64,000 nucleotides of DNA from a virus (taxonomy: Duplodnaviria; Caudoviricetes). The stretch is taken from positions 1 through 64,000 of the IMG/VR virus record IMGVR_UViG_3300015607_000582; one strand, written 5' to 3'. Both the position numbers and the translations under genes were made by a program. Below the pieces are notes generated by a model that worked only from the letters and a program-made list of their open reading frames with translations, searched no databases and was not told the DNA's origin. This document shows, one piece after another, positions 1-64,000 of this stretch; the first letter of the stretch is position 1; every line of letters starts with the position of its first letter.

Positions 1-153
1 GCCCTCGATGCGCTTCGTGTAGTCCGCCATCGCGGCGTCGAGCCTGCTGACCGAATCGCTGAAGTTCTTCGCGAATGCGTTCAGCGCGCTCAGCTCCTTG
101 CCCTTCATGAGCTGGAGCTTGACTTCGAGCTTGTTGTTCCTGCGTTCGGCCAT
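1..153 (-). CDS. tape measure protein, N-terminus (runs off window)
   Basis: ATG at 153 (MAERRNNKLEVKLQL...), open to the window edge, helical; follows the frameshifted tail chaperone. Confidence 0.6.
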   Translation of the reverse strand, partial: MAERRNNKLEVKLQLMKGKELSALNAFAKNFSDSVSRLDAAMADYTKRIEG

Positions 154-155
154 CG

Positions 156-166
156 TCACCAGTTAG
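156..166 (-). promoter_or_regulatory. late promoter motif CTAA-N4-YGA
   Basis: CTAACTGGTGA, ATG 2 nt downstream. Confidence 0.65.
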
Positions 167-175
167 AGCGCAGCA

Positions 176-523
176 TCAGGGAGCGAGGAATCCGAGACCG
201 AGTTCGTGGAAGTCCGAAAGCATGGTCTGCTTGTCGGTCACGGTCAGCCCCTCCATCTCCTCCGGCTTGATGAAGGCGCTCTTCTGCTCGCTCTCGATCT
301 GGTCGAACATCTCCAGCACCTTGCTCGCCTTGTCGAGGTTCGCCGCCAACGTCGATGCCTTGAAGTCCATCATCCGCTCGCGCTCTGCCTGCGCTTGCTC
401 GTCGTCGATCACAGCGAGCAGGGCTAGGCGCTGGAGGTCATGCAGATCCCCGTCCAGCAGCCCCTGACGATACGCGAGTCGGCACTGGGCGAGAGCTTCC
501 GCCGACCCGCCTGCTATTTTCCC
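176..523 (-). CDS. tail assembly chaperone, -1 frameshift extension (gpGT-like)
   Basis: -1 frame open from GGGAAAA to stop at 176 (GKIAGGSAEALAQCRLAYRQG...VIDDEQ...). Confidence 0.75.
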   Translation of the reverse strand, partial: GKIAGGSAEALAQCRLAYRQGLLDGDLHDLQRLALLAVIDDEQAQAERERMMDFKASTLAANLDKASKVLEMFDQIESEQKSAFIKPEEMEGLTVTDKQTMLSDFHELGLGFLAP

Positions 524-1017
524 TCAAGCGCCCTGAACGCGCGAGCCTGACGCAGCTCCAGCTTCTCGTACTCGTCGTAGATGCGCTCGATGACCGGGAA
601 GTAGTAGTCGCTGAACGTGGTGAAGTTCGCCCGGATGGCGGAGATGATGTCGCTCTTGCCGGGTGCCAAGGGGCGCTGCAGCGGCGTCCCGTCGACGCTC
701 TTGACCGCAGCCGCTGCGGTCGCCAGACCGAGTGCCCGAGCCTGACCGAACACGCCGTCGTACTCGTTCACGATCTGGTCGCGCGCCAGCTCTTCGCCAG
801 CGCGCAGGGTGTGGATCTCGAACCGATGGCCCCAGATGTTGACCTCGGTCGAGAGGGCCCCGAGGTAGAGGAGCCCCTCGACGTCTCGCTCGATCTCGGC
901 CGGGAATCGCTCGCCTTCCTGCGCCGCCTCGACCCTCTCGACAGCCACGGGGGTGTCGGTCGGGATCGACGTAGACAGGTCGGGGTCGGGAACGAAGTCG
1001 CTTCGCTCGTCGTGCAT
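514..1017 (-). CDS. tail assembly chaperone (gpG-like)
   Basis: between tail tube and tape measure; ends in a slippery site. Confidence 0.75.
   Translation of the reverse strand: MHDERSDFVPDPDLSTSIPTDTPVAVERVEAAQEGERFPAEIERDVEGLLYLGALSTEVNIWGHRFEIHTLRAGEELARDQIVNEYDGVFGQARALGLATAAAAVKSVDGTPLQRPLAPGKSDIISAIRANFTTFSDYYFPVIERIYDEYEKLELRQARAFRALEGK
517..523 (-). other. programmed -1 ribosomal frameshift site GGGAAAA
   Basis: GAG GGA AAA TAG at the end of the chaperone ORF; canonical slippery heptamer. Confidence 0.8.
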
Positions 1018-1061
1018 GTTGTGCCCCTTGTCGGTGTGTGGGCGCTAGGTGTTGCGGTCGG

Positions 1062-1655
1062 TCACGCGCCGAGCGCGGAGTAGAGGCTCGATGCGCTGTT
1101 GTCGTGAACCTGCGTGGTGTGCGTGTACTGGATCGTCAGCACCTTCGCGATGTCCATGGTGCCGATCTCGATGTTCTCGTCGTCGCGGATGTCCGTGATC
1201 TTGCAGCCGTGGTAGTTGTCCGCGTACTTGCGGGCGGTGCTGCCGTACATCGTCGGCGGGTAGACGACCCGCGAGCAGACGATGCCGCCTCGCGGGTCGA
1301 TGGTCGCGAGGCGCGTGAACACGTCGGCGAGGTCGTTGTAGAACGGGCGCTGGTTGACCGACCCCTGCAGCTTCAGGTCGACGATCTGCATGATGCGATC
1401 CCAGACCTTCTCGTTGTACAGCTCGTACAGCGCGACCTGCAGCGTGCCGGGCCCGATGGCCGCCGGGGTGATGATGTTGAGCGGACGCTGGGCGTCGAGC
1501 GGCTGGATGGCCACCGGAGCAGCGACCGGCTGCGGCGACTGGTGCGACAGCGTCTGCGCGAAGGCGAGGGGCTGGCCCTGCCAGTGGAACACGGTGAAGC
1601 CAGAGCCACCAACTCGCGGCACCTTGGCCGAGATGTCACTGTAGTTGAACGACAT
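1062..1655 (-). CDS. tail tube protein
   Basis: 197 aa directly after the sheath; YHGCKITDIRDDENIEIGTM...TIQY tube-like C-terminus. Confidence 0.75.
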   Translation of the reverse strand: MSFNYSDISAKVPRVGGSGFTVFHWQGQPLAFAQTLSHQSPQPVAAPVAIQPLDAQRPLNIITPAAIGPGTLQVALYELYNEKVWDRIMQIVDLKLQGSVNQRPFYNDLADVFTRLATIDPRGGIVCSRVVYPPTMYGSTARKYADNYHGCKITDIRDDENIEIGTMDIAKVLTIQYTHTTQVHDNSASSLYSALGA

Positions 1656-1660
1656 TCAGA

Positions 1661-3664
1661 TCATGCTCCGAGCGTAGGCGTGTTGTTGAGAGAGATCGAG
1701 CCCTGACCGAGGTCGATGCTGAACTCGACGGAGATGTAGTTGATCGCGAACGGCGGCTTGTAGGCGAACCGCAGGTCGATCTGCGTCGGGTTCACCGTCG
1801 ACAGGCGGGCGGTGAGCCCGGCGTAGTCGCTGATGACGCCCTGACCCTTCATGCTCTGGAGGACGCCGTCGATGGCGACCTGCACCGTGATCGGCGCGTT
1901 CTCGTCGGCAGGGATCTGGCCGATGATCTGCTCGTCGAGTACATCGTGAACCGCGTCGAGCAGGTAGTGCTTGGAGCGAACCACGTTCAGCTCGCTCTTG
2001 GACACCGAGCTGACGTCCGTGGTCAGGCCGTGGCGCACGCGGATCCGTCCGCCGACGTTCTCCAGCACCGTCAGGCCAGCCGCAGCATCGCGGTTCTTCT
2101 CCAGCCGGTCGACGACCTCGTTGACGGCGGCGAGGCCGACCATCGTCTTGCGCGTCATCGTTGCCTGCACCGGGTAGCGGGCGAGCATGCCCGCGAGTGC
2201 AGCGGCGGCGTACTGGCCGCCGACGTCGATGCGCCGGTTGACGTTGTTGATGTAGGCGTAGCTCGCCGGGGAGACGATGGTGACGTCCTCGTTGTTGAAC
2301 GTCTGCGCGAGCGAGCGCCGCGTCGCCTGCTGTCCCTGATTCGCCAGCGTGGAATCCGTCCCGCAGATCGCCACGCAGCGGATGTCGATGGTTCGCATGA
2401 AGTCGATGTGCGTCTTGACGGCGCTGATGATGGAGGCGATGGTCGAGTCGTTGGACGTCGTGACGACGCCGCCGACGCCGACGATGGGGACGATGACGTT
2501 GACGTCCTCCTGCACGCGCAGCGCCTGCAGGGTCGTCGTCCAGTCGCTCGGTGCGCCCGTGGGCGCGACCGGGCCAGCGGCATGCAGTGCCTGCAGCACC
2601 AGCTCGCTCGCGCCGTTGGCGAACGCCAGTCCGGCCGCGAACGAGATCGGGCTGTTGATGTTGCCGTCTGCGTCGAGTGCGGGGCCGTACTTGGCCTCCG
2701 CCTCTGCGGGGCTGGTGACGCGCGTCGGCGTCCAGTAGTCGGCGGGCGAAGCCTGATACGTCACGCGGACGCGCAGCTCGTCGTCGGTTCCGCCGATGGT
2801 CGTCGTGCCCTGCGAGCGAGCGATCTTGAGCGTCGCGCCCGAGCCGCTGACGACGTAGTCGTCGTCGGTGGTCGACTCCGCCTTGTCGTACAGGCCGACC
2901 TCGGTGAGCCCAGTGCTGCCGAGGCCCGGCGCGTTCTTGACGACGATGGAGTCGGCTCCGGCCGGAAGGCTGACGGGGTTCGCATCGTCGAGCTGGACTG
3001 CCTGATCGGTGTACTGCACCGCGTCGATCACGTAGTCGAGGTACAGCGTCTGGAACTTGCCGATGACGCCGTTCGTGTTCTCGTAGACGATGGTCGGAAC
3101 CGGGGAGACGCTGCCCTCGTTGGCGATGGTGTAGTCGTCGGCCGAGACCTCGCCAGCGTTCTGCACCCGCAGGCTTGCGGTCTGCGTGCCGGACGACTGG
3201 ATGCTGCCGTTCGCCGTGCCGTCGACGTACTCAGCGCCGAGACGGTCGAGCGTGACCAGAGCCGACTTGCCGTCGGACTGGACAGGCGCTCCCGAGTTCT
3301 CGAAGTAGGTGACGACCTGCTCGCCGTCGTCGATGGCTGTCTGCATCGTCCGCCGGATGCTCGTCACGCCGGAGACGGTGGTCAGGGTGTAGTCCTGATC
3401 GCCCACCGACGGCGTGCTCTCGATGAAGGCGGTTCCGTTCGGATCCGCCGCATCCACGACGCGCACCGTCGAGGTGTCGATGCCCGTCGCTGACAGCGTG
3501 ACTTCGCCGTTGTCGACGAGCTGGACGATGTCAGCGACCTCGCGGTAGCCCCGTGACGGGCCCACGATTGCCGCAAGCGTCGGGGCCCCAGAGGTGGGGA
3601 CGTTGAAGCTCGGGGATTCCAGCTCCCGAATCGTGATGCCGGGCTCGTTGTAGGGAATGGCCAC
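1661..3664 (-). CDS. tail sheath protein
   Basis: 667 aa; N-terminal Y..PGITIRE and C-terminal GLTT...ELNVVR...YKPPFAINYI sheath motifs. Confidence 0.9.
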   Translation of the reverse strand: MAIPYNEPGITIRELESPSFNVPTSGAPTLAAIVGPSRGYREVADIVQLVDNGEVTLSATGIDTSTVRVVDAADPNGTAFIESTPSVGDQDYTLTTVSGVTSIRRTMQTAIDDGEQVVTYFENSGAPVQSDGKSALVTLDRLGAEYVDGTANGSIQSSGTQTASLRVQNAGEVSADDYTIANEGSVSPVPTIVYENTNGVIGKFQTLYLDYVIDAVQYTDQAVQLDDANPVSLPAGADSIVVKNAPGLGSTGLTEVGLYDKAESTTDDDYVVSGSGATLKIARSQGTTTIGGTDDELRVRVTYQASPADYWTPTRVTSPAEAEAKYGPALDADGNINSPISFAAGLAFANGASELVLQALHAAGPVAPTGAPSDWTTTLQALRVQEDVNVIVPIVGVGGVVTTSNDSTIASIISAVKTHIDFMRTIDIRCVAICGTDSTLANQGQQATRRSLAQTFNNEDVTIVSPASYAYINNVNRRIDVGGQYAAAALAGMLARYPVQATMTRKTMVGLAAVNEVVDRLEKNRDAAAGLTVLENVGGRIRVRHGLTTDVSSVSKSELNVVRSKHYLLDAVHDVLDEQIIGQIPADENAPITVQVAIDGVLQSMKGQGVISDYAGLTARLSTVNPTQIDLRFAYKPPFAINYISVEFSIDLGQGSISLNNTPTLGA

Positions 3665-3688
3665 TGCGTAGTCTCCGTGATGGCGAGT

Positions 3689-3699
3689 TCACCCATTAG
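3689..3699 (-). promoter_or_regulatory. late promoter motif
   Basis: CTAATGGGTGA upstream of the sheath gene. Confidence 0.65.
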
Positions 3700-3729
3700 A
3701 CGGCAGGAGGGGATCGCCGTCTCGTGGGC

Positions 3730-4506
3730 CTATGGGGTGAATGTCTCGGCTGCCGATGCCTCGCCGCTGCCCTCAGCGACGAAACCGTCGTAGATTTCGC
3801 CACCGGGGACGGGGTAGTCCTCGGAGTCGTACAGAGGCAACTCCAGCCGATCCTTCATGTGTGGGTAGACGAAAACGTGCGACACGAGTCCGGTGCCCGG
3901 CGTCACCGCGTTCGGCACCGCGTTGTAGAAGCCGCCGATGCAGTCGACCGTCAGGTCTCGCTGGTAGACCAGCGCATCCTCTGCGCCCCACGGCGCGGGC
4001 GACACGGACTTGCCGCCCGAGTGCATGCGGTCGGTGTTGAGGAAGAGCTGCGACAGTGCGCGGAACGGATCGACCGGATCGTCCGGCGACCCGTACAGCT
4101 CCGAGAACAGGTTGCGCTGCAGCGACAGGTGGGGCAGCCGCCAGAAGGCCATGCACTCGACCACGGCGTCGTAGATGATGTCGCGGTCGAGCGGGGTGAG
4201 GCCGTAGCAGCGGAACGTGATCGAGCCATCGAAGCGGCGATGGCCCCAGACGCGCAGGATGCCGTTCGGATCGTAGAAGACCTCGCGGTGGCCGATGCCC
4301 GCGTCGCGGTTCTCGCGGTCGTTGAAGTCGACGATGATCGCCGGGTACTCCTGCCGCGTGAGCGGGTACTCGGTCACGATGCGCAGGTCGCGGAGCTGCT
4401 TCTCGGCGTACGCGGACGTGAACACGCGACGCATGCCCTTGACGATGGTGTTCTGCACCATCCGCGTGAAACCGACCACGCGCTCCTGTCGAATGGGATC
4501 GCTCAC
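3730..4506 (-). CDS. tail completion/terminator protein
   Basis: immediately upstream of the sheath; EYP...YPAIIV motif. Confidence 0.6.
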   Translation of the reverse strand: MSDPIRQERVVGFTRMVQNTIVKGMRRVFTSAYAEKQLRDLRIVTEYPLTRQEYPAIIVDFNDRENRDAGIGHREVFYDPNGILRVWGHRRFDGSITFRCYGLTPLDRDIIYDAVVECMAFWRLPHLSLQRNLFSELYGSPDDPVDPFRALSQLFLNTDRMHSGGKSVSPAPWGAEDALVYQRDLTVDCIGGFYNAVPNAVTPGTGLVSHVFVYPHMKDRLELPLYDSEDYPVPGGEIYDGFVAEGSGEASAAETFTP

Positions 4507-4916
4507 TCCACGACCTCGTAGTTCTCACCGTCTCCGGTGATTAGGTCTTGGATCAGCTCGGTCAGGATGCCGTCTGCGTCCTCGGCGAGCAGCTCCTCGG
4601 CGACGTCCACCATCATCTGGTCGATCTCGGGATCGAGACCCGACTCGCCGAGGGCCGCCATGCTCAGCTCGCTGATCTCGAAGTGCAGCCCCGGCTTGCG
4701 CTCCCATGCAATGGGGCTCCACCCCTGCTGCAGCATGAACAGGTTCTGGGGGCTGAGCCCCTTGCGGCGGCGCTTCAGGATCTCGCTGCCAATGTTCGCA
4801 TCGGAGGAGAAGTAGCGCACGCGCATCTGCTCGTTGGCGCGCTCGACGATGCGCTGCCGGTACAGCGCCCAAGTGTGCTCGGAGGCGATCTGCTCGAAGT
4901 GCTCTCCGTCGATCAC
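4503..4916 (-). CDS. putative neck/tail completion protein
   Basis: 137 aa with 4-nt overlaps on both sides, in the neck cluster. Confidence 0.5.
   Translation of the reverse strand: MIDGEHFEQIASEHTWALYRQRIVERANEQMRVRYFSSDANIGSEILKRRRKGLSPQNLFMLQQGWSPIAWERKPGLHFEISELSMAALGESGLDPEIDQMMVDVAEELLAEDADGILTELIQDLITGDGENYEVVE
4534..4544 (-). promoter_or_regulatory. late promoter motif (variant)
   Basis: CTAATCACCGG, about 30 nt upstream of the 4506 start. Confidence 0.45.
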
Positions 4917-5743
4917 GAGAAGACCATCGAGTGGTAGATGTGATCGCGCTCGTACTGCGCGATCAGTTCATGCGCCCACTTGAGCTTGTCCTCGACGCGC
5001 TGGCCGGAGGGCTGTGACTTGCTCCACAGTTCGAGATTCTCGATGCGATTGTCGTCGCGCACGCCGTTCTTGTGGTGAACGGTTTCTCCGGGTGCGAGGA
5101 GACGACCGATGTGCGCCTCCATCACCAGCCTGTGTTCGGCGACCATTTTCGCACGACCGGGGTCGTACACCAAGACGTAGCCGTCGTGGTTCTTTCGCCG
5201 CTCCTGTCGCCCGCTGCGGATCGGCGTATCAATCTGAATGTCTCCGCCGCTGTACTGACGCTGCCAGTGCGTGTGGCACAGGCCGTGGCCATAGTGCGGA
5301 CGACTACAGTCCGTGACGCGGCAGAGCCTTCCGATCCCCCAGCGTCGCACTGGAGCGTCCATCGGCTGGCCAGTCTTGAGCCTCCGGTAATGCGCCTGAC
5401 AGTACCCCTTGGCGTTGTGTGGCCTACCACACCCTTCAATGGTACAGGTCGCCCCTTTTCCCAGCTCACCGATGGGCGTGTCCAGCATCAGGTCGCCGTG
5501 CCTTTCCAGTCGGCGCTGGTGGCTCTGACAATACCCGTGTGGGCCGCTCTGCCTGCGACCGCACCCCTCTACCGTGCAGTCACTCGACCTACCCCGTAGG
5601 GCTTCCAGAAGGCGCTTTCGGTCGCCGGGCTCGATGTCGGCAAAAGCATCCCCGTACCGCTCAACGCGACGGAGATGCGTCTGACAGTAGACGCACGACT
5701 TGCGCTTGGTTTCTCGCTTACAGGTGTCAATGATGCACTTCAC
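4913..5743 (-). CDS. HNH homing endonuclease with four Zn-binding repeats
   Basis: C-x4-C...(G)YC-xx-H repeats x4; EHRLVME...VHHKNGVRDDNRIENLELW; GTG start at 5743; atypical codon usage. Confidence 0.85.
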   Translation of the reverse strand: MKCIIDTCKRETKRKSCVYCQTHLRRVERYGDAFADIEPGDRKRLLEALRGRSSDCTVEGCGRRQSGPHGYCQSHQRRLERHGDLMLDTPIGELGKGATCTIEGCGRPHNAKGYCQAHYRRLKTGQPMDAPVRRWGIGRLCRVTDCSRPHYGHGLCHTHWQRQYSGGDIQIDTPIRSGRQERRKNHDGYVLVYDPGRAKMVAEHRLVMEAHIGRLLAPGETVHHKNGVRDDNRIENLELWSKSQPSGQRVEDKLKWAHELIAQYERDHIYHSMVFS

Positions 5744-5752
5744 ATCTGTTAG
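5742..5752 (-). promoter_or_regulatory. late promoter motif overlapping the HNH start
   Basis: CTAACAGATGTG; TAA is the upstream stop, GTG the HNH start. Confidence 0.5.
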
Positions 5753-6462
5753 GCAAAAGATATGCCGTGGTAGCAATGATCGCGTGGCAGCTTCGCCTGC
5801 TCGAACGTCTGCGCCACGAGGAACTCGTCGCCGCGCGACTTCTTGCCCCAGCCCCGGATCGAGATCGGGTTGACGAGCTTCGCCTCGTACAGCTCGTGGG
5901 TGTCGGCGATCTCGTCGAGGTTGTCGGCGAGCGTCACGTTGAGCAGGATGTCGTTGTCCGAGATCGGCGGGTACCATGGAGCGAACGCCTGCGCGTTCTG
6001 CGTCTGGACGATGGCACCTTGGTCGGAGAGCTTGAACACGTCGACCGCCGCGTCGGGCTCGATCACCCACGTCACGACGGCTGGGCCGAAGCCTCGATAC
6101 AGCGGCGCGAGGTCGCCAGTGCCGGGGTCGGCCGTGACGATCTCGCCATCCTCGTCGATCCACTCGTCTGCCACTCGCTCGACCGAGCAGAAGCCGGTGG
6201 CGAAGCAGACCGGACAGTCTCCGCGCACCTGACCCCGGTAGCTGTTGAAGCAGGCGGGGCACTGCTCGACCGCGATGTCGTAGCTGACGCCGGGGAGTGT
6301 CAGGCGGTAGTTGTCGTCGCGGTCGTCGTTGCCGAACTTGTGCATCCAGAGCACGGGCTGGCCGAGCTTCATCGCCATGTCCATGTTGGATCGACGAAGC
6401 ACGCGGATGTCGTGTGACACGCGCGGTGGGCCGAAGTACCTGTGGTTCAGGACATGGGGCAT
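5749..6462 (-). CDS. head-tail connector/neck protein
   Basis: 237 aa; CPAC...CPVCFATG motif; position between capsid and sheath. Confidence 0.55.
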   Translation of the reverse strand: MPHVLNHRYFGPPRVSHDIRVLRRSNMDMAMKLGQPVLWMHKFGNDDRDDNYRLTLPGVSYDIAVEQCPACFNSYRGQVRGDCPVCFATGFCSVERVADEWIDEDGEIVTADPGTGDLAPLYRGFGPAVVTWVIEPDAAVDVFKLSDQGAIVQTQNAQAFAPWYPPISDNDILLNVTLADNLDEIADTHELYEAKLVNPISIRGWGKKSRGDEFLVAQTFEQAKLPRDHCYHGISFA

Positions 6463-6463
6463 G

Positions 6464-7333
6464 TCAGCTCAGATAGCCGCGCCCGAAGAACCGGCCGCGC
6501 ATGTTGGCGTTGACGAGGCGGCCCGCCTTGTTGCCCACGAGGAGGGAGCCACGGCTGATGTCCAGCTCGCTGCGCTTCCACAGCATCCGCATGCGCTCCC
6601 ACTCGGGAAGCTCCAACTGGTAGATGGCCGCCCACGCCTGCTGGTACCGGGTGCGGTCGAAGTAGCCGACGGAGGAGTTCATCACGTTCGGCTGCTCGGT
6701 GTAGGAGCGCATCAGGTGCTTGAGCGTCGCGATGAACAGGCCGTAGCCGAAGAAGGCGGTGCCGTCGCGAGTCGTCCACGGGAAGCTCGTCTCCGTGTAC
6801 TCGGTCACGGGCTGCTGGACGTTGATGTCGAGCAGGACGTCGGGAACGAAGTCGAGGAGCTTGGCGCGGTCGAAGTTGGCCTTCGTCATGTCGCGCAGCC
6901 ACGGGCCGCCGTGCTCGCTGTCGAAGCAGTCCTCCAGCTTGGCCCACGCGATGGTGGCGGCTGGATCGGCGGGAGTTGCGCCCGTGCGCTGGAAGACGTC
7001 GCAGACCTCGTAGACGAGCGGAACGGTGCGAACCTTGTCCGACACGCCGTTCTCGTCGTAGGTGAAGCGTGCGAACGCTCGATAGTCGCCGACGACATCG
7101 TGGATGTTCGGCGCGACGGTGTACGTGCCGGTGCCGTCTCCGGTGATGTCGCCCGGATCGGCGTCGATGGCCGGGGCGAGCGGATCGTCGCCGGGCTTGA
7201 GCACGGTGAACTCGACGCTGGTGATGTCAGCCTCGGGGATGAGGTTGGCGTCGTCCCTGTCGTACAGGAACGCAGTCAGGGTCTTCGTGTCACCGAGGAA
7301 GGCCCTCTTCTCCTGATCCCATCCGTATGGCAC
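6464..7333 (-). CDS. head-tail adaptor-like protein (Ig-like N-terminus)
   Basis: GTG at 7333 with AGAGGGA RBS; Ig-like N-terminus plus helical LKHLMRSYTEQP region. Confidence 0.55.
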   Translation of the reverse strand: MPYGWDQEKRAFLGDTKTLTAFLYDRDDANLIPEADITSVEFTVLKPGDDPLAPAIDADPGDITGDGTGTYTVAPNIHDVVGDYRAFARFTYDENGVSDKVRTVPLVYEVCDVFQRTGATPADPAATIAWAKLEDCFDSEHGGPWLRDMTKANFDRAKLLDFVPDVLLDINVQQPVTEYTETSFPWTTRDGTAFFGYGLFIATLKHLMRSYTEQPNVMNSSVGYFDRTRYQQAWAAIYQLELPEWERMRMLWKRSELDISRGSLLVGNKAGRLVNANMRGRFFGRGYLS

Positions 7334-7555
7334 TGCGTCCCTCTTTGCTGTCGTCGGCCGCGCACTTGGGGAGGGCTGTGGCCGTGCCGTGACTGTGAAT
7401 GTCGAACTCGTGAATGGAACGACAGTCCGGCGGCCGAGAACCCACTGACAGGGCTTCGGCAACCCGCCGGACTGAAGGCTCCCTTGCGGGTCGACCGGCG
7501 TCAGGTGGCTCGAAGAGACCTTGGGGTTGTCCCCTAGATGAGCGGTTTGTGCTTT
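7334..7555 (-). ncRNA. candidate structured 5' leader or ncRNA
   Basis: about 220 nt non-coding after a late promoter; 11-bp stem CAGTCCGGCGG/CCGCCGGACTG; GCAA and GAAA tetraloop hairpins; GGGG-ACAA-CCCC. Confidence 0.4.
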
Positions 7556-7565
7556 CGCAGATTAG
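7555..7565 (-). promoter_or_regulatory. late promoter motif
   Basis: CTAATCTGCGA. Confidence 0.6.
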
Positions 7566-7912
7566 GTGCGTGCGCGAAAGCGGTGCCACCAGCGCCGAGG
7601 CGATTCGGGCTCCGGCTCGACGACAGCGACCAGCCCCAGCTCGTCCGTGTTGATCTTGGCCATGCGTGCTGGATTCGCCTGCGTCCTCGTCGTCTGGATG
7701 AACTCAGGCTCGATGCCCGCCAGCCTCTCCAGCTCCTCGATGCGCGTGAGCAGGTGCCGGACGAACCAGTCGTTGGAGTACGTGAGCCCGCGCCGCTTGC
7801 TTGCCACCATGGGCTGCGACACGGGGGCGAGTGGCCGCCGACTGATCGTGTCCAGCCTCTCGCCCTTGCGCAGGGCGAGGGTGGGATCCTCGAACTTGAT
7901 GTGCCGCCCCAT
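7562..7912 (-). CDS. hypothetical protein
   Basis: 116 aa ORF packed behind 7916..8563. Confidence 0.55.
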   Translation of the reverse strand: MGRHIKFEDPTLALRKGERLDTISRRPLAPVSQPMVASKRRGLTYSNDWFVRHLLTRIEELERLAGIEPEFIQTTRTQANPARMAKINTDELGLVAVVEPEPESPRRWWHRFRART

Positions 7913-7915
7913 CCG

Positions 7916-8563
7916 TCAGCGCCCCCGTGCGGGTCGCCGTGCGGCAGCCTGCGCGTCGACCTGCGCCATCAGCGCGGCATTGTCGCCGCCACCGGGAGGG
8001 GCAGAGCCCATCGCGCCCTCGCCGCCGGGCATCTGGACGACGCGAGGCCCGACGGGGCCCGTGCGCCGCTCGGGGCGGTTGGCCTGCTGCTCCATCACCG
8101 CTGCGTGCGGATCCTCGGTGCGGTGCTTGATCGTCTTCTCGGGCCGGACGACCTTGACGTCGACCGGCTCCAGCGAACCGTCGACGAGGTTGGGCATGAG
8201 CGGGCGACGCCCGGTGTACCCGATGGGCGGGTACGTGCTCTGGAGATCCTTGTACTCGGCCTCGGTGATGATCTCGAACTGGCGGTCGAGCCCGGCCACG
8301 AAGGCGGTGTCACTCTGGCAGGCGAGCGGCACGAACACGGCGTCCCCTCGGTTGCCTCGTGGGCGGAGGGTGATGGCGTAGGGCTTGTCCCGGTCGCCCT
8401 GCAGTCGGAGGTTCTGCTGAACCCCGAGCAGGTTGCGAATGCAGCGCGGGCCGGGCTTCGGTGCGCGTGCCTTCTTCGGGGCTGGCTTGGCCGCCGCCGT
8501 CTTCTTCGCGGCGGCCTTCTTGGAAGTGCCGCTCTTGGCGGACGTCTTCTTGCTTGCAGACAT
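7916..8563 (-). CDS. virion-region protein with histone-like Lys/Ala-rich N-terminus
   Basis: SKKAAAKKTAAAKPAPKK; AAGGAG RBS; late promoter upstream. Confidence 0.65.
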   Translation of the reverse strand: MSASKKTSAKSGTSKKAAAKKTAAAKPAPKKARAPKPGPRCIRNLLGVQQNLRLQGDRDKPYAITLRPRGNRGDAVFVPLACQSDTAFVAGLDRQFEIITEAEYKDLQSTYPPIGYTGRRPLMPNLVDGSLEPVDVKVVRPEKTIKHRTEDPHAAVMEQQANRPERRTGPVGPRVVQMPGGEGAMGSAPPGGGDNAALMAQVDAQAAARRPARGR

Positions 8564-8654
8564 GGTGTCGTGCTCCTTGGTATGTTGCGGCCCCCGTCCG
8601 TGGGAGTGTTGCGCCTATCCTCTCCACATCGTCCATGATGCGGGCCTTCGGTGT

Positions 8655-8665
8655 GCATCATTTAG
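8655..8665 (-). promoter_or_regulatory. late promoter motif
   Basis: CTAAATGATGC. Confidence 0.55.
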
Positions 8666-8707
8666 GTGTTCGGGGAGGGGAACTCGCACCTTGCGAAACA
8701 GAAAAAT

Positions 8708-8769
8708 CTCGCAAATAGCGAACTTTTGTGCAACACCGGGGTTGCTTTGTCCGATGTATCGGGTAGAGT
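8708..8769 (+). promoter_or_regulatory. early (SigA-type) promoter with upstream 27-bp repeat
   Basis: CTCGCAAATAGCGAACTTTTGTGCAAC (identical at 9945); TTGCTT-N16-TAGAGT. Confidence 0.75.
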
Positions 8770-8802
8770 GACTTCCAGAGAGGCACACCGAACGGAGACC
8801 AG

Positions 8803-9189
8803 ATGACCAAGATCGACCCCGCACAGATCGCAGCCGCTCAGGCAGCCCTTGACGAGTACGGCTCGCAGGTGGAGTACAGTCGCTTCGCGCACCACGTCGA
8901 CGTCGAGCACTTCGTCGAGCGCCTGACGCGCGAGAGTGTCTACCACGGCTGGCACAGCGACGGCTACAAGACCGGCGCTGACCGCGACCGCAAGGAAGCC
9001 ATGCAGGAGCACGGCGGCCGCACCTTCAAGGTGCGCTTCAACCACATGGGTCGTCGGTGGGAAGTCATCCAGACTTCGCGCGACCTCCGCATCGAGCCGC
9101 CGACGAAGGCAGAGGTCAATGACATCTGTTGCGTCAGCAACCCCGACAAGCGCGGCCCCGCTCGTCTCGCCGCGATGTTCACCGCCTAA
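8803..9189 (+). CDS. hypothetical early protein
   Basis: 128 aa; ACGGAG RBS; strong GC3 bias. Confidence 0.75.
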   Translation: MTKIDPAQIAAAQAALDEYGSQVEYSRFAHHVDVEHFVERLTRESVYHGWHSDGYKTGADRDRKEAMQEHGGRTFKVRFNHMGRRWEVIQTSRDLRIEPPTKAEVNDICCVSNPDKRGPARLAAMFTA

Positions 9190-9201
9190 CAGGAGACCGC
9201 C

Positions 9202-9492
9202 ATGTACCGCATCTACATCTGGAACGCAGAGACCGGCAGCATCCGCAAGAAGAGGGACTACCAGCGTCTGGAGCTGGCGAAGGCTCGGGCCATCGAAGCC
9301 TCCCTCGACACCAACGTCCGCGAGGTCTCGGTCTGCGAGATCGACGAGAACGGCGAGCCCGGCCCCCGCATCGGCGTCGCGGCCTACGGCGAGTGGGCCG
9401 ACGGCAAGCGGGCCCCGCACGTCCCGCGCCACCGCCGCGCCGGGAGCAACCCTGCGCTGGCCACCATGAAGAAGACCCGTCGCAAGAAGTGA
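9202..9492 (+). CDS. hypothetical early protein
   Basis: 96 aa; AGGAG RBS. Confidence 0.7.
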   Translation: MYRIYIWNAETGSIRKKRDYQRLELAKARAIEASLDTNVREVSVCEIDENGEPGPRIGVAAYGEWADGKRAPHVPRHRRAGSNPALATMKKTRRKK

Positions 9493-9500
9493 GCGCACCC

Positions 9501-9938
9501 ATGGGAAGGCCCCCTATCCCCATTCCTCCCCCCAACCCATCTGGCTTCTGCTTCTGCGGCTGCGGGATGAAGACGCCCATCTCCAAGAGGTCGTATCACG
9601 AGAGGGGGATCGCCAAAGGCGAGCATGCGAAATACGTGCAGGGCCATGCCAAAAAGACCACCTTGGGCAGCAAGTATGCGCAGGAGGACAGGGGCCATTC
9701 GACGGAGTGCTGGATCTGGCAGGGGACCCTCGACAAGCGCGGCTACGGTCGAGTGAGAGGCGAGTCAGGCAAGGTGGGGCGCGCGTATCGGGTCGTCTAC
9801 GAGGCACATGTCGGGCCGATCCCCGAGGGGTTGCACCTACACCACCACTGCGAAGTCAAGGCGTGCGTGAACCCCGATCACTTGGAGCCCATGACGGGAG
9901 TGGAGCATGCGGCGTGGCACGATGCTCGCCGCAAGTAG
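9501..9938 (+). CDS. HNH endonuclease
   Basis: CFCGCG N-terminus; ECWIWQG...GYG...HHHCEVKACVNPDHLEP. Confidence 0.85.
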   Translation: MGRPPIPIPPPNPSGFCFCGCGMKTPISKRSYHERGIAKGEHAKYVQGHAKKTTLGSKYAQEDRGHSTECWIWQGTLDKRGYGRVRGESGKVGRAYRVVYEAHVGPIPEGLHLHHHCEVKACVNPDHLEPMTGVEHAAWHDARRK

Positions 9939-9944
9939 GAAAAG

Positions 9945-10006
9945 CTCGCAAATAGCGAACTTTTGTGCAACGTGAGGGTTGCATCTCACGATACGCCGGG
10001 TAGAGT
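9945..10006 (+). promoter_or_regulatory. early promoter, second copy
   Basis: 27-bp repeat followed by TTGCAT-N16-TAGAGT. Confidence 0.75.
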
Positions 10007-10047
10007 TCTACCTGTAAGCAGCACACCGCGACAACGGAGACCAGACC

Positions 10048-10800
10048 ATGACCACTGCAGCACCCACCTCAGACATCCTGCGCAAGGTGCAGGGCCTGCT
10101 CGCCAAGGCAGAGGGCACCGACTACGAGGCCGAGCGCGACGCCTTCCTCGCCAAGGCGCAGGAGATGATGGAGCGGTACGCCATCGACGCGGCCCAGCTC
10201 GAAGCAGCCAAGCCCGGCACGGAGCGCGAGCCCGTGAGCCTGTTCGTCGCGTGGCCCGCTCGCACTGTCGGCAAGAGCGCGAAGGGCTCGCTGGCCGTCA
10301 CCATCGCTCAGTCCAACCGCTGTCAGGTGAAGTCCGAGTACCGCTGGGTCGACGGCAAGCGCACGCTCGGGCTCCTGTTTCAGGGCATGCCCGAGGACGC
10401 CGAGTTCTGCATGATGCTCTACACGTCGCTCGGGCTGCAGGCTGAGCAGGCGTACGACCCGCGCAAGAAGCCGGAGTGGACGAACGGCCGCACCTACAGG
10501 GCGAACTTCTACGAGGGCTACTGCTCCCGCGTCAGCGACCGCATCCGCGAGCAGGCTCGTGAGCGTGCTGCCCAGCGCCGGGCCGAGGACGCAGAGGCGG
10601 GCACCAGCACCGCGCTCGTGATCGTGGGCATCGAGGAGCGCGTCGCCGCCAAGTTCGGCAAGGCCCGCTACGGCAGCCGCCGGGTGAACACGGCATACTG
10701 CGCCACCGGCCGCGCTGACGGCAGCTACGCAGGCAGCCGGGCCGACCTCTCGGGCGGTCGCACCAAGCAGTTCGCCAACCGCAAGCAGATCGGAGGCTGA
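10048..10800 (+). CDS. DUF2786-family protein
   Basis: ILRKVQGLLAKAEGT..EAERDAFLAKAQEMMERYAID N-terminal motif. Confidence 0.8.
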   Translation: MTTAAPTSDILRKVQGLLAKAEGTDYEAERDAFLAKAQEMMERYAIDAAQLEAAKPGTEREPVSLFVAWPARTVGKSAKGSLAVTIAQSNRCQVKSEYRWVDGKRTLGLLFQGMPEDAEFCMMLYTSLGLQAEQAYDPRKKPEWTNGRTYRANFYEGYCSRVSDRIREQARERAAQRRAEDAEAGTSTALVIVGIEERVAAKFGKARYGSRRVNTAYCATGRADGSYAGSRADLSGGRTKQFANRKQIGG

Positions 10801-10802
10801 CC

Positions 10803-11363
10803 ATGGCGACCGCTGACCCGCAGAAGTACCGGCTCTACGAGGCCGAGCGCGTGTTCGACGGCCACCGGGTCGTGCGCCACTTCCGCTCGCTCGCCGAGAT
10901 GCAGGCGTTCGCCGACCGGATCGTGAACAGCGACTGGTGGAAGGAGCGCAGCAGGGTCGAGGCCGTCAAGGTCTTCCTCGGCCGCAAGGACGCGAGCAAG
11001 GCGAAGGCGTACCCGCGCCTCTCGTCGTGGCGGGGCGTCACGCAGACGACGCCGTTCGTCACGATGCCGCCCTCGTGGGCCGCGACCGACGTGACGCTGA
11101 TCCACGAGCTGGCGCACATCTGCGTCGGGACGCGCGAGCAGCATGGGCCGAAGTACGCGGCGTGCTACCTCGACATGATCCGCAAGTTCGGCGGCAGCGT
11201 CATGCACGACATGCTGCGCGAGAGCTTCGACGACCAGCGCGTCGAGTACGGCGACGGCGAGGTGAAGTCGACCCGCACGGTCGAGCGCGAGGCGGCGCGG
11301 GAGCGGGAGCGCCCGAAGCTGAGCCGGGACGACGAGACGTTCCTGCGCCTCATCGGCATGTGA
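10803..11363 (+). CDS. SprT-like / TIGR04338-like zinc metallohydrolase
   Basis: LIHELAH...HGPKY motif; paired with a DUF2786 gene as in Actinobacteria. Confidence 0.75.
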   Translation: MATADPQKYRLYEAERVFDGHRVVRHFRSLAEMQAFADRIVNSDWWKERSRVEAVKVFLGRKDASKAKAYPRLSSWRGVTQTTPFVTMPPSWAATDVTLIHELAHICVGTREQHGPKYAACYLDMIRKFGGSVMHDMLRESFDDQRVEYGDGEVKSTRTVEREAARERERPKLSRDDETFLRLIGM

Positions 11364-11370
11364 GCAACGA

Positions 11371-11400
11371 GAAGGGCCCCAGCCGAAGCCGGGGCCCTTC
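11371..11400. terminator. bidirectional intrinsic terminator
   Basis: GAAGGGCCCC/GGGGCCCTTC stem between convergent genes; cUUCGg loop on the - strand. Confidence 0.8.
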
Positions 11401-11426
11401 TTGACTGACTTGCGGAGCTGGCTCTA

Positions 11427-12503
11427 TCAGGTGTAGAGGCCGCGCTCGGCGATGTTGGTGCGGGTCATCGCGCCCGGCGAGAGCTGGCTGCCGATGTCGC
11501 CGTAGGCATCTGCCTTGACGATGCGAGCGAGGCCGCGTGCGTTGAGGATGAGCATGCCGATCAGCTCGTCCATCACCCAGCCCTTGTAGAACTGCTCGAC
11601 CTGATGGTTCTCCTCGACGTCGAGCGAGTACATCACCGGCATGACGCCGACGAAGTTGGCGTCGGCCGCCATGATGACCTCGCCCTGCGGAACCATGACG
11701 GAACGCTGCAGCTCGAACTCGCCGAACTGGGTGATCTTCTCACCCGAGACCGTCTTGTCCTTGAAGCCCCAGCCCGTCTGGTTGATGTCCCAGACGTACA
11801 GGTCGCGAGCGTCCTGCGGATGGATGAGGAGGCGCTTGGCTTCGAGCTGCTCGACCTCGATCATCGAGACCGCGCTGTAGAAGTCCTGCGGCTCCAGCGG
11901 GCTGTCCGCGCCCACCATGACCGTCTTCTCGGACGTGTGGGCGGCGGGGCCCTCCGAGATGCCGGTCATCACGCCGCCGGTCGGGGTGGTACCCGCCGCG
12001 CCGTGATCGGTGATGGCGGTCTCCAGCAGCGTGATGAGCTTGAAGTCCTCCTGCTTCTGGATGGCCTGACGCGACTCGTCCTGCGCGTACTCGACCGCGT
12101 TGACGCGGAGGTAGTACAGGTCCTCCTTGCGGACGCGAGGGAAGGCGGCCACGCGGAAGAGCTGCGGGAACGCCTGCTTGCCCTCGAACACCTGAATCTG
12201 GACTTCGCCGTCCGTCGAGTTCAGGATGTACGCCATGCCGAGGTCATCGAGGATGTCGTACGGCATGAGCGGGCCGCGCTCCAGCGGATCTTCGAGCAGC
12301 ACGTTGCGGGACATGCCCTCGTAGCGCAGTCGGATCTGGATCGGGCCGATCATGCCCTGACCGAGGCGGTGCATGCCGTTGGCCTTGTCGGACAGGATGG
12401 TGGACAGTCGCTGCTGCTTCTCTGCCTTGCTCAGCTTCGGCAGACCAGCCAGCTTCTGCTCGTAGTCGGCCGATGCGACGGCCTTACGTGCGGTGATGGT
12501 CAT
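11427..12503 (-). CDS. major capsid protein (Bxz1/cluster C-like)
   Basis: RLGQGMIGPIQIRLRYEG...EDLYYLR...WDINQTGW...PVMYSLDVEE...KGWVMDEL; strong recalled similarity to the Bxz1 capsid protein. Confidence 0.92.
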   Translation of the reverse strand: MTITARKAVASADYEQKLAGLPKLSKAEKQQRLSTILSDKANGMHRLGQGMIGPIQIRLRYEGMSRNVLLEDPLERGPLMPYDILDDLGMAYILNSTDGEVQIQVFEGKQAFPQLFRVAAFPRVRKEDLYYLRVNAVEYAQDESRQAIQKQEDFKLITLLETAITDHGAAGTTPTGGVMTGISEGPAAHTSEKTVMVGADSPLEPQDFYSAVSMIEVEQLEAKRLLIHPQDARDLYVWDINQTGWGFKDKTVSGEKITQFGEFELQRSVMVPQGEVIMAADANFVGVMPVMYSLDVEENHQVEQFYKGWVMDELIGMLILNARGLARIVKADAYGDIGSQLSPGAMTRTNIAERGLYT

Positions 12504-12539
12504 GGTGATGTGGTTCCTTCGTGAAGTGAGGTTGGCAGG

Positions 12540-13142
12540 TCAGACGAGGAGCTGGACGACGACGGCGTTGGCCGACAGGCGCTCGACGAGGCGAGCGGTG
12601 CGGCCGAGCGCGGCGGTACCGAGCACGGCGATGTCCGCCGCAGCGTCAGCACCAGCGGTCGGGTCACCGGGGGTGTCGGCTTCGAGCTGCGCCTTGGCGT
12701 TCGCGGAGAGGTAGACCTCCGTCACGTCGGTCCCATCCTCGGCGGCAGCGGCAGCCGAGAGGCCGGTGTCGCTGAACGCGGGGGAGAGGATCTGCCAGTG
12801 CGAGCCGGGGCCGCTCCAGACGGAGACCTCGGCCGCGCCCTTCAGCTCGTCGAGGTCACCACCCACGAACTGCCCGAAGAGGCCGAACGACCGCTCGCGG
12901 TCGGCGGAGGTGTAGTGCGGCGTCACGGTGCGGCCCACCTTCTTCATGGCCACCATGCCGGGCAGGATCGCGCCCATGGTGTTGCCAGAGATGCCGGTCG
13001 TCGCGGTGCCGGTCAGTGCGCCGCCCGTGCGGGTGAATGCGCTGTCCAGCTCCATGGGAACCGGGGTAGCCTGCGTGTGCGCCAGAAGCGGGCGCAGGGT
13101 GCGCCGCTTGTGTGCGTGCGTCAGGTTGTTGAGTCGGAGCAT
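12540..13142 (-). CDS. capsid decoration protein
   Basis: KRRTLRPLLAHTQATP...ILPG...FGL...QILSPAF; directly upstream of the capsid gene as in Bxz1. Confidence 0.75.
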   Translation of the reverse strand: MLRLNNLTHAHKRRTLRPLLAHTQATPVPMELDSAFTRTGGALTGTATTGISGNTMGAILPGMVAMKKVGRTVTPHYTSADRERSFGLFGQFVGGDLDELKGAAEVSVWSGPGSHWQILSPAFSDTGLSAAAAAEDGTDVTEVYLSANAKAQLEADTPGDPTAGADAAADIAVLGTAALGRTARLVERLSANAVVVQLLV

Positions 13143-13210
13143 GTCTGCTGTGTTCCTTGTTGATGGGGTTTGTGGCCGTCCACTCCGGCCGGATCAGGTG
13201 GCGAACCGGA

Positions 13211-13942
13211 TCACATGAATGCCTGCGCGTCAGAGAGGTCCTGATCGCTCGATGGCACTGCATGCTCCGATGGCTCAACGGATGCACGCCGCCCCTGCAG
13301 GGAGGGCATGCTCGTCGCTGCCGTCTTCTTGACCGAAGCCTGCTTGCGCAGACCGGCCGTCCTCACTCGTGCGAGCGTCGAGAGCTGGGCATCCAGCTCC
13401 GTCTGCGTCGCGCCTTCGAGTTCGGAAACTCGGTTGTACTTGTCGTCGGCGGGGATGAGACCCAGCTCGATCTCCGTCTCCGCGAGGCGGAAGCAGGCAA
13501 GCGCGTGCTTGCGAGCCGCTGCCTTGTGGGCGTCGATGAGGTCGCCGACCTCCTGCGTCACCGGGTCGGCCTGACCCTCGGTGCCGCTCCACGTCTGCGT
13601 GCGATCACCCACGGGCTCCGCGATGGGGGCCGTGACGTCGACGGTCGTGGGCTCGTGGTCGGGGAACTTCGGGCCAGCGGTGTGCTCACTGGCGGTGACG
13701 CCGTCGGCACTTGCCGGGAAGGGCTCGTTGGTCACCGGGGCCGTCTGGCCGTCGGTGCCACTCCACGTCGAAGTGGGCTCGCCAGTGACGTTGACGTCCT
13801 TCGCCACGTCCTGATGGTCGACGCCCTCCAGCGGGTTGTCGAGAACCGCGCCGACGCCCTCGGGGTCGACGCGCTTGTCGGGGGCCGTGTCCGAACCGCC
13901 GTGGGCAGATGCACCGTCCGCGATCTTGGTCTGGTCACTCAT
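13211..13942 (-). CDS. nested in-frame scaffold protein (MSDQTKIAD...)
   Basis: internal ATG 13942 preceded by AGGAAGGA; late promoter at 14124-14134. Confidence 0.55.
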   Translation of the reverse strand: MSDQTKIADGASAHGGSDTAPDKRVDPEGVGAVLDNPLEGVDHQDVAKDVNVTGEPTSTWSGTDGQTAPVTNEPFPASADGVTASEHTAGPKFPDHEPTTVDVTAPIAEPVGDRTQTWSGTEGQADPVTQEVGDLIDAHKAAARKHALACFRLAETEIELGLIPADDKYNRVSELEGATQTELDAQLSTLARVRTAGLRKQASVKKTAATSMPSLQGRRASVEPSEHAVPSSDQDLSDAQAFM

Positions 13943-15670
13943 GTTGGTATGGGTTCCTTCCTGAGCCGAACTCTCGACCGGCCTTGTGTGGTCCTCGACG
14001 ACCTTCGCATCCTTGGGCTTGTCACTCGCACGTCGAGAAGCTGGCAACGCTGGCTTCTCTTCGACTCGTACTCGCCCGCGTGGGCCGCCGCTGTTGGCGA
14101 CCCTGCGATTGCCTGAAGTGCCTTCGCTTGTTAGAGCGGAGGAAGAGGACGCAAGTTGCGGAGGACGTACGGGATCGTTGCCGTCCTGCTCCTGAACTTC
14201 GACCGGCGCGTCGGTCTCTCGCATCTGCTGATCGACCTCCTGCGCCTTCTCCAGATCGGGGTTGTCGAAGCCCTCGGGCGGCTCGACGTACTGGCAGATG
14301 CGGCAGGAGCCATCCTCCATGCCGGGCGTTCCGCAGACCGGGCACATGCGCTCCTGACGGAGCGTGTCGACCTTCGTCGGCGCGGTCTCGGACTGGTACT
14401 GCGGCGGGTCGTTGCGGTCGGCCGTCTTGCCGAAGTCCTCGGGGATGGTGAGGTCGCCGGGCGTCGCGTCCAGAGCGGGCTCGATGCGGCCGGGCAGCTT
14501 CGGGGCTCGCGGCGCTGTCACTCCGGTCGCGGCATCGACGAATCGCTGGCGGTCGAAGCGCGGGTTGGTCGAGGTGAAGTAGTCCGCGAATCGCTGGGCC
14601 AGAGCCTCATCGGCACCGTGGTTGCGGAGAATCTCCGCGACTGCCGTGAAGTCCTTCGCCGACATCGCCATCGCGAGCTTCTCGTCACGGGCGGCGCGAC
14701 GGTCGCGGTCGACCATCTGCTTGGGCGCGTCCTGATCGTAGAAGGCGGGCATGGTCTCGACGCCGTCGCCAGTCGCAGGGCCGATGCGGCGCTGAACCTC
14801 TTCAGGCGGGGCAGGCTGGTCGCCGAACTTGGCGCGGTACTCGTCCCACTTGCCCTTGATATTCGCTGCGGCGATGCCGCCCGATGCACTCAGCATCATC
14901 GCCTCGGAGAACCACGAGGGGATCTGGTCGAGCAAGCCGCTGCCGGTCGTGGCGGCGGCGTGCTTGAGCGTGCCGGGGACGGTCAGCGCGGTCTCGTCGG
15001 CAGGCTGGACAACGCCGGACAGCTCGAAGAAGTGGAAGTCGTAGCAGTGCTCGGCGGCACGCCGCGCGGTCTTGCGCCCCGTCTTGGGATCCTCGAAGTC
15101 GAAGTACGCGCCCTTGCTGAGGATGTGGCTGCAGAACTCCTCGGGCGACGTCGCCTCGTTGGAGCAGTGCGAGCAGACGCTGCGCTCGACGTTCGCGCCC
15201 ATGCTGAAGCCGTCGATGTCGCCCTTGATGATCGCCGTGGCGAACTTCGGGAACGTCTTGGCGTCGACCTCCAGCAGCAGCTCGACCCACGTCGGCGGCT
15301 TGTGGCAGTCCCAGCACTCGTCGCTGGAGTAGTACGGGTCGAGCGAGGCGGTCTTCTCGTCGTCGCGATGGAGCTTCGCATCGACGATCACGCCTCGCGT
15401 GCGTCGCGGATCGCTGTTGTTGTGCTCCACGAAGAGCGGCTTGCCGATGAACGACCGATACGACTTGGCCAGCTCCTCGCTGGGCCACGAGTCGTGGTTG
15501 AGGTTCACCCTCGACGAGATCGCCCGGACGCGGACGTACAGGAAGTCGTCCGACGTGCGGTAGTCGTGGTCGCTCCAGTCCGCGAACTTGTCGAGGGTCG
15601 CCACGCGGTGCTTGGAGCGCGAGGGCTTGACCTCAAGGATCTCGACGTTGGCGTACTTCTTGAAGGACAT
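13211..15670 (-). CDS. prohead (capsid maturation) protease-scaffold fusion with inserted modules
   Basis: FIGKPLFVEH...FSMG...ELSGVVQPADETA clan SH-like protease with Zn-finger insert; acidic scaffold-like C-terminus. Confidence 0.8.
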   Translation of the reverse strand: MSFKKYANVEILEVKPSRSKHRVATLDKFADWSDHDYRTSDDFLYVRVRAISSRVNLNHDSWPSEELAKSYRSFIGKPLFVEHNNSDPRRTRGVIVDAKLHRDDEKTASLDPYYSSDECWDCHKPPTWVELLLEVDAKTFPKFATAIIKGDIDGFSMGANVERSVCSHCSNEATSPEEFCSHILSKGAYFDFEDPKTGRKTARRAAEHCYDFHFFELSGVVQPADETALTVPGTLKHAAATTGSGLLDQIPSWFSEAMMLSASGGIAAANIKGKWDEYRAKFGDQPAPPEEVQRRIGPATGDGVETMPAFYDQDAPKQMVDRDRRAARDEKLAMAMSAKDFTAVAEILRNHGADEALAQRFADYFTSTNPRFDRQRFVDAATGVTAPRAPKLPGRIEPALDATPGDLTIPEDFGKTADRNDPPQYQSETAPTKVDTLRQERMCPVCGTPGMEDGSCRICQYVEPPEGFDNPDLEKAQEVDQQMRETDAPVEVQEQDGNDPVRPPQLASSSSALTSEGTSGNRRVANSGGPRGRVRVEEKPALPASRRASDKPKDAKVVEDHTRPVESSAQEGTHTNMSDQTKIADGASAHGGSDTAPDKRVDPEGVGAVLDNPLEGVDHQDVAKDVNVTGEPTSTWSGTDGQTAPVTNEPFPASADGVTASEHTAGPKFPDHEPTTVDVTAPIAEPVGDRTQTWSGTEGQADPVTQEVGDLIDAHKAAARKHALACFRLAETEIELGLIPADDKYNRVSELEGATQTELDAQLSTLARVRTAGLRKQASVKKTAATSMPSLQGRRASVEPSEHAVPSSDQDLSDAQAFM
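14124..14134 (-). promoter_or_regulatory. late promoter motif (intragenic)
   Basis: CTAACAAGCGA. Confidence 0.6.
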
Positions 15671-15673
15671 GGC

Positions 15674-16426
15674 TCAGTTGGCCTTGGGGTCGGCGGTCAG
15701 CGGCACACGAGCCTCGTTCGACTCGGCGAGGGTGACGCGGTCGATGCGACCGGCCACGCGATAGCCGGGGAACGCAACCTGCGCCTCCCTGACGATCTCG
15801 CCGTCGTTGAGGACGTTGGCGTCAGCCACGCAGGCGACGAACGAGCGTCGGCCCTTCGCGGCATCTGCGTTCGCGATGACGATGTGCGAGAACACGCCGC
15901 CTCCAGCGCCGGGTGCCTTCTTCTCGACCGGCAGCGGCAGCGGCTCGTCGCCGGGCGGCGGGGGAACATCACCGCCGGGAGCGTCGAGCGGCGGAAGGCC
16001 AGCGTCGCCCTCGGGGCCGATGGGATCCTCGCCGGGAACCGGAACCTTGAGGTGCTCGGCGATGGCCTTGAGCAGATCGAAGACCTCGCCCAGCTTGGGC
16101 TCCTTGGCCTCGGGCTCACTCGGCTCGTCGGCGTCGTCCGAGTCGCCGCCGATGGGCTCGGGCTCGTCGTCCTTCGGTGCGTCATCGGCTGGCGCGTCGT
16201 CCTTGGGCTCCTCGTCCCCGCCGTCCTTGTCGAACGGGAACTCGGCGACCTTGATCGTCGCCTCCCACTGAAGGTCGGAGCGGCCGACGGCATTCGCAGC
16301 GGCGACCTTGCGCCCGCTCGCGTCCACCAGCACCATCGAGACCAGCTCGAAGCCAGCTTCCTTGATCTGCTGCTTCGCGTCAGCGGCCGTGATGTCAGCG
16401 GGCCGAGTGATCTTGCGAGTGCTCAT
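15674..16426 (-). CDS. acidic Pro-rich head-associated protein
   Basis: ATG 16426 with AGAGG RBS; D/E/P-rich middle; RKVA and IKVA motifs. Confidence 0.65.
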   Translation of the reverse strand: MSTRKITRPADITAADAKQQIKEAGFELVSMVLVDASGRKVAAANAVGRSDLQWEATIKVAEFPFDKDGGDEEPKDDAPADDAPKDDEPEPIGGDSDDADEPSEPEAKEPKLGEVFDLLKAIAEHLKVPVPGEDPIGPEGDAGLPPLDAPGGDVPPPPGDEPLPLPVEKKAPGAGGGVFSHIVIANADAAKGRRSFVACVADANVLNDGEIVREAQVAFPGYRVAGRIDRVTLAESNEARVPLTADPKAN

Positions 16427-16470
16427 TGGGTTGGTACCTCTTGAAGTTGGGTGTGGGCGCAAGCGCCGCT

Positions 16471-16481
16471 TCACTACTTAG
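16471..16481 (-). promoter_or_regulatory. late promoter motif
   Basis: CTAAGTAGTGA. Confidence 0.65.
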
Positions 16482-16492
16482 CAGGGCGGAGA

Positions 16493-17530
16493 TCAGACCC
16501 CGGTCGCGTTGCGAACCTTGATGAACGGAACCATGCCGACCGAGAGCGGCTTCGTGTCGACCGTGTACGACTCGGAGATCGCGCCGCCCGATCCAGTGAC
16601 GCCGCCGCCCTCGCCCGCAGTGGTGGTGACCGAAGCTGCGTCCGTGTTGAGGTTGAGCTGGACACCACCAGTCGGCCCTCGAACCGGAAGGCCGCTCACT
16701 GTCTGGTTCAGGGGGTGCCTGTGCTGCGCATGCGGCACCGGGTGCGCCCAGCCGGGGTCTGCCTGCGTGTACCCGTCGACCGTGTCAGGGTAAGACGCGG
16801 AGCTTTCGATGGCCGACGCCTTGAGGTTGTAGACGATCCCGAATCGACTTGCCCCCGTCTCCATCTTCCCCTGCGACGGATCCTCGATGCCGCCGGGGAG
16901 GATGTCGTCGTGGAACATGTAGTGGCGATGCTGCATGCCATGCACATGCGCTGGCGTCGAATGCTGGTGCGCTGGCGTGGAGTGCTGGTGTGCGCCGATC
17001 TCGACGTTGATCGTGTCCGTGTTCGCGCCCTGCGTGCCGACGTTCGCGGTGCCGTTGTGCGTGGTGACGCCGCCGACGGTTCCCACGGTCGAGCTGTGCG
17101 CCACGCCGATGACGTAGTGGCCCACGAGGTCAGGCAGACGCACAGAGCCAGTCAGCGACGCATCGAGCGTCTCGAAGTCGTGGTTGGCAGCACTGATCGA
17201 CTGACCATTCGCCACCTCGAAGCCAGCCGACTGCTGCTGCGTGATGACCGCAGTCAGCGCAGCCTGCGTCGGTGCCCACACCCACTTGACGTCACCGAGC
17301 TTGGGCTTCTCGGCGAAGAGCTTCTGGATGTATAGCCAGATGCCCTTGCCGACGCCGCGCTCAGCCAGTGGAGGCCAGACGGTGACACCGTCGACCGGGC
17401 GACCGATGATGGCGTCGAGCGTGTCCCAGTTCTCTTCGAGTTCAGCCCGCGAGTACAGGTCGTCGCCCACGCTCCAAACGCGGAAACGATCCTGTGTCAG
17501 GCCGCTTGCTGGATCAGACCAACGGGACAT
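16493..17530 (-). CDS. tail-collar/short-fibre-like structural protein
   Basis: GFEVANG...RLPDLVGHYVIG collar-like motif; HxH repeats; C-terminal P.SVGMVPFIK. Confidence 0.6.
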   Translation of the reverse strand: MSRWSDPASGLTQDRFRVWSVGDDLYSRAELEENWDTLDAIIGRPVDGVTVWPPLAERGVGKGIWLYIQKLFAEKPKLGDVKWVWAPTQAALTAVITQQQSAGFEVANGQSISAANHDFETLDASLTGSVRLPDLVGHYVIGVAHSSTVGTVGGVTTHNGTANVGTQGANTDTINVEIGAHQHSTPAHQHSTPAHVHGMQHRHYMFHDDILPGGIEDPSQGKMETGASRFGIVYNLKASAIESSASYPDTVDGYTQADPGWAHPVPHAQHRHPLNQTVSGLPVRGPTGGVQLNLNTDAASVTTTAGEGGGVTGSGGAISESYTVDTKPLSVGMVPFIKVRNATGV

Positions 17531-17535
17531 TCAGC

Positions 17536-18342
17536 TCACGCCTTTGCTCGAACGAAGCAGCGGACATGCGAGAGCGGGCGGGTGCGGCGGTAGACGCCGC
17601 CGCCATTGTCCTGCGACCCGCCGTCATCTGCGGACGTGTTGCCCTCGATGCAGGTGACGGTACCGGCGTCGAGGTTGACGCGCACGACGACGCCGACGTG
17701 CTTGGCCTCGCCGCCCCCGAAGTGGAACAGGGCGAGGTCTCCCGGCTTCGCGCCAGCGCGGCTGACGAGGCGCAGGCCGTGCCGACCGCGCTTGGCATCG
17801 TCCTCGATGTAGGGGCAGTAGGCCCAGCGTCGCCCGCGCTTGAACGCCTTGAGCTTGACGCTGACGCCGAGCCAAGTGCAGAACATCGCGCACCATGGGC
17901 CGATCATTCCGTACCAAGTGCTGTACTTCACTCGGTTGGTGCCGCTCGGGCTCTCGGTGGTGCCGATCTGCGACGCGGCGAGCTTGACCATCTTCGCTCG
18001 CTTGGCCGCATTCGCCCGCTGCAGCTTGGCAAGGCGGACGCGCGCCCGACGGCGGGCCGCGAAGAGCGGGGGCAGCTTGCGAGCGCCCGGCTTGTCGATG
18101 GGGAGCAGGAACGAGTGCAGCGCGGGACCGTAGATGCCGTTGATAGCTCGCTTGGGGAAGCCGAGCCAATACTGGGCGTCGCGCACGGCCTGCTGCGTCA
18201 GCGGGCCGAACTCACCGTCGATGCTGGTCTTGAGGAAGTCCCTCTTGAGGCGGTTCGCCCCGTTGAGGATGACCTGCGCTTCCCTGACACGCTCGCCCTT
18301 GCGGTGCGGAGTTATCAGCGCGAGTGCTGGGAACTTGCTCAT
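17536..18342 (-). CDS. endolysin: peptidoglycan-binding domain plus CHAP amidase
   Basis: IDGEFGPLTQQAVRDAQ; PWCAMF...HVGVV...CIEGNTS. Confidence 0.88.
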   Translation of the reverse strand: MSKFPALALITPHRKGERVREAQVILNGANRLKRDFLKTSIDGEFGPLTQQAVRDAQYWLGFPKRAINGIYGPALHSFLLPIDKPGARKLPPLFAARRRARVRLAKLQRANAAKRAKMVKLAASQIGTTESPSGTNRVKYSTWYGMIGPWCAMFCTWLGVSVKLKAFKRGRRWAYCPYIEDDAKRGRHGLRLVSRAGAKPGDLALFHFGGGEAKHVGVVVRVNLDAGTVTCIEGNTSADDGGSQDNGGGVYRRTRPLSHVRCFVRAKA

Positions 18343-18362
18343 CGGTGTGATTCTCCTTCGGC

Positions 18363-21300
18363 TCAGTAGAGCCAGTCGTCGGTGTTGGAGATGTCGTCCG
18401 TGTAGTGCGTCTGCGTCAGGTCGAGGTCGCCGAAGTTGCGAGCGAGCTTGCCCTCACCCTCTTCGATCAGCTCGCGGATCTCGCGGCTGGAGTAGTCGCG
18501 GCCAGCGGTCTTCGACAGCTCGGGCGCGTGCCACGGGAAGTGGTCGTCGAGCGAGGCAGTCTTGCCTTCGGCGAAGTCGCGCTCTCGACGGTCTTCCACG
18601 CACTCTTCGCACTCGTGGTCACCAGCGCACGTACACTTGCCCTCCTCATCCTCGGATCCAAAGGCGGGGGCCGCCTTGTCGCCGAAGTTGGCGAGGTTGG
18701 CCGCCTTGAAGTCAGAGAGGTTGCCGCCGTCGTCGGAGTGCTGATGCTCGGTCGGCGCGGGGACATCGTCGGCCAGATCGCCCGGCGAGCCCTCGGCGGG
18801 ACTGGCGTCGACCGGCTTGAACGTCAGCTTCTGAAGCTGCAGGTCAGCGACCGACAGAGTGTCCTGAAAGTCCATCTGGCCCGTGTGGATCGTGTAGGTG
18901 ATGTCGCTGCCCGCGATCTTGTCGATGGTCACCTTGTCCGGCACGGTGTAGTCCGGACTGGCCATCAGGTACGTCGAGCCCTCCTTGAGGGGATGGCCGC
19001 TCTCGTCCTTGATGCCCGCCTCGTTCTCGCCGTCGTCGGCCACAGCAGTCTCGGACTGGTGCGCTGGGGCACCGTGACCGAAGTCGAACTGGTCGGCGTC
19101 GTCGACATGTGCGGTGTCGCTGTCGCTGTGCTCGGCTTCCTTGACTGATGCGTAGGAGTACGGCGCGTACCCCGCAGGTGCGCCGTACGGGTCGCCGATT
19201 GGATCCATGTCGGCAGCAGGGTCTGCGCCCCCGCCCGCACTGAAGTCCATGGTCGGGTGATCCGTGCCAGTGCCGTCAGCGGGCTCCAGCTCGGTCACGG
19301 GGATCGACTCTTCGTGACCGCCCTCGAAGCGGACGGTTGCCCGACCGGGGGAGGACGGGTGGACGGTTGTCAGTTCGACGACCACGCCGACTGGGTCGTC
19401 GTGAGATGGCGTGAGCGAGCGGCGGCGAACAGCGGTTCCGATCTCGACCGAGGCCACCTTGGCCGCGACCGGCATGGGGGCACCGACTGCGCTCGGAGCC
19501 TCCGAGAGGCCGGGTGCGTACTCTGCGGTGCCGATGTCGGTGTCGTCGCCCTCCCACTCGGCGGTGGGCTCGGCGCTGAGGTCCACGTCATGCTCGGCCG
19601 GGTCGAGCGTGGTGCCAGCCAGCTCGTCTGCACGCTGCTGCTCGGCGGCCTGCTCGCGCTCCAGCTTGCGCTGCTCGTACTCCGCGTCCTTGTCGTCCCA
19701 ATACTTCTGGGTCGTCATCGCGGGCTTGAAGTTGCACTTGCCGCCGAAGTCCGGGCTCTTGCAGTAGTTCGAGCCGTAGTTCGACGGAGCGAACGAGCCG
19801 AACTGCGGCGAGCCAGCAAGCAGTGAGTGGTCGATGAGGTCGGTGTGGGCCGGACAGAGCTTCGGGCGACGCGCAGCGACCTTCTCCAGCACCTCGTCGA
19901 TGTTCACGCTGGACTCCTTCTTGTCACCCTTGTCGGAATGGTCCTTGTATCCGGGGAACACCGCCTCCAGCGCGGCGTCGACGGACTTGAAAATCTCGTC
20001 TGCTGAGTTGTCCTCGTCGCTGTCGGCGAGGACGATGATGTGATCCAAGTTCTCGCCGAACATCTTGAGGGCGGAAAGCTGCTCATCGCTCATGCCGGTC
20101 AGCTCATCGACCCAGTTGTCGGGGAGATCCTCGCCCTCCGAGGTGCCGCCCACGTCGTTGACGTCCTTCAAGAACTCAGGCGCGTCCGAATGCTGCTCCT
20201 GAAAGCCGCGTGTGCCGTCGTTCTCGGGGTGGTCATCGTCGCCCCGCATGATGAAGTCGCTCTGAGACTCCTCGTTGGACTTCGCCCCTGCGATCATCGC
20301 AGCGGGGGCCGTCGGCGTCGGGGGCGCGGGCTGAGCTGGCTGCTCGGGCTGCTGTCCGCCGCCCATGAGCATGTTGCCCATGCTGACGCCCCGCATGACA
20401 TTGCCCATGCTGCCCAGCAGGCTGCCCGATGCAGCGCCGCCAGTGGCACCGGCCGCGCCGCCTGCTGCGGCACCACCAGCCGCGCTCCCGGCGGCAGCGG
20501 CCCCTCCGCGTGCCACCAGCGGGAGCAAGAGGCGACCCGCAGCCGCAGCGAGCGGCGCGAGGAACGCCCACGCGGTCGTCTGGCGACCGCCCAGTGTCAC
20601 GGCAGGCTGCTTCAGCTCGCAGGAGGCGCACTTCGCGCCATGCGGGCCCTCCACCATCGAACCCCCGCACTCGGGGCATGCGTCGAGTGACGCATCGGCC
20701 TCGCGAAGGTCGTGCTCCCAAGAGGACTCGTGTTCGGGGAAAGCTCGCATCTCATCCTTTAGGCGCTTGGGAGCCGAGGCAAGGCTCGGGTAGTCGTGGT
20801 CGGTCTTCAGGTAGTTCTGCTTCGGCACGCGATCAGGGAACGGGCCAAGGTCGGCTCGTGGCTGCGCGTGCTCGTGCAGTTCATGCTGCTGGTAGTGGCA
20901 CTGCTCGCAGACACCATCAACGCCAACGGTGCCGTGAGCGCAGTTGGGGCACTTGGAGGCGTGACGCACGAGGTTTGCGCGCTGCTCGGGCGTGTCACGC
21001 TCGTGCCACATGGCCGGGACGACCGTTGGCTCCGCCTGTGGCTGGTTTTCGTTCTTGAGTGGTCCGCCGCTGCACGCCTTGCTGTACATGAGGCCATCCA
21101 TCTTGGAGTGATACCAGCCGTCGCCGTGGTCGGACTGCCAGATTGGTTGCTGGCAGTGCCGACAGATTGCCTCCTCCGAGCCAGAGAGCCCGGCGCTGCG
21201 CGCAAGGTCGAGCCCGCCGTTCTCCTCGGTGTCGTGGTCGTGGCGATGCAGATCGACGGGGATGACGTCGCCGACGGCGTCGGGATCCATGTCGACGGGA

Positions 21301-21764
21301 ATCGTGAGCGGAGTGTCGGGACCGAGGTGGGCAATCAAGACGGGGGTCGGGTGCTGGCTGCGGGCGTCGTGGGCGTCGAACTTCACATGGATCGCCATCC
21401 CGTCCTTGCGCGGGAACGGCTCTCCGACCACGACCCCAGACTCGCCCTTGTATGGGCTCCACCCCTTGTGGGGATCCACGATGAGCTGGACGCGGTCGCC
21501 GATCTTCGGAGACCATGTGCTCGCCAAGATACCCGTGGCGTCCGGGTTCTTGGGGCGCACGGTGTGGATGGCAGGGTCAAGCGTCTGTCCAGCTCCCTGC
21601 CAATCCATTGGCGGGTTCTCGTCCTGATCCTCGCCCTCGACATAACGCTGCGAGGTCGGGTCCCAGCGCATGACCTTGCCGCTGAGTGGGTCCTTCCAGT
21701 CGGGCATGTGCAGGTCGTCAGCCATGCGCAGAAGCGAACGCCACGACGTCGTTGATGTTGCCAC
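18363..21764 (-). CDS. large modular virion-associated protein (SH3-like and Zn-ribbon modules)
   Basis: about 1130 aa (alternative start 21725); several CxxC and KIGDRV-type modules separated by [KR]xA motifs. Confidence 0.7.
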   Translation of the reverse strand: MATSTTSWRSLLRMADDLHMPDWKDPLSGKVMRWDPTSQRYVEGEDQDENPPMDWQGAGQTLDPAIHTVRPKNPDATGILASTWSPKIGDRVQLIVDPHKGWSPYKGESGVVVGEPFPRKDGMAIHVKFDAHDARSQHPTPVLIAHLGPDTPLTIPVDMDPDAVGDVIPVDLHRHDHDTEENGGLDLARSAGLSGSEEAICRHCQQPIWQSDHGDGWYHSKMDGLMYSKACSGGPLKNENQPQAEPTVVPAMWHERDTPEQRANLVRHASKCPNCAHGTVGVDGVCEQCHYQQHELHEHAQPRADLGPFPDRVPKQNYLKTDHDYPSLASAPKRLKDEMRAFPEHESSWEHDLREADASLDACPECGGSMVEGPHGAKCASCELKQPAVTLGGRQTTAWAFLAPLAAAAGRLLLPLVARGGAAAAGSAAGGAAAGGAAGATGGAASGSLLGSMGNVMRGVSMGNMLMGGGQQPEQPAQPAPPTPTAPAAMIAGAKSNEESQSDFIMRGDDDHPENDGTRGFQEQHSDAPEFLKDVNDVGGTSEGEDLPDNWVDELTGMSDEQLSALKMFGENLDHIIVLADSDEDNSADEIFKSVDAALEAVFPGYKDHSDKGDKKESSVNIDEVLEKVAARRPKLCPAHTDLIDHSLLAGSPQFGSFAPSNYGSNYCKSPDFGGKCNFKPAMTTQKYWDDKDAEYEQRKLEREQAAEQQRADELAGTTLDPAEHDVDLSAEPTAEWEGDDTDIGTAEYAPGLSEAPSAVGAPMPVAAKVASVEIGTAVRRRSLTPSHDDPVGVVVELTTVHPSSPGRATVRFEGGHEESIPVTELEPADGTGTDHPTMDFSAGGGADPAADMDPIGDPYGAPAGYAPYSYASVKEAEHSDSDTAHVDDADQFDFGHGAPAHQSETAVADDGENEAGIKDESGHPLKEGSTYLMASPDYTVPDKVTIDKIAGSDITYTIHTGQMDFQDTLSVADLQLQKLTFKPVDASPAEGSPGDLADDVPAPTEHQHSDDGGNLSDFKAANLANFGDKAAPAFGSEDEEGKCTCAGDHECEECVEDRRERDFAEGKTASLDDHFPWHAPELSKTAGRDYSSREIRELIEEGEGKLARNFGDLDLTQTHYTDDISNTDDWLY
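20752..20762 (-). promoter_or_regulatory. late promoter motif (intragenic)
   Basis: CTAAAGGATGA; in-frame ATG at 20750. Confidence 0.5.
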
Positions 21765-22116
21765 TGGCAGAGATGGCCTGCACGCCCACGAACTCGGGCG
21801 CGAACGAAGACAGGTCGAGGCATCGCTTGGCCCCTGCGGCGACCGCGAAGGTCACGAGTCCCGAGGCGTCGTCCTTGAGCAGCGGGTGCAGCTCGTCCGC
21901 AAGGGCGTTTGCCGGAAGGCTGTTGCGCCCACCCGGCTGCCCCGGCGTCGCAGCGCCCGCAAGCACGTTGATGGTCACGCTCTGCGCGCTACCGTTCTCG
22001 ACGTAGATCGCGACCTGCCCACGGCTCTGGACGGAAGCGATTCGCGAGTAAGTGCCCCCGCCAGCGGCGATGGTGTCGTCTGCAGAGAAGAGGACCTGAC
22101 TGGTCTGGTTGGACAT
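21718..22116 (-). CDS. small beta-rich structural protein
   Basis: 132 aa; GGAG RBS; late promoter upstream. Confidence 0.65.
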   Translation of the reverse strand: MSNQTSQVLFSADDTIAAGGGTYSRIASVQSRGQVAIYVENGSAQSVTINVLAGAATPGQPGGRNSLPANALADELHPLLKDDASGLVTFAVAAGAKRCLDLSSFAPEFVGVQAISASGNINDVVAFASAHG

Positions 22117-22143
22117 TCGTGTCGCTCCATGGTGCGTGATCGG

Positions 22144-22154
22144 TCACTCGTTAG
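22144..22154 (-). promoter_or_regulatory. late promoter motif
   Basis: CTAACGAGTGA. Confidence 0.65.
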
Positions 22155-22171
22155 GCGTGAGCAGCTACGAC

Positions 22172-22204
22172 AAAGCGGCCCCGCACACCGAAACGGAGCC
22201 GCTT
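22172..22204 (-). terminator. intrinsic terminator
   Basis: AAGCGGCTCCG...CGGGGCCGCTTT after the 22233 ORF. Confidence 0.6.
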
Positions 22205-22232
22205 CGCCTGCATGGCCTTGTGGCCAATCCGT

Positions 22233-22724
22233 CTACGAGAGTCGGAACTCGCAATCGACCTGATGCGTGTTGCCCGACACGTAGGTGCGCTCGCTTGCGA
22301 GGTCAGCGCCGAACAGGGCGTTGTCCGCCCCGACGACGTCCGAGCCAGCGAGGAACCACATGCGGGCACCGTTCGGGGCGGGGGTGCCGCTGAAGGTGAA
22401 CTCCGCCTGAATGGCGGAGGACTGGTAGCTGCCCGAGACCAGCGAACTCGCGGGCCAACTGTCGGTGTGCCGGTCGAGGGAGAAGCGGTCGTACCCGGCC
22501 GGTGTCGCCGACCCGATCTCCTCGATGGCGGCGATGTCCGACGTCTTGTCCAGTTCGCTGATGGCCGAGGTGCCGAGACCGATGCCCCACTGGTTGGGGG
22601 CCCCGGTGCCCGGCGGCGGGATGAGCTGGACGGTGTCGACCGTGTAGGCGGCCGCCGCGCCGGATCCGTTCAGGATGCCGTCGAGGAAGGCGCGCTCACC
22701 GCGATGGAAGAAGATGCTGGCCAT
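22233..22724 (-). CDS. putative minor tail/baseplate-like structural protein
   Basis: 163 aa; GYDRFSL...AEFTFS...ERTYVSGNTHQV pattern typical of fibre-associated proteins. Confidence 0.55.
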   Translation of the reverse strand: MASIFFHRGERAFLDGILNGSGAAAAYTVDTVQLIPPPGTGAPNQWGIGLGTSAISELDKTSDIAAIEEIGSATPAGYDRFSLDRHTDSWPASSLVSGSYQSSAIQAEFTFSGTPAPNGARMWFLAGSDVVGADNALFGADLASERTYVSGNTHQVDCEFRLS

Positions 22725-22745
22725 GTGAACCCTTCGGTGTGGTGC

Positions 22746-22756
22746 TCAACTGTTAG
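22746..22756 (-). promoter_or_regulatory. late promoter motif
   Basis: CTAACAGTTGA. Confidence 0.65.
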
Positions 22757-23220
22757 GAGGTTGGGCGATCAGAGTAGGTGAAGCTCGCGCGTGCAAGATC
22801 GAACTCCTTGCACTCGCCGACCTGCGATGTCCCGTCGGTGAACCGGACGAACCACCGCTTCGGCTTCAGCCCGAAGCGCATCTCGCGTCGGGAGCTGTAG
22901 ACGGCCTCGGCGAGCATCGCGGGGGCAGTGGCGACGCAACCGACGCAGAAGCCGGGCACCGGGCCCTTGAGATCCTTGCTGGAGAGCAGCGCCACTCGCG
23001 ACTTCGCGTCTCGGTCTCGCATGTCGAAGCCCACCTCCTGCACATGCAGGATCGGCGTGCCCTGACAGTTGCGCGCCTCGCGCATCCAGCAGTGCTGCTG
23101 GCGGTTCATCGCTGCGCTCGCCAGCTCGCGGTTCATGCGGTCGTGTGCGAGCTTGTGCGCCGGGGAGACTTCGACGTCGCGCGTCGCCTCCTCGGGGATG
23201 ACGAGGTGGGGCTCGCTCAT
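22753..23220 (-). CDS. hypothetical protein
   Basis: ATGA overlap with the 23217 stop; MSEPHLVIPEE... Confidence 0.6.
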   Translation of the reverse strand: MSEPHLVIPEEATRDVEVSPAHKLAHDRMNRELASAAMNRQQHCWMREARNCQGTPILHVQEVGFDMRDRDAKSRVALLSSKDLKGPVPGFCVGCVATAPAMLAEAVYSSRREMRFGLKPKRWFVRFTDGTSQVGECKEFDLARASFTYSDRPTS

Positions 23221-26200
23221 CGCATCCTCTTCATGCGTCGCCGAAGTGCGGGAGCCATGTTCTGCCGCTTGATCGTCTTCATCTCCTTGACGACCTTGGT
23301 CACCCACTCGCCGGGCTCGCCCTTCAGCGCCTCGCGCACGACCTTCTGGCTGGCACCGCACTCGATGGCGACCTTGGCGACGGAGCGCGCACCCGTGTCG
23401 GTCTTGCTGACCGTGCGGAGCTTCTCCTTCAGCTTGCGCACCTTCTCGGTGGTCTTGTAGTCGGCGGTCTTCGCGGCCCAGTGCTCGGGAAGCGTGTCGG
23501 GCGTCGAGACGGCGGGCTCGATGAGCTTCAGGTTGCGCAGGGGCTCGACGACCTTGGTGCCAGTCATAGTCTGGTCGCGGTGCCACGACGGAAGTGGTCG
23601 GTCGATGACTGCATCGAGGCCACGAAGTTCAACGATGGTGCCGGAGTAGCCCCAGCCGTATGGCGGCCCCATGCGGTCGTACCACTGTCGTCGTCGGCGG
23701 TACTCGCCCTCAGACGGGGCGATCTGCACGAGATCGCCAACCCTAAAGGCGGGCGTCGCCACTCGGCGCATGAAGTCCCACCGGCCGGTGCTCCACCCAG
23801 CGGTGTGCAGCGTGCCGATGGGAATCTCTCCGACACCCCACTCGTAGATGGCGAGCTGCCGGTTCCGCTTGCCCTCCTCCATCGCCGCGTTGAGGTCGCG
23901 GAAGTGCGCGCTGATGTCGAGGTGGACGTGCCCGTCGGGGGCGACCCATGTGCCAATGTAGTCGCCGCGCTGCAGCGCACCAGCGGCGGCGTCCCTGAAC
24001 GCCTGCAGCCGATCCTCGCTCAGCTCACTGATCTCGATGACTGCGGTGGGGTCGCGCTTGCTGACCATGTAGCCGCTGTCGAACTCGACTGGGCGCAGTG
24101 TGTTCGGGTCCAGCGTCGCGCCGCCGTTGCGGAGGATGGAGTCGATGACCGGCGACGAAGTGATGCGCCAGCCGAGGCGCGAGAGCCGCCAGTCGGGGCT
24201 GTCGAGCGACACAGGCGTCTGCTTCAACTGGCCGGGATACGTCGGGTAGTTGTTGTCGCGGTCTCGCCAGTGCGGTTGCAGGTAGCCGTCGCCGAACTGC
24301 TTGCGCTGCTGCTCGATGTCGTACTTGCGCTTGCCCTCGCGCCACGCCTCCATCTGAGCCTCGTACAGCTTGCTGTCGCGATGCGGCTGGCCACCGATGC
24401 CAACGATCTGATTCTTGGCGAAGAACGACGGCTTGGGTGGGACATGCACGTTGACGTATGGCCGGTACCGCCCCTCCTCCAGCGCACGATGATCCCTCCA
24501 TGGGGCCGCGAACCAGCCATCACTCAGCCCCCCGTACGAGTTTACGTCTGGCACTGGCATCTGCGGGGGCTCGGCGGCCCCGAGCTGACGCATGTACCGC
24601 AGCACTGCGTTGACGCCCGGAGCTTGCGCGGCACTTGGATCGGTCCAGCCCTCGGGGCTGAACAGATGGCCCTGACCGGGCGTCGGATCCTGATCGGGCG
24701 GTGCGATCTGGCGCACGGCCTCGATCATCTGCTCCCAGTCGGCCGCCCCACCCCCGCGCTCCTGCGTGAATCGGTTGTTGATCTGATCGTGGTGATGCGT
24801 GGCGGCGTAGGCAGCGTTGACGAGCTGCTCGACATCTTCCTCATCACGCTGACCGGCGCTGTACTCAGCGACCGCGTTCACGAGCAGGCGCTCCAATCCC
24901 GCGAGGTCGACGTTCACCTCACGCGGCTGCATCTCGGTGTAGATGAAGCCGCCGTTGCGATGATCCTCTTCGAGCTGGCCTTCCTGATCGTAGTCGTATT
25001 CGCTCGGGTAGCGCGTGACGTTGTCGTAGTAGCTCCGAAGCTCGTCCTCGTCGTCGCCGATGTTGTGGTCGGGGCCGTGCCGCTCGTAGTTGGGATTCTC
25101 GTAGGCAGCCTCCATCTGCTCTTCGACGGACTCCTGATTGGTCATCGAGTAGCCGCGCGACTTCAGCGCACCGAACCACTCCTGCACCATCTCGTCGTAC
25201 TCGGGGATGGGGTCACGGTTGCCCTTGCCCTGCACCTGCACGACGTCGATGTTCGGGTCGTCGATGCCGGTGATCGGACGCTCGGTCAGGTCGCCGTGCT
25301 GGCCCTTGAACTCGATGGTGACATGCGGCTCGCCCTTGGGGTCGCGCAGCGAGTAGATGGTGCTGCTGCCGTTGCGCACGTTCCAGCAGTAGCCGCCGAC
25401 GCAGTTGTGGACGACTGCGCCGTTGACGAGGTAGCTATGCACCCCCTCAACCTCAAGGTTGTAGACCGATCCGGCGTGCGACTCAGACTCGACGCTAGTG
25501 ACCTCTGTGGCGTAGTAGCCCTCCATCCATGTGTTGGAGTGCCACGCGCCGTCCTCAGCTTTCCATTCGACCTTCCACGACGGCTTGGCATTGTCGTACC
25601 CGGAAAGGCGCGTCAGTGGACGAAGGGTCGGGCGCATGCCCTGATGCACGGCGAGCATTCGTACCTGCTGGGCCAGCACCTGCGATGTAGAGGTGAAGAC
25701 GTGTCGATTCTCACCGAGCACATGGTGACCGTCGGCGGCAAGTAGCCCTTCAAGCGCAGCGTCGAGGTCCCACACGCCATCGAACAGGAAGTCAGGCAGA
25801 CGCTTTGTCGAAGAGCTTCGCCCACACGCGGCAGCAAGATCGCCAGCGAGCTTCGTCCCATAGGCGTTGACCCGTCGGTAGGTTCCATGATCCTCGATGT
25901 GAACGCTCGTCGCGCCCATCCCGCGCAGCGCCCGCTCGGCGCGCTCGTGATCGTCCTTGGGGGACATGACGATCTGGATGGCAGACGGCTTGCCCGCATT
26001 GCTCGCCCGGACAGAGCCATCGCCCACGTAGACACCGATCAGCCATGCCGTATCGGCCGATGGCGCGAAAGCCGAGGGCGCGTCTGCGCGTGTGAAATCG
26101 GTGGCTGGCGAAAGCAGGCGATCTCCCGGTCGCAGGTCTCGGGCCGGGATCCACTCCGCCTTCGTGCCGGTCGGGAATCGCTTGGCAAGGTATCGCCACT

Positions 26201-28916
26201 GCCACTTGCCAAGCTCCGCCTTCGACTTCGGGCGCAGCACGAGAATCGGATGCTCGGGCGTGCAGCGAATCGGCAGCGTCGACTTGCTATGCACGACGAC
26301 GAGTTCCCCTTCGTAGGGGCGCTCCATCACCTCTGTGACGCGATGATACTTGCCATCGTGCCCAACCACCTCGTCGCCGACGGCGATTTCCTCGATGGGC
26401 GTTGGCACCGTAGCGTTGACCAAGGTACCTGCCGGGAAGCAGTGACCCATGATGTCGCCCTCGCGGGCAAGGTCATCCGGGCCGACGCGGTCGATGCGCC
26501 AGCCGTTGGGGAACTTGTGGACGGTCGTCGAGTCGACCCAGTCCTCTTCGGCTGATGCGGCGTGCGTGTCGCGATTCCACTCCTCCATCTGCCGGAGGCC
26601 GATCTGGTTGAAGTCCGGCACCGGGCGATTCTCGCGTCGCTCCGTGTCCGCCAGCTCCGCGAACTGGTTGAGGATGTCGGAGGCGTGCGACAGGGCGTCC
26701 GAGGTAGCGAAGATCGGGTTGAGCTGGTTCTGGTGCTCTTCGCCGCGCATGCGCTTCATGGCCCACGGGATGAGCTTGTACGACTCGTCCTTGATCCCGT
26801 CGAGGAAGTGGTCGAGGCGTCGGACTGACAGCTCCAGCACTCGGTCGGCCGAGTTGCGCTCGAACAGGTCGGGCTTCTCGCGCGAGAGCCACTCGATCTG
26901 CTTCTGAATCCACTTGCGCCCCTTGGCGCGAGCCTGCTCGCGGGCGTCGGAGGCAACCTGCGCCAGAGCCTCCGCGTAGACGCGGAACGGCACGCGCGTA
27001 TGCGCGGCCGCCTCGACGATGCTCGCCTCGCGGCTCATCCACTGGCTGGCGAGCGCGGTCTGCCTCGGGGCCGGGGCCTGCAAGTCTTCCTCCACCCACT
27101 CCGGCATGAGCGCCGCCTTCTGGTCTGCGTAGATCGTGCTCGCCTGATCGGCGGTCTGGTTGTGCGCGCCGTGTGGGCCGTAGTTCACCCACGAGTTCTG
27201 TCCGCGCGTCTCGGTCGTCAGGGCGCGGCGAGCCAGCGGCGAGAACATCGCGGCGTGCTGGCGGTAGGCGTTGTCCTCGCCGTCGGCACGGAAGCCGAGC
27301 CCCTCCTTGGCGTGTCCGTACACGTCATGGATCGCCCGGAAGATGTCGTTGTAGGTGACCGGCTTGCCACCCCACCGCTCGCCAGAATCCTCCAGCAGCG
27401 GGTGGTCGTTGACCTCGGTCTCGGTGCCGTAGCCGCCCTCTTCGCCGAGCGTCGGGAAGACGTGCATGTGCTTGTTGTGTTGCAGGTCGAGCACGGCCTC
27501 GCGAGGCGAGTTCGGGTAGGGGTCAACGCCGTCCGGGTAGAAGCTGAAGCGGTAGCCAGCATCGGTCAGTGCGCGGTACTGGTCGGCGGACTCCCTCTTG
27601 AGGGCGTCGTAGGCCGCCTTGACCTCGGGGTCGTTCGGGTTGTGCTGGAGCTTGTCGTACTCCTCGGCGTAGCGTGCCGCTCGCGCCGGGTCGACTGGGA
27701 TGTACTGGGTCGGGTGCTCGCCGAGCCCGCGCTCCTCGTTGTACCGATTCGCGATGTCCTGCAGCTCGCTGTGCGAGTGGAACTGGAGCGGGCCGATGTT
27801 CGGAACCTTCACGACGCCGGGGAGCCCTTCGAGGTTGCGGCCACGGTTCGCGTCGAGGATCTGCTGGTGGTTCGCGCTCGCGTTGCGAACCATCTCCTCC
27901 GCCTCGCCGGGACGAGCCTCGGCCCAGTCGTCGGAGCGGAACGGCATGGTGTCGGGGACGGGCGGCTGCTTGTGTCGACAGTTGGGGCACAGTGCCGTCA
28001 CGCCGTCGCAGTCGGGGCAGTCGGTCGGGACGAAGCGGGGGCGGCCGTCGTCACCGACCTCGAAGTGCGATGCCTCGCGCCACTGGCCGGGAAGCTGCGG
28101 ATCGCCTGCGGCTGGCACCGGGGTCGGCGTCACGCTGACCGCGTGATGACCCTCGGCGGCCTCGGCGGGCGCAAGCCAGTCGTTCATGACCGCGACCCGT
28201 GGCGGCGAGAAGCTGCGGAAGTGCTCGTGGTGCGCCCCCTGCCCGATGATCTCGCTGAACAGGGCCTTGCGCGCCTCGGGGCTCAGGAACGGCGCGTGCG
28301 ACTGGAAGGCCATGTTCGAGCCGCGCCACGAGTAGTCCGGCGTGTTGGACTGACCGACGCCGAGGACGTTGTGCGTCACACGGAAGTTGACGACATCCTG
28401 CGGCGACCAGACCGGGTGGTCGACGTTCTCGGTCGAGACGAAGAGGCGCTTGCGGTCGCGCACATCCTTGCGCAGCTCCTCGGGCGAGGTGTACGGGCTG
28501 TGCGCGTCGACCCCGTACTGGTCGGCGTTGTGCTTCGTGATCGGGATGACCTGAATCTGGCGACGGATCTCGTCCGCCTGCGCTCGCGATTCGTCTGCCA
28601 AGGCTCGCCACGCCGGGACGGCCTTGTGATCGAAGAGCGGCAGCTTGCGGTAGGCGTCTGCGATCTGCTCGTGGTGGTCGAGCCAGTCGGTGCCCCACGA
28701 TGATCGGTAGGTTCGCATCCTGCCTCGCCTCTCCGCGAACATGACCAGATTGGCCAGCGCCATCTTGGGGGTAGAGCCGAGCCGGTCGGCCTTGTCCCCG
28801 TCAGCCCCCTGACCAGTGGCGACGAAGCCCGCGCCCTTCTCCTTGAGGCTGATGAGCTGCCACCCGGCAGCGTTCAGGCGTGCCGTGAGTTCGGTGTAGT
28901 CATGGGCAACTTCCAT
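23217..28916 (-). CDS. giant modular (polyvalent) protein: two HDxxGH-type domains, intein-containing PcfJ-like domain, SH3-like domain
   Basis: 1899 aa; FRAIHDVYGH; LAREGDIMGH|CVGGY...SLRD...PHVTIE; ATG immediately at a late promoter motif. Confidence 0.8.
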   Translation of the reverse strand: MEVAHDYTELTARLNAAGWQLISLKEKGAGFVATGQGADGDKADRLGSTPKMALANLVMFAERRGRMRTYRSSWGTDWLDHHEQIADAYRKLPLFDHKAVPAWRALADESRAQADEIRRQIQVIPITKHNADQYGVDAHSPYTSPEELRKDVRDRKRLFVSTENVDHPVWSPQDVVNFRVTHNVLGVGQSNTPDYSWRGSNMAFQSHAPFLSPEARKALFSEIIGQGAHHEHFRSFSPPRVAVMNDWLAPAEAAEGHHAVSVTPTPVPAAGDPQLPGQWREASHFEVGDDGRPRFVPTDCPDCDGVTALCPNCRHKQPPVPDTMPFRSDDWAEARPGEAEEMVRNASANHQQILDANRGRNLEGLPGVVKVPNIGPLQFHSHSELQDIANRYNEERGLGEHPTQYIPVDPARAARYAEEYDKLQHNPNDPEVKAAYDALKRESADQYRALTDAGYRFSFYPDGVDPYPNSPREAVLDLQHNKHMHVFPTLGEEGGYGTETEVNDHPLLEDSGERWGGKPVTYNDIFRAIHDVYGHAKEGLGFRADGEDNAYRQHAAMFSPLARRALTTETRGQNSWVNYGPHGAHNQTADQASTIYADQKAALMPEWVEEDLQAPAPRQTALASQWMSREASIVEAAAHTRVPFRVYAEALAQVASDAREQARAKGRKWIQKQIEWLSREKPDLFERNSADRVLELSVRRLDHFLDGIKDESYKLIPWAMKRMRGEEHQNQLNPIFATSDALSHASDILNQFAELADTERRENRPVPDFNQIGLRQMEEWNRDTHAASAEEDWVDSTTVHKFPNGWRIDRVGPDDLAREGDIMGHCFPAGTLVNATVPTPIEEIAVGDEVVGHDGKYHRVTEVMERPYEGELVVVHSKSTLPIRCTPEHPILVLRPKSKAELGKWQWRYLAKRFPTGTKAEWIPARDLRPGDRLLSPATDFTRADAPSAFAPSADTAWLIGVYVGDGSVRASNAGKPSAIQIVMSPKDDHERAERALRGMGATSVHIEDHGTYRRVNAYGTKLAGDLAAACGRSSSTKRLPDFLFDGVWDLDAALEGLLAADGHHVLGENRHVFTSTSQVLAQQVRMLAVHQGMRPTLRPLTRLSGYDNAKPSWKVEWKAEDGAWHSNTWMEGYYATEVTSVESESHAGSVYNLEVEGVHSYLVNGAVVHNCVGGYCWNVRNGSSTIYSLRDPKGEPHVTIEFKGQHGDLTERPITGIDDPNIDVVQVQGKGNRDPIPEYDEMVQEWFGALKSRGYSMTNQESVEEQMEAAYENPNYERHGPDHNIGDDEDELRSYYDNVTRYPSEYDYDQEGQLEEDHRNGGFIYTEMQPREVNVDLAGLERLLVNAVAEYSAGQRDEEDVEQLVNAAYAATHHHDQINNRFTQERGGGAADWEQMIEAVRQIAPPDQDPTPGQGHLFSPEGWTDPSAAQAPGVNAVLRYMRQLGAAEPPQMPVPDVNSYGGLSDGWFAAPWRDHRALEEGRYRPYVNVHVPPKPSFFAKNQIVGIGGQPHRDSKLYEAQMEAWREGKRKYDIEQQRKQFGDGYLQPHWRDRDNNYPTYPGQLKQTPVSLDSPDWRLSRLGWRITSSPVIDSILRNGGATLDPNTLRPVEFDSGYMVSKRDPTAVIEISELSEDRLQAFRDAAAGALQRGDYIGTWVAPDGHVHLDISAHFRDLNAAMEEGKRNRQLAIYEWGVGEIPIGTLHTAGWSTGRWDFMRRVATPAFRVGDLVQIAPSEGEYRRRRQWYDRMGPPYGWGYSGTIVELRGLDAVIDRPLPSWHRDQTMTGTKVVEPLRNLKLIEPAVSTPDTLPEHWAAKTADYKTTEKVRKLKEKLRTVSKTDTGARSVAKVAIECGASQKVVREALKGEPGEWVTKVVKEMKTIKRQNMAPALRRRMKRMR
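25404..26441 (-). mobile_element. intein with LAGLIDADG homing endonuclease (346 aa)
   Basis: starts CFPAGTLV; block B CTPEHP; WLIGVYVGDG and LEGLLAADG; ends VYNLEV...VVHN followed by Cys. Confidence 0.93.
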
Positions 28917-28926
28917 CGCCCATTAG
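28916..28926 (-). promoter_or_regulatory. late promoter motif, leaderless
   Basis: CTAATGGGCG-ATG. Confidence 0.7.
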
Positions 28927-28929
28927 GTG

Positions 28930-29220
28930 CTAGAGGAGGGGCAGTGCCCGGACGCTGAGGTCTCCGAGGCCGATGAGCGCCACTGCTGCCAGCAGGAGGA
29001 TGACGCGACCGAAGCGCCCCTGCGTGTACTGCCGCTCGCTCTCGAAGTCCGCCCGCAGGGCCGCGATCTCGTGCGCGTTCTCCCGGTCGGCGTCTCGCAG
29101 TCGGTCGCTCTCCTTGCGCCACTCCCGCAGCTCGGTCTCGACGCGCGTCATGCGTTCCGTCATGCGCAGTTCCATCTGATGCAGCGTCTCGATCACGGTG
29201 TGGTTCTCTTCGGCGGTCAC
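28930..29220 (-). CDS. coiled-coil protein with C-terminal TM helix (holin/chaperone-like)
   Basis: GTG 29220 after AGGAG; coiled coil then VILLLAAVALIGL. Confidence 0.55.
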   Translation of the reverse strand: MTAEENHTVIETLHQMELRMTERMTRVETELREWRKESDRLRDADRENAHEIAALRADFESERQYTQGRFGRVILLLAAVALIGLGDLSVRALPLL

Positions 29221-29256
29221 GGGGCTTCTGTCTCCTGTGGGCTGCTGCATGCGAGT

Positions 29257-29267
29257 TCGACCATTAG
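29257..29267 (-). promoter_or_regulatory. late promoter motif
   Basis: CTAATGGTCGA. Confidence 0.6.
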
Positions 29268-29284
29268 GTGCGTGGGAGGGCCGC

Positions 29285-29638
29285 TCAGATGTCCCCGGCG
29301 GTCTGGAGGACACGGATGTTGAGGTAGCCCTTGGTGGGGATGATCTCCGTGACGCCGGGCGACCACGTCACCTCGAAGTCGCCGACATGCGCGCCAGCGA
29401 CGTCGGTGTCACCAGCCTGCCATGTGTACTCGACGATCCCCTGAGCGGCGTTGGTGATCGCGCAGGGCTGGTCGACGAGCACGACCGTGTCGGGGCCGTT
29501 CTCCTCCAGCCGCCGCATCGTGAACGTCACGCCGGTTGCTGTCGTCAGGTCGACGAACGTGCCGTCCGAGTTGCGCAGGCGCGCGGTGATCTTGGGCCGC
29601 AGCGAGGTGCGCTTGATGGTCACGGTGCGTGTGGTCAT
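29285..29638 (-). CDS. BppU N-terminal-like Ig domain structural protein
   Basis: VDLTTATGVTF...GIVEYTWQAGDTDVAG...FEVTW...PTKGY. Confidence 0.7.
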   Translation of the reverse strand: MTTRTVTIKRTSLRPKITARLRNSDGTFVDLTTATGVTFTMRRLEENGPDTVVLVDQPCAITNAAQGIVEYTWQAGDTDVAGAHVGDFEVTWSPGVTEIIPTKGYLNIRVLQTAGDI

Positions 29639-31287
29639 CAGACCTTCCTCGTCAGTGTCGCGGGCTCCGCGCTACGGATGACGGCGACCTCATCGTTGCG
29701 CCTCTCAACGGTTAGAGGCGAGGTGTCGCGGCGCATGTCGACGTACACCGCCCCGAGGCCGAGTGCCCGAGAAACCTCGACCGCATGGCCCGGCGTCCAT
29801 CCACGCGCCCGAGCGGCTGCCAGCGCGGCGTCTGACGAGATCGCAAACGAGACCGCCCTGCGCTTGGCGTGTCGTGTCGCGTGGGCGAACTCGCGATGCG
29901 ACGCGATGCCAAGCGCCCACCCCTTGGATCGCGTGACCCCGAGCGGGCTTTCGCTCGACACGCCCGGCCCCGAGGCGAAGCCCTTGCCCGAGCGAACAGG
30001 GAGTGCGGTCTGGCTGGTCGAGGTGAGGCCAACCGACAACAGCTTGGCTCCGGTGGCGGCGAGTGGGGCATTCGCCTCGCTCACGGAGCTTGTTGCCATG
30101 AGCTTCACGCTGGCGACGCTGAGGGCCGTGTCGACCTCCGCCTGAATACCGACGCCGTACCCCTTGGCGTAGCCAGCAGCCAGCGCCTCGGAGGATTCTA
30201 CGGCCAGCGACACGAGGTGGAACTCGCCCGAGGCTGCGCTCAGCACGGCATTCGACTCGACTGCGAGCCCAGTGGCGAGCCGCTTGAGGCGCGCGGAGGC
30301 GAGGGGCAGATCGGATTCGAGAGCCACACCCGCCGCCCGAGCCTTGCCCGCAGACGCGGCGAGAGCAGCGTCAGCGCCAGAGAGGAGCGCGACCGTCGCC
30401 CGCTTCTGCCGATTCGGCGAAAGCGGCGCGTCCGCCTCCACGGGCAGGCTGGTCTCGCGACGCTTGGCCCGAGCGGCTCCGAGGGCGGCATCTGTCTCGG
30501 CCGTGATGCCCGTCACCCAGCCGCCAGCGAGGGTCGCCCCCAAGGCGGCGTCCGACTCGGCCGCGATGCCGGTCGCGAGTCGCTTCTGGCGCGTGGCTGC
30601 GAGAGCGGTGTCCGTCTCCGCTGCGAATGCGGTGGCGCGGCGCTTGGCGCTGGTCGCAGCGAGTGCGGTGTCCGCTTCAGCGGCGATGGTGGCTGCACGC
30701 AGGTGCGCTCGCGACACGGCCAGTGCTGTATCCGTCTCGGCAGCGAACGCAACCGACCGCTGCTTGATGCGCGTCGCCGCGAGGGCGGCATCGGTCTCGA
30801 CAGCAACAGAGGTCGTCTTGCCCTGCGCGCGGGTGGGCGCAAGAGCGGTATCTGTCTCGACGGCGAGCGCAACAGCGCGCCGCTTGGCGGCCGTCGCCGA
30901 CAGCGGAGTGTCGGATTCGGCGGCGAGCGCCGCCGACCGCTGCTTGGCGCTGGTCGCCGCGAGTGCGGCAGTGCTCTCGGTCAGGATCGCAGCGGCCAGT
31001 TGCTTGGCGACTGTCGAGCCGAGCGCCAGCTCGGTCGAGGCGATGATGCCGCTCGACAGGCGCTTCGCGCTGGTCGCGGCCAGTGCCGTGTCGGACTCGG
31101 AGGCGAACGACGCACTGATGCGCTTCGAGATCAGCGCGACCGCAAGTGCTGCATCCGTCTCTGCGACGATGCCCGTCGTGATGGTCTGAGGTGTGCCACC
31201 ACCCGCAACGGGAGGGAACAAGATCCCGAATCGCAGACCAGTCCCCTGAAGGGGGCGAACGATCTCGTTTCGGAACAGGAACGCCAT
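29638..31287 (-). CDS. 20-aa repeat Ala-rich structural protein
   Basis: more than 20 tandem repeats of approx. AxETDxALAxTxxKRx. Confidence 0.7.
   Translation of the reverse strand: MAFLFRNEIVRPLQGTGLRFGILFPPVAGGGTPQTITTGIVAETDAALAVALISKRISASFASESDTALAATSAKRLSSGIIASTELALGSTVAKQLAAAILTESTAALAATSAKQRSAALAAESDTPLSATAAKRRAVALAVETDTALAPTRAQGKTTSVAVETDAALAATRIKQRSVAFAAETDTALAVSRAHLRAATIAAEADTALAATSAKRRATAFAAETDTALAATRQKRLATGIAAESDAALGATLAGGWVTGITAETDAALGAARAKRRETSLPVEADAPLSPNRQKRATVALLSGADAALAASAGKARAAGVALESDLPLASARLKRLATGLAVESNAVLSAASGEFHLVSLAVESSEALAAGYAKGYGVGIQAEVDTALSVASVKLMATSSVSEANAPLAATGAKLLSVGLTSTSQTALPVRSGKGFASGPGVSSESPLGVTRSKGWALGIASHREFAHATRHAKRRAVSFAISSDAALAAARARGWTPGHAVEVSRALGLGAVYVDMRRDTSPLTVERRNDEVAVIRSAEPATLTRKV
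29705..29715 (-). promoter_or_regulatory. late promoter motif
   Basis: CTAACCGTTGA upstream of the 29638 start. Confidence 0.55.
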
Positions 31288-31290
31288 GGG

Positions 31291-31617
31291 CTATGCGTCA
31301 CGCTCGACGCCGAAGATCGTCACGCTGATCTTGTCCGTCGAGCTTGCGATCATCTGGACGGTGTCCGCTGTGTCGAGGCATGCGCCCTCAAGCTCGTCAA
31401 TGATCCACGTCGCACCCGTGGGGACAGTGCGGGCGGGCACGAGCATGTTCGCAGACGCCGAGCCGTTGATGTACACAGCCAAGGTGCGGTCGACCGTGTC
31501 GTGGTTGGCTGCAACAGCCTTGGAGATCACCCACTGCTTGGCCGTGGGCGGGTCGCACACGGTTGTCGCCGTATCGTTGACGTCGTTCTGCGCGAGTACC
31601 TTGTAGCTGTCGGCCAT
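31291..31617 (-). CDS. small beta-rich structural protein
   Basis: 108 aa; C-terminal ISVTIFGVE motif. Confidence 0.65.
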   Translation of the reverse strand: MADSYKVLAQNDVNDTATTVCDPPTAKQWVISKAVAANHDTVDRTLAVYINGSASANMLVPARTVPTGATWIIDELEGACLDTADTVQMIASSTDKISVTIFGVERDA

Positions 31618-31630
31618 GGTCGTCCCTTCG

Positions 31631-32281
31631 TCAGGTGAATGCGAAAAACAGCGGTGCGTTGGTTGCTGCCGTCACGCCAGACCAAGCCTGCGTGGCGGGC
31701 AGGTCGGTCTGCGAGGCAACAGTCCAGAAGCGGTGGAGGCCCGAGGTGCCCAGCGGATTGGAGGCACTGGCGTTCACGAGCGTCCCGCAGCAGTTGTATG
31801 TCTGATTGGATCCGGTGAGGGAAGACCAGTTGGAGACAGCGGCAGCCCACATCAGGGTCGGCGCGGTGACGACCAGCGGATCAGTGAAGAAGTTGTGCCT
31901 CCACTGGTTGGTCTGGTTGAGCGAGTACATGTTCTCGCCGCCGTTGGGCGTTGACGCAACGAGGGTAAGGTCTGTCCCGTCGCTCGTGTAGAGCCCCACC
32001 TTGTTGTTGTTGTCATAGGTTGCTGCGGTCGGGGTGTTCGTCTGGAAGTGCATCAGACCAAGGAGCGTGCATGGACGCGCAATCCAGATCGCGCAGCCGA
32101 CAAGCTGCCCATCCGTCCAAGACCTGCTGCCGGACGCCGCAGGCAGTCGCCCCGTGTAGCCCACGAGTGACTGACTGTCGAGGTCGATGCCGTATCGCGT
32201 GTACTCGGCTGGGAGCCCACGAGAAGCGATGTACGTCGACCCCGTCGTGAGGATCTTGCCGCTGTTGGTGATGATGGTCAT
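31631..32281 (-). CDS. beta-sandwich structural paralog 3
   Basis: NNKVGLYTSDGTDLTLVAS shared with neighbours. Confidence 0.65.
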   Translation of the reverse strand: MTIITNSGKILTTGSTYIASRGLPAEYTRYGIDLDSQSLVGYTGRLPAASGSRSWTDGQLVGCAIWIARPCTLLGLMHFQTNTPTAATYDNNNKVGLYTSDGTDLTLVASTPNGGENMYSLNQTNQWRHNFFTDPLVVTAPTLMWAAAVSNWSSLTGSNQTYNCCGTLVNASASNPLGTSGLHRFWTVASQTDLPATQAWSGVTAATNAPLFFAFT

Positions 32282-32971
32282 CTAGTACAGTCCCCACCAG
32301 TGGTCGTATGGCATGCCCGAGAAGTTCGCGCCGATGCGTACCGGCACGTAGTCTGGGATGTCGGATCGAGCGCCCGTAGAGACTGTCTGGAAGTGCCCCG
32401 TCCACGGGAAGGTGGTTCCGAATGCGCGCGGGAGCACCACGCCCATGGTGTACATCCACGCCTGTCCGTTGAAGTAGCCGATGGTGGGCGCAGTGACCTG
32501 CGCGGACTGCTGGTAGGTGTATCCGATGACGTAGTGGCCCGCCTCCGCGTTGTAGGTCGCGCTGAGCGCCTCGGTCGCGAATGAGTTCGCGGTCGCCTTC
32601 CAGAGACTCGCGTTGTTGGATGATGCCGCGACCAGCTCCGCGTAGCTGACACCGTCTGCGCCCGTCACCTTGTAGAGCCCGATGCGGTTCGTGGCATCGG
32701 CGGTGAAGTTGCCCTGCGTACCTTGGTAGTACACGAAGCCGGTGACTGTAATCCGCTCGGGGATGAAAATCGGCGAGAAGTAGACGTACGTGTCGGTCAG
32801 CGCAATGACCGAGGTGAGGTCTCGTGGGTCATTGTTGGCGCAGAGCCACGAGGCACCAGCGCCGCGATAGATGCCGATGAAGTCGGCGTGATTGCCAGAT
32901 CGAAAGTTCAGGGCACCGGGCGCATCGGAGTGATGGCCAGTCCTTGCATGGATGCCGCCAGTGTTGCGCAT
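32282..32971 (-). CDS. beta-sandwich structural paralog 2
   Basis: QGNFTA...IGLY...LWKATANSF...SATYNA; TGATG overlap. Confidence 0.65.
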   Translation of the reverse strand: MRNTGGIHARTGHHSDAPGALNFRSGNHADFIGIYRGAGASWLCANNDPRDLTSVIALTDTYVYFSPIFIPERITVTGFVYYQGTQGNFTADATNRIGLYKVTGADGVSYAELVAASSNNASLWKATANSFATEALSATYNAEAGHYVIGYTYQQSAQVTAPTIGYFNGQAWMYTMGVVLPRAFGTTFPWTGHFQTVSTGARSDIPDYVPVRIGANFSGMPYDHWWGLY

Positions 32972-33603
32972 CAGTAGACCCCGAACCATGGGCAGGTCGT
33001 GGTGGCGGTCACTGCAGTCCAGAGCGGCGACGCGGGCAGGTCGGTCTGCGTTCCAATGGTGCCCTGAAGCGTGACCGATCCGTTGAGCGGCTTGCCCACG
33101 GCGAGGTTGGTGAGGGCAGTGTGCGCGCCAAGTGAGGGGGCGGTGGTCTGAGCCGAGCGATTCCAGAGCGCGCCGACCCAGAGCGTCGCACCAGCGGCGG
33201 CGTTGTATGTTGCGGAGAATGCCTTCTGAGCAAACGAGTTCGTCGTCGCCTTCCAGAGCGCCGTGTCATCGGCGCACGACGCAACGAGCGAGAGATTCGT
33301 GCCGTCGCTCGTGTAGAGCCCGACCTTCGAGTTGTTGTTGGCGGTGTAGTTCCCCTGAACCGCCTGCCACCACACGACGCCCGTCAGGGTCATCGCGTAC
33401 GGGATGTAGATGGCGGACAGCAAGAGCGTGGAGTTCGCCATTGCCGTGGAGGTCGTCAGGGCAGTGAGGCCGCGCGTGCTCGCGAGCATCGTTGAACCCA
33501 TCGCGCCTGCGATGACCTGATCGAGTTCGAGGCCGATGGGCGAAGCCTCATCAGCCCAGTCAAGCGTCTGACGGACGCCACCCCTGCTGTCGATGATGCC
33601 CAC
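32971..33603 (-). CDS. beta-sandwich structural paralog 1
   Basis: QGNYTANNNSKVGLYTSDGTNLSLVAS...LWKATTNSF. Confidence 0.65.
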   Translation of the reverse strand: MGIIDSRGGVRQTLDWADEASPIGLELDQVIAGAMGSTMLASTRGLTALTTSTAMANSTLLLSAIYIPYAMTLTGVVWWQAVQGNYTANNNSKVGLYTSDGTNLSLVASCADDTALWKATTNSFAQKAFSATYNAAAGATLWVGALWNRSAQTTAPSLGAHTALTNLAVGKPLNGSVTLQGTIGTQTDLPASPLWTAVTATTTCPWFGVY

Positions 33604-33605
33604 GG

Positions 33606-33770
33606 CTACACCGCAGTCTCATAGACCCCGTCCAGCGCGCTGGGGGTGTCGGGCTGAACCTGTTCGTTCCACACGCGCAGCAGCTCTTCGCCCATCGCCT
33701 GCGCGGCGACCTCGTCAGTCGCGACGAAGGGAATGCGCAGAACTGCCTCGAACTGGCGATCATCTGGCAT
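33606..33770 (-). CDS. small hypothetical protein (54 aa, not in ORF track)
   Basis: MPDDRQFEAVLRIPFV...; GGAG RBS; fills the gap exactly. Confidence 0.6.
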   Translation of the reverse strand: MPDDRQFEAVLRIPFVATDEVAAQAMGEELLRVWNEQVQPDTPSALDGVYETAV

Positions 33771-33782
33771 TCGTCACTCCGA

Positions 33783-34250
33783 TCAGGTCGCGCGGAAGAA
33801 GCCGCTTGCGTTGAGCTGCATGATGATGTCGGAGCCGTCCGGCGTGACGGGGAAGTCGAGCTGCACGAGTGGAACGATGTTCGCGTCCGTGCCGCCGGTC
33901 GTGTCGGGGTCGTAGCAGACGATGAGGTCAGTCCAGACGTCGCCTGCGCTGACGGCCGTCCACGTCTGGTCGGCGAAGTCGACCTCGACCTTGTCGGATC
34001 CGTCCGTGACGGTGATCGTCAGCGAGCCGTTCGCGAGCGTCTTGCGCGAGTACCCGACGTTTGTGGCCTCGTTGGCCGCCGTCGCAAGGACGTCCGACAG
34101 CGTGTCGAGATCCTTGAGCGTTGCGTCCGAGACGCCACCGGCCACGAGCGCGACGATGACGAACGCGCTGTTGGTTGGATCGTTGGCCTCGACGCGGGCG
34201 GCGTACTCGACGACGCGACCGAGGGCTACGTTGTAGACGAAGTCTGCCAC
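33783..34250 (-). CDS. phage structural protein
   Basis: ADFVYNVALGR...GYSRKTL...DFADQTWT...TPDGSDI pattern common in actinophage tail regions. Confidence 0.7.
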   Translation of the reverse strand: MADFVYNVALGRVVEYAARVEANDPTNSAFVIVALVAGGVSDATLKDLDTLSDVLATAANEATNVGYSRKTLANGSLTITVTDGSDKVEVDFADQTWTAVSAGDVWTDLIVCYDPDTTGGTDANIVPLVQLDFPVTPDGSDIIMQLNASGFFRAT

Positions 34251-34280
34251 GGAAATCCTCTGCTTGATGGGTGAACGGCT

Positions 34281-34291
34281 TCACCACTTAG
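34281..34291 (-). promoter_or_regulatory. late promoter motif
   Basis: CTAAGTGGTGA. Confidence 0.7.
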
Positions 34292-34303
34292 GCTGGAGGA
34301 GGG

Positions 34304-34822
34304 CTACTTGAGGCCGAGGAACTTCGCAACGGTCAGGAGCTTGCTGAGCCGCTCGCCGGTCGAGCCGGACGTTGCGTGGCCGCTCAGCGGCTCATCCCAG
34401 ACGGCGTCGGCGATCTGCCCGACCGAGGGGCCAGCGTAGCCGCCACCGCCGCCGCTGTCGAACAGCAGCAGGTTGGACGAGTTGTTCGTGTTGATGGCCG
34501 TCTCGTACGCGCCCGTGGTCGGCAGCCGCCAGATCGTGTTCGGATCCTCCGGGTAGAGGTTGCCGATCAGGTTGATGACGATGTCCTCTTCGGGCGGCTT
34601 GATGCGCCATCCGTAGTCGTTGCGGATGAAGATGTTCACGCCTGCGTACACGCCGCCGCCGAGGGGGTCGCCGCCCGTCTCGCGGAAGGCGGGCAGGTAC
34701 TTGCTGTTGTCGGACAGCAGCACCCAGTCCTTCCATCGCGAGTAGATTTCGGACACCTCCACCGTCGTGTCGCCGGAGGAGAGGGTGATCGTCGTGTTGG
34801 GGCCGTCGAAGGTGATGGCCAT
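34304..34822 (-). CDS. putative structural protein
   Basis: MAITFDG...YSRWKDW...GGDP...GWRIKP; IADAVWDE motif. Confidence 0.65.
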   Translation of the reverse strand: MAITFDGPNTTITLSSGDTTVEVSEIYSRWKDWVLLSDNSKYLPAFRETGGDPLGGGVYAGVNIFIRNDYGWRIKPPEEDIVINLIGNLYPEDPNTIWRLPTTGAYETAINTNNSSNLLLFDSGGGGGYAGPSVGQIADAVWDEPLSGHATSGSTGERLSKLLTVAKFLGLK

Positions 34823-34833
34823 GCGTCACCCTC

Positions 34834-37653
34834 CTACGGGTTGAGGTATTGGCGGTCGGTGACCTGCTGGATGGGGAGCGTCAGGCCCGCCGATCCGAGC
34901 ACCTGCCCCTCATACCTTACCGGCAGGTAGTCGAGGTGATGCAGCACGATGTAGACGTTCGTGTCGGAGCCCGTCCACTCGTAGTCGTACGAGAACGACG
35001 TGCCGCTGTTCTCGATGCCAGCGATCTCGACGTCGTCGGCCGTTCGGTACACGCGCACCTCGGTGTCCGCCTGCAGCCCCGTGAGCGTCAGCGCGGCATC
35101 GACCGGATCGAGCGGGTAGCTGACGGCGTTCTGCGCCGCGCTAGTGGTCACGGTGTCGATGCGGATGTACTGGATCGCGTTGGTTGCGGAAGCCTTGTTG
35201 CAGACGGCGCGCACCTTGATCTTGAACCCATCGACCGGATCGGGGTTCGCCTCGAACGGCAGGTGGTTGAAGACCAGCACGCCCGACACGGCTCCGGAGT
35301 TGGCCACGTTGACGGTGACTGCGGTGCCACTGTCGATGCTCGTGACGCGGGCGTTGGTGCCGATGCCGGTGCCGAACACGTAGTCGCCTACCTCGACACC
35401 CGTCGTGGAGGTCATGGTCACGGTCGTTGCTCCGCCCGAGCCGCCCGCGCCTGATCGCTTGTAGGCGAGGTTGTGCCACGACGACTGGAAGCCGTTGCCG
35501 TCGTTGTAGTCGAGCTTGTAGAACAGGTCGTGGTTGTTCGGGTTGGTGCCGGTGAACGTGGGCTGCGTCTGCGTGGCCTGCGAGAACGACGTGTGACCCT
35601 GAATGTAGTAGGGCCACGTCCACTCGATGGCGTCGTTGACCGTGCCCATGTAGAGCGCGCCGGTCGAGGTGAACTTGGGGGTGCCCGCCGCGATCGTGTA
35701 CGCGGAGGCCGACGGCTCAAGAGCGGTCTTCTCGTTCGCCTGAATCACGAGGCGACCGGCGGTGGTGGAGGTGAACGTGTCGAGGAAGTGCGTGCCGTAG
35801 ACGGCCGTCTGGGCAGTCGTGGAGTTCGTCCAGCGACAGCCCTTGCAGATCATGTTCCATGCGGTCAGGGCCTGCGTGTCAGCGCCATCAGTCCAGCACG
35901 ACTCGACGGTCATGCGGTTGTCGGAGTTGACCATCGTGCCGAACGCCGACGTGCGGACGTTGTTGGCATAGACGCGCTGCACCTTGATGTCGGAGTTGAG
36001 GCCGTTTGCCTGCACCAGCACACCACAGGCGTTCGCTGACCCGCAGTCGTACGGGGAGGCTGCCGTGCCGATGTTGCGCACCTTGATGCGCTTGCAGTTG
36101 TTCGACACGTTGACGATGGCGGTGTACGGATGCACGTTCGCCAGACCATCGAAGTTGGCGAAGCCATCCATCGTGATGTCGGTGCAGCCCGTGGTGATGT
36201 CGAAGAAGCTGACGGGGTTGGTAGCTGTGGTGGTCGTCCCCGTCCTGTCCCAGTACGTGGTATTGGTGAACGTCAGGTTCTGGCAGGTCGTGATGAGGGC
36301 GCGGCCATCGCCGACGGCGCAGTTCGTGAATGTGCTGTTCGCCACGCGCGTCAGGCCGAGGCCGACCGGCGTGTTGCCGCTCTTGGGTGATGCGCCTCGG
36401 AACATGCAGTCGACGAAGTCGAATCCGTCCATGTCGGTCATGGACGCGATGATGACGGATGCGGCGACGGTGGGGCGCACGAACTTGCAGCCCGTGATCG
36501 TGCCGCCCGCGAAGCAGGTGGCAATCGTCAATGGCGACCCGACCGCAGCGATGTTCGTAGCTGGCAGGCCGACGTGACAGTTGGTGAGGATGACCTCGGT
36601 CGCGATCTCCGAGAAGCGCAGGTCTTCGAGGAACGCTGAGTTGGTGATGCTCAGGCTGTACGCCTGATTGCAGTTGACGTTGAAGCCCGCGCCACTGACG
36701 CCGTTGATGCTGATCGCGCCCGCATTCGTGGTCGTCAGATCCCAGCGGGTGGCGAGCGTCGCATTGACGATGTTGTTCGTCCATGTCGGCGTGACGGCCG
36801 ACGAGATGATGATGTTGGGGATCCTGATCTTGCAGCCCGAGGAGGGCAAGTAGGCGGCGTCGGTGGGCGTCGTGGTCGATCCGATGCGCAGCAGGCCGGT
36901 GGCACTGATGAAGACCACCTTCGCACGGTCGTCAGTCGTGGTCGCCGGGAAGTTCGTGGTCGTCATCTGCGCGCCGACGTTGGGCCAGAACTCGTACGTG
37001 CCGCTGCCGCTGGATGTCTCGATCCAGACGCCGGGATACTGGTCGCTCACGGGGAGCTGGATCGTCTGGTTGCGCGCACCTGACGTGGTGCTGTCCAGCT
37101 CGAACCAGTCGCCGTTGATGTTGAAGGTGCCGAGGCGGCCGACCGTGATCGTTGAGCCTTCCTCGCCAACGATGTGCAGCCACCCGCGCTTGCCTCCGGT
37201 GGCCGAGTTGACGACGGCCTTGACGACGCCGCCCACCGACAGGTTCTCGTTGTCCTGAAACGTCCCAGTCTTGGAGCGCAGCTTGATGAAGCCGGTGGCG
37301 GGCATCGCGCCGCCTGCGACGCTCGGCGCGACGGCGTAGTCGGTGAAGGTGCCGATGACCTCGCCCGTCGCGCCAGAAGTGTCCCCGGTCAGCGTGGAGC
37401 CGATGGCAGGCACGGTCGAGGTGCCGCCGTCGAAGGGCAGCCACCAGACGGTCGTGCCGTCGATGTTGATCGTGCCGCCGGTCGCCGTCGAGATCGTGAG
37501 GTTGCCGATGACAGCGTTCTGACCGCCCCAGCGCGAATCGCTGTTGATGGTCAGTGTCGCGCCAGAGTCCACGGTGACGTCTTCGCCATCCAACAGGCCG
37601 TTGATGGCGGCGTCATCCATGTTGCGGTTGACGGATACGGTCTGGTTAGCCAT
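34834..37653 (-). CDS. large beta-helix tail fibre/appendage protein
   Basis: 939 aa; Thr/Asn-rich parallel beta-helix-like repeats. Confidence 0.65.
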   Translation of the reverse strand: MANQTVSVNRNMDDAAINGLLDGEDVTVDSGATLTINSDSRWGGQNAVIGNLTISTATGGTINIDGTTVWWLPFDGGTSTVPAIGSTLTGDTSGATGEVIGTFTDYAVAPSVAGGAMPATGFIKLRSKTGTFQDNENLSVGGVVKAVVNSATGGKRGWLHIVGEEGSTITVGRLGTFNINGDWFELDSTTSGARNQTIQLPVSDQYPGVWIETSSGSGTYEFWPNVGAQMTTTNFPATTTDDRAKVVFISATGLLRIGSTTTPTDAAYLPSSGCKIRIPNIIISSAVTPTWTNNIVNATLATRWDLTTTNAGAISINGVSGAGFNVNCNQAYSLSITNSAFLEDLRFSEIATEVILTNCHVGLPATNIAAVGSPLTIATCFAGGTITGCKFVRPTVAASVIIASMTDMDGFDFVDCMFRGASPKSGNTPVGLGLTRVANSTFTNCAVGDGRALITTCQNLTFTNTTYWDRTGTTTTATNPVSFFDITTGCTDITMDGFANFDGLANVHPYTAIVNVSNNCKRIKVRNIGTAASPYDCGSANACGVLVQANGLNSDIKVQRVYANNVRTSAFGTMVNSDNRMTVESCWTDGADTQALTAWNMICKGCRWTNSTTAQTAVYGTHFLDTFTSTTAGRLVIQANEKTALEPSASAYTIAAGTPKFTSTGALYMGTVNDAIEWTWPYYIQGHTSFSQATQTQPTFTGTNPNNHDLFYKLDYNDGNGFQSSWHNLAYKRSGAGGSGGATTVTMTSTTGVEVGDYVFGTGIGTNARVTSIDSGTAVTVNVANSGAVSGVLVFNHLPFEANPDPVDGFKIKVRAVCNKASATNAIQYIRIDTVTTSAAQNAVSYPLDPVDAALTLTGLQADTEVRVYRTADDVEIAGIENSGTSFSYDYEWTGSDTNVYIVLHHLDYLPVRYEGQVLGSAGLTLPIQQVTDRQYLNP

Positions 37654-37834
37654 GGGCCTCTACCTCTGGATCACGACTGGGGTCTCGATGCGACCAGCAA
37701 GCGGGTTCACCCTGCTCGTCTGTGTACCGCGCCTCGACGCCGCTGAAGCCGTCGTCGACGGCCCAGTGGCACGAGGGGTGGGAGCAGATCGCAACGCCCG
37801 TGAAGATGTCGGTGTGGACGGACAGGGTGCTCAC
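37646..37834 (-). CDS. small Cys/His hypothetical protein
   Basis: 62 aa filling the gap; GAAGGG RBS. Confidence 0.45.
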   Translation of the reverse strand: MSTLSVHTDIFTGVAICSHPSCHWAVDDGFSGVEARYTDEQGEPACWSHRDPSRDPEVEAHG

Positions 37835-37849
37835 CCTTCGGTGGTGCTA

Positions 37850-39715
37850 TCAGGGGTTCGTGTAGTTGCGCTCCAGCGGCGCGACGAGCGAGATGCTGTT
37901 GGAGGTTGATCGCTCGATGGTGCCGGTCGCGCTCACGAACTGACCAGTCGAGAGGCCGATGCCGACGACGGTGATCGGGGCGTTGGTGCCACCCGAGCCG
38001 CCGCCGCGCTGCACGTTGCCGTCGTAGTCGTACGACAGCGTGATGCTCGACTGCCCGGACACGGTGCCAGCCATGTCGACACCATCGGCGTCGTCCACGA
38101 TGATCGCACCCGAGGTGCCGTAGTCGTTGCCCGCGTTCGCGCCCGCGTCGTCGTTCGTGAAGAACACGCGGTAGATGGCGTCTGCGTCGCTCACGAGGTT
38201 CGCGCCGAAGTTGATCGTGAGGGTTGCGACGTAGGGGAACGTGCGCAGCGTGTTCGAGTTGTCGTAGAACTCCAGTCGGTTCGTGTCGCCGGTCTGGAAT
38301 CCTTCGATGATGACGCCCGAGCCGCCGCCGTTCGGGTTGGTCGGCTGCGAACCGGAGGCCGCGCGACCCGAGACGAGCGTGTCGCCGACGAAGTACATGA
38401 GCTGGTCGGCCGTCTTGCCGGTCACCGACTGGTCGGTGCTGTCGATGTCCGAGTTCTGGCGCAGCAGGTACTGGACGGCCGTGTAAATCTGCTCGGCTGT
38501 CGCAGGCACCGGGTTCGGCGGGTAGAGTGTGAACGAGGTGTTGGACGTGGTGGCGATGGTGCCCGTCACGGTGACCGTCGTGGCGGTCGCCGCCGTGATC
38601 GGGTAGGAGCCAGCGGCCGCCCCCTCGTGGATGACGAGCGTGCCGCCCACGAAGGGGTCGTTGGAGGTCTGGATGCCGCCCTCGGAGGTCGTCAGCACAG
38701 ATCCGCCGCCCGGAGCCGAGCCATCGACCCCCGAGTGCGTGCCGACGTCGACGACGATGCCGAAGTTGCGGTCGGTCGTGGTGTCGACATCGCGGCTGAA
38801 CGCCTGATCGAAGTAGCGGATCTTGACCAGCGAGTAGATCGTCTTGACGTCACCGCCGGAGGTGTACGCTCCGGGGTTGCTCGTGATCGGGATCGTGAAC
38901 GTGTCGGTGTCAGTGACCGTCACCGTGCCGCGCACGTTGTAGGTCGCGGGTGTCGCGCCCGTGATCTCGACGTAGTCGCCGGTCGTCAGGCCGTGCGCTG
39001 CGGACGTGTTGATCGTGGCGGTGCCAGTTGCCCACGAGGCGGAGCCGATGGCCTTGGAGGCGGAGACGTAGGCGTCCGCATCGCTCACCTTGAGGTCGGT
39101 GCCCGTCGAGATCGGGAAGCGGTACGCCTGATAGGTCATCGCCGACACGCCGATGTCGCTCAGGCTGGACTTGCCGTAGAGCTGCCCTGCCTCGCGGGCG
39201 AACAGCGAGAAGTAGGAGCGGCGGTCGTAGTCCGAGCCCTCCGCAAAGTTGCCGTCGCCGTCGTCGTCGCGCAGGATCTGCACGGCCTGATTGATCTGAC
39301 CCGTGAGCTGGACGTTGGTGGCAGCGCCGCCGTTCGCCTGCTGGTAGTAGAGCTGGTCGTTGCTCTCGATGGCCCCGAGGCCGATGATCGAGGCCCACAT
39401 CTGCGTGGCGTTGCCCGAGAGGTTGCGCACCGCCCATCCGCCTGTGCGGATCAGGTACCGACTGGCGTTGTCGGCGAAGTCCCAGCCCGAGACGAACTCG
39501 AACTGCTCGTCGGTGATCGGCACCATCGGGAAGGGGAACTTGATGAGGGCGGCGTCGTTCTTCCACTCCTCCTTGAGGAACGAGTAGAGACACTTGAGCG
39601 TCACGCCGTCGCTCGACAGGTCGCCAGCGATGTTGAGCGTGATCGTCTTCGCGCCCGTGTCGATGTCGACCTCGGTGCCCTGCGCGAGGAGGTCGGGATC
39701 AGTAATCAGTGCCAT
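37850..39715 (-). CDS. large beta-rich structural protein
   Basis: 621 aa; MALITDPD...LYSFLKEEWK; TSAAHGLTTGD repeat-type module. Confidence 0.65.
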   Translation of the reverse strand: MALITDPDLLAQGTEVDIDTGAKTITLNIAGDLSSDGVTLKCLYSFLKEEWKNDAALIKFPFPMVPITDEQFEFVSGWDFADNASRYLIRTGGWAVRNLSGNATQMWASIIGLGAIESNDQLYYQQANGGAATNVQLTGQINQAVQILRDDDGDGNFAEGSDYDRRSYFSLFAREAGQLYGKSSLSDIGVSAMTYQAYRFPISTGTDLKVSDADAYVSASKAIGSASWATGTATINTSAAHGLTTGDYVEITGATPATYNVRGTVTVTDTDTFTIPITSNPGAYTSGGDVKTIYSLVKIRYFDQAFSRDVDTTTDRNFGIVVDVGTHSGVDGSAPGGGSVLTTSEGGIQTSNDPFVGGTLVIHEGAAAGSYPITAATATTVTVTGTIATTSNTSFTLYPPNPVPATAEQIYTAVQYLLRQNSDIDSTDQSVTGKTADQLMYFVGDTLVSGRAASGSQPTNPNGGGSGVIIEGFQTGDTNRLEFYDNSNTLRTFPYVATLTINFGANLVSDADAIYRVFFTNDDAGANAGNDYGTSGAIIVDDADGVDMAGTVSGQSSITLSYDYDGNVQRGGGSGGTNAPITVVGIGLSTGQFVSATGTIERSTSNSISLVAPLERNYTNP

Positions 39716-39742
39716 GCGCGTGCAGTCCTAGTCGCGGTGGGT

Positions 39743-39753
39743 TCACCACTTAG
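39743..39753 (-). promoter_or_regulatory. late promoter motif
   Basis: CTAAGTGGTGA. Confidence 0.7.
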
Positions 39754-39766
39754 GGCCTAGCTGCGC

Positions 39767-40147
39767 TCAGTACGAGTAGGACGCCCGGTCGTCCCAGACC
39801 TTCGTGTAGGTGTCGACGCCATCTGCATGCGTCACCGACGTGATGGTGCCCGACTCGAAGAGTCGCGTGATGCGCCAGACCGGGGCAGATGTGGCCGAAT
39901 CGGCTGCGGCCTCGCCGATGTACGACAGGGTGGGGCTCACCTCGTCGATCTTGACGTCGTACTTGGCCGTGGCAACAGCGACGTCGACCGGCAGGGCGGT
40001 GACGGCCAAGAGGGCCGCGTCGCGCTTTTCGAGTGGAATCCACTCCAACTCGTGGTCTACGAGCACCACGGACTCCCCATCGGGGATGAGCAGCCGGTTG
40101 GGCAGGATGTAGTCCTTGCCGGTGTTGTTGGTGACCAAGACCGGCAT
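39767..40147 (-). CDS. small structural protein
   Basis: YIGEAA...PVWRITR...VWDDRASYSY phage motif; TGATG overlap. Confidence 0.65.
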   Translation of the reverse strand: MPVLVTNNTGKDYILPNRLLIPDGESVVLVDHELEWIPLEKRDAALLAVTALPVDVAVATAKYDVKIDEVSPTLSYIGEAAADSATSAPVWRITRLFESGTITSVTHADGVDTYTKVWDDRASYSY

Positions 40148-41196
40148 CAGTCGCCCTTCACGTCCCAGCCGTCGATGGAAATCTCGACCTTGACGGTGGG
40201 GCCGTCCTGCTTTGTCGGCTCGCCCTTGTCCGACTTGCCGCCCAGCTCCTTGGTGATCGCGGCCTTGGCCTTTGCGACCAGATCCGGCTCCGCGAGACCG
40301 TCGACCTCGACCTCGCCATTGGTGACCGTGCCGCCGACGATCTCGGTGTCGTCGATGTCGTCGGTCAGCTCCTTCCCGTTCTCGGCGAGCAGGTCCTTGA
40401 GGATCTGGCGATGGCGGTTCTGGTGCGACCATTCGACCAGCTTGACCTCGCCCATGTAGTAGACGAACGACCAGTCAGGATCAGTCTCCGCAGCCACCTT
40501 GGCCCAGTGCTCGGGCAGGGTGTCAGGTGCCTCGTCCTGCCCCTTGGGCATGAGCTTGACGTAGTCGCCCTGAGTGTCGGGAATCGTGTGTCCAGAGTCG
40601 AGCTTGATGCGCAGTCGGTACTGATAGGGCTGCGGGATGACGTTGGGGATGACCTTCGGCTCCTTGAGCACCTGCTCGACGGTGCCCATCTGCTCCCGAC
40701 CCGCCGGGCCGTCGTAGATCACGCGGTCGCCTTCGCGAAAGAGCGCCCCGTCGCGGGGAGCGTATCGGCGCACGAAGTAGACGGAGTCGCCAACCCGCGC
40801 CTCGCCGCCGTAGGTGCTTGTGCCGAGGTGAATCCCCCGTGCGCTGGAGAGGTTGTGCTCCCACTCGTCGAACTCGTGGCCGGAGGTCTGATCCTCCAAG
40901 CGGTACACGATACCCAGCGGCGTCTCGACGGGGCCCGCGACGACCTTGGCAGGGCCGGTGCGCCCAGCGACGAGGTCACCGATGCGGTACTTGCCGACGA
41001 CATCGCTCTGGGCGGGAGGCTCCACGGTCTCGACGGACGTAGCCGTAGCCCAGATGTGTCCGCCACCGGGCAGGTGAAGGGCCTGACGGCCAGCCACACG
41101 CTTGCCGAGCGTGCCGAGGCGGCCGTGGTGCGGCGAGCCCGGATCGTTGACGTAGGCGGATGTGCGCTGCATGGATGAGCGGTGGAAGGTAGCCAT
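40147..41196 (-). CDS. modular protein with SH3-like domains and PDTLPEHW linker
   Basis: ATG 41196 immediately at a late promoter motif; YRIGDLV and FREGDRV modules. Confidence 0.7.
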   Translation of the reverse strand: MATFHRSSMQRTSAYVNDPGSPHHGRLGTLGKRVAGRQALHLPGGGHIWATATSVETVEPPAQSDVVGKYRIGDLVAGRTGPAKVVAGPVETPLGIVYRLEDQTSGHEFDEWEHNLSSARGIHLGTSTYGGEARVGDSVYFVRRYAPRDGALFREGDRVIYDGPAGREQMGTVEQVLKEPKVIPNVIPQPYQYRLRIKLDSGHTIPDTQGDYVKLMPKGQDEAPDTLPEHWAKVAAETDPDWSFVYYMGEVKLVEWSHQNRHRQILKDLLAENGKELTDDIDDTEIVGGTVTNGEVEVDGLAEPDLVAKAKAAITKELGGKSDKGEPTKQDGPTVKVEISIDGWDVKGD

Positions 41197-41206
41197 CACA
41201 CGTTAG
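41196..41206 (-). promoter_or_regulatory. late promoter motif, leaderless (first of the late region)
   Basis: CTAACGTGTG-ATG. Confidence 0.7.
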
Positions 41207-41460
41207 GCCATAGGTGGCGAGTGCGTGGGCTGCAGGGTCGCGAGCCCCTCGGCCTCCAGCCGCTCCTGCTCGGCGGCGCGCAGGAGCCCCTCCAGCTCCT
41301 CCACACGCTCCGCAAGCGCATCGGAGTGATCGAAGAGCTGGCGCATGGCCTCGCGCCACTCGTACGAGGTGTAGCGACCCGAGGCACCGCGACAGGCGCG
41401 CTCGAAGCCCCGCCGCAACAGGTCGAGGGTGTAGGGGCCCATGATGCGGATGTCGCTCAT
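41203..41460 (-). CDS. hypothetical protein
   Basis: 85 aa; ATGA overlap. Confidence 0.55.
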   Translation of the reverse strand: MSDIRIMGPYTLDLLRRGFERACRGASGRYTSYEWREAMRQLFDHSDALAERVEELEGLLRAAEQERLEAEGLATLQPTHSPPMA

Positions 41461-41813
41461 CGGTCATCACCCGAGCCCTGCAGCACGCCGCGCTCCTTGC
41501 GGTCGGCGAGCTTGTCGAGGTTGCGATCCAGCACGGTCGCCATCTCCACGGCGAGCTGCTCGGCGATCTGCGACACGTACCACTCGACGTCGCCCAGCTC
41601 CTTGACGATGGCGTCGATGTCGAGCACGTCGATCTGAGCGGAGCTGACGTGGGCGCGCAGCCCCTTGTCGCGCATGAGCTTGGCGATCTTCTCGGCCACC
41701 TCGCCTGCCTCGCCCGAGAGCTTCATGGCGAGGTAGAACAGCCCCTCCATGGTGCCCTGTCCGGGGTAGATGGCGGTCTCGGCCGCCTGCTGCTGGTAGT
41801 CGTTGATGTTCAC
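41457..41813 (-). CDS. mazG: MazG-like nucleotide pyrophosphohydrolase
   Basis: YQQQAAETAIYP...LSGEAGEVAEK...KELGDVEWY...NLDKLADRKERG. Confidence 0.88.
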   Translation of the reverse strand: MNINDYQQQAAETAIYPGQGTMEGLFYLAMKLSGEAGEVAEKIAKLMRDKGLRAHVSSAQIDVLDIDAIVKELGDVEWYVSQIAEQLAVEMATVLDRNLDKLADRKERGVLQGSGDDR

Positions 41814-42541
41814 GTCGTCTCCTTGGTGTAGTCGTAGGTCTGAACGCGAGCGCCGCGTACGGTGTAGTTGCGGTCGCACAGCGACACGTTGATGAGGCGG
41901 GTCGGCTTGGTCGTGCAGTTCCACATGGAGGCGCGGTTGCCCCGCTCCTCGTGGATGTGCCCGCACATGACCGCAGCCGGTGCCACCTCGATGATCTTCT
42001 TGGCCAGCATCGCGCAGCCGACGTTCTCCACCTTCCCACTGTCGCGGGGCACTCGGTCGAGGAACCCCATGGGCGGCCCATGGGACAGCAGGATGTCCGT
42101 CTCGGGGTGGACGTGCCACTCCAGCGCCATGTCGACGCGAGCGTCTCCACGGGGCAGCGAGAAGGCCCAGTTGCGTTGCTGGATCGTCGGCGTGTACGGG
42201 TAGCCCGAGAAGCGCACGCCCTCGATGACCACCGACGGGTCATCGTTGTCGAGCACGAGGACGCCATCGACGTCGTTCAGCAGATCGGTCAGGATCCGGC
42301 GCGTGTCGGGTGCCATCGCCGCGATGTCGTGGTTGCCCCACGAGATGAGCTTCCACGTCGCAGGCTGGCGCTTGAGCCACTTGACGTACTTGGCCTCGAC
42401 CCAGCGCAGCTCCTGCCACTGCTTCCAGTTCTCCGCAGACGAGAGCAGGGGCATGATGTCGCCCACGATGGCGAGCACGTCCGCCTCCGGAGTCGAGTGC
42501 GACAGGAAGCCGTGCTGGTCGCTGACGCCCGCGACCCTCAT
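41810..42541 (-). CDS. calcineurin-like metallophosphoesterase
   Basis: SDQHG, GD, GNHD, SHGPP, GHIHE motifs. Confidence 0.88.
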   Translation of the reverse strand: MRVAGVSDQHGFLSHSTPEADVLAIVGDIMPLLSSAENWKQWQELRWVEAKYVKWLKRQPATWKLISWGNHDIAAMAPDTRRILTDLLNDVDGVLVLDNDDPSVVIEGVRFSGYPYTPTIQQRNWAFSLPRGDARVDMALEWHVHPETDILLSHGPPMGFLDRVPRDSGKVENVGCAMLAKKIIEVAPAAVMCGHIHEERGNRASMWNCTTKPTRLINVSLCDRNYTVRGARVQTYDYTKETT

Positions 42542-42720
42542 CCGAAGTCCTCGGGCAGGATCAGGTCGAGACTCAGCGCATCGACGAACTCCTCGACGTA
42601 GTCCTCCATCGGCTTCTCCATGGGCTGGAGCTTCTCCAGCGCCTCGCCGAAGTAGATGATCTCGACCGACTTGCCGCTGGGCAAGACGATCTTGCGCATG
42701 ACGAAGTCCTCTTCCCTCAC
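42538..42720 (-). CDS. 60-aa protein resembling a truncated Solirubrobacterales conserved protein
   Basis: MRKIVLPSGKSVEIIYF...FVDALSLDLILPEDFG; GTGA overlap; similarity from memory. Confidence 0.6.
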   Translation of the reverse strand: MREEDFVMRKIVLPSGKSVEIIYFGEALEKLQPMEKPMEDYVEEFVDALSLDLILPEDFG

Positions 42721-43256
42721 GGTGCCCACTCCTTCATGGTGCGCAGCCGCTGGTGCTGCGTGCTGAACGTCACTGACGTGCGGTTGAACCGACCCGTCGG
42801 GTGCGGCTTGTCGAGCCTGACCCAGTAGTGGGGGTCGCTGGACTGCTCCTCGATGCCGTCGATGACGCCGAGGTGCCAAGTCGCCTCGCCGGGGCGACTG
42901 TAGAGGACACGCTGGCCCTTGTAGAACGCTGGCCCCTCGGTCAGCTCCGGATCGTCCAGCGATTCCTCCGGGCCCTCTCCCTCGTCCGCCATCGGCCACG
43001 TATCCGCGAGCGCGATGGCCGCCTTGAGGTCGGCCACGTCGACCTCAAGGCCCCCGATGCCAGCGCAGTCGATATACACGTTCCCGAGCGTGTAGCTGCG
43101 CTTGACCGCGACCACGCCTCCCCTGTCGCCGCGCACGAGCACCGTGGGGCACTCGGCGGTCAGGAAGTTGACCGGCACGAAGACGTTGGAGTGGTCGTAG
43201 CGCCTTGCGGCCCTGCTCTGCTCGTCGAGGATGTCCTCGCGGCTCTTCTCCTGCAT
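42717..43256 (-). CDS. hypothetical protein with C-terminal SH3-like domain
   Basis: AAGGAG RBS; FYKGQRVLY...GVID...YWVRLD. Confidence 0.65.
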   Translation of the reverse strand: MQEKSREDILDEQSRAARRYDHSNVFVPVNFLTAECPTVLVRGDRGGVVAVKRSYTLGNVYIDCAGIGGLEVDVADLKAAIALADTWPMADEGEGPEESLDDPELTEGPAFYKGQRVLYSRPGEATWHLGVIDGIEEQSSDPHYWVRLDKPHPTGRFNRTSVTFSTQHQRLRTMKEWAP

Positions 43257-43277
43257 GATGGTCTCCTTGGTTGAGGA

Positions 43278-43329
43278 AGGCCGGAGAGGGAGTTGAACCC
43301 TCCGAGGCGGAACCTGTTCCGCTCCGGCG
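43278..43329 (-). ncRNA. 52-nt mini tRNA-like element (acceptor stem + T arm + one hairpin)
   Basis: GCCGGA/TCCGGC acceptor; GAGGG-TTCAACT-CCCTC T arm; GCGGAA-CAGG-TTCCGC hairpin. Confidence 0.55.
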
Positions 43330-43334
43330 CGGTG

Positions 43335-43871
43335 CTACTGAACCAGCTCGGGCACGTTGAACGCGAGCGGCTGGTCGCTCAGGATGTAGTCGAGGTTCGT
43401 CGTCACCATCGTGCCCTCGGTGGTGAAGAAGAAGATCCCGTCCTCGTTCGGGCCATACGAGCCGTCGTCGCCGGGCGCATTGACCACGGCGGGGATGCAG
43501 GACGAGTTGTGGTCGCCCTTGTGGTCCTTGCAGACCTGCAACTGATCCGTGGTCATCTGCGACTGGGTGCTGCTGACCTTGCCCTTGACGGTGTAGAAGC
43601 CCAGCGGTTCGCCGAACGAGAGCACGTACAGGTACGAGATCGCGTTCGGCTTGTTCGTCCGCATGAGGCGCTCGCGGAGGTTGCGACGCTCCAGCGAGTC
43701 CTTGAGCTTGTCGGCCGGGTACGGGACTGCGGTCGACTGCTGCGAGAACACACGCTCGGTGAGCTTCTCGCCGCTGGCCTGCGCGGTCGTCTTGGGCTCC
43801 TCCGTCTGGCAGCCGGTGAGCAGGAGTGCGGCGATGATCGTCGCGATGATGGTGAGTGTCAGGCGCTTCAT
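43335..43871 (-). CDS. lipoprotein
   Basis: signal peptide with LLTGC lipobox; KGKVSS...DGSYGPNEDGIFFFT. Confidence 0.75.
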   Translation of the reverse strand: MKRLTLTIIATIIAALLLTGCQTEEPKTTAQASGEKLTERVFSQQSTAVPYPADKLKDSLERRNLRERLMRTNKPNAISYLYVLSFGEPLGFYTVKGKVSSTQSQMTTDQLQVCKDHKGDHNSSCIPAVVNAPGDDGSYGPNEDGIFFFTTEGTMVTTNLDYILSDQPLAFNVPELVQ

Positions 43872-43873
43872 GT

Positions 43874-44278
43874 TCAGTTCCCCTTGCAGGTCTCGACCGC
43901 GTCGAGCGACGCGGGCAGGTCGATGGCGCGGAAGTCCCGTGCCGTGTACTTGCGGGCGTCGGCGTTGTACTGACCGACGAGCGTCTGGCAGTACGTGATC
44001 GCCCCGGTTGCGGCCGTGCTGTTGGCGTACGACGGATCGGCCTTCGCAGCCGTCTCCAGCGTGACGATGCGCTGCTGCGCCGCGTTGACCTCGGCGTAGA
44101 GATCCTCGAACCGCTCCTGCGCGGCGATGCGGTTGGTGCTGCTGTTCTTCGTCTTGATCGCTTCGCCGCTACCACGGATGTCGCTGACCCAGACCCCGAA
44201 GGCCCAGATCCCCCACGACAGGGCGACGATCAGGACGATTGCCCCGACCGCAGCCGCGATTGCTCCCACTACTCGCAC
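43874..44278 (-). CDS. membrane-anchored protein (partner of the lipoprotein)
   Basis: N-terminal TM; VGQYNADARK...LPASL; AAGGAG RBS. Confidence 0.7.
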   Translation of the reverse strand: MRVVGAIAAAVGAIVLIVALSWGIWAFGVWVSDIRGSGEAIKTKNSSTNRIAAQERFEDLYAEVNAAQQRIVTLETAAKADPSYANSTAATGAITYCQTLVGQYNADARKYTARDFRAIDLPASLDAVETCKGN

Positions 44279-44316
44279 TTGGTGCTCCTTGTTCGGTGTG
44301 TTGGTGGGTGGAACGC

Positions 44317-44973
44317 TCAGGGGTACAGCAGCATCTGCGCCAGATGCTCTGCCGCGAGCTTGCGTCGCTTGCGGTCGTACAGGCGACGGCTCGGAGCTGC
44401 CCAGATCAGGATCAGCGGGAAGGCGTACCATCGCCGCTTGATTTCGCGTGTCAGGGCGCGATCCAGCTCGTCCGCCTGCAGGAAGATGTTGCGCCTGCGT
44501 CGGAAGCGGCGGATGTTCCAGAGGTGGACTGCGCCGATCTCGGAGATGGGGCGCGGGTGGCCGTCGAAGGGCTGCCAGAACATCGCCATCCGCTTGATGC
44601 GCTCGCCAGTGAACGCGCTCCAGACGACCTTGCAGTCCGGGCACTGGCTCGCCACGCGGCCCCAGTTCGGATCGTTCAGGCTGAGGAGCCGCGAGAAGTG
44701 CGTCGCGCCGTAGTTGTGCTGCGACTTCGCCGGGATCTCATTGCCCTGCATGCTCTCGCCGCAGAAGTGGCAGTGGAAGTCGTTGTCGTCCAGCTCTCGC
44801 AGCTCTGCGGCTGCGGCGGCCAGCGAGAACGTCACGGTCTCGTCGTTGTCGAACTGCACGATGTAGACAGTCGACTCGACGCCCTGCGATGGCATCTCCA
44901 CCAGCGTCACGCGGGCGACGGTGCCGAGGCCATGGAGCGAGTGCGAAACGCGGTTGCCCGGAATGAAGTGCAT
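44317..44973 (-). CDS. protein with N-terminal CarD/PcrA-type Tudor-like domain and Zn ribbon
   Basis: FIPGNRVSHSLHGLGTV; CHFC...CPDC. Confidence 0.6.
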   Translation of the reverse strand: MHFIPGNRVSHSLHGLGTVARVTLVEMPSQGVESTVYIVQFDNDETVTFSLAAAAAELRELDDNDFHCHFCGESMQGNEIPAKSQHNYGATHFSRLLSLNDPNWGRVASQCPDCKVVWSAFTGERIKRMAMFWQPFDGHPRPISEIGAVHLWNIRRFRRRRNIFLQADELDRALTREIKRRWYAFPLILIWAAPSRRLYDRKRRKLAAEHLAQMLLYP

Positions 44974-45001
44974 GATGGTCTGTCCCTCCCTTGTGGGAGA
45001 C

Positions 45002-45027
45002 ACACTACGTCATGCGTCGGACGAACC
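45002..45027 (-). promoter_or_regulatory. middle promoter GGTTCGTCCG-N10-TAGTGT
   Basis: one of five copies with an identical 10-nt spacer. Confidence 0.7.
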
Positions 45028-45351
45028 TTCCGCCTCGATCATGGCGTTCACGTAGGGGCCGCTGGTGCATGACGCAGAAGGCGTGTGGGCAACCGAGCCG
45101 CCACCGTCGCACATGCAGAGGTAGGCGATGGCCGCAAGCACGTCTGGACGCGCCATGACCGCCTCCCCGAGCTTGCGATGCAGGTCGTCGAGGATCTCGT
45201 ATGTCGGCGAGTCGCAGGTCTCGAACAGCACCGTGCCGTTGGGCTTGACGTACATGTGCTCGCCGCACACTTCGTCATGCAGTTCGAGGAGGCGTCGATC
45301 CATCTGACGGATCTCGCGGATGAGGTTCAGGTAGTGCAGGGCGTCATCCAC
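45010..45351 (-). CDS. hypothetical protein
   Basis: 113 aa. Confidence 0.55.
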   Translation of the reverse strand: MDDALHYLNLIREIRQMDRRLLELHDEVCGEHMYVKPNGTVLFETCDSPTYEILDDLHRKLGEAVMARPDVLAAIAYLCMCDGGGSVAHTPSASCTSGPYVNAMIEAEGSSDA

Positions 45352-45502
45352 GTTCCAGCTTCTCCATCTCCACCGCGACCAGCAGTGCTGCGGCGATGCC
45401 GAGCAGCACGTCCCACCAGCTCCTCGTCATTGCGTCCGACATGGCCTGCACGCAGAGCATGACGCTCACGCCCACTGCCATGGAAATCACGAACTTCACC
45501 AT
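45344..45502 (-). CDS. small two-TM membrane protein (52 aa, not in ORF track)
   Basis: MVKFVISMAVGVSVML...LLGIAAALLVAV; GGGGAG RBS. Confidence 0.55.
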   Translation of the reverse strand: MVKFVISMAVGVSVMLCVQAMSDAMTRSWWDVLLGIAAALLVAVEMEKLERG

Positions 45503-45549
45503 CTTGGTCTCCCCTCCGTTTCCCTCTTGCTACCCCTCAGCAGGTGGGC

Positions 45550-46149
45550 TCAATCCACCCACGCCTGCTGTCGGATCTTGTCGAGCTTGAGCATGCGCTC
45601 GATCTTGGGTCGCAGCCGCTGCGTCAGGATCTGCGAGATGCGTCCCTCGGTGACGCCCATCTCCTCGGCGATCTCGCGCAGCTTGTAGCCCTCGATGACG
45701 CGACGCAGGATGGTGGCGTCACGCCCGTCGAACATGAGCGGCAGCCAGTCGCCGAGGATCGACGCCAAGACCTCGTCCTCGACGCTCTCGTTGCTGGGCG
45801 TGAGGTCGGCGAGCGTGATCTCCTGCATGTCGCTGCCCGACGAAGTGACCACCTCGTCGAGCGAGAGTGTGCTGTTGCGCATCTGCCCCTTTGCATGCGG
45901 ATCCTCGGCGGTGCCTCGCCCGAGCCGCTTGCGGTGCCAGTCGGCCGTCGATGACCGAGCGCGGGCCCAGAGGCCGCCGACGTTGTCGACCGGCCAGCGA
46001 ACCATGTCGAGGAGGATGTAGCCCTCCAAGTCGTCGGCGTCCCACCACTCGTTGTTGCGACAGACGCCGCGAGCCCACCTGCGCGCGACGGTGATCCAGT
46101 CGGCGGGGTCGCTAGGATCCAGCTCCACCTCAGCGTGCGCGAAAGCCAC
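45550..46149 (-). CDS. phage RNA polymerase sigma factor (sigma70 family)
   Basis: region 2-like DADDLEG...ADWHRK; LSLDE; region 4 KLREIAEEMGVTEGRISQI. Confidence 0.8.
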   Translation of the reverse strand: MAFAHAEVELDPSDPADWITVARRWARGVCRNNEWWDADDLEGYILLDMVRWPVDNVGGLWARARSSTADWHRKRLGRGTAEDPHAKGQMRNSTLSLDEVVTSSGSDMQEITLADLTPSNESVEDEVLASILGDWLPLMFDGRDATILRRVIEGYKLREIAEEMGVTEGRISQILTQRLRPKIERMLKLDKIRQQAWVD

Positions 46150-46531
46150 GTCGCCCCTCCTGTCGTCGGCGCTGCTCGTCCATCAGCACCCTGTACATCT
46201 TCATGCTGCGGAGGAAGTCCGAGCGGTGGTAGACAGGCTCGCTGTCGAAGTCTGCGGCCCACATCTGGCTCTCGAAGAGGTCTTGTGCCATCTCCCCCTG
46301 TGGCCACCAGTCCATGCAGGGGTCATCGCCCGGCTCCATGCCTACGATGTACATGAAGCCGCGTTCTGCGCGCTCCGCCATGCGGTCGGCGGTACGCTCC
46401 ATGTGCCTGATCGCGTTGTCGATGTGGCTGTCCGTCATGTCCTCGATGGGGATGACGGTGCCATCGCGTGTCGTCCACTTGTGGCCCGAGTAGTTCTTGG
46501 GGCGGCGCAGGTCCTTGAAGACGCCCATCAT
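46130..46531 (-). CDS. hypothetical phage protein
   Basis: WTTRDGTVIPIEDMTDSHIDNAIRHM motif; ATGA overlap. Confidence 0.65.
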   Translation of the reverse strand: MMGVFKDLRRPKNYSGHKWTTRDGTVIPIEDMTDSHIDNAIRHMERTADRMAERAERGFMYIVGMEPGDDPCMDWWPQGEMAQDLFESQMWAADFDSEPVYHRSDFLRSMKMYRVLMDEQRRRQEGRRGFRAR

Positions 46532-46743
46532 GCAGCTCCCGTGCCCGCGCAGTGCGGACATGGCGCGTCGCCGACCGGACGGATGATGATGCACCCGTTC
46601 ACGACGTCGACGGTGAACTGGTCGTTGGGCTGGAGCTGCAGCTCTCGCCGCACCCTGTGCGGGAGGGTGATCCGCCCAGTGCCACCCATGTGCCGAATCG
46701 GCAGGGCTGGCATCTTGCCGAGTCGCGTTCGTGTGGTCGCCAT
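46528..46743 (-). CDS. AbrB/SpoVT-family DNA-binding protein with Zn knuckle
   Basis: GRITLPHRVRRELQLQPND...IIIRP; CPHCAGTG. Confidence 0.8.
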   Translation of the reverse strand: MATTRTRLGKMPALPIRHMGGTGRITLPHRVRRELQLQPNDQFTVDVVNGCIIIRPVGDAPCPHCAGTGAA

Positions 46744-46766
46744 CCGTTTCCCCTTCGTAGAGCGAG

Positions 46767-46853
46767 AGGCGAGGTGACGACTCGAACGTCACTCCAGCGC
46801 AGGGCGCCGTGTCCAGATGCGGGTGGTGCTTACGGGACCAGAGCCGCCTCGCC
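46767..46853 (-). tRNA. 87-nt degenerate type II tRNA-like element (anticodon arm disrupted, no CCA)
   Basis: GGCGAGG/CCTCGCC acceptor; TGACG-TTCGAGT-CGTCA T arm; 6-bp variable arm; begins just after a middle promoter. Confidence 0.6.
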
Positions 46854-46864
46854 TTGTGACTGAC

Positions 46865-46890
46865 ATCGTAGGTGCCGCGTCGGACGAACC
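46865..46890 (-). promoter_or_regulatory. middle promoter GGTTCGTCCG-N10-TACGAT
   Basis: motif copy. Confidence 0.75.
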
Positions 46891-47033
46891 TAGCGCCAGC
46901 AGCGGATGGTCGCCCACGCGATTGCGAAGCCCGCGCTGGGCTGGTACTCGCCGCTGACGAACATGGCAATGGACATGCCCGCCATCACGCCGCTCGCGAT
47001 GTGCTGCAGCCATGTGCGCTCGACATCTAGCAT
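46890..47033 (-). CDS. small membrane protein
   Basis: MLDVERTWLQHIASGVMAGMSIAMF..., 47 aa. Confidence 0.45.
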   Translation of the reverse strand: MLDVERTWLQHIASGVMAGMSIAMFVSGEYQPSAGFAIAWATIRCWR

Positions 47034-47242
47034 GTGACCTGAGCCCTCCTCGGGCACGCGACGTTCATGCAGACCCAGTGCGTGGCATCCGGGCTCGGCT
47101 TGCACGAGGCGCAGGGGTCCACCTCCACCGGGGGCGACGTCACCTGCGTGTACGAGGGCGGCCACCCCGCCTGCACGAACTCCATGGCGGCCTTCCAGCC
47201 TGCCGAGAAGCCCCGGCCGTAGTCATCCTCGCGTTGCGTCAT
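47027..47242 (-). CDS. hypothetical Cys-rich protein
   Basis: YGRGFSAGWKAA...CASC...CMNVACP. Confidence 0.55.
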   Translation of the reverse strand: MTQREDDYGRGFSAGWKAAMEFVQAGWPPSYTQVTSPPVEVDPCASCKPSPDATHWVCMNVACPRRAQVTC

Positions 47243-47576
47243 GATCGCCTCCAGTGCAGTCGCACTGGACTGCATCTTCGTACTTGGTCGAGTTGTGGGA
47301 CACCATCGTCGCGCAGCGTCCGCTGTGGTGCGCGTGGCCGCACGCGAGACAGCCGCAGGGCTCGTCTGGGTGGGGTGGCATCGGCTTGTCCCAGAAGTGC
47401 TTGGAGTGGAACGGACAGAGCCGCACGGCGGCCGACAGCCCTCCTCCGAACATCACCGGGAAGACGTAGGTGCAGGAGCACCCCTTGACGATGCACTCGT
47501 CTGCGCGCCGTGCGCGCGAAAGGGATTTTTCACTCGCGCTTGGCAGGTCTTGTCGGCCACCGAGCGGCTGGATCAT
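47223..47576 (-). CDS. Cys/His-rich hypothetical protein
   Basis: CGHAHH..RC...CDC motif. Confidence 0.5.
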   Translation of the reverse strand: MIQPLGGRQDLPSASEKSLSRARRADECIVKGCSCTYVFPVMFGGGLSAAVRLCPFHSKHFWDKPMPPHPDEPCGCLACGHAHHSGRCATMVSHNSTKYEDAVQCDCTGGDHDATRG

Positions 47577-47785
47577 GCGCCCAGCACCTGCAGTGCCCAG
47601 CCGAGGAGCTGGAGGAAGCCAGCGATGGCCGCGAAGAAGGCCACGAGGACGGCGGCGAGGATGGCCGGGCCGAAGACGTACTCCCACCACTTGCCGCCGT
47701 CACTGGCCGCGATCAGATAGAGGGGGTACACGATGGCCGAGGTGACGACCCAGAGGGCGAAGCCCTGCTGCAGGAGTTCAGGCAT
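47573..47785 (-). CDS. small membrane protein
   Basis: two hydrophobic segments. Confidence 0.6.
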   Translation of the reverse strand: MPELLQQGFALWVVTSAIVYPLYLIAASDGGKWWEYVFGPAILAAVLVAFFAAIAGFLQLLGWALQVLGA

Positions 47786-47957
47786 CGGGGGCCGCCTTGG
47801 GGCCGTCGCCGAGGAGGATCTCCGTGGCGAGCTGGGACGCCTTGCTGAGCCGCCCCACCATCTCGGCGGGGGTCAGCCAGAGAGCGCCATGCCACTCGAC
47901 GGTCAGCTCCTCCAGCAGGTCGTACGCCTGCTCCGTGAACGATTCGCGGATGCTCAT
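47778..47957 (-). CDS. hypothetical protein
   Basis: MSIRESFTEQ...; ATGA overlap. Confidence 0.5.
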   Translation of the reverse strand: MSIRESFTEQAYDLLEELTVEWHGALWLTPAEMVGRLSKASQLATEILLGDGPKAAPDA

Positions 47958-48265
47958 GCCTCGCGCTCCGGTGTGTTGTCGTTGAGCCACTCGGTGAGCC
48001 GCGCGCCTGTCGCGAGCCCCGTCAGCCGAGCGACCTCGTCGCCGTCGACGAGCAGGATGGTGGTGGGCAGGGACATGACGTGGTGGAACTTGGCCGTCAT
48101 CTCCATCTGCTCCGTGTCCACGACGTAGGCCGCTTCGGGGCGCTCCGCCATGACCTTGTCGAAGACGGGGGCGTAGACGCGGCACGGGCCGCACCACGAG
48201 GCCGTGAAGCGCAGCACCGCCGTGCCGGTGTCGAGCTTCTGTCCGGTGTAGGGAACGGGCTTCAT
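47954..48265 (-). CDS. trxA: thioredoxin
   Basis: FTASWCGPC...VMSLPT. Confidence 0.9.
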   Translation of the reverse strand: MKPVPYTGQKLDTGTAVLRFTASWCGPCRVYAPVFDKVMAERPEAAYVVDTEQMEMTAKFHHVMSLPTTILLVDGDEVARLTGLATGARLTEWLNDNTPEREA

Positions 48266-48528
48266 GCGTCGACCGCCTCGTACGTCGCCTCGAAGATGTC
48301 GGGCTTGCACGGGTAGAACTCGCCCTGCACACCCTTGATGATGTAGTCGCCGGGCGCTGCGTTCATGTCGCCTTCGAGCGTCTCCACCGACATCAGGTCG
48401 GGAAAGTCCTCGCCGCGACTGACGACGTGGCCCGACCACTTCTCGATGGCCATCGCCGACTCGTTGCCGTCCCAGCGCATGGCCTCGATGACGACCGGCT
48501 TCTTGCGGTACTGCTTCGGCGCGCTCAT
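48262..48528 (-). CDS. conserved phage protein (YRKKPVVIEA / PGDYII family)
   Basis: YRKKPVVIEA...TLEG...GDYIIKGVQGEFYPCKPDIFEATY. Confidence 0.8.
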   Translation of the reverse strand: MSAPKQYRKKPVVIEAMRWDGNESAMAIEKWSGHVVSRGEDFPDLMSVETLEGDMNAAPGDYIIKGVQGEFYPCKPDIFEATYEAVDA

Positions 48529-48812
48529 CACGCCCCCTCTCGATTCGGAACGACTGACAGGGAGCCGCTGAACGGGCGGTAGCCCGAGCGCAGCGTCTGG
48601 AACGACACCCACCGGGGCTTGCGGCTCGTGCGAGCCGTGACGATCCGGCCGCCGAGGACGCGGATCTCGACCCGGTCGGCGAGCACGTCGGTGTCGGTGA
48701 TCTCGACCACGCGGGCGAGGTGACGTGGCCCGTCGCCGTAGTCGTAGTTGTCGTAGAACAGGTCGCCGATCTCGGGCCAGTCGCCCGAGCCGATGGGTGG
48801 GGTCGTACTCAT
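48528..48812 (-). CDS. hypothetical SH3-like protein
   Basis: PEIGDLFYD...ARVVEI. Confidence 0.55.
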   Translation of the reverse strand: MSTTPPIGSGDWPEIGDLFYDNYDYGDGPRHLARVVEITDTDVLADRVEIRVLGGRIVTARTSRKPRWVSFQTLRSGYRPFSGSLSVVPNREGA

Positions 48813-49399
48813 CGCCGCTTCCTCCGCGAGCCCTCGCTCGTGATGTCGTTGCTGTAGTGCCAGACGACCTTGTCGAGCACCTTCTCCAGCCGCACCGGGG
48901 CGAAGTGCGTGGTCTCGACCGAGACGTTGATGTGGGCCGAGCTGCCCTCGTGCGGGTTGTTGTGGACGTGGCCGTGGATGTTGACCGTCTTGGGCAGCAG
49001 GTGCCGCTTGGGGTAGTGCGAGAAGACCACGTCGACGAGCGCGAGCGGGTGGTTGTAGCGGACGTGGATCTCCTCGTCCTTGAGCACCTCGAAGCCGTGG
49101 TCCTCGTACCACTCGTCCTTGTAGTTGTCGTGGTTGCCGCGCAGCAGGATCTTGCGACCGGGCAGCTCGGCCATCTCGGGGATCGGCTCGCCCTGATCCC
49201 AGAAGCACAGGTCGCCGAGGTGCAGGATCGTGTCGCGCTTGCCGACGAGCGAGCGCCAGTTCGAGTACATGAGCTGGTCGACCGCCTCCGGCGTGGGGTA
49301 CGCGGGGGTCGTGCGCCAGCAGTAGCGGTTGATGTTCTTGTGCTGGAAGTGGGTATCCGAGATAACCCACCAGTCGGGCTGGGGTGCGATGGAAGGCAT
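48809..49399 (-). CDS. calcineurin-like metallophosphoesterase
   Basis: SDTHF, LGD, GNHD, SHYP, HGHVH motifs. Confidence 0.88.
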   Translation of the reverse strand: MPSIAPQPDWWVISDTHFQHKNINRYCWRTTPAYPTPEAVDQLMYSNWRSLVGKRDTILHLGDLCFWDQGEPIPEMAELPGRKILLRGNHDNYKDEWYEDHGFEVLKDEEIHVRYNHPLALVDVVFSHYPKRHLLPKTVNIHGHVHNNPHEGSSAHINVSVETTHFAPVRLEKVLDKVVWHYSNDITSEGSRRKRR

Positions 49400-49408
49400 G
49401 CAGTTCTC

Positions 49409-49636
49409 CTAGAGCATGATGAGGCCGATGCCAATCGCGAGCGCGGCGAACGACCACACGTAGCCCATCGCGATGATCGCTCGGGCGTTCTCGATGTTCA
49501 GGCGCTGCAGCGACTGCTGGAGGCCGGTCAGGTTGTCGATCTGCCGGTCGAGGCGCACCTGTCCGTAGAACGTCAGCTGCAGCTTGACGCCGCCGTAGAG
49601 CAGCAGCAGGGCTGCGACGTAGTCGATCACTTCCAT
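49409..49636 (-). CDS. small two-TM protein
   Basis: MEVIDYVAALLLLYGG... Confidence 0.55.
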   Translation of the reverse strand: MEVIDYVAALLLLYGGVKLQLTFYGQVRLDRQIDNLTGLQQSLQRLNIENARAIIAMGYVWSFAALAIGIGLIML

Positions 49637-49863
49637 GCCCAGTCCCCGATCCACTTGAGCTTGTGGCTCCAAACGCAGAGGTTGCAGCGCCACGAGTAGC
49701 ACGGGCAGCACTCGCAGTACGTGCAGCAGTAGTCGGCGTCTTCGTGGTCGTAGCCGGGGCAGTCCTTGTGGAGATGCTCGCCGCGCGGGAAGCGCAGGAT
49801 GACCCAGCGGACGATGCGCTTGACGACGCCAACTCTCGGCCTGACGGGCATCGGGAACTCCAT
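49627..49863 (-). CDS. Cys-rich hypothetical protein
   Basis: CCTYCECCPCYSWRCNLC. Confidence 0.5.
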   Translation of the reverse strand: MEFPMPVRPRVGVVKRIVRWVILRFPRGEHLHKDCPGYDHEDADYCCTYCECCPCYSWRCNLCVWSHKLKWIGDWAWK

Positions 49864-49883
49864 CGTGGCGTCCTTGCGCGCGG

Positions 49884-50192
49884 TCACGAGCTTGCTCCGC
49901 GCAGCGGGGCGGCCATGCTGGGCTCGACGCGGAACGCAGCCTTGAGCGCCTGCCGGTGCTTGAGCCAGCTCACGACGCCCAGCTTGAGGTAGGCAGTGTC
50001 CATGGCCTGATCGACGCGCTCGGAGGTCACGGCCGCTCCGTAGTCGCTCTCGCGCACGTCCATCGCCTCGGCGAACGCCCCGAGGACGCCCATGGCGGAG
50101 TCGACCTCGTCGAGCCACTCGTGCAGCACGCCGACGGTCTCGTCGAGGTTGTCGGGGTGCAGGTCCCCGAGTTCCACCTGCTCTTCGCTCAT
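49884..50192 (-). CDS. hypothetical protein
   Basis: MSEEQVELG...; ATGA overlap. Confidence 0.6.
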   Translation of the reverse strand: MSEEQVELGDLHPDNLDETVGVLHEWLDEVDSAMGVLGAFAEAMDVRESDYGAAVTSERVDQAMDTAYLKLGVVSWLKHRQALKAAFRVEPSMAAPLRGASS

Positions 50193-50578
50193 CGCTTCTT
50201 CTCCTCGTTGGTGATGTAGTCGCCTCGGTCGATGCCGTCGGCGACGATCTGCAGGATGCGCTCTGGCGTGTGCGTCGGCGCGATGGGGCCGAGCTGCCTG
50301 ATCCACGAGGCGATGGCGCGCTGCGTGCTGTCGATGCCATCGGCTCGACCAGCGTCGATTCCGATCCCGTACGCCTCGTGCGTGAGCTGCCAGACCTTCT
50401 GGCGCATCACGAGCGCGATGCCGCCGAGGATCGTGTTGGCGTCGATGCGGTGCGAGAGCTTCTGGATCGCGATCTTGCCGTCCACGAGGGCCTGCATGCC
50501 ATCGCTCAGGGGCTCATGCTCCTGATCGCATCCGAGGTCGTCGCAGTCGCAGTAGGTGGGCTCGTCCGGCGTGTCCAT
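50189..50578 (-). CDS. hypothetical protein (leaderless)
   Basis: ATG 7 nt after the middle -10. Confidence 0.6.
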   Translation of the reverse strand: MDTPDEPTYCDCDDLGCDQEHEPLSDGMQALVDGKIAIQKLSHRIDANTILGGIALVMRQKVWQLTHEAYGIGIDAGRADGIDSTQRAIASWIRQLGPIAPTHTPERILQIVADGIDRGDYITNEEKKR

Positions 50579-50585
50579 GCCAACC

Positions 50586-50611
50586 ATGGTACAGACGCCG
50601 CCGGACGAACC
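50586..50611 (-). promoter_or_regulatory. middle promoter GGTTCGTCCG-N10-TACCAT
   Basis: motif copy; ATG 7 nt downstream. Confidence 0.75.
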
Positions 50612-50620
50612 CTCACTGCA

Positions 50621-50971
50621 TCATGCGCGGCCGTGGATGACGGCGAACGCATCATCGAACGCGGCGCAGGCCCGTTCGAGCTGGGCGATGCAGGTGCCCA
50701 TGTGCCACGCGGTGGTGAAGTCGCTGTACGCGCCTCCCACGGCGTCGAGCGTGCCGACGAGGTAGTCGTCGATGTAGGTCTCGCGAGCATGGCCGTGCTG
50801 GCGCATGCCCTCGAACTGGACGCGCATGGCCCGCTCGATGGCGGCCTCGCGGTCGTAGCTGCCGGAGCGGAGCTGGTCGGCGATGGCGAACATGCCCCAG
50901 AGCAGCTCTGCTCCGTCTTCGATTGCCTGCTGGTTGGCGGGAGGCGTCCCGTGCGGCCCTGAGTTGGTCAT
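50621..50971 (-). CDS. hypothetical protein
   Basis: 116 aa; RBS sequestered in a hairpin. Confidence 0.55.
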   Translation of the reverse strand: MTNSGPHGTPPANQQAIEDGAELLWGMFAIADQLRSGSYDREAAIERAMRVQFEGMRQHGHARETYIDDYLVGTLDAVGGAYSDFTTAWHMGTCIAQLERACAAFDDAFAVIHGRA

Positions 50972-51017
50972 CGCCACCTACATCCGGAGCAGGTGGCGAA
51001 AGCGTTCAGAATCAGTT

Positions 51018-51043
51018 GAGGGCCCCGCCGAAGCAGGGCCCTC
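51018..51043 (-). terminator. terminator-like hairpin with UUCG loop
   Basis: GAGGGCCCTGC-TTCG-GCGGGGCCCTC, resembling the 11371 hairpin. Confidence 0.6.
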
Positions 51044-51074
51044 GCTGGCATACGGTTGTCGCTCGTACAGCCTA

Positions 51075-51473
51075 TCAGGCCGCCCGGCTGCCCGAGTGAT
51101 AGCTGCGCAGCAGCTCTTCGAGGAAGGCGATCTCGCGCTTCTCCTCGGCGATGCGGCGCTCGATGAACTGCTCCATCGTCTCACCCGGCTCCTGCTGCTT
51201 GTTCTGGCGGGGCGGCTGCATCTGCGCTGCTTCCCGCTGGCGACGATTCCACTCGTTCACCGGGAGACCGGCGGCGCGTACGGCGGCGTTCCATGAGCCG
51301 AACTCGCGGAGGTAGAACCACTTGCCGTAGAGGCCGTATCGCTTCTTGTCCGCGTCGATGCTGATGGGCGTCTCGCCCTTCTGCTTCGCCGCCTTGAGCA
51401 GGCTCTCGATCAGAGCCTCCTTCGACACTTCGACGCGAACGGGACGCGCCGTCTTGCGCTGGCGTGCTGCCAT
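51075..51473 (-). CDS. DNA-binding protein with homing-endonuclease-associated repeat
   Basis: SKEALIESL...REFGSWNAAVRAAGL; AAGGAG RBS. Confidence 0.7.
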   Translation of the reverse strand: MAARQRKTARPVRVEVSKEALIESLLKAAKQKGETPISIDADKKRYGLYGKWFYLREFGSWNAAVRAAGLPVNEWNRRQREAAQMQPPRQNKQQEPGETMEQFIERRIAEEKREIAFLEELLRSYHSGSRAA

Positions 51474-51574
51474 GTTGCTCGTGCTCCTTGTCTTCGACGC
51501 GGGGGTCCATTCCCACATCGCTTGGGTGTCAGTTCACATCGTAGGGTGTTCCCCAGCGCGCGAAAAGACAACAT

Positions 51575-51760
51575 GCAGACTCGTGCAGGCGAATAGCTTC
51601 GATAGTCGAAGGCTATGGCAGGTTCGGAGACGATTAGGGGCCGCCCCGCAGGACGGCCCCTCGTCACTTCGATTGGGGAGGGCTCCTGCCCCTTCACCCT
51701 CCCCATCGCGGCCCAATGTCGGTCTAGCCTTTCGGCAGCAAGCCCGCTCGTGCGGACAAT
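51575..51760. ncRNA. candidate structured intergenic RNA
   Basis: four consecutive hairpins in a 310-nt gap. Confidence 0.4.
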
Positions 51761-51782
51761 ATCAGGGGCACCGCGAATCGCC

Positions 51783-52172
51783 TCAGATGACTGGCACAGC
51801 GCCAGCGGCGCGAGCCCGCACATCGGCGAACGTCGTCTCGTTCTTCAACTCGCCGTTCTCGAACACGACCTGCAGAACGTCACGCGCCTCGGCCGCCCGC
51901 ACGAAGTTGTCGCGCGAGTTGTCGCCGGACTTGTAGAGGTCAAGCACCTTCATGATGTACTTGAGGTCGACGTAGAGCTGATCGAGCGCCTCACCCTTGG
52001 CCGTGTACGCCTCCATGTCCGCGCGAAAGCGGAGCACGGCCTTGGCCACGTCCTCGTACCCCTCGCCTTCGAGGTCGACGGCGATGTTGCGCAGCTCGAC
52101 CACTCCACATGCACGCCCCGCATAGTCTGCGGCATCGTGGTGATGCTGGTACCCGTAGTGGCCACCGCTCAT
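51783..52172 (-). CDS. hypothetical phage protein
   Basis: MSGGHYGY...SGD motif. Confidence 0.65.
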   Translation of the reverse strand: MSGGHYGYQHHHDAADYAGRACGVVELRNIAVDLEGEGYEDVAKAVLRFRADMEAYTAKGEALDQLYVDLKYIMKVLDLYKSGDNSRDNFVRAAEARDVLQVVFENGELKNETTFADVRARAAGAVPVI

Positions 52173-52450
52173 CGGTTCCACCACATCTTTCGCTGCTTGC
52201 GCTCGGGCGTCTTGCGAGCCGGGCGATCTCGCGGGTCGATGACCTCGCCCGTGCCCTCACACCGGGCACACACGACGTAGTCGTAGCCGTGCTGTCCAAA
52301 CTCTCCGTACAACTCCTTGTAGATGCCCTTGCCGTGGCAGTTGGCGCACGGCAGTGTGCGCTGCAGGGGCTTGAAGACATCGCAGTAGATCGGATGATTG
52401 CCGTCGGTGCTACCGCAGGTGCAGGGGTTGTGCTGCTTGTTGTCAGTCAT
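52169..52450 (-). CDS. DnaJ-type Zn-finger small protein
   Basis: CANCHGKG...CARCEGTG. Confidence 0.6.
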   Translation of the reverse strand: MTDNKQHNPCTCGSTDGNHPIYCDVFKPLQRTLPCANCHGKGIYKELYGEFGQHGYDYVVCARCEGTGEVIDPRDRPARKTPERKQRKMWWNR

Positions 52451-52686
52451 CGCTGCGTCTCCTCGCAGTATCGTCGGTGCGCCTTGTCACACGACAGATG
52501 GATCTCACGCGCGATGCGAGAGCACTCGTTCACCTCACCGTTGGTCGGGTATCGCTCACCAGCCATGCGCTCCAGCCTGCTTGCCAGTTTGTGCATGAGG
52601 TGGAGGTTAGACGCCACCTCTTCGTAGAAGGCTTCGCCCGCCTCGGCCATGACGGCTACCTCCATGCGGAGGTCTGGGTCAGTCAT
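52447..52686 (-). CDS. hypothetical protein
   Basis: ATGA overlaps. Confidence 0.5.
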   Translation of the reverse strand: MTDPDLRMEVAVMAEAGEAFYEEVASNLHLMHKLASRLERMAGERYPTNGEVNECSRIAREIHLSCDKAHRRYCEETQR

Positions 52687-52964
52687 CGTAGTATCCTTCC
52701 TGTCAGCGCATCGCGGACCTGTCCGCAGAACATGCAGATGATGTAGGGGTCGTCACCATCGAACTTCCACGAGTGCTTGGGTCCATCGACGCGCTTCGAC
52801 TTGGGGCAGGTGTCGGCGTGCTTCGGGACATAGCCCTTGCATGAACAACCCCGCGTATAGCACCACGTTCGCTTGCCGCGCTCATCGTAATCCTTGGGAT
52901 CGAGGGGTGGATCTTCAGCGTGTTCATGCGCAGCGCATCCACAGACACAATACGGCTCGCCCAT
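52683..52964 (-). CDS. Cys-rich hypothetical protein
   Basis: CVCGC...CSCKGY...CMFC. Confidence 0.5.
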   Translation of the reverse strand: MGEPYCVCGCAAHEHAEDPPLDPKDYDERGKRTWCYTRGCSCKGYVPKHADTCPKSKRVDGPKHSWKFDGDDPYIICMFCGQVRDALTGRILR

Positions 52965-53158
52965 CACACGTCCCCCGGATCGGTGAAGGTGTACTCGACG
53001 TTCTTCCCGCACTGGTTGCACACGAAGGTACCGGGGTCAACATCATCGTGAGCGCAGGTGATTGCTTGCCACTTCTTCACGACACGCCTGCGGATCGTCT
53101 TGCCCACGCCTGCGTCGGCGGGCGGATCTGGCTCGGGCGGGATGGTGTTGGGGCTCAT
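52964..53158 (-). CDS. small Zn-ribbon protein
   Basis: CAH...CNQCG. Confidence 0.5.
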   Translation of the reverse strand: MSPNTIPPEPDPPADAGVGKTIRRRVVKKWQAITCAHDDVDPGTFVCNQCGKNVEYTFTDPGDV

Positions 53159-53358
53159 GTCAGCCACGCAGTCAGGGATACAGTGAATGGCTCTCCGTCA
53201 GCGTCCTCTGCGGCTGCCTCGATCAACTTCTCCATCATCTCGACGGCCTCCCGTCGGCCCATTCGCGAACGCACGGGGAAGAATGCAGCCTTCCCGTCAT
53301 AGCGAGAGATACGGTAGTTGTCGCCCTCCATCGTGGCGTAGTAGATACGGTCGCTCAT
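53155..53358 (-). CDS. hypothetical protein
   Basis: MSDRIYY...; ATGA overlaps. Confidence 0.5.
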   Translation of the reverse strand: MSDRIYYATMEGDNYRISRYDGKAAFFPVRSRMGRREAVEMMEKLIEAAAEDADGEPFTVSLTAWLT

Positions 53359-53561
53359 GCGTCGCCTTCCATGTCGAATGGCTGCTTGCCCGACCCGCGA
53401 CAGTGTTCGCACTTGGGCCAGTTGATCCATTCCATCTCGCACTCGTAGCAGAGCTTCAACTGCACTGGACCCAGTAGGCCCAAGTGAGTCCTAGCGGGGC
53501 GCTGCTCACATCGAGAGCAAGGGGTGATACCCGCCTCGCGCATCTTGTCGGCCACGCTCAT
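53355..53561 (-). CDS. Zn-finger small protein
   Basis: CSRC...CYEC...CEHCRGSG. Confidence 0.55.
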   Translation of the reverse strand: MSVADKMREAGITPCSRCEQRPARTHLGLLGPVQLKLCYECEMEWINWPKCEHCRGSGKQPFDMEGDA

Positions 53562-53971
53562 GCGTCCCCCTGCTTGAGCATCTTGAGGCCCGCCTCGAAG
53601 AACTCGATGGCGTCCTGTCGGTTGAAGTGGCGAGCGTGCTGGCCGTCGATGGTCAGCGTCACGTCTCGATGCCAGCCCTCGCGGTTGGTGAGAGAGATCC
53701 AGTGCTGGCGAGCGCCTCGTTCGATACGCTCCATCATCGTCACACGCCTAATCGGACGTACAGCCTCCTCGATGATGACGAAGCTGTCGATGTTCGACAC
53801 CCTCCGCTGCGCACGCTCTCGGGCGGCCTCATCCTCTGCGTTCTCGAAGTAGGTCATTCTCGTGGTCCTCATGATCTTGTGATTGACGATGCGGTCGGCC
53901 TCGCGGAAGTCGAGGAGATCGCACCGATAGCTATGGAACTGACCGTCGCACCACTTGCACAAGTGATCCAT
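53558..53971 (-). CDS. hypothetical protein
   Basis: 137 aa; overlapping start/stop. Confidence 0.55.
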   Translation of the reverse strand: MDHLCKWCDGQFHSYRCDLLDFREADRIVNHKIMRTTRMTYFENAEDEAARERAQRRVSNIDSFVIIEEAVRPIRRVTMMERIERGARQHWISLTNREGWHRDVTLTIDGQHARHFNRQDAIEFFEAGLKMLKQGDA

Positions 53972-54189
53972 CACTCGTCCGCGCTCCATGCTCCGGTGGC
54001 TACACCCATCTGGTCGAACAGGTCGGTCGCCATGACCTCGCTCATGCGGAACTCGTAGCGGGCTGATGCCCCGACCCTGCCGAGGGGAGCTGCCCGCTCG
54101 ACCTCGACGATGAGCACGACGCTATCGTTGTCTCGCACAGGGTCGATGCGACTGGGACTGATGGCGTGGGGGAACTGGGGGTCAGTCAT
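53971..54189 (-). CDS. hypothetical protein (leaderless)
   Basis: ATG 7 nt after the middle -10. Confidence 0.6.
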   Translation of the reverse strand: MTDPQFPHAISPSRIDPVRDNDSVVLIVEVERAAPLGRVGASARYEFRMSEVMATDLFDQMGVATGAWSADE

Positions 54190-54686
54190 GGCTGTGATCC
54201 TACCTCGGGTGTCGGACGAAGCCGAACCTGCTCGTGCATCTTGTGCAGGATCGCCTCTGCGATGTGGGGCGGGTATCGGTCGAAGGCTCGGCCCATCTCC
54301 TCGGCCACGGCATCAACAAGCAGTCTGACTGCCGGATTCTCCACGAGGTCGTGGGCGTTGAGGAGACGCTGACCCTTCTCGGTGATCTCGATGTCCATGC
54401 GGCAGCCGCACATGCAGCCGGTGATGAGGCCGCGCCGCTCCAACTTGTCGAGCTTGGCGACCACGACCTTCCACGGCAGGTGGCTCCATGGGCCGTCCTC
54501 GAAGTCCCACGAGAACACCCAGCGAGGGAGCGAGTGGGCGACCCAGCCTCCGGGCGTCTTCTCCTCCATGCTCCTCTCCTTGATGAAGCGCATGATGTCG
54601 ATGTCGGGGATGTCGGCCGCCTTGACCTTGCGGCGCTCGCTGACGAGCCACAGCTCGTTGACGTTTCCGTTGACCCAGCGGCTCAT
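54186..54686 (-). CDS. winged-helix-like phage protein
   Basis: KAADIPD...PWKVVVAKLDKLERRGLITGCMCGCRMDIEITEKG. Confidence 0.65.
   Translation of the reverse strand: MSRWVNGNVNELWLVSERRKVKAADIPDIDIMRFIKERSMEEKTPGGWVAHSLPRWVFSWDFEDGPWSHLPWKVVVAKLDKLERRGLITGCMCGCRMDIEITEKGQRLLNAHDLVENPAVRLLVDAVAEEMGRAFDRYPPHIAEAILHKMHEQVRLRPTPEVGSQP
54197..54222 (-). promoter_or_regulatory. middle promoter GCTTCGTCCG-N10-TAGGAT
   Basis: one-mismatch motif copy; ATG 7 nt downstream. Confidence 0.7.
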
Positions 54687-54691
54687 GCCGA

Positions 54692-55000
54692 TCACCAGTC
54701 CCAGAGGTGGGGCTCGGGCTCGATGCCAAACTCTCGCATCGCTCGCTTGCGTACGGCGTTGTCGCGTCCGCTCATCCACCGCTTGACCATGATCGTCATA
54801 GGTTCACCATCTACGATCCACTCCGGTTCGACCGGCCTGCTCTTGTAGAGCGGCTCGCCGATCTCGTTCATCACGCGCTGCATACCGGGGTACTCGCCCC
54901 GCTCGTGGATCGCCTTGACGGCCGCCCTGATCTTGAGGGCCTTGGGCGACTCGTGGTTGACCTTGGAGCGCCAGTGACTCGGAGTGTCGAACAGGCTCAT
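54692..55000 (-). CDS. hypothetical protein
   Basis: MSLFDTP...; ATGA overlap. Confidence 0.55.
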   Translation of the reverse strand: MSLFDTPSHWRSKVNHESPKALKIRAAVKAIHERGEYPGMQRVMNEIGEPLYKSRPVEPEWIVDGEPMTIMVKRWMSGRDNAVRKRAMREFGIEPEPHLWDW

Positions 55001-55179
55001 GCCTCGATCCCCTTCTGGTCGCGCAGGCAGCGGATGACTTCGGTGCGAGCCGTCCAGCCCGCCTTGTCGGCAGGGCGGCGCGTCAGGGCATCGACGACGG
55101 ATCGGCACTCGTCGGGCGTCAGGGCGATCAGGACGTGGTCGCCCCGCTCCTTGTCGGTGAGATCCCAGACGTCAGTCAT
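54997..55179 (-). CDS. hypothetical protein
   Basis: MTDVWDL... Confidence 0.5.
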   Translation of the reverse strand: MTDVWDLTDKERGDHVLIALTPDECRSVVDALTRRPADKAGWTARTEVIRCLRDQKGIEA

Positions 55180-55429
55180 GGACTGCTGCCTCCACTGCAT
55201 CGGGGTAGACCAACTTGACCCCGGCAGGCAGGGCGAACGGCATGGGCACGACGACGAGGCATCCGTCCATCTTGCGCACCATCGCGGGCGGCGCGATGTA
55301 GCCCACGGTGCCATCGCTCTTGCGAATGCCAAGCAGTGGCATAGGCACTTGCTCGTAGCCGTCGCTCGGGAGTACGTCGGGCTTGCGGTGACTCAGTTCG
55401 CGCGTGACGTGAAATGGGATGTCAGTCAC
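55172..55429 (-). CDS. hypothetical protein
   Basis: VTDIPFHV...; GGAGG RBS. Confidence 0.5.
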   Translation of the reverse strand: MTDIPFHVTRELSHRKPDVLPSDGYEQVPMPLLGIRKSDGTVGYIAPPAMVRKMDGCLVVVPMPFALPAGVKLVYPDAVEAAVHD

Positions 55430-55779
55430 TTGCCCTCCTCCGGCAGCGCGATGAACTCGGGAGCCTCGCCGACTGGCCCGCCGATGATGGCGTTGCCCGA
55501 GAGCGACGCGAGCCACTCGCCGAACATGATGGACACCTCGGTGGTGTCGCCCTCGGCCTGTCGCCTGTCGACGTAGTCGTCGAAGTCAGCGAAACTGGTC
55601 ACAGCTCCACCGCCTTGTAGTCCCAGTCGCGCGACATCGCAGGCTGTTTTGCGGCTGCGGAACTCGTCGGGGTCGATGCCGTGTGGGATTGGTACGTGGC
55701 GTTGTTGTGATGCTGACCATTGGGTGTGGTGACCGTTACAGTGGTCGTTATCGGGGTTAGTGATGCGTGTGCTAGTCAT
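55426..55779 (-). CDS. hypothetical protein (start uncertain; alternative GTG 55602)
   Basis: open frame; 5' half has lower GC. Confidence 0.4.
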   Translation of the reverse strand: MTSTRITNPDNDHCNGHHTQWSASQQRHVPIPHGIDPDEFRSRKTACDVARLGLQGGGAVTSFADFDDYVDRRQAEGDTTEVSIMFGEWLASLSGNAIIGGPVGEAPEFIALPEEGK

Positions 55780-56020
55780 TGTTCTTCTCCCGCCACGCAA
55801 TGGCAGCTTCAATGCGATCGGCAAGCGGCCCACAGTCACCACCCCGCTCAATGAACGAATGGGTTTCCCGCAGCAACTCCCACGGGTCGGGCGCAAGCGC
55901 AGCGTCGAGGGCGTCGATCGCGTTGACCAGATCATCGGTCTCGTCGTAGTCGTCTTCGGATTGTCGCCATGCTCGTGCTGCGTCGATGACACGCTGCCGC
56001 AACTCATCAATGTCAGTCAT
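55772..56020 (-). CDS. hypothetical protein
   Basis: MTDIDELRQRVIDAARAW; GGAGG RBS. Confidence 0.6.
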   Translation of the reverse strand: MTDIDELRQRVIDAARAWRQSEDDYDETDDLVNAIDALDAALAPDPWELLRETHSFIERGGDCGPLADRIEAAIAWREKNND

Positions 56021-56391
56021 GCCTCCGCTACCTCCAACTCGCGTTGCCACTGACGCGTCACCACGCCACCTTCATCCTCGGACGCCTCACGCCCAGCCTC
56101 GGCGAACAGAAACGTGTCCTGCTCGTCCTCGCCCGTGATGATGACGGAGACGGACAGCGCCGAGTGACCCCATGTGTCGGGGTCGCGCAGCATGTTTCGC
56201 AGCTCGGGTGGCATGTAGTTGAACGCCGCTGCCCACACGTCGACGACAAAGTGCTGCGTGCCGCCAGCGCCATTCATGTCGATGGGCAGGAGCTGCGCCT
56301 TGCGCGTGTCGTTCTCCATCAGCCAGTGATTGAGCTTGGCGATGGCCGGGCGATGCGCGCCCATGACGACGACTTCGGTGGTGTAGCTCAC
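56017..56391 (-). CDS. hypothetical phage protein
   Basis: GAGG.....VWAAAFNY motif. Confidence 0.6.
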   Translation of the reverse strand: MSYTTEVVVMGAHRPAIAKLNHWLMENDTRKAQLLPIDMNGAGGTQHFVVDVWAAAFNYMPPELRNMLRDPDTWGHSALSVSVIITGEDEQDTFLFAEAGREASEDEGGVVTRQWQRELEVAEA

Positions 56392-56690
56392 TGGTTCAGC
56401 CCCATGATCTCGCGCCGCAGTTCGCGGTACGTGTACAGCACGCTATCGGGGTGAAGATCCTCGACGTGATGCGTGAGCGCCTTGTTCGCGACCCAGATGC
56501 GCTCCTGCCCGTGGGGCATCATCCGCGCCGTGATCTCGATGACATCGTGGTAGCGACGCTCGACGTAGGTGATGGGCATGAGGCGATCCTGTCGCACTAC
56601 GATGGTGCGCGAGCCGCGCTGGTGGTCATGGTCCTCCCTGACGTCGTCGAGGCGCAGGACGACGTGAGCCATGTCGGTGAGCTGCTTCAT
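56388..56690 (-). CDS. hypothetical protein
   Basis: 100 aa; 4-nt overlaps. Confidence 0.55.
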   Translation of the reverse strand: MKQLTDMAHVVLRLDDVREDHDHQRGSRTIVVRQDRLMPITYVERRYHDVIEITARMMPHGQERIWVANKALTHHVEDLHPDSVLYTYRELRREIMGLNQ

Positions 56691-57265
56691 GCGTCACCCC
56701 CTACAAGGATGTATGGGCGCATCTGCTCTGCGCTCACCCAGCGGCCTGCCCGACCATGCGCCGCCGAGTCGATAGCGTAGACGCAGTAGTGCCTGCCTCC
56801 CATGCGCTGCCTCGCGTCTTCGCTTGGGTTGTGGACGTCGACGCGACAGGGCACGTCCTTCCACTGCGGCCAGTTCTTGGGGATCGGCTGGTTGGACGCA
56901 TCGTCGTCGACGAGGACGTGCTGCCCCGTGACGAAGACGGGGTCGCCCTTGGAGAGCGCGACGTCCTGCTTGACCTCGACCGTCGTCGTGTCGCCCTCGT
57001 GGCTGACGCTGATCGTGGGCTCCATGACCTGCAGTCGCATCTCGGCGAAGAAGCGCAAGTTGTCGGCCGTCAGCTTGCCGTGACGCTGCAGTTCGTCGGC
57101 GAGGCGCAGGATGCGATGGCGCTCTGCGAGAACGAGCTGGTCGCCCAGTGGGGTGGTGTCGGTGTGCCCAGTCCCATGCACCGGGCATCCATCGTTGTGC
57201 CCCATCATCCCGTTGCGAGCTGGCCAGCGGCAGTCGGGTCGCGTGGTATCAGCATGCTCACTCAT
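56687..57265 (-). CDS. hypothetical protein
   Basis: MSEHADT...; GGAGG RBS. Confidence 0.55.
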   Translation of the reverse strand: MSEHADTTRPDCRWPARNGMMGHNDGCPVHGTGHTDTTPLGDQLVLAERHRILRLADELQRHGKLTADNLRFFAEMRLQVMEPTISVSHEGDTTTVEVKQDVALSKGDPVFVTGQHVLVDDDASNQPIPKNWPQWKDVPCRVDVHNPSEDARQRMGGRHYCVYAIDSAAHGRAGRWVSAEQMRPYILVGGDA

Positions 57266-57569
57266 CGGTGCCTCCATTCAGGGCGCGGAAAGCAACCGCG
57301 TACTGCCATGTATGCGTATCGGTTTCATCGTCAGCGATTCGGCGCAGCGCGGCTCGATACCTGTCACGCTCGGCGTGCAGTTGTTCGACCGTCTCTCGCG
57401 ACAAGTGAAGCACGCCTGCCCCGAGTGACGTGCATACCTCGTACTCGGTGAGCCTTTCAACCTCGGCCCGCAACTCGTCACGCTCGGCACGCATTGGCTG
57501 TTCATCAGGGCTATGCCAATCCCCGCAGCACGTACACCACGGATGATCGTTCACGCTGTCACCGCTCAT
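57258..57569 (-). CDS. hypothetical coiled-coil protein
   Basis: ERDELRAEVERL...ERDRYRAALRRIA. Confidence 0.55.
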   Translation of the reverse strand: MSGDSVNDHPWCTCCGDWHSPDEQPMRAERDELRAEVERLTEYEVCTSLGAGVLHLSRETVEQLHAERDRYRAALRRIADDETDTHTWQYAVAFRALNGGTDE

Positions 57570-57718
57570 CGTGATTCCCCTTCGCGTTCTCTCGCTCTGC
57601 TGCCCGGTCAAGGCATCGGTTGAGTTCGTGCATGTAGGTCGGTTCGTAGGGCTGGCCACTGGCATCGGCCTGCTGATGGTGCTCGTCTTGCATCCTTGAG
57701 CTTGTCGATGTCAGTCAT
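57559..57718 (-). pseudogene. small gene with apparent frameshift (MTDIDKL + MQDEHH...)
   Basis: leaderless ATG 57718 frame stops at 57608; a better-looking frame runs 57693-57559. Confidence 0.3.
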
Positions 57719-57924
57719 GCCCCTACCCTACCGATGGGCTCGGACGAACCTGCCAGCTCGAACGCCATCTCGTTGAACTGGGCGGCGAGCGTCTCCATGT
57801 TCGCCCGGCGACCCTCGGTCGTGGTCGTGGCGATCCATCGGCCGTCCGCATCGACGAGGACGAAGATGCCGTTCTGCCACTTGCCGTTGCGCTGGACGAC
57901 CGAGAGGGGTGCGCGGTAGCTCAC
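57715..57924 (-). CDS. hypothetical protein
   Basis: VSYRAPL...VDADGRWIA; GTGA overlap. Confidence 0.55.
   Translation of the reverse strand: MSYRAPLSVVQRNGKWQNGIFVLVDADGRWIATTTTEGRRANMETLAAQFNEMAFELAGSSEPIGRVGA
57725..57750 (-). promoter_or_regulatory. middle promoter GGTTCGTCCG-N10-TAGGGT
   Basis: motif copy; ATG 6 nt downstream. Confidence 0.7.
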
Positions 57925-58757
57925 GACGCCTCCAGTGCTTCGAGGACGTTGTGCCATGTGCCGAAGCGCAGGCGGATAGTGGCGGGGACGGGCTCGCCCT
58001 CGGCGCGGTGCAGCTCGTACTGGTCGATGGAGGGCAGGCGGCCCTCGCAGTGCTCGACCTGCACGCGGCGGACGGCGGCGAGGATGTCCTCGTCGCTGTA
58101 CTTGGGGACGCCGAAGCCCTCGGGCGAGTCCTTGGTCGTCAGGCCCGCGAGCGACAGCGCCCGGTTCCACGAGCCGAACCGCTTGGTGATGGTCAACTCG
58201 CCGGGGCCACCGTGCTGCTTGCGCCACTGGACGTACCGCTTGACCGACAGGTGCTTGCCGTCGAGGTCCGCGTGTGCGGTGAGCAGGGTGGAGAGCAGGT
58301 CGTCGTCGGTGTGCCGCTGCGCCTTGCCCGCCCGGCGCATCGACTTGTGCCGACAGGCTTCGAGCCGGGAGATGTCGTCACGCAGTGCGTCGACCAAGGC
58401 CGGGTAGCTGATGCCCACGCGCTTGGCGATGGAGCGCATGTCTTCGCCCGCCCGGTACGCCTCCAGTGCGCCCTCGCGGATGCTCTCGATGTACTCCTGC
58501 CTGCGGGCGTTGCGGATGGACTGACCATGGCGCGCGGTCACGCCCTCCATGTTGAGGATCTGGCGCACGCGCTCACGGGTGACGCTGAACGCCGCCCCGG
58601 TCTCTTCGAGCGTGTGGCCGTCGAGGTAGTAGGCAACGACCTTCTGGCGGTGCTCGGCCGCCTGCTGCTGCCGTGCCGTGCGTGCCCGCTCGCGGGCTGC
58701 GTCGGTGCGCTCCTTCATGGCCTGCCGCTCCTGCATGCGCCTCTCTGCCTGCTTCAT
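57921..58757 (-). CDS. DNA-binding regulator: sigma-4-like HTH, second HTH and two homing-endonuclease-associated repeats
   Basis: TLEETGAAFSVTRERVRQI; MRSIAKRVGIS; KRFGSWNRALSLAGL; RFGTWHNVL. Confidence 0.75.
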   Translation of the reverse strand: MKQAERRMQERQAMKERTDAARERARTARQQQAAEHRQKVVAYYLDGHTLEETGAAFSVTRERVRQILNMEGVTARHGQSIRNARRQEYIESIREGALEAYRAGEDMRSIAKRVGISYPALVDALRDDISRLEACRHKSMRRAGKAQRHTDDDLLSTLLTAHADLDGKHLSVKRYVQWRKQHGGPGELTITKRFGSWNRALSLAGLTTKDSPEGFGVPKYSDEDILAAVRRVQVEHCEGRLPSIDQYELHRAEGEPVPATIRLRFGTWHNVLEALEAS

Positions 58758-58972
58758 GATGGACTCTCCTCGATCTCCACTTCGACGCTCAGGGCGTCGC
58801 GTGCTGCGACCAGCCTGTCGAGCAGGTCGCGCTGCTCACTGTACATTGACCAATCGGGACGGTCAACGTCGGTGGGCACACCATGGACGACATCAAGCGC
58901 CCACGCCTCGTCGACGCGCACGCGCTGGGCGGCGATGAGGTTGTTCAGGTCCACGGCCGTCAGTCGCACCAC
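58754..58972 (-). CDS. hypothetical protein
   Basis: VRLTAVDLNNLI..., similar to 59934..60119. Confidence 0.55.
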   Translation of the reverse strand: MVRLTAVDLNNLIAAQRVRVDEAWALDVVHGVPTDVDRPDWSMYSEQRDLLDRLVAARDALSVEVEIEESPS

Positions 58973-59166
58973 GCACCCCCGTGGATGTGGTCGTACGCCT
59001 CGGTGGCCGTCACCTCGCCGCAGTCGTCGCAGTAGACGACGTCGTCGCGGCCGAGGCCGGGGAAGTAGCAGCCGTCGACGTCCGCCTCGGGCTCGGGTGC
59101 CATGCCGACGACGCCCTCGGCCTTGAGCGGGCGCTGCTTGCAGTGGGGGCAGGTGACGTCAGGCAT
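58960..59166 (-). CDS. Zn-ribbon small protein
   Basis: CPHC...CDDCG. Confidence 0.55.
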   Translation of the reverse strand: MPDVTCPHCKQRPLKAEGVVGMAPEPEADVDGCYFPGLGRDDVVYCDDCGEVTATEAYDHIHGGAWCD

Positions 59167-59386
59167 CGGACGCCTCCTCGCCCCTCCAGAGGCCGTCGCG
59201 CCACACGTAGCCCCACTCGGCCATCTCGACATGGTCTGGGTCATCGCAGCGGCAGGAGCCGTCCTCGCGGTAGTGGTCGGGCATGAAGATGACGTGGGGG
59301 CAGGCCGCGATGCTGGAGCGCGAGATGCTGCGCTCGTTGGCCACGGTGCCGTCCTCGTTGATCGTGCCGAACTTGATGTCGTCCAT
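59159..59386 (-). CDS. hypothetical phage protein
   Basis: CPHVIFMPDHYREDGSCRC. Confidence 0.6.
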   Translation of the reverse strand: MDDIKFGTINEDGTVANERSISRSSIAACPHVIFMPDHYREDGSCRCDDPDHVEMAEWGYVWRDGLWRGEEASDA

Positions 59387-59406
59387 GGTGTGCCGTCTCC
59401 CTCGGG

Positions 59407-59937
59407 TCAGTGGTTGGCCAGCAGCTCGCGGAGCCGCTCGATGGTCAGGTCGTCGGTGTGGTCGTTGAGCCGGGCGGCCATGCGCTCGGCCTTGCGCATG
59501 GCGCTCTGGGCGGCGAAGGGCGGCTGCGTGCTCCACTGGTACGAGGAGGCGAGGCCGCCCGTGTCGTAGTCCTTGTCGGACGGGATGTCCTTGGCGACGG
59601 TGTGGATGAAGATCGGGCCGTTGCCCCACGAGTCGACCTTGGGGCGCTCGGCGTCGACCTTCTCGATGTAGACGGCCCAGTCGCCGCCCTCGCGGTGCGG
59701 TGCCGCCATGCGAGCGTGGTAGCTGATGGGCGAGTAGGGCACGTCGGTCAGCTCCCAGTCGAGCCGCATGCCCGCCTCGCTCCAGTAGCGCATGATGGAC
59801 TTGAGCAGGCGACTCGGGCGGTCGAGCTTGACGCTCCAGCGGAAGTCGCCGTCGCCGAGGTACGTGCCCGCGTCGATGACGGTGCCGTACTCGCCCGTGT
59901 TGACGTTCCTGACGCGCGATCCAGTGACAACGGTCAT
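59407..59937 (-). CDS. hypothetical protein with SH3-like N-terminus
   Basis: GSRVRNVNTGEYGTV...VKLD. Confidence 0.6.
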   Translation of the reverse strand: MTVVTGSRVRNVNTGEYGTVIDAGTYLGDGDFRWSVKLDRPSRLLKSIMRYWSEAGMRLDWELTDVPYSPISYHARMAAPHREGGDWAVYIEKVDAERPKVDSWGNGPIFIHTVAKDIPSDKDYDTGGLASSYQWSTQPPFAAQSAMRKAERMAARLNDHTDDLTIERLRELLANH

Positions 59938-60119
59938 GCCTGCACCTCCGTGGGCACGTCGAGGGTCTCCAGCGCGAGCGCGAGGCGGTCGCGGAGCTGC
60001 TTGCAGGGGTACCAGCGGGAGTCGATCTCCCCGCCCGCGTTGATGGCCCACAGCTTGTCGCCGTGCGTGTCGAGGGCGTCGATGATGGTGGCGAGGTCTG
60101 CTGCGTTGAGCTTGAGCAT
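59934..60119 (-). CDS. hypothetical early protein
   Basis: ACGGAGACCAGACC leader as in the + island. Confidence 0.7.
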   Translation of the reverse strand: MLKLNAADLATIIDALDTHGDKLWAINAGGEIDSRWYPCKQLRDRLALALETLDVPTEVQA

Positions 60120-60161
60120 TGGTCTGGTCTCCGTTCGAGCTGGACTGGCCTTGCACCAATC

Positions 60162-60202
60162 ACTCTACCGGATCATCGTACCCCATGCAACCCCTGTTGC
60201 AA
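60162..60202 (-). promoter_or_regulatory. early promoter, third copy
   Basis: TGCAAC-AGGG-GTTGCAT-N17-TAGAGT. Confidence 0.7.
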
Positions 60203-60224
60203 ACATCGTTGATGCACCGCCGCA

Positions 60225-60518
60225 TCACTGGGGGCGATGAAGCCCCTTCGACCACCGCTGGTCGAGCTTGAGGGCCAGACCCGCCAGCGTCTTGCCGACG
60301 GCGTCGTCCCCCGCCTTGCTCGCAATGCGGGCGAGGTCTTCGAGGATGGCCTTGCGCTCCTGCGCCTGCCCGTTGGCGTAGGCGAGGTCGTGCCCCGAGG
60401 GCATGGGCTTGGCGCTGTCCATCTCACGTACGCGCAGGAGGGCGGCCGTCACCTCGTCGGTCACGTCCTCGTACTCCTCGACGCCGGGCGTGTCGCGCCA
60501 GTAGCGAACCTCAGACAT
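60225..60518 (-). CDS. hypothetical protein
   Basis: 97 aa. Confidence 0.6.
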   Translation of the reverse strand: MSEVRYWRDTPGVEEYEDVTDEVTAALLRVREMDSAKPMPSGHDLAYANGQAQERKAILEDLARIASKAGDDAVGKTLAGLALKLDQRWSKGLHRPQ

Positions 60519-60888
60519 GGGTGGCCTTCCTCAGCTCAGCCACGAGCTTGGCCAGTGCGCCGCCGTCGTTGACCGCCATGGCGTAGCCCTCCAGCTTGGC
60601 GAACAGGATGCCCTTGGTGCTGGAGTCGAGCTTGGCCGCCTCGCGGTTGGCTGCAGCGACGCGATCCGCTTCGGCCTTCGCCTTGCGCTTATTCTGGTAG
60701 TAGGGCGACTTGAGCCGCTTGACTGCGCCTGCCTTGCGCTTGGCTGCCATGCACGAGTCGCAGACGGACATCGGCGTCTTCCAGCGCGGGTGCAGCTCGA
60801 AGCGGTCGAGCATCTTGGTCTTCCCGCATGCGCTGCATGTGCGGCTGCCCGTCGCTACCTGCGCGAGCTTGGTCGTTGCTGCGTTCAC
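60511..60888 (-). CDS. Zn-ribbon basic protein
   Basis: RTCSACGKTK..F...CDSC. Confidence 0.6.
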   Translation of the reverse strand: MNAATTKLAQVATGSRTCSACGKTKMLDRFELHPRWKTPMSVCDSCMAAKRKAGAVKRLKSPYYQNKRKAKAEADRVAAANREAAKLDSSTKGILFAKLEGYAMAVNDGGALAKLVAELRKATHV

Positions 60889-61304
60889 TTGCCTGCTCCG
60901 TTGTGATGGTGGTTCATGTAGCTCGCCATGATGATGGCACGACGGCGAGCCTTGATGCGTCGGCGCTCCATCTCCTCGTCGGAGAGGGGCTGGGTGGATG
61001 AGCCGTGGGGGTTGGCCGCCTGCCATGGCTGCACTGGCGTGCTGGTGGTGTGACCGTGTGGACTGGCGTGCGTGGTCGGGGGCTTGGGCCTGCGCGTGAC
61101 GGCGAAGCCGATCAGGTAGAGCGGCGCGTACAGCAGCGAGCCGTAGAAGGCCGTCGCCAGCACGGTGACCAGCAGCGTGGGCAGTGCGCCCATGGCGCTG
61201 CCGTACTCGCCCCATGCCCAGAGGAAGAACAGGCCGACCACCGAGTAGGGCGGCACGGCCAGCACGTATGGCCAGACGGGCTTGTCCATGGTCAGCCGTC
61301 CCAT
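60885..61304 (-). CDS. membrane protein
   Basis: two to three TM segments. Confidence 0.6.
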   Translation of the reverse strand: MGRLTMDKPVWPYVLAVPPYSVVGLFFLWAWGEYGSAMGALPTLLVTVLATAFYGSLLYAPLYLIGFAVTRRPKPPTTHASPHGHTTSTPVQPWQAANPHGSSTQPLSDEEMERRRIKARRRAIIMASYMNHHHNGAGK

Positions 61305-61771
61305 TCGTCGTCGTAGGTGAACGGGGCCATCGTCTCGACATTGCCACGCTGGTCGAGCACGACGGTCGTGCCGTCATCGCTCAGGCTGATGACTGCCTGC
61401 CGCTGGTAGCTCGGGTGGAGCTTGAGCTGCTTCATGCCATGGACGAGCATCTTGGTGGACAGGGGAGCCGGTGCGGGGTTGGCCAGTGAGCCGCCGGGCT
61501 TGAGCATGGCGAGCTGCTGTGCGTTCCAGTAGTACCAGACGGCGAGGTTGCGCTCGTCGTCGGTGTGGGCCGCCTGTCGCATCGCTGCTTCGAGTGCTGC
61601 TGCCGCCACGTCGCCGTCGGTCTCGAACTCGTCGAAGATGAGCAGGACGCCGGGCTGTGGCTGGTGCAGGTCGTCGAGCGTGAGCCCCGCCTTGAGCTGA
61701 TCCTCCAGCATCACGATGGTCGCCGACTCCAACTCGGGCGAGTACGCCGTCGTCCTCAGTGCCTTCGTCAT
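61292..61771 (-). CDS. hypothetical protein
   Basis: ACGGAG RBS; 159 aa. Confidence 0.65.
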   Translation of the reverse strand: MTKALRTTAYSPELESATIVMLEDQLKAGLTLDDLHQPQPGVLLIFDEFETDGDVAAAALEAAMRQAAHTDDERNLAVWYYWNAQQLAMLKPGGSLANPAPAPLSTKMLVHGMKQLKLHPSYQRQAVISLSDDGTTVVLDQRGNVETMAPFTYDDEWDG

Positions 61772-61856
61772 GTCGTGCGCTCCGTTTCGGTGTCGCGTTG
61801 CTGATGACTTGCGTGTGCAGTCTGACCGATCATGCTCTCCTTACACGCGCGAAGGG

Positions 61857-62708
61857 TCAAGTGCTCTCGGGGCTGGCCTCGATCAACGGCATGTTGGCCG
61901 CTTCGAGCTGGATGCCGGACTGCTGCGCCATGAGCACCATGCCCTCGACGTCTGCCCGTGCCTTGGTGACCACGTTCTCGACGTGCTTGGTCAGGGACTT
62001 GGCCGCGTGCTCCGTGTTGGCCGGGGCGTTGCCCATGCGGTTCTGGAGCTTGCGGAGCTTCTCGCCCATCACCTTGCGTCCCGCCTTGTCGTCGAACGCC
62101 TGCTGCAGCTCATCGTATGCCTGCTGGATCTCGTCCAGTGCGTGGGTGGCCGCCTGCTTGACCTCGGCGTGGGATTCGCTGAGCCGACCGGCGAACGGAG
62201 ACTGGGGCGTCTGGCCGTCAGGCAGGTCGCAGGAGCGGAACCACGAGAGCGTGGCCGGAACCCCCGTGCCGTTGCCGAAGCTGGAGACGAACGCGCCCCA
62301 CTGGGCCTCGCTCATGTCGAACTCCATGAGCTGCCGAACGGCGTGGTGCCAGTCGTGGTTCAGGTCGCGCTTGCGACTGCCCTGCGAGATCGTGACGCGG
62401 ATGAAGTGCTGGTGACGGATCTCGCTGTCGAACAGGGCACGACCGGGCGGGCCGCTGCGCACGCGGTTGGCCCGAACGAGCAGCCAGCTCTCGTGCTCCT
62501 CCTCGCCGTGCTCGTTGATGCGGATCTCGGTGATGGGGTTGAGCCGCGCACGGAAGTCTCCCTGCCACTCCTCGCCATCCATGGAGCGATGGGTCGTGTG
62601 GGTCGCGCCATGCAGCACGCAGGTGGACTGGGCACGGATCGGGCTGGGCGGCACTGCGCCGCAACGTGAACTGGTCATCGTGATCTCCTTCTTGGCGCTC
62701 AGCGCCAC
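61857..62708 (-). CDS. conserved phage protein of unknown function
   Basis: LFDSEIRH...RDLNHDW...MSEAQWGAFVSS..GTGVPATL motif. Confidence 0.7.
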   Translation of the reverse strand: MALSAKKEITMTSSRCGAVPPSPIRAQSTCVLHGATHTTHRSMDGEEWQGDFRARLNPITEIRINEHGEEEHESWLLVRANRVRSGPPGRALFDSEIRHQHFIRVTISQGSRKRDLNHDWHHAVRQLMEFDMSEAQWGAFVSSFGNGTGVPATLSWFRSCDLPDGQTPQSPFAGRLSESHAEVKQAATHALDEIQQAYDELQQAFDDKAGRKVMGEKLRKLQNRMGNAPANTEHAAKSLTKHVENVVTKARADVEGMVLMAQQSGIQLEAANMPLIEASPEST

Positions 62709-63256
62709 GCCATGCGGTTGTAGTCGAAGTCGGGAAGCTGCCAGTCGCCGAGCAGCACCGCGCTGGTGCGCAGGCGTTCGGCGCGCTTCTCGGCCCTGAA
62801 CTCGTCAGGCAGCCACACGACGTTGAAGCCCGCGTAGTTCTTGATCTGGACGCCCCAGCCGCCGCGTGCTTCGACCCCGACGAGCACGCGGTCGCCATCC
62901 TCGTCCTCCGGCGCGAGCGAGACCATCGTCGGCCCCGAGAGGTAGCCGCTGCGATCATGGATCGTCCAGCCGTAGCGGGTCGGGGCCGCGAGCTGGAGGA
63001 TGGAGCGGATGCCGCCTGCCTGCAGCGCGAAGGCCATGCCGGGCTCCTTGCGCGGAGCGTGCAGCCATGGGCACGAGAGGGTGTCGAGCACTGCGCGCGA
63101 CTCACGCTCGCGAATCGCCTTCTGGATCTGGCCGATCTGCTGCTGGCGATCCTTGGACGCTGCGTCCAGTGCGGCGCGCTCCTCCTTGAGCGTGGCGATG
63201 CGCTGCTCGTCGCTCTGCATCGAGGCGAGCACGTCGTTGATGAGGGTGTCTGACAT
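62699..63256 (-). CDS. hypothetical protein
   Basis: 185 aa; coiled-coil N-terminus. Confidence 0.6.
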   Translation of the reverse strand: MSDTLINDVLASMQSDEQRIATLKEERAALDAASKDRQQQIGQIQKAIRERESRAVLDTLSCPWLHAPRKEPGMAFALQAGGIRSILQLAAPTRYGWTIHDRSGYLSGPTMVSLAPEDEDGDRVLVGVEARGGWGVQIKNYAGFNVVWLPDEFRAEKRAERLRTSAVLLGDWQLPDFDYNRMAWR

Positions 63257-63262
63257 GTCCGT

Positions 63263-63487
63263 TCAGTCCTTGTCGTATGCGGGGTCGTCGTCGTAGGTGG
63301 TCTGCCAAGTGTCGTCGTCCGGGCCGTACTTCTCGTGGACGACGCCGTCGCCGTGGATGTGCCGGTAGGCGCTGCCCGCCGTGCCGAACAGGATCACCTT
63401 GCCGGTCTTGCCAGTGGCGAGGCTGTCGAGCTTGCCGTCGTAGCGACGGGGCTGGGCGACGTAGCCGAGGAAGGTCTTGGTGGTCAT
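63263..63487 (-). CDS. hypothetical protein
   Basis: MTTKTFLGY...; ATGA overlap. Confidence 0.55.
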   Translation of the reverse strand: MTTKTFLGYVAQPRRYDGKLDSLATGKTGKVILFGTAGSAYRHIHGDGVVHEKYGPDDDTWQTTYDDDPAYDKD

Positions 63488-64000
63488 GCGGTCACCTCGA
63501 CCTTCTTGGCGGCGAGCTGCTCGCGGATGACCTGCTCGATGATCGGGGCGACCGCGACCGGGCCGTCGGCCTTCTTGGCCTGCTCCTTGGCGATCTCGGC
63601 CACGAGCGGGGCGAGGGCGGTGTAGCCACCGTAGCTCCAGCGGCTGCGGCTGACGGCCCACTGCATGCTGTAGCAGCCGAAGTAGGTGCCCTTCTCGCCC
63701 GTGACCTTGCGCAGGATGCCAGCAGCAATCTGGCTCGGCATCTCTGCCTTGGGGTCAGCGACGTTGTAGAGATCAGCCCAGTCCACGATCAGGTGGCGAC
63801 CGCAGACGTGAGCGCCATGGCCGAGGTCGAACTTGCCGGGGTTGGTGCAGGAGCGAGCCGAGCACATGGGGTACTCGACCTTGGCCTTCACCTCGCCAGC
63901 GCGCACCTTGGTGGCCACGCCGTTCTTGACGAACGTGCCGCCGCCGTTGGTCTTGAGGTGGTTCTTGGCGTCGGTGATCGTGCGAGCGTGGCCGTCCCAG
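63484..64000 (-). CDS. hypothetical protein (5' end outside window)
   Basis: frame open to the window edge; C-x4-C...CGRH. Confidence 0.55.
   Translation of the reverse strand, partial: WDGHARTITDAKNHLKTNGGGTFVKNGVATKVRAGEVKAKVEYPMCSARSCTNPGKFDLGHGAHVCGRHLIVDWADLYNVADPKAEMPSQIAAGILRKVTGEKGTYFGCYSMQWAVSRSRWSYGGYTALAPLVAEIAKEQAKKADGPVAVAPIIEQVIREQLAAKKVEVTA

Follow-up and report, generated by a model that had tools for sequence, protein, structure and literature searches.

The window analysed here, a stretch of 64,000 nucleotides, is the head and tail end of a 143-kb actinobacterial myophage which is a distant relative of Bixzunavirus (cluster C mycobacteriophages, the Bxz1 group). The four large open reading frames under study (P0001, P0002, P0003 and P0004) are all encoded on the minus strand, and are listed with their modules, neighbours and candidate processing sites in Table 1. 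An earlier note on this DNA had read them as cargo polyproteins packaged in the head, with modules joined by a portable linker and [KR]-x-A cleavage sites, and every peptide listed there was found in the four proteins.

Table 1. Genes, domains and candidate processing sites in the window (a slash marks the candidate cut).
Feature	Coordinates	Strand	Basis or remark
RKAVAS, residues 6–11 of the major capsid protein (gene 11427-12503)	12471..12488	-	a short N-terminal peptide may be removed here
P0001, 819 aa, head-maturation protease with 590-aa extension	13211..15670	-	PHROGs, homologues, AF2 model, alignment A1
KTA/A, after RTA/G of the P0001 C-terminal domain	13316-13327	-	
RTA/G, conserved, end of the C-terminal helical domain	13352..13363	-	conservation 1.00/0.93/0.93/0.97
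KIA/D, conserved, within the long disordered region	13916..13927	-	P3/P2/P1/P1' conservation 0.80/0.90/0.87/0.90
KTA/D, after DLTIPEDFG, between variable insert and conserved Zn-ribbon block	14417..14428	-	conservation, 30 sequences
KHA/A, candidate, disordered segment directly after the protease domain	14954..14965	-	IK[THK]A there in homologues
Protease domain, aa 10–222, T4 gp21 / herpesvirus assemblin fold	15005..15643	-	VIA-align, A1
RVA/T, candidate N-terminal propeptide site	15596..15607	-	A1: conserved [KR]-x-A-S-L before catalytic domain
266-aa acidic protein directly upstream of the protease, three [KR]VA sites	15674..16474	-	count vs expectation
P0002, 1133 aa	18363..21764	-	small Zn ribbons, Gly/Ala-rich hydrophobic segment, SH3-like beta domains, conserved C-terminal peptide
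KTA/G, ahead of conserved 45-aa C-terminal peptide (18366-18500)	18501..18512	-	A1087 and G1088 invariant in A2
KVA/A, ahead of conserved Cys/His-rich domain	19872..19883	-	A2: [KH]-x-[AS]-[AV]-R-x-P-K conserved
P0003, 1899 aa, multi-module	23217..28916	-	BLASTP homology blocks, PHROG and Pfam matches
PDTLPEHWAAKTA/D linker, then conserved basic 80-aa C-terminal tail (23220-23459)	23460..23501	-	
WMSREA/S, Trp-linked	27021..27041	-	
RNA/S, two residues ahead of the 349–610 module	27876..27887	-	P0138 homology begins at residue 349
PGQWREA/S linker	28068..28091	-	end point of N-terminal block in common with P0138
P0004, 350 aa, variable N-terminal part (SH3-like by eye), linker, conserved C-terminal domain	40147..41199	-	
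PDTLPEHWAKVA/A linker, directly ahead of conserved C-terminal domain (40150-40488)	40489..40527	-	

P0001, for which there are more than 390 homologues, matches phrog_2774 (E 2e-57) and phrog_18299, annotated as 'head maturation protease' (E 1e-19), and its gene belongs to the head module, where it lies two genes upstream of that for the capsid protein. Searches with the protease gave no Pfam match at an E of 0.01 or below (no Peptidase_S77, S78 or S21) and no PDB sequence match, and Foldseek by itself gave a weak match (E 0.04). A VIA-align comparison of residues 9–222 of the AF2 model with 5jbl_A gave a Z of 10.0 and an rmsd of 2.8 Å over 134 aligned residues, and the herpesvirus proteases (VZV, PRV, HCMV and EBV) matched at Z 5–6, bearing out the suggestion that the phage protease is clan SH-like. 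H83, H101, S156 and H182, which are candidates for the catalytic Ser and His residues, do not vary among 30 homologues (A1). The extension is made up of a helical insert and a Zn ribbon together with a long disordered stretch and a helical, scaffold-like domain at the C-terminus. The proposal that this gene encodes packaged cargo was rejected, as it encodes the protease itself, with the T4 gp21 fold, together with a conserved scaffold-like extension that carries a variable insert. The architecture appears to be that of a protease–scaffold fusion, with the protease at the N-terminus, a helical part at the other end, and possible self-cleavage sites that follow the protease and lie close to the C-terminus.

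The conserved sites of P0001 fall in disordered linkers or at helix ends in the AF2 model. Residues 223–246, directly after the protease domain, have pLDDT values below 50, and the helical block 708–774, the helix of which ends at residue 774, closes with RTA/G. The KTA/D site that follows the variable insert is conserved (K/R 0.80, T/V/I 0.80 and A 0.97 in 30 sequences) at a point where column identity rises from 0.15 on the upstream side to 0.71 on the downstream side. The folded protease domain also contains conserved matches (EKTAS at 106, RKTAR at 200), and some of the instances listed in the earlier note look like chance matches or improbable cut sites (EKLAM lacks conservation, and the RRAS-type and RKTAR matches lie inside the protease fold).

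Candidate sites are also found in the neighbouring head genes. The acidic, disordered-looking 266-aa protein has three where 0.4–0.5 are expected, both in this phage and in three relatives, and R-[TKF]-A is conserved at the N-terminus of the major capsid protein (MCP) in L004–L007 and PurduePete. The C-terminus of P0002 is homologous to that of Bixzunavirus gp96, and PurduePete gp96 shows QRTAG/RHYS at the position of the P0002 KTA/G site. In the P0002 model, the P1 Ala lies 2–7 residues before an ordered segment at 5 of the 12 sites (a post hoc count on a low-confidence model with a mean pLDDT of 41).

P0003 shares modules with a relative, P0138, in a different order (BLASTP). The N-terminal block, residues 1–283 in both proteins and 87% identical, ends exactly at PGQWREA/S, the counterpart of which in P0138 is PGEWRTA/A, and the 349–610 module is a stand-alone protein of 250–320 aa in other viruses. 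P0138 also keeps PDTLPEHWSAKTAD and the C-terminal tail, with modules upstream that differ from those of P0003, and Glu has no fixed position in its linkers. The P0004 reading frame opens at a GTG (the database copy begins nine residues later), and its homologues, which range from 120 to 1460 aa, have only the C-terminal domain in common. In about 13 of 22 of these, [KR]-x-A-[ASG] was seen by eye 2–6 residues before the domain, often with Trp, and in many phages the domain follows such sites behind unrelated N-terminal parts. As the earlier note had reported, the PDTLPEHWA copies in P0003 and P0004 differ at three positions over 27 nt, all synonymous, and no homology was found between the two regions outside the copies. 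The motif recurs at the module borders of multi-domain head-module proteins, and the idea of a portable linker plus site is consistent with modules having been exchanged and reordered exactly at linker sites, both between P0003 and P0138 and among the P0004 homologues.

Several modules of the four proteins match PHROGs of unknown function. The only family matches are Zn ribbons and a PcfJ-like domain, which scores below the Pfam cut-off and is split by an intein, and apart from this interrupted domain the four proteins showed nothing recognisable as an effector or enzyme. The SH3-like reading comes from beta-rich model segments and visual inspection of the sequence, and is matched by no known family or fold.

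Of the four proteins, two are enriched in the motif as first written. When compared with residue shuffles, [KR]xA[SADGE] occurs 16 times in P0001 where 4.3 are expected by chance (z about 6) and 12 times in P0002 where 4.6 are expected (z 3.6), and these rank first and second among the 128 proteins of the 143-kb genome, whereas P0003 (8 vs 8.0, z 0) and P0004 (2 vs 1.1) are at chance. The motif as originally written was too broad: the protease and P0002 families use [KR]-[TV]-A, and the P0003 and P0004 type has a Trp-linked form, the strict motif not being enriched in these two. A variant defined post hoc, W.{0,2}[KR].A[SADG], is found 3 times in P0003 (0.48 expected), once in P0004 (0.05 expected) and 5 times in the remaining genome (6.6 expected). 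An unbiased scan for short patterns in P0001 and P0002 placed KTA and K.A at the head of the non-Cys patterns, and Glu motifs of the T4 and phiKZ type were not enriched in any of the four proteins (z -1.3 to 1.7).

The K/R-(T/V)-Ala peptide is about ten-fold over chance in more than 100 related phages. The 112 homologous protease extensions contain 420 [KR]TA against 44 expected and 168 [KR]VA against 40, with the controls at 1.6x (reversed AT[KR]), 1.1x ([LI]xE) and 0.9x ([ASG]xE), and these comparative data narrow it down to [KR]-[TV]-A with G, E, D, A or S as the next residue. It is also over-represented in 61 non-redundant, non-homologous inserts from which conserved sites were excluded (25 vs 5.4 expected, p about 8e-10; reversed control 14). 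It should be noted that the reversed control is itself enriched 1.6–2.6x, so that local composition accounts for part of the signal, and the motif might have no function at all, being a by-product of Lys/Ala/Thr-rich linkers or of recombination copying linker remnants, as the chance level of the generic motif in P0003 would also suggest. We regard this as very unlikely, as the forward motif is directional and enriched 4–10x with preferences of its own at P1' and P2', single sites are conserved where neither flank is, and only synonymous differences separate the PDTLPEHWA copies. Motif sites hold fixed positions across distant relatives, as conserved islands at block borders, and the motif recurs both in Bixzunavirus, where RTA and R.AA are among the top patterns of PurduePete gp96 and gp97, and in the AT-rich Bacillus phage G of very different composition. 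The motif is specific to head-module proteins: in four independent relatives, only the protease fusion, the ~250-aa neighbour and the large protein upstream are enriched, with one R-x-A at the MCP N-terminus, and nearly all of the tail and other genes examined have 0 or 1 motif with none above expectation.

In phage G, five [KR][TVI]A sites flank the catalytic domain of the protease gp19 (0.6 expected), three of them preceding the protease domain, and gp20 has one at its N-terminus. The phage G MCP is shortened from 282 to 255 residues by the removal of 27, as determined by N-terminal sequencing (PMC5646251 Table 1). The mature protein thus begins with Q28, which follows Ala27 in GRVALA/Q, and P1 is therefore Ala and not Glu; as the cut is two residues downstream of the RVA match, the register of cutting may be offset from the motif. 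A motif of this kind might instead be an uncut docking or targeting peptide for the scaffold, inner capsid surface, portal or a protease exosite, recruiting modules in the manner of the T4 capsid-targeting sequence. The conserved upstream aromatic or Trp and Pro residues (PDTLPEHW, PEDFG and PGQW) suggest an epitope longer than a typical protease subsite, and conservation in P0002 and P0004 is highest in the C-terminal pieces beside the site, which could be the true targeting elements. However, many sites have no upstream aromatic residue, the sites flank the protease domain and sit at the MCP N-terminus, which are classic positions for autoprocessing and propeptide removal, and the phage G MCP does lose its N-terminus beside such a match, and we consider docking without cleavage unlikely.

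The recurring peptide most probably specifies where the capsid-maturation protease cuts. We lean towards a model in which the protease recognises this motif and cuts after Ala within the procapsid, in substrates that are modular. The protease forms the N-terminal part of an 819-aa precursor, the remainder of which would act as scaffold or core. Its proposed recognition sequence is [KR]-[TV]-A and then a residue that is small or acidic, P2 being less constrained in the Trp-linked variant W-x(0-2)-[KR]-x-A-[SA]. Cleavage after Ala would detach the protease from its extension and break the latter up, trim a short peptide from the N-terminus of the capsid protein, and split P0002, P0003, P0004 and the neighbouring 266-aa protein into their individual modules. 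As every module has a linker and site of its own, the gain, loss or rearrangement of modules could leave processing intact. A literature search found no cleavage products for this phage or any Bixzunavirus, and no virion proteomics for this phage or on Bixzunavirus processing.

The cargo-polyprotein reading was supported in part, by the motif, the block borders, the clan SH fold and the exchange of modules, and failed for the protease gene. The sites might also be cut to yield scaffold or core debris that leaves the head or stays inert in it, the four proteins then being assembly factors and not deliverable cargo. The P0001 extension is conserved in blocks and largely disordered with a scaffold-like helical end, the 266-aa neighbour is of a similarly disordered appearance and acidic, and a search for enzymatic domains in P0001, P0002 and P0004 found none, all of which fit such a role. 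This nonetheless seems improbable to us, as P0003 and its relative hold different, reordered folded modules, one of which is a stand-alone gene in other viruses, and the C-terminal domains of the P0004 type sit behind highly variable N-terminal parts. Such diversity is to be expected of conflict or cargo proteins and not of a scaffold, and the packaging of polyvalent proteins in the head is a recognised theme (Iyer et al. 2017, PMC5512222). These are described there as multi-domain proteins encoded by late genes, proposed to be packaged in the head and presumably processed by a peptidase associated with them, assemblin-like peptidases being named as one kind. The proteins described here are likewise multi-domain late-gene products associated with an assemblin-like peptidase, but this is N-terminal where that of the polyvalent proteins is C-terminal, few modules match known effector domains, and the parts of that paper available to us define no junction or cleavage motif.

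There is a close likeness to the prohead proteases T4 gp21, phiKZ gp175 and SPN3US gp245, the substrates of which include the scaffold core, internal proteins with capsid-targeting sequences, and inner-body and ejection proteins. It is seen in the fold of the protease (Z 10 to 5jbl), the location of its gene in the head module, and a short motif that recurs near the protease as well as in many head proteins, with large head proteins which, as predicted from sequence, would be cut into pieces. To our knowledge, all characterised proteases of the T4 gp21 type (T4, phiKZ and SPN3US) cut after Glu, which counts against Ala at P1. Unlike the [LI]-x-E and [ASG]-x-E of T4 and phiKZ, the motif here is [KR]-[TV]-A with Glu motifs at chance, and unlike in all three systems, the protease is fused to a 590-aa extension and has no Pfam S77 match. 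Herpesvirus assemblins, which belong to the same clan, cut after Ala, and their R/M consensus has Ala at P1 and a small residue at P1'. The fusion described here resembles the herpesvirus pUL26 type in having an N-terminal protease and a scaffold-like part in one chain, a proposed P1 Ala with a small P1', and candidate sites just after the protease domain and near the C-terminus, the places at which the herpesvirus precursor releases itself. It differs in its basic P3 (Val or Leu in pUL26), far more numerous sites, variable inserted modules and separate multi-module substrate proteins, and the structural match to the herpesvirus proteases (Z 5–6) is weaker than that to T4 gp21. In P2 gpO and lambda C/Nu3, an N-terminal protease is likewise followed by a C-terminal scaffold, which is removed by self-cleavage; by architecture alone P0001 is similar to these, with an extension that is far longer, mostly disordered, and contains a Zn ribbon and a lineage-variable insert.

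The window makes up the initial 64 kb of one 142,928-bp contig (G+C 65.7%) in which the minus strand holds nearly all of the genes, and its closest annotated relatives are the Bixzunavirus, or cluster C mycobacteriophages, with identities of 38% for the protease domain and ~52% for the major capsid protein (MCP). The gene order is the same as PurduePete gp96 (1276 aa)–gp97 (1389 aa)–gp98–MCP, in which the protease domain is N-terminal in gp97, and a portal homologue is found outside the window at genome position 96391–98670. We note that gp97 is annotated as hypothetical, that this protease-carrying gene (L001 15899–20068 in PurduePete) is a 'hypothetical protein' in 25 listed Bixzunavirus records, and that the Bacillus phage G protease homologue (L002 8841–9743) is named merely gp19 in RefSeq. 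The 5.7-kb gene had no megablast match among phage records and P0001 found no confirmed relative among viral contigs; relatives were taken from protein collections. More than 390 P0001 homologues were found in metagenomes, many on contigs of 140–166 kb, with protease domains 50–66% identical and C-terminal extensions that are mostly unalignable.

Features of the window, with nucleotide positions (strand where noted) and protein residues
Feature	Position	Residues	Basis or remark
Tail sheath	1661-3664		PHROG search
449-aa ORF amid tail genes	4913-6262 (-)		Strong HNH-endonuclease matches; overlaps high-GC3 ORF at 5749-6462; may be a mobile homing-endonuclease insertion
MCP	11427-12503		PHROG search
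200-aa gene between protease and MCP	12540-13142 (-)		Corresponds to relatives' Phage_cement_3 (PF23968) gene; product likely to be a cement/decoration protein of the capsid
P0001	13211-15670 (-)	819 aa	
Head-maturation protease domain	N-terminus of 13211-15670		PHROG search
P0001 ordered protease domain		10-222	AlphaFold model
P0001 disordered		223-246	AlphaFold model
P0001 helical insert		247-386	AlphaFold model
P0001 disordered		387-439	AlphaFold model
P0001 Zn ribbon		440-486	AlphaFold model
P0001 disordered		487-709	AlphaFold model
P0001 helical		708-774	AlphaFold model
P0001 disordered tail		775-819	AlphaFold model
P0001 conserved [KR]-T-[AS]-[SA] then LDPYY	15344-15355 (-)	106-109	Inside protease fold
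CHAP/endolysin-like protein	17536-18342		PHROG search
P0002	18363-21764 (-)	1133 aa	
P0002 Gly/Ala-rich hydrophobic segment	20355-20567 (-)	400-470	Glycine-zipper-like; conserved in P0002 family and Bixzunavirus gp96; possibly membrane-active
P0003	23217-28916 (-)	1899 aa	
P0003 intein	25404-26441 (-)	826-1171	Hint and LAGLIDADG
549-aa repeat protein	29638-31287 (-)		Between P0003 and downstream head/neck genes; no PHROG match; nearly all ~20-residue tandem repeats, E-[TS]-D-[TA]-A-L-A-A-T-x-A-K-[RQ]-x...
P0004	40147-41199 (-)	350 aa	

The earlier note had proposed P0001–P0004 as candidate head-packaged cargo polyproteins whose modules are joined by [K/R]-x-A sites and a common linker, and the four ORFs and all of the peptides it named were found to be present. 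When [KR]xA[SADGE] was counted against residue shuffles, an excess was found for P0001 (16 observed, 4.3 expected) and P0002 (12 and 4.6), which rank as the top two among the genome's 128 proteins of at least 100 aa, but counts were near chance in P0003 (8 and 8.0) and P0004 (2 and 1.1). When all patterns of two or three residues were scanned, KTA (6 vs 0.62) and K.A (28 vs 10) ranked directly behind the zinc-ribbon Cys-x-x-Cys, and by themselves these excesses are marginal once corrected for multiple tests.

P0001 is not cargo, as had been supposed, but the protease itself with a scaffold-like extension bearing a swappable insert. This follows from the conserved islands formed by the motif in an alignment of 30 homologues (A1), the domains of the AlphaFold model, which agree with the site placement, and the superposition of the modelled protease domain on T4 gp21 (Z 10.0, rmsd 2.8 Å over 134 residues; herpesvirus proteases come next with Z 5–6). 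In A1, IK[THK]A directly follows the protease domain, GKTA↓D (the arrow marks the proposed cut after Ala) divides a non-homologous insert (column identity 0.15) from the Zn-ribbon block, which is conserved (0.71), TKIA↓D lies in the long disordered region, and VRTA↓G closes the C-terminal helical block; a search of PDB sequences with the A1 profile returned nothing meaningful. The motif at P0001 residues 106–109 may serve in self-inactivation or as a pseudo-substrate, and the loop holding it is apparently absent from phage G gp19. It should also be noted that one homologue, P0006, has a ~400-aa intein interrupting the fusion's conserved CPxC Zn ribbon (A1 columns about 864–1268), and that Hint and intein Pfam families also occur in P0036 and P0071.

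Across the extensions of 112 P0001 homologues, [KR]TA was found 420 times where 44 were expected (9.6x) and [KR]VA 168 times (40 expected, 4.2x), compared with 69 for the reversed control AT[KR] (44 expected, 1.6x) and 11 for [KR]TG (40 expected, 0.28x). The flanks favour G/E/D/A/S at P1' and L/R at P2', with Val (P4), Phe (P5) and Ser (P6) enriched upstream. Because positionally conserved sites give part of this excess, we recounted the motif in the variable insert alone, leaving those sites out, and found 25 in 61 non-redundant inserts against 5.4 expected (p about 8e-10) and 14 for the reversed control; the motif effect is therefore real, with local composition contributing some of it. Glu sites of the T4/phiKZ type, by which the linker TLPE/TIPE would be read as L/I-x-E, were considered and rejected: neither [LI]xE (458 vs 420, 1.1x) nor [ASG]xE (1281 vs 1401, 0.9x) is enriched in the same extensions, and the Glu position is not kept in the linkers of P0138, a relative of P0003.

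The enrichment is also specific to the head module. Among four relatives sampled independently, [KR][TV]A was enriched only in the protease fusion (5–9, about 1 expected), the large upstream protein (6 in two relatives, about 1 expected, and 1–2 in the other two) and a ~250-aa protein adjoining the protease (3 vs 0.4), with the MCPs having one R-x-A each at residues 6–15. Nearly all tail and other genes examined had none or one and no such gene exceeded expectation. In three tandem ORFs of ~1000 aa at 81.7–91.2 kb of this genome, strict sites number just 3 each, with about 1 expected.

In Bacillus phage G the MCP belongs to the same family, and the protease homologue gp19 (33% identity) has five [KR][TVI]A sites around the catalytic domain (0.6 expected); RLKKTA↓L is found at the N-terminus of gp20 and GRVALAQ in the MCP. 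From N-terminal sequencing, this MCP is reported to shorten from 282 to 255 residues on maturation (Hua et al. 2017, Table 1, PMC5646251), so that the mature protein begins at Q28, preceded by Ala27. This rules out cutting after Glu in the T4 manner for this protein and fits P1 Ala, though with the cut two residues past the RVA match, the exact register could be either RVA↓LA or RVALA↓Q. The MCP length was the sole usable datum on processing that the literature searched gave for Bxz1, cluster C, phage E3, Myrna and phage G: cleavage sites are given in neither the Myrna capsid paper nor the 2025 phage G multi-omics paper, and no proteomic or biochemical processing data were found for Bixzunavirus-like phages.

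P0002 has few homologues, and these have conserved blocks in common with a conserved site ahead of each: LEKVA↓A precedes a Cys/His-rich domain, AAKVA↓S a beta-rich segment read here as SH3-like, EGKTA↓S is a third such site, and SKTA↓G, which is invariant, precedes the 45-residue peptide at the C-terminus. That peptide is the only part alignable with Bixzunavirus gp96, where the equivalent site is QRTAG|RHYS. In a low-confidence model (mean pLDDT 41, too poor for fold searches), the P1 Ala is 2–7 residues ahead of an ordered segment at five of the 12 sites, against a roughly estimated chance expectation of ~0.8 for a placement read after seeing the data.

While the strict motif is not enriched in P0003 and P0004, the linker of the earlier note is (linker/site peptides include PDTLPEHWAAKTAD and PGQWREAS). 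The two PDTLPEHWA copies (27 nt each) differ at three positions, all synonymous, and their similarity ends with the peptide. The single close P0003 relative, P0138 (2068 aa; contig of 35 kb), shares a block at 1–283 (87% identity) that breaks off precisely at PGQWREA↓S (PGEWRTA↓A in P0138), a module at 349–610 starting two residues past VRNA↓S, and PDTLPEHW(A/S)AKTA↓D with a basic C-terminal tail; P0003 module 1597–1693 is elsewhere in P0138, where it follows PAGWRDRHA↓S, and outside these blocks everything differs. Trp-linked sites number 5 in P0138 (0.55 expected), 3 in P0003 (0.48) and 1 in P0004 (0.05), compared with 5 in the remaining genome (6.6). An exhaustive HMMER search limited P0004 conservation to the last ~115 residues, which are C-terminal in proteins of 120 to 1460 residues; by our reading [KR]-x-A-[ASG] is 2–6 residues ahead of this domain in ~13 of 22 proteins, often accompanied by Trp (SWRLA↓A, DWTRLA↓A, GWRTA↓E). 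Searches with P0003 modules found nothing meaningful among PDB sequences (332–640) and unnamed viral clusters alone in the protein atlas (347–630), and Pfam searches of whole proteins and eight segments gave almost nothing besides intein/Hint, LAGLIDADG, sub-threshold PcfJ and weak Zn ribbons. The P0003 intein splits the PcfJ-like domain (...GDIMGH/C...VVHN/CVGGY).

The observation behind the earlier note was confirmed and its interpretation supported in part. We suggest that the protease would cut after the motif Ala inside the procapsid, and that such cuts would free it from its own extension, dismantle that extension, trim the MCP N-terminus and separate the modules of neighbouring large proteins. 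Modules might be exchanged freely because each would bring its own linker and site, which matches the breakpoints in P0003/P0138 and the P0004 family. Tentatively, and with more doubt than confidence, we propose a large and widespread branch of T4 gp21-fold prohead proteases with assemblin-like specificity (P1 Ala, P3 Lys/Arg), in which (P-x-x-W)-[KR]-x-A is a portable load-and-cut tag bolting new modules onto head-packaged polyproteins for host delivery; the branch would comprise Bixzunavirus-like actinophages, hundreds of metagenomic relatives and Bacillus phage G.

Should the motif prove to be the code of the protease, it would provide a sequence rule to predict both the proteins entering the capsid and their cut positions, applicable to the cluster C mycobacteriophages (>200 sequenced genomes, with the protease gene still labelled hypothetical in the records examined) and several hundred uncultured relatives. 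It would also offer a defined tag to load foreign proteins into the mycobacteriophage head, and the idea is directly testable with suitable phages already in culture. P1-Ala specificity is known from herpesvirus assemblins, and would, if this is true, also occur in a phage branch of the same protease clan. T4-type proteases processing many head proteins and protease–scaffold fusions are already established. Head-packaged polyvalent proteins are likewise established, with assemblin-like peptidases possibly processing them (PMC5512222). What appears to be new is the motif itself (basic P3, Thr/Val P2, Ala P1), its breadth over hundreds of uncultured phages and phage G, and the Trp-containing linker at recombination breakpoints; compared with the sites of herpesvirus assemblin and of T4/phiKZ, the motif is nearer to those of assemblin.
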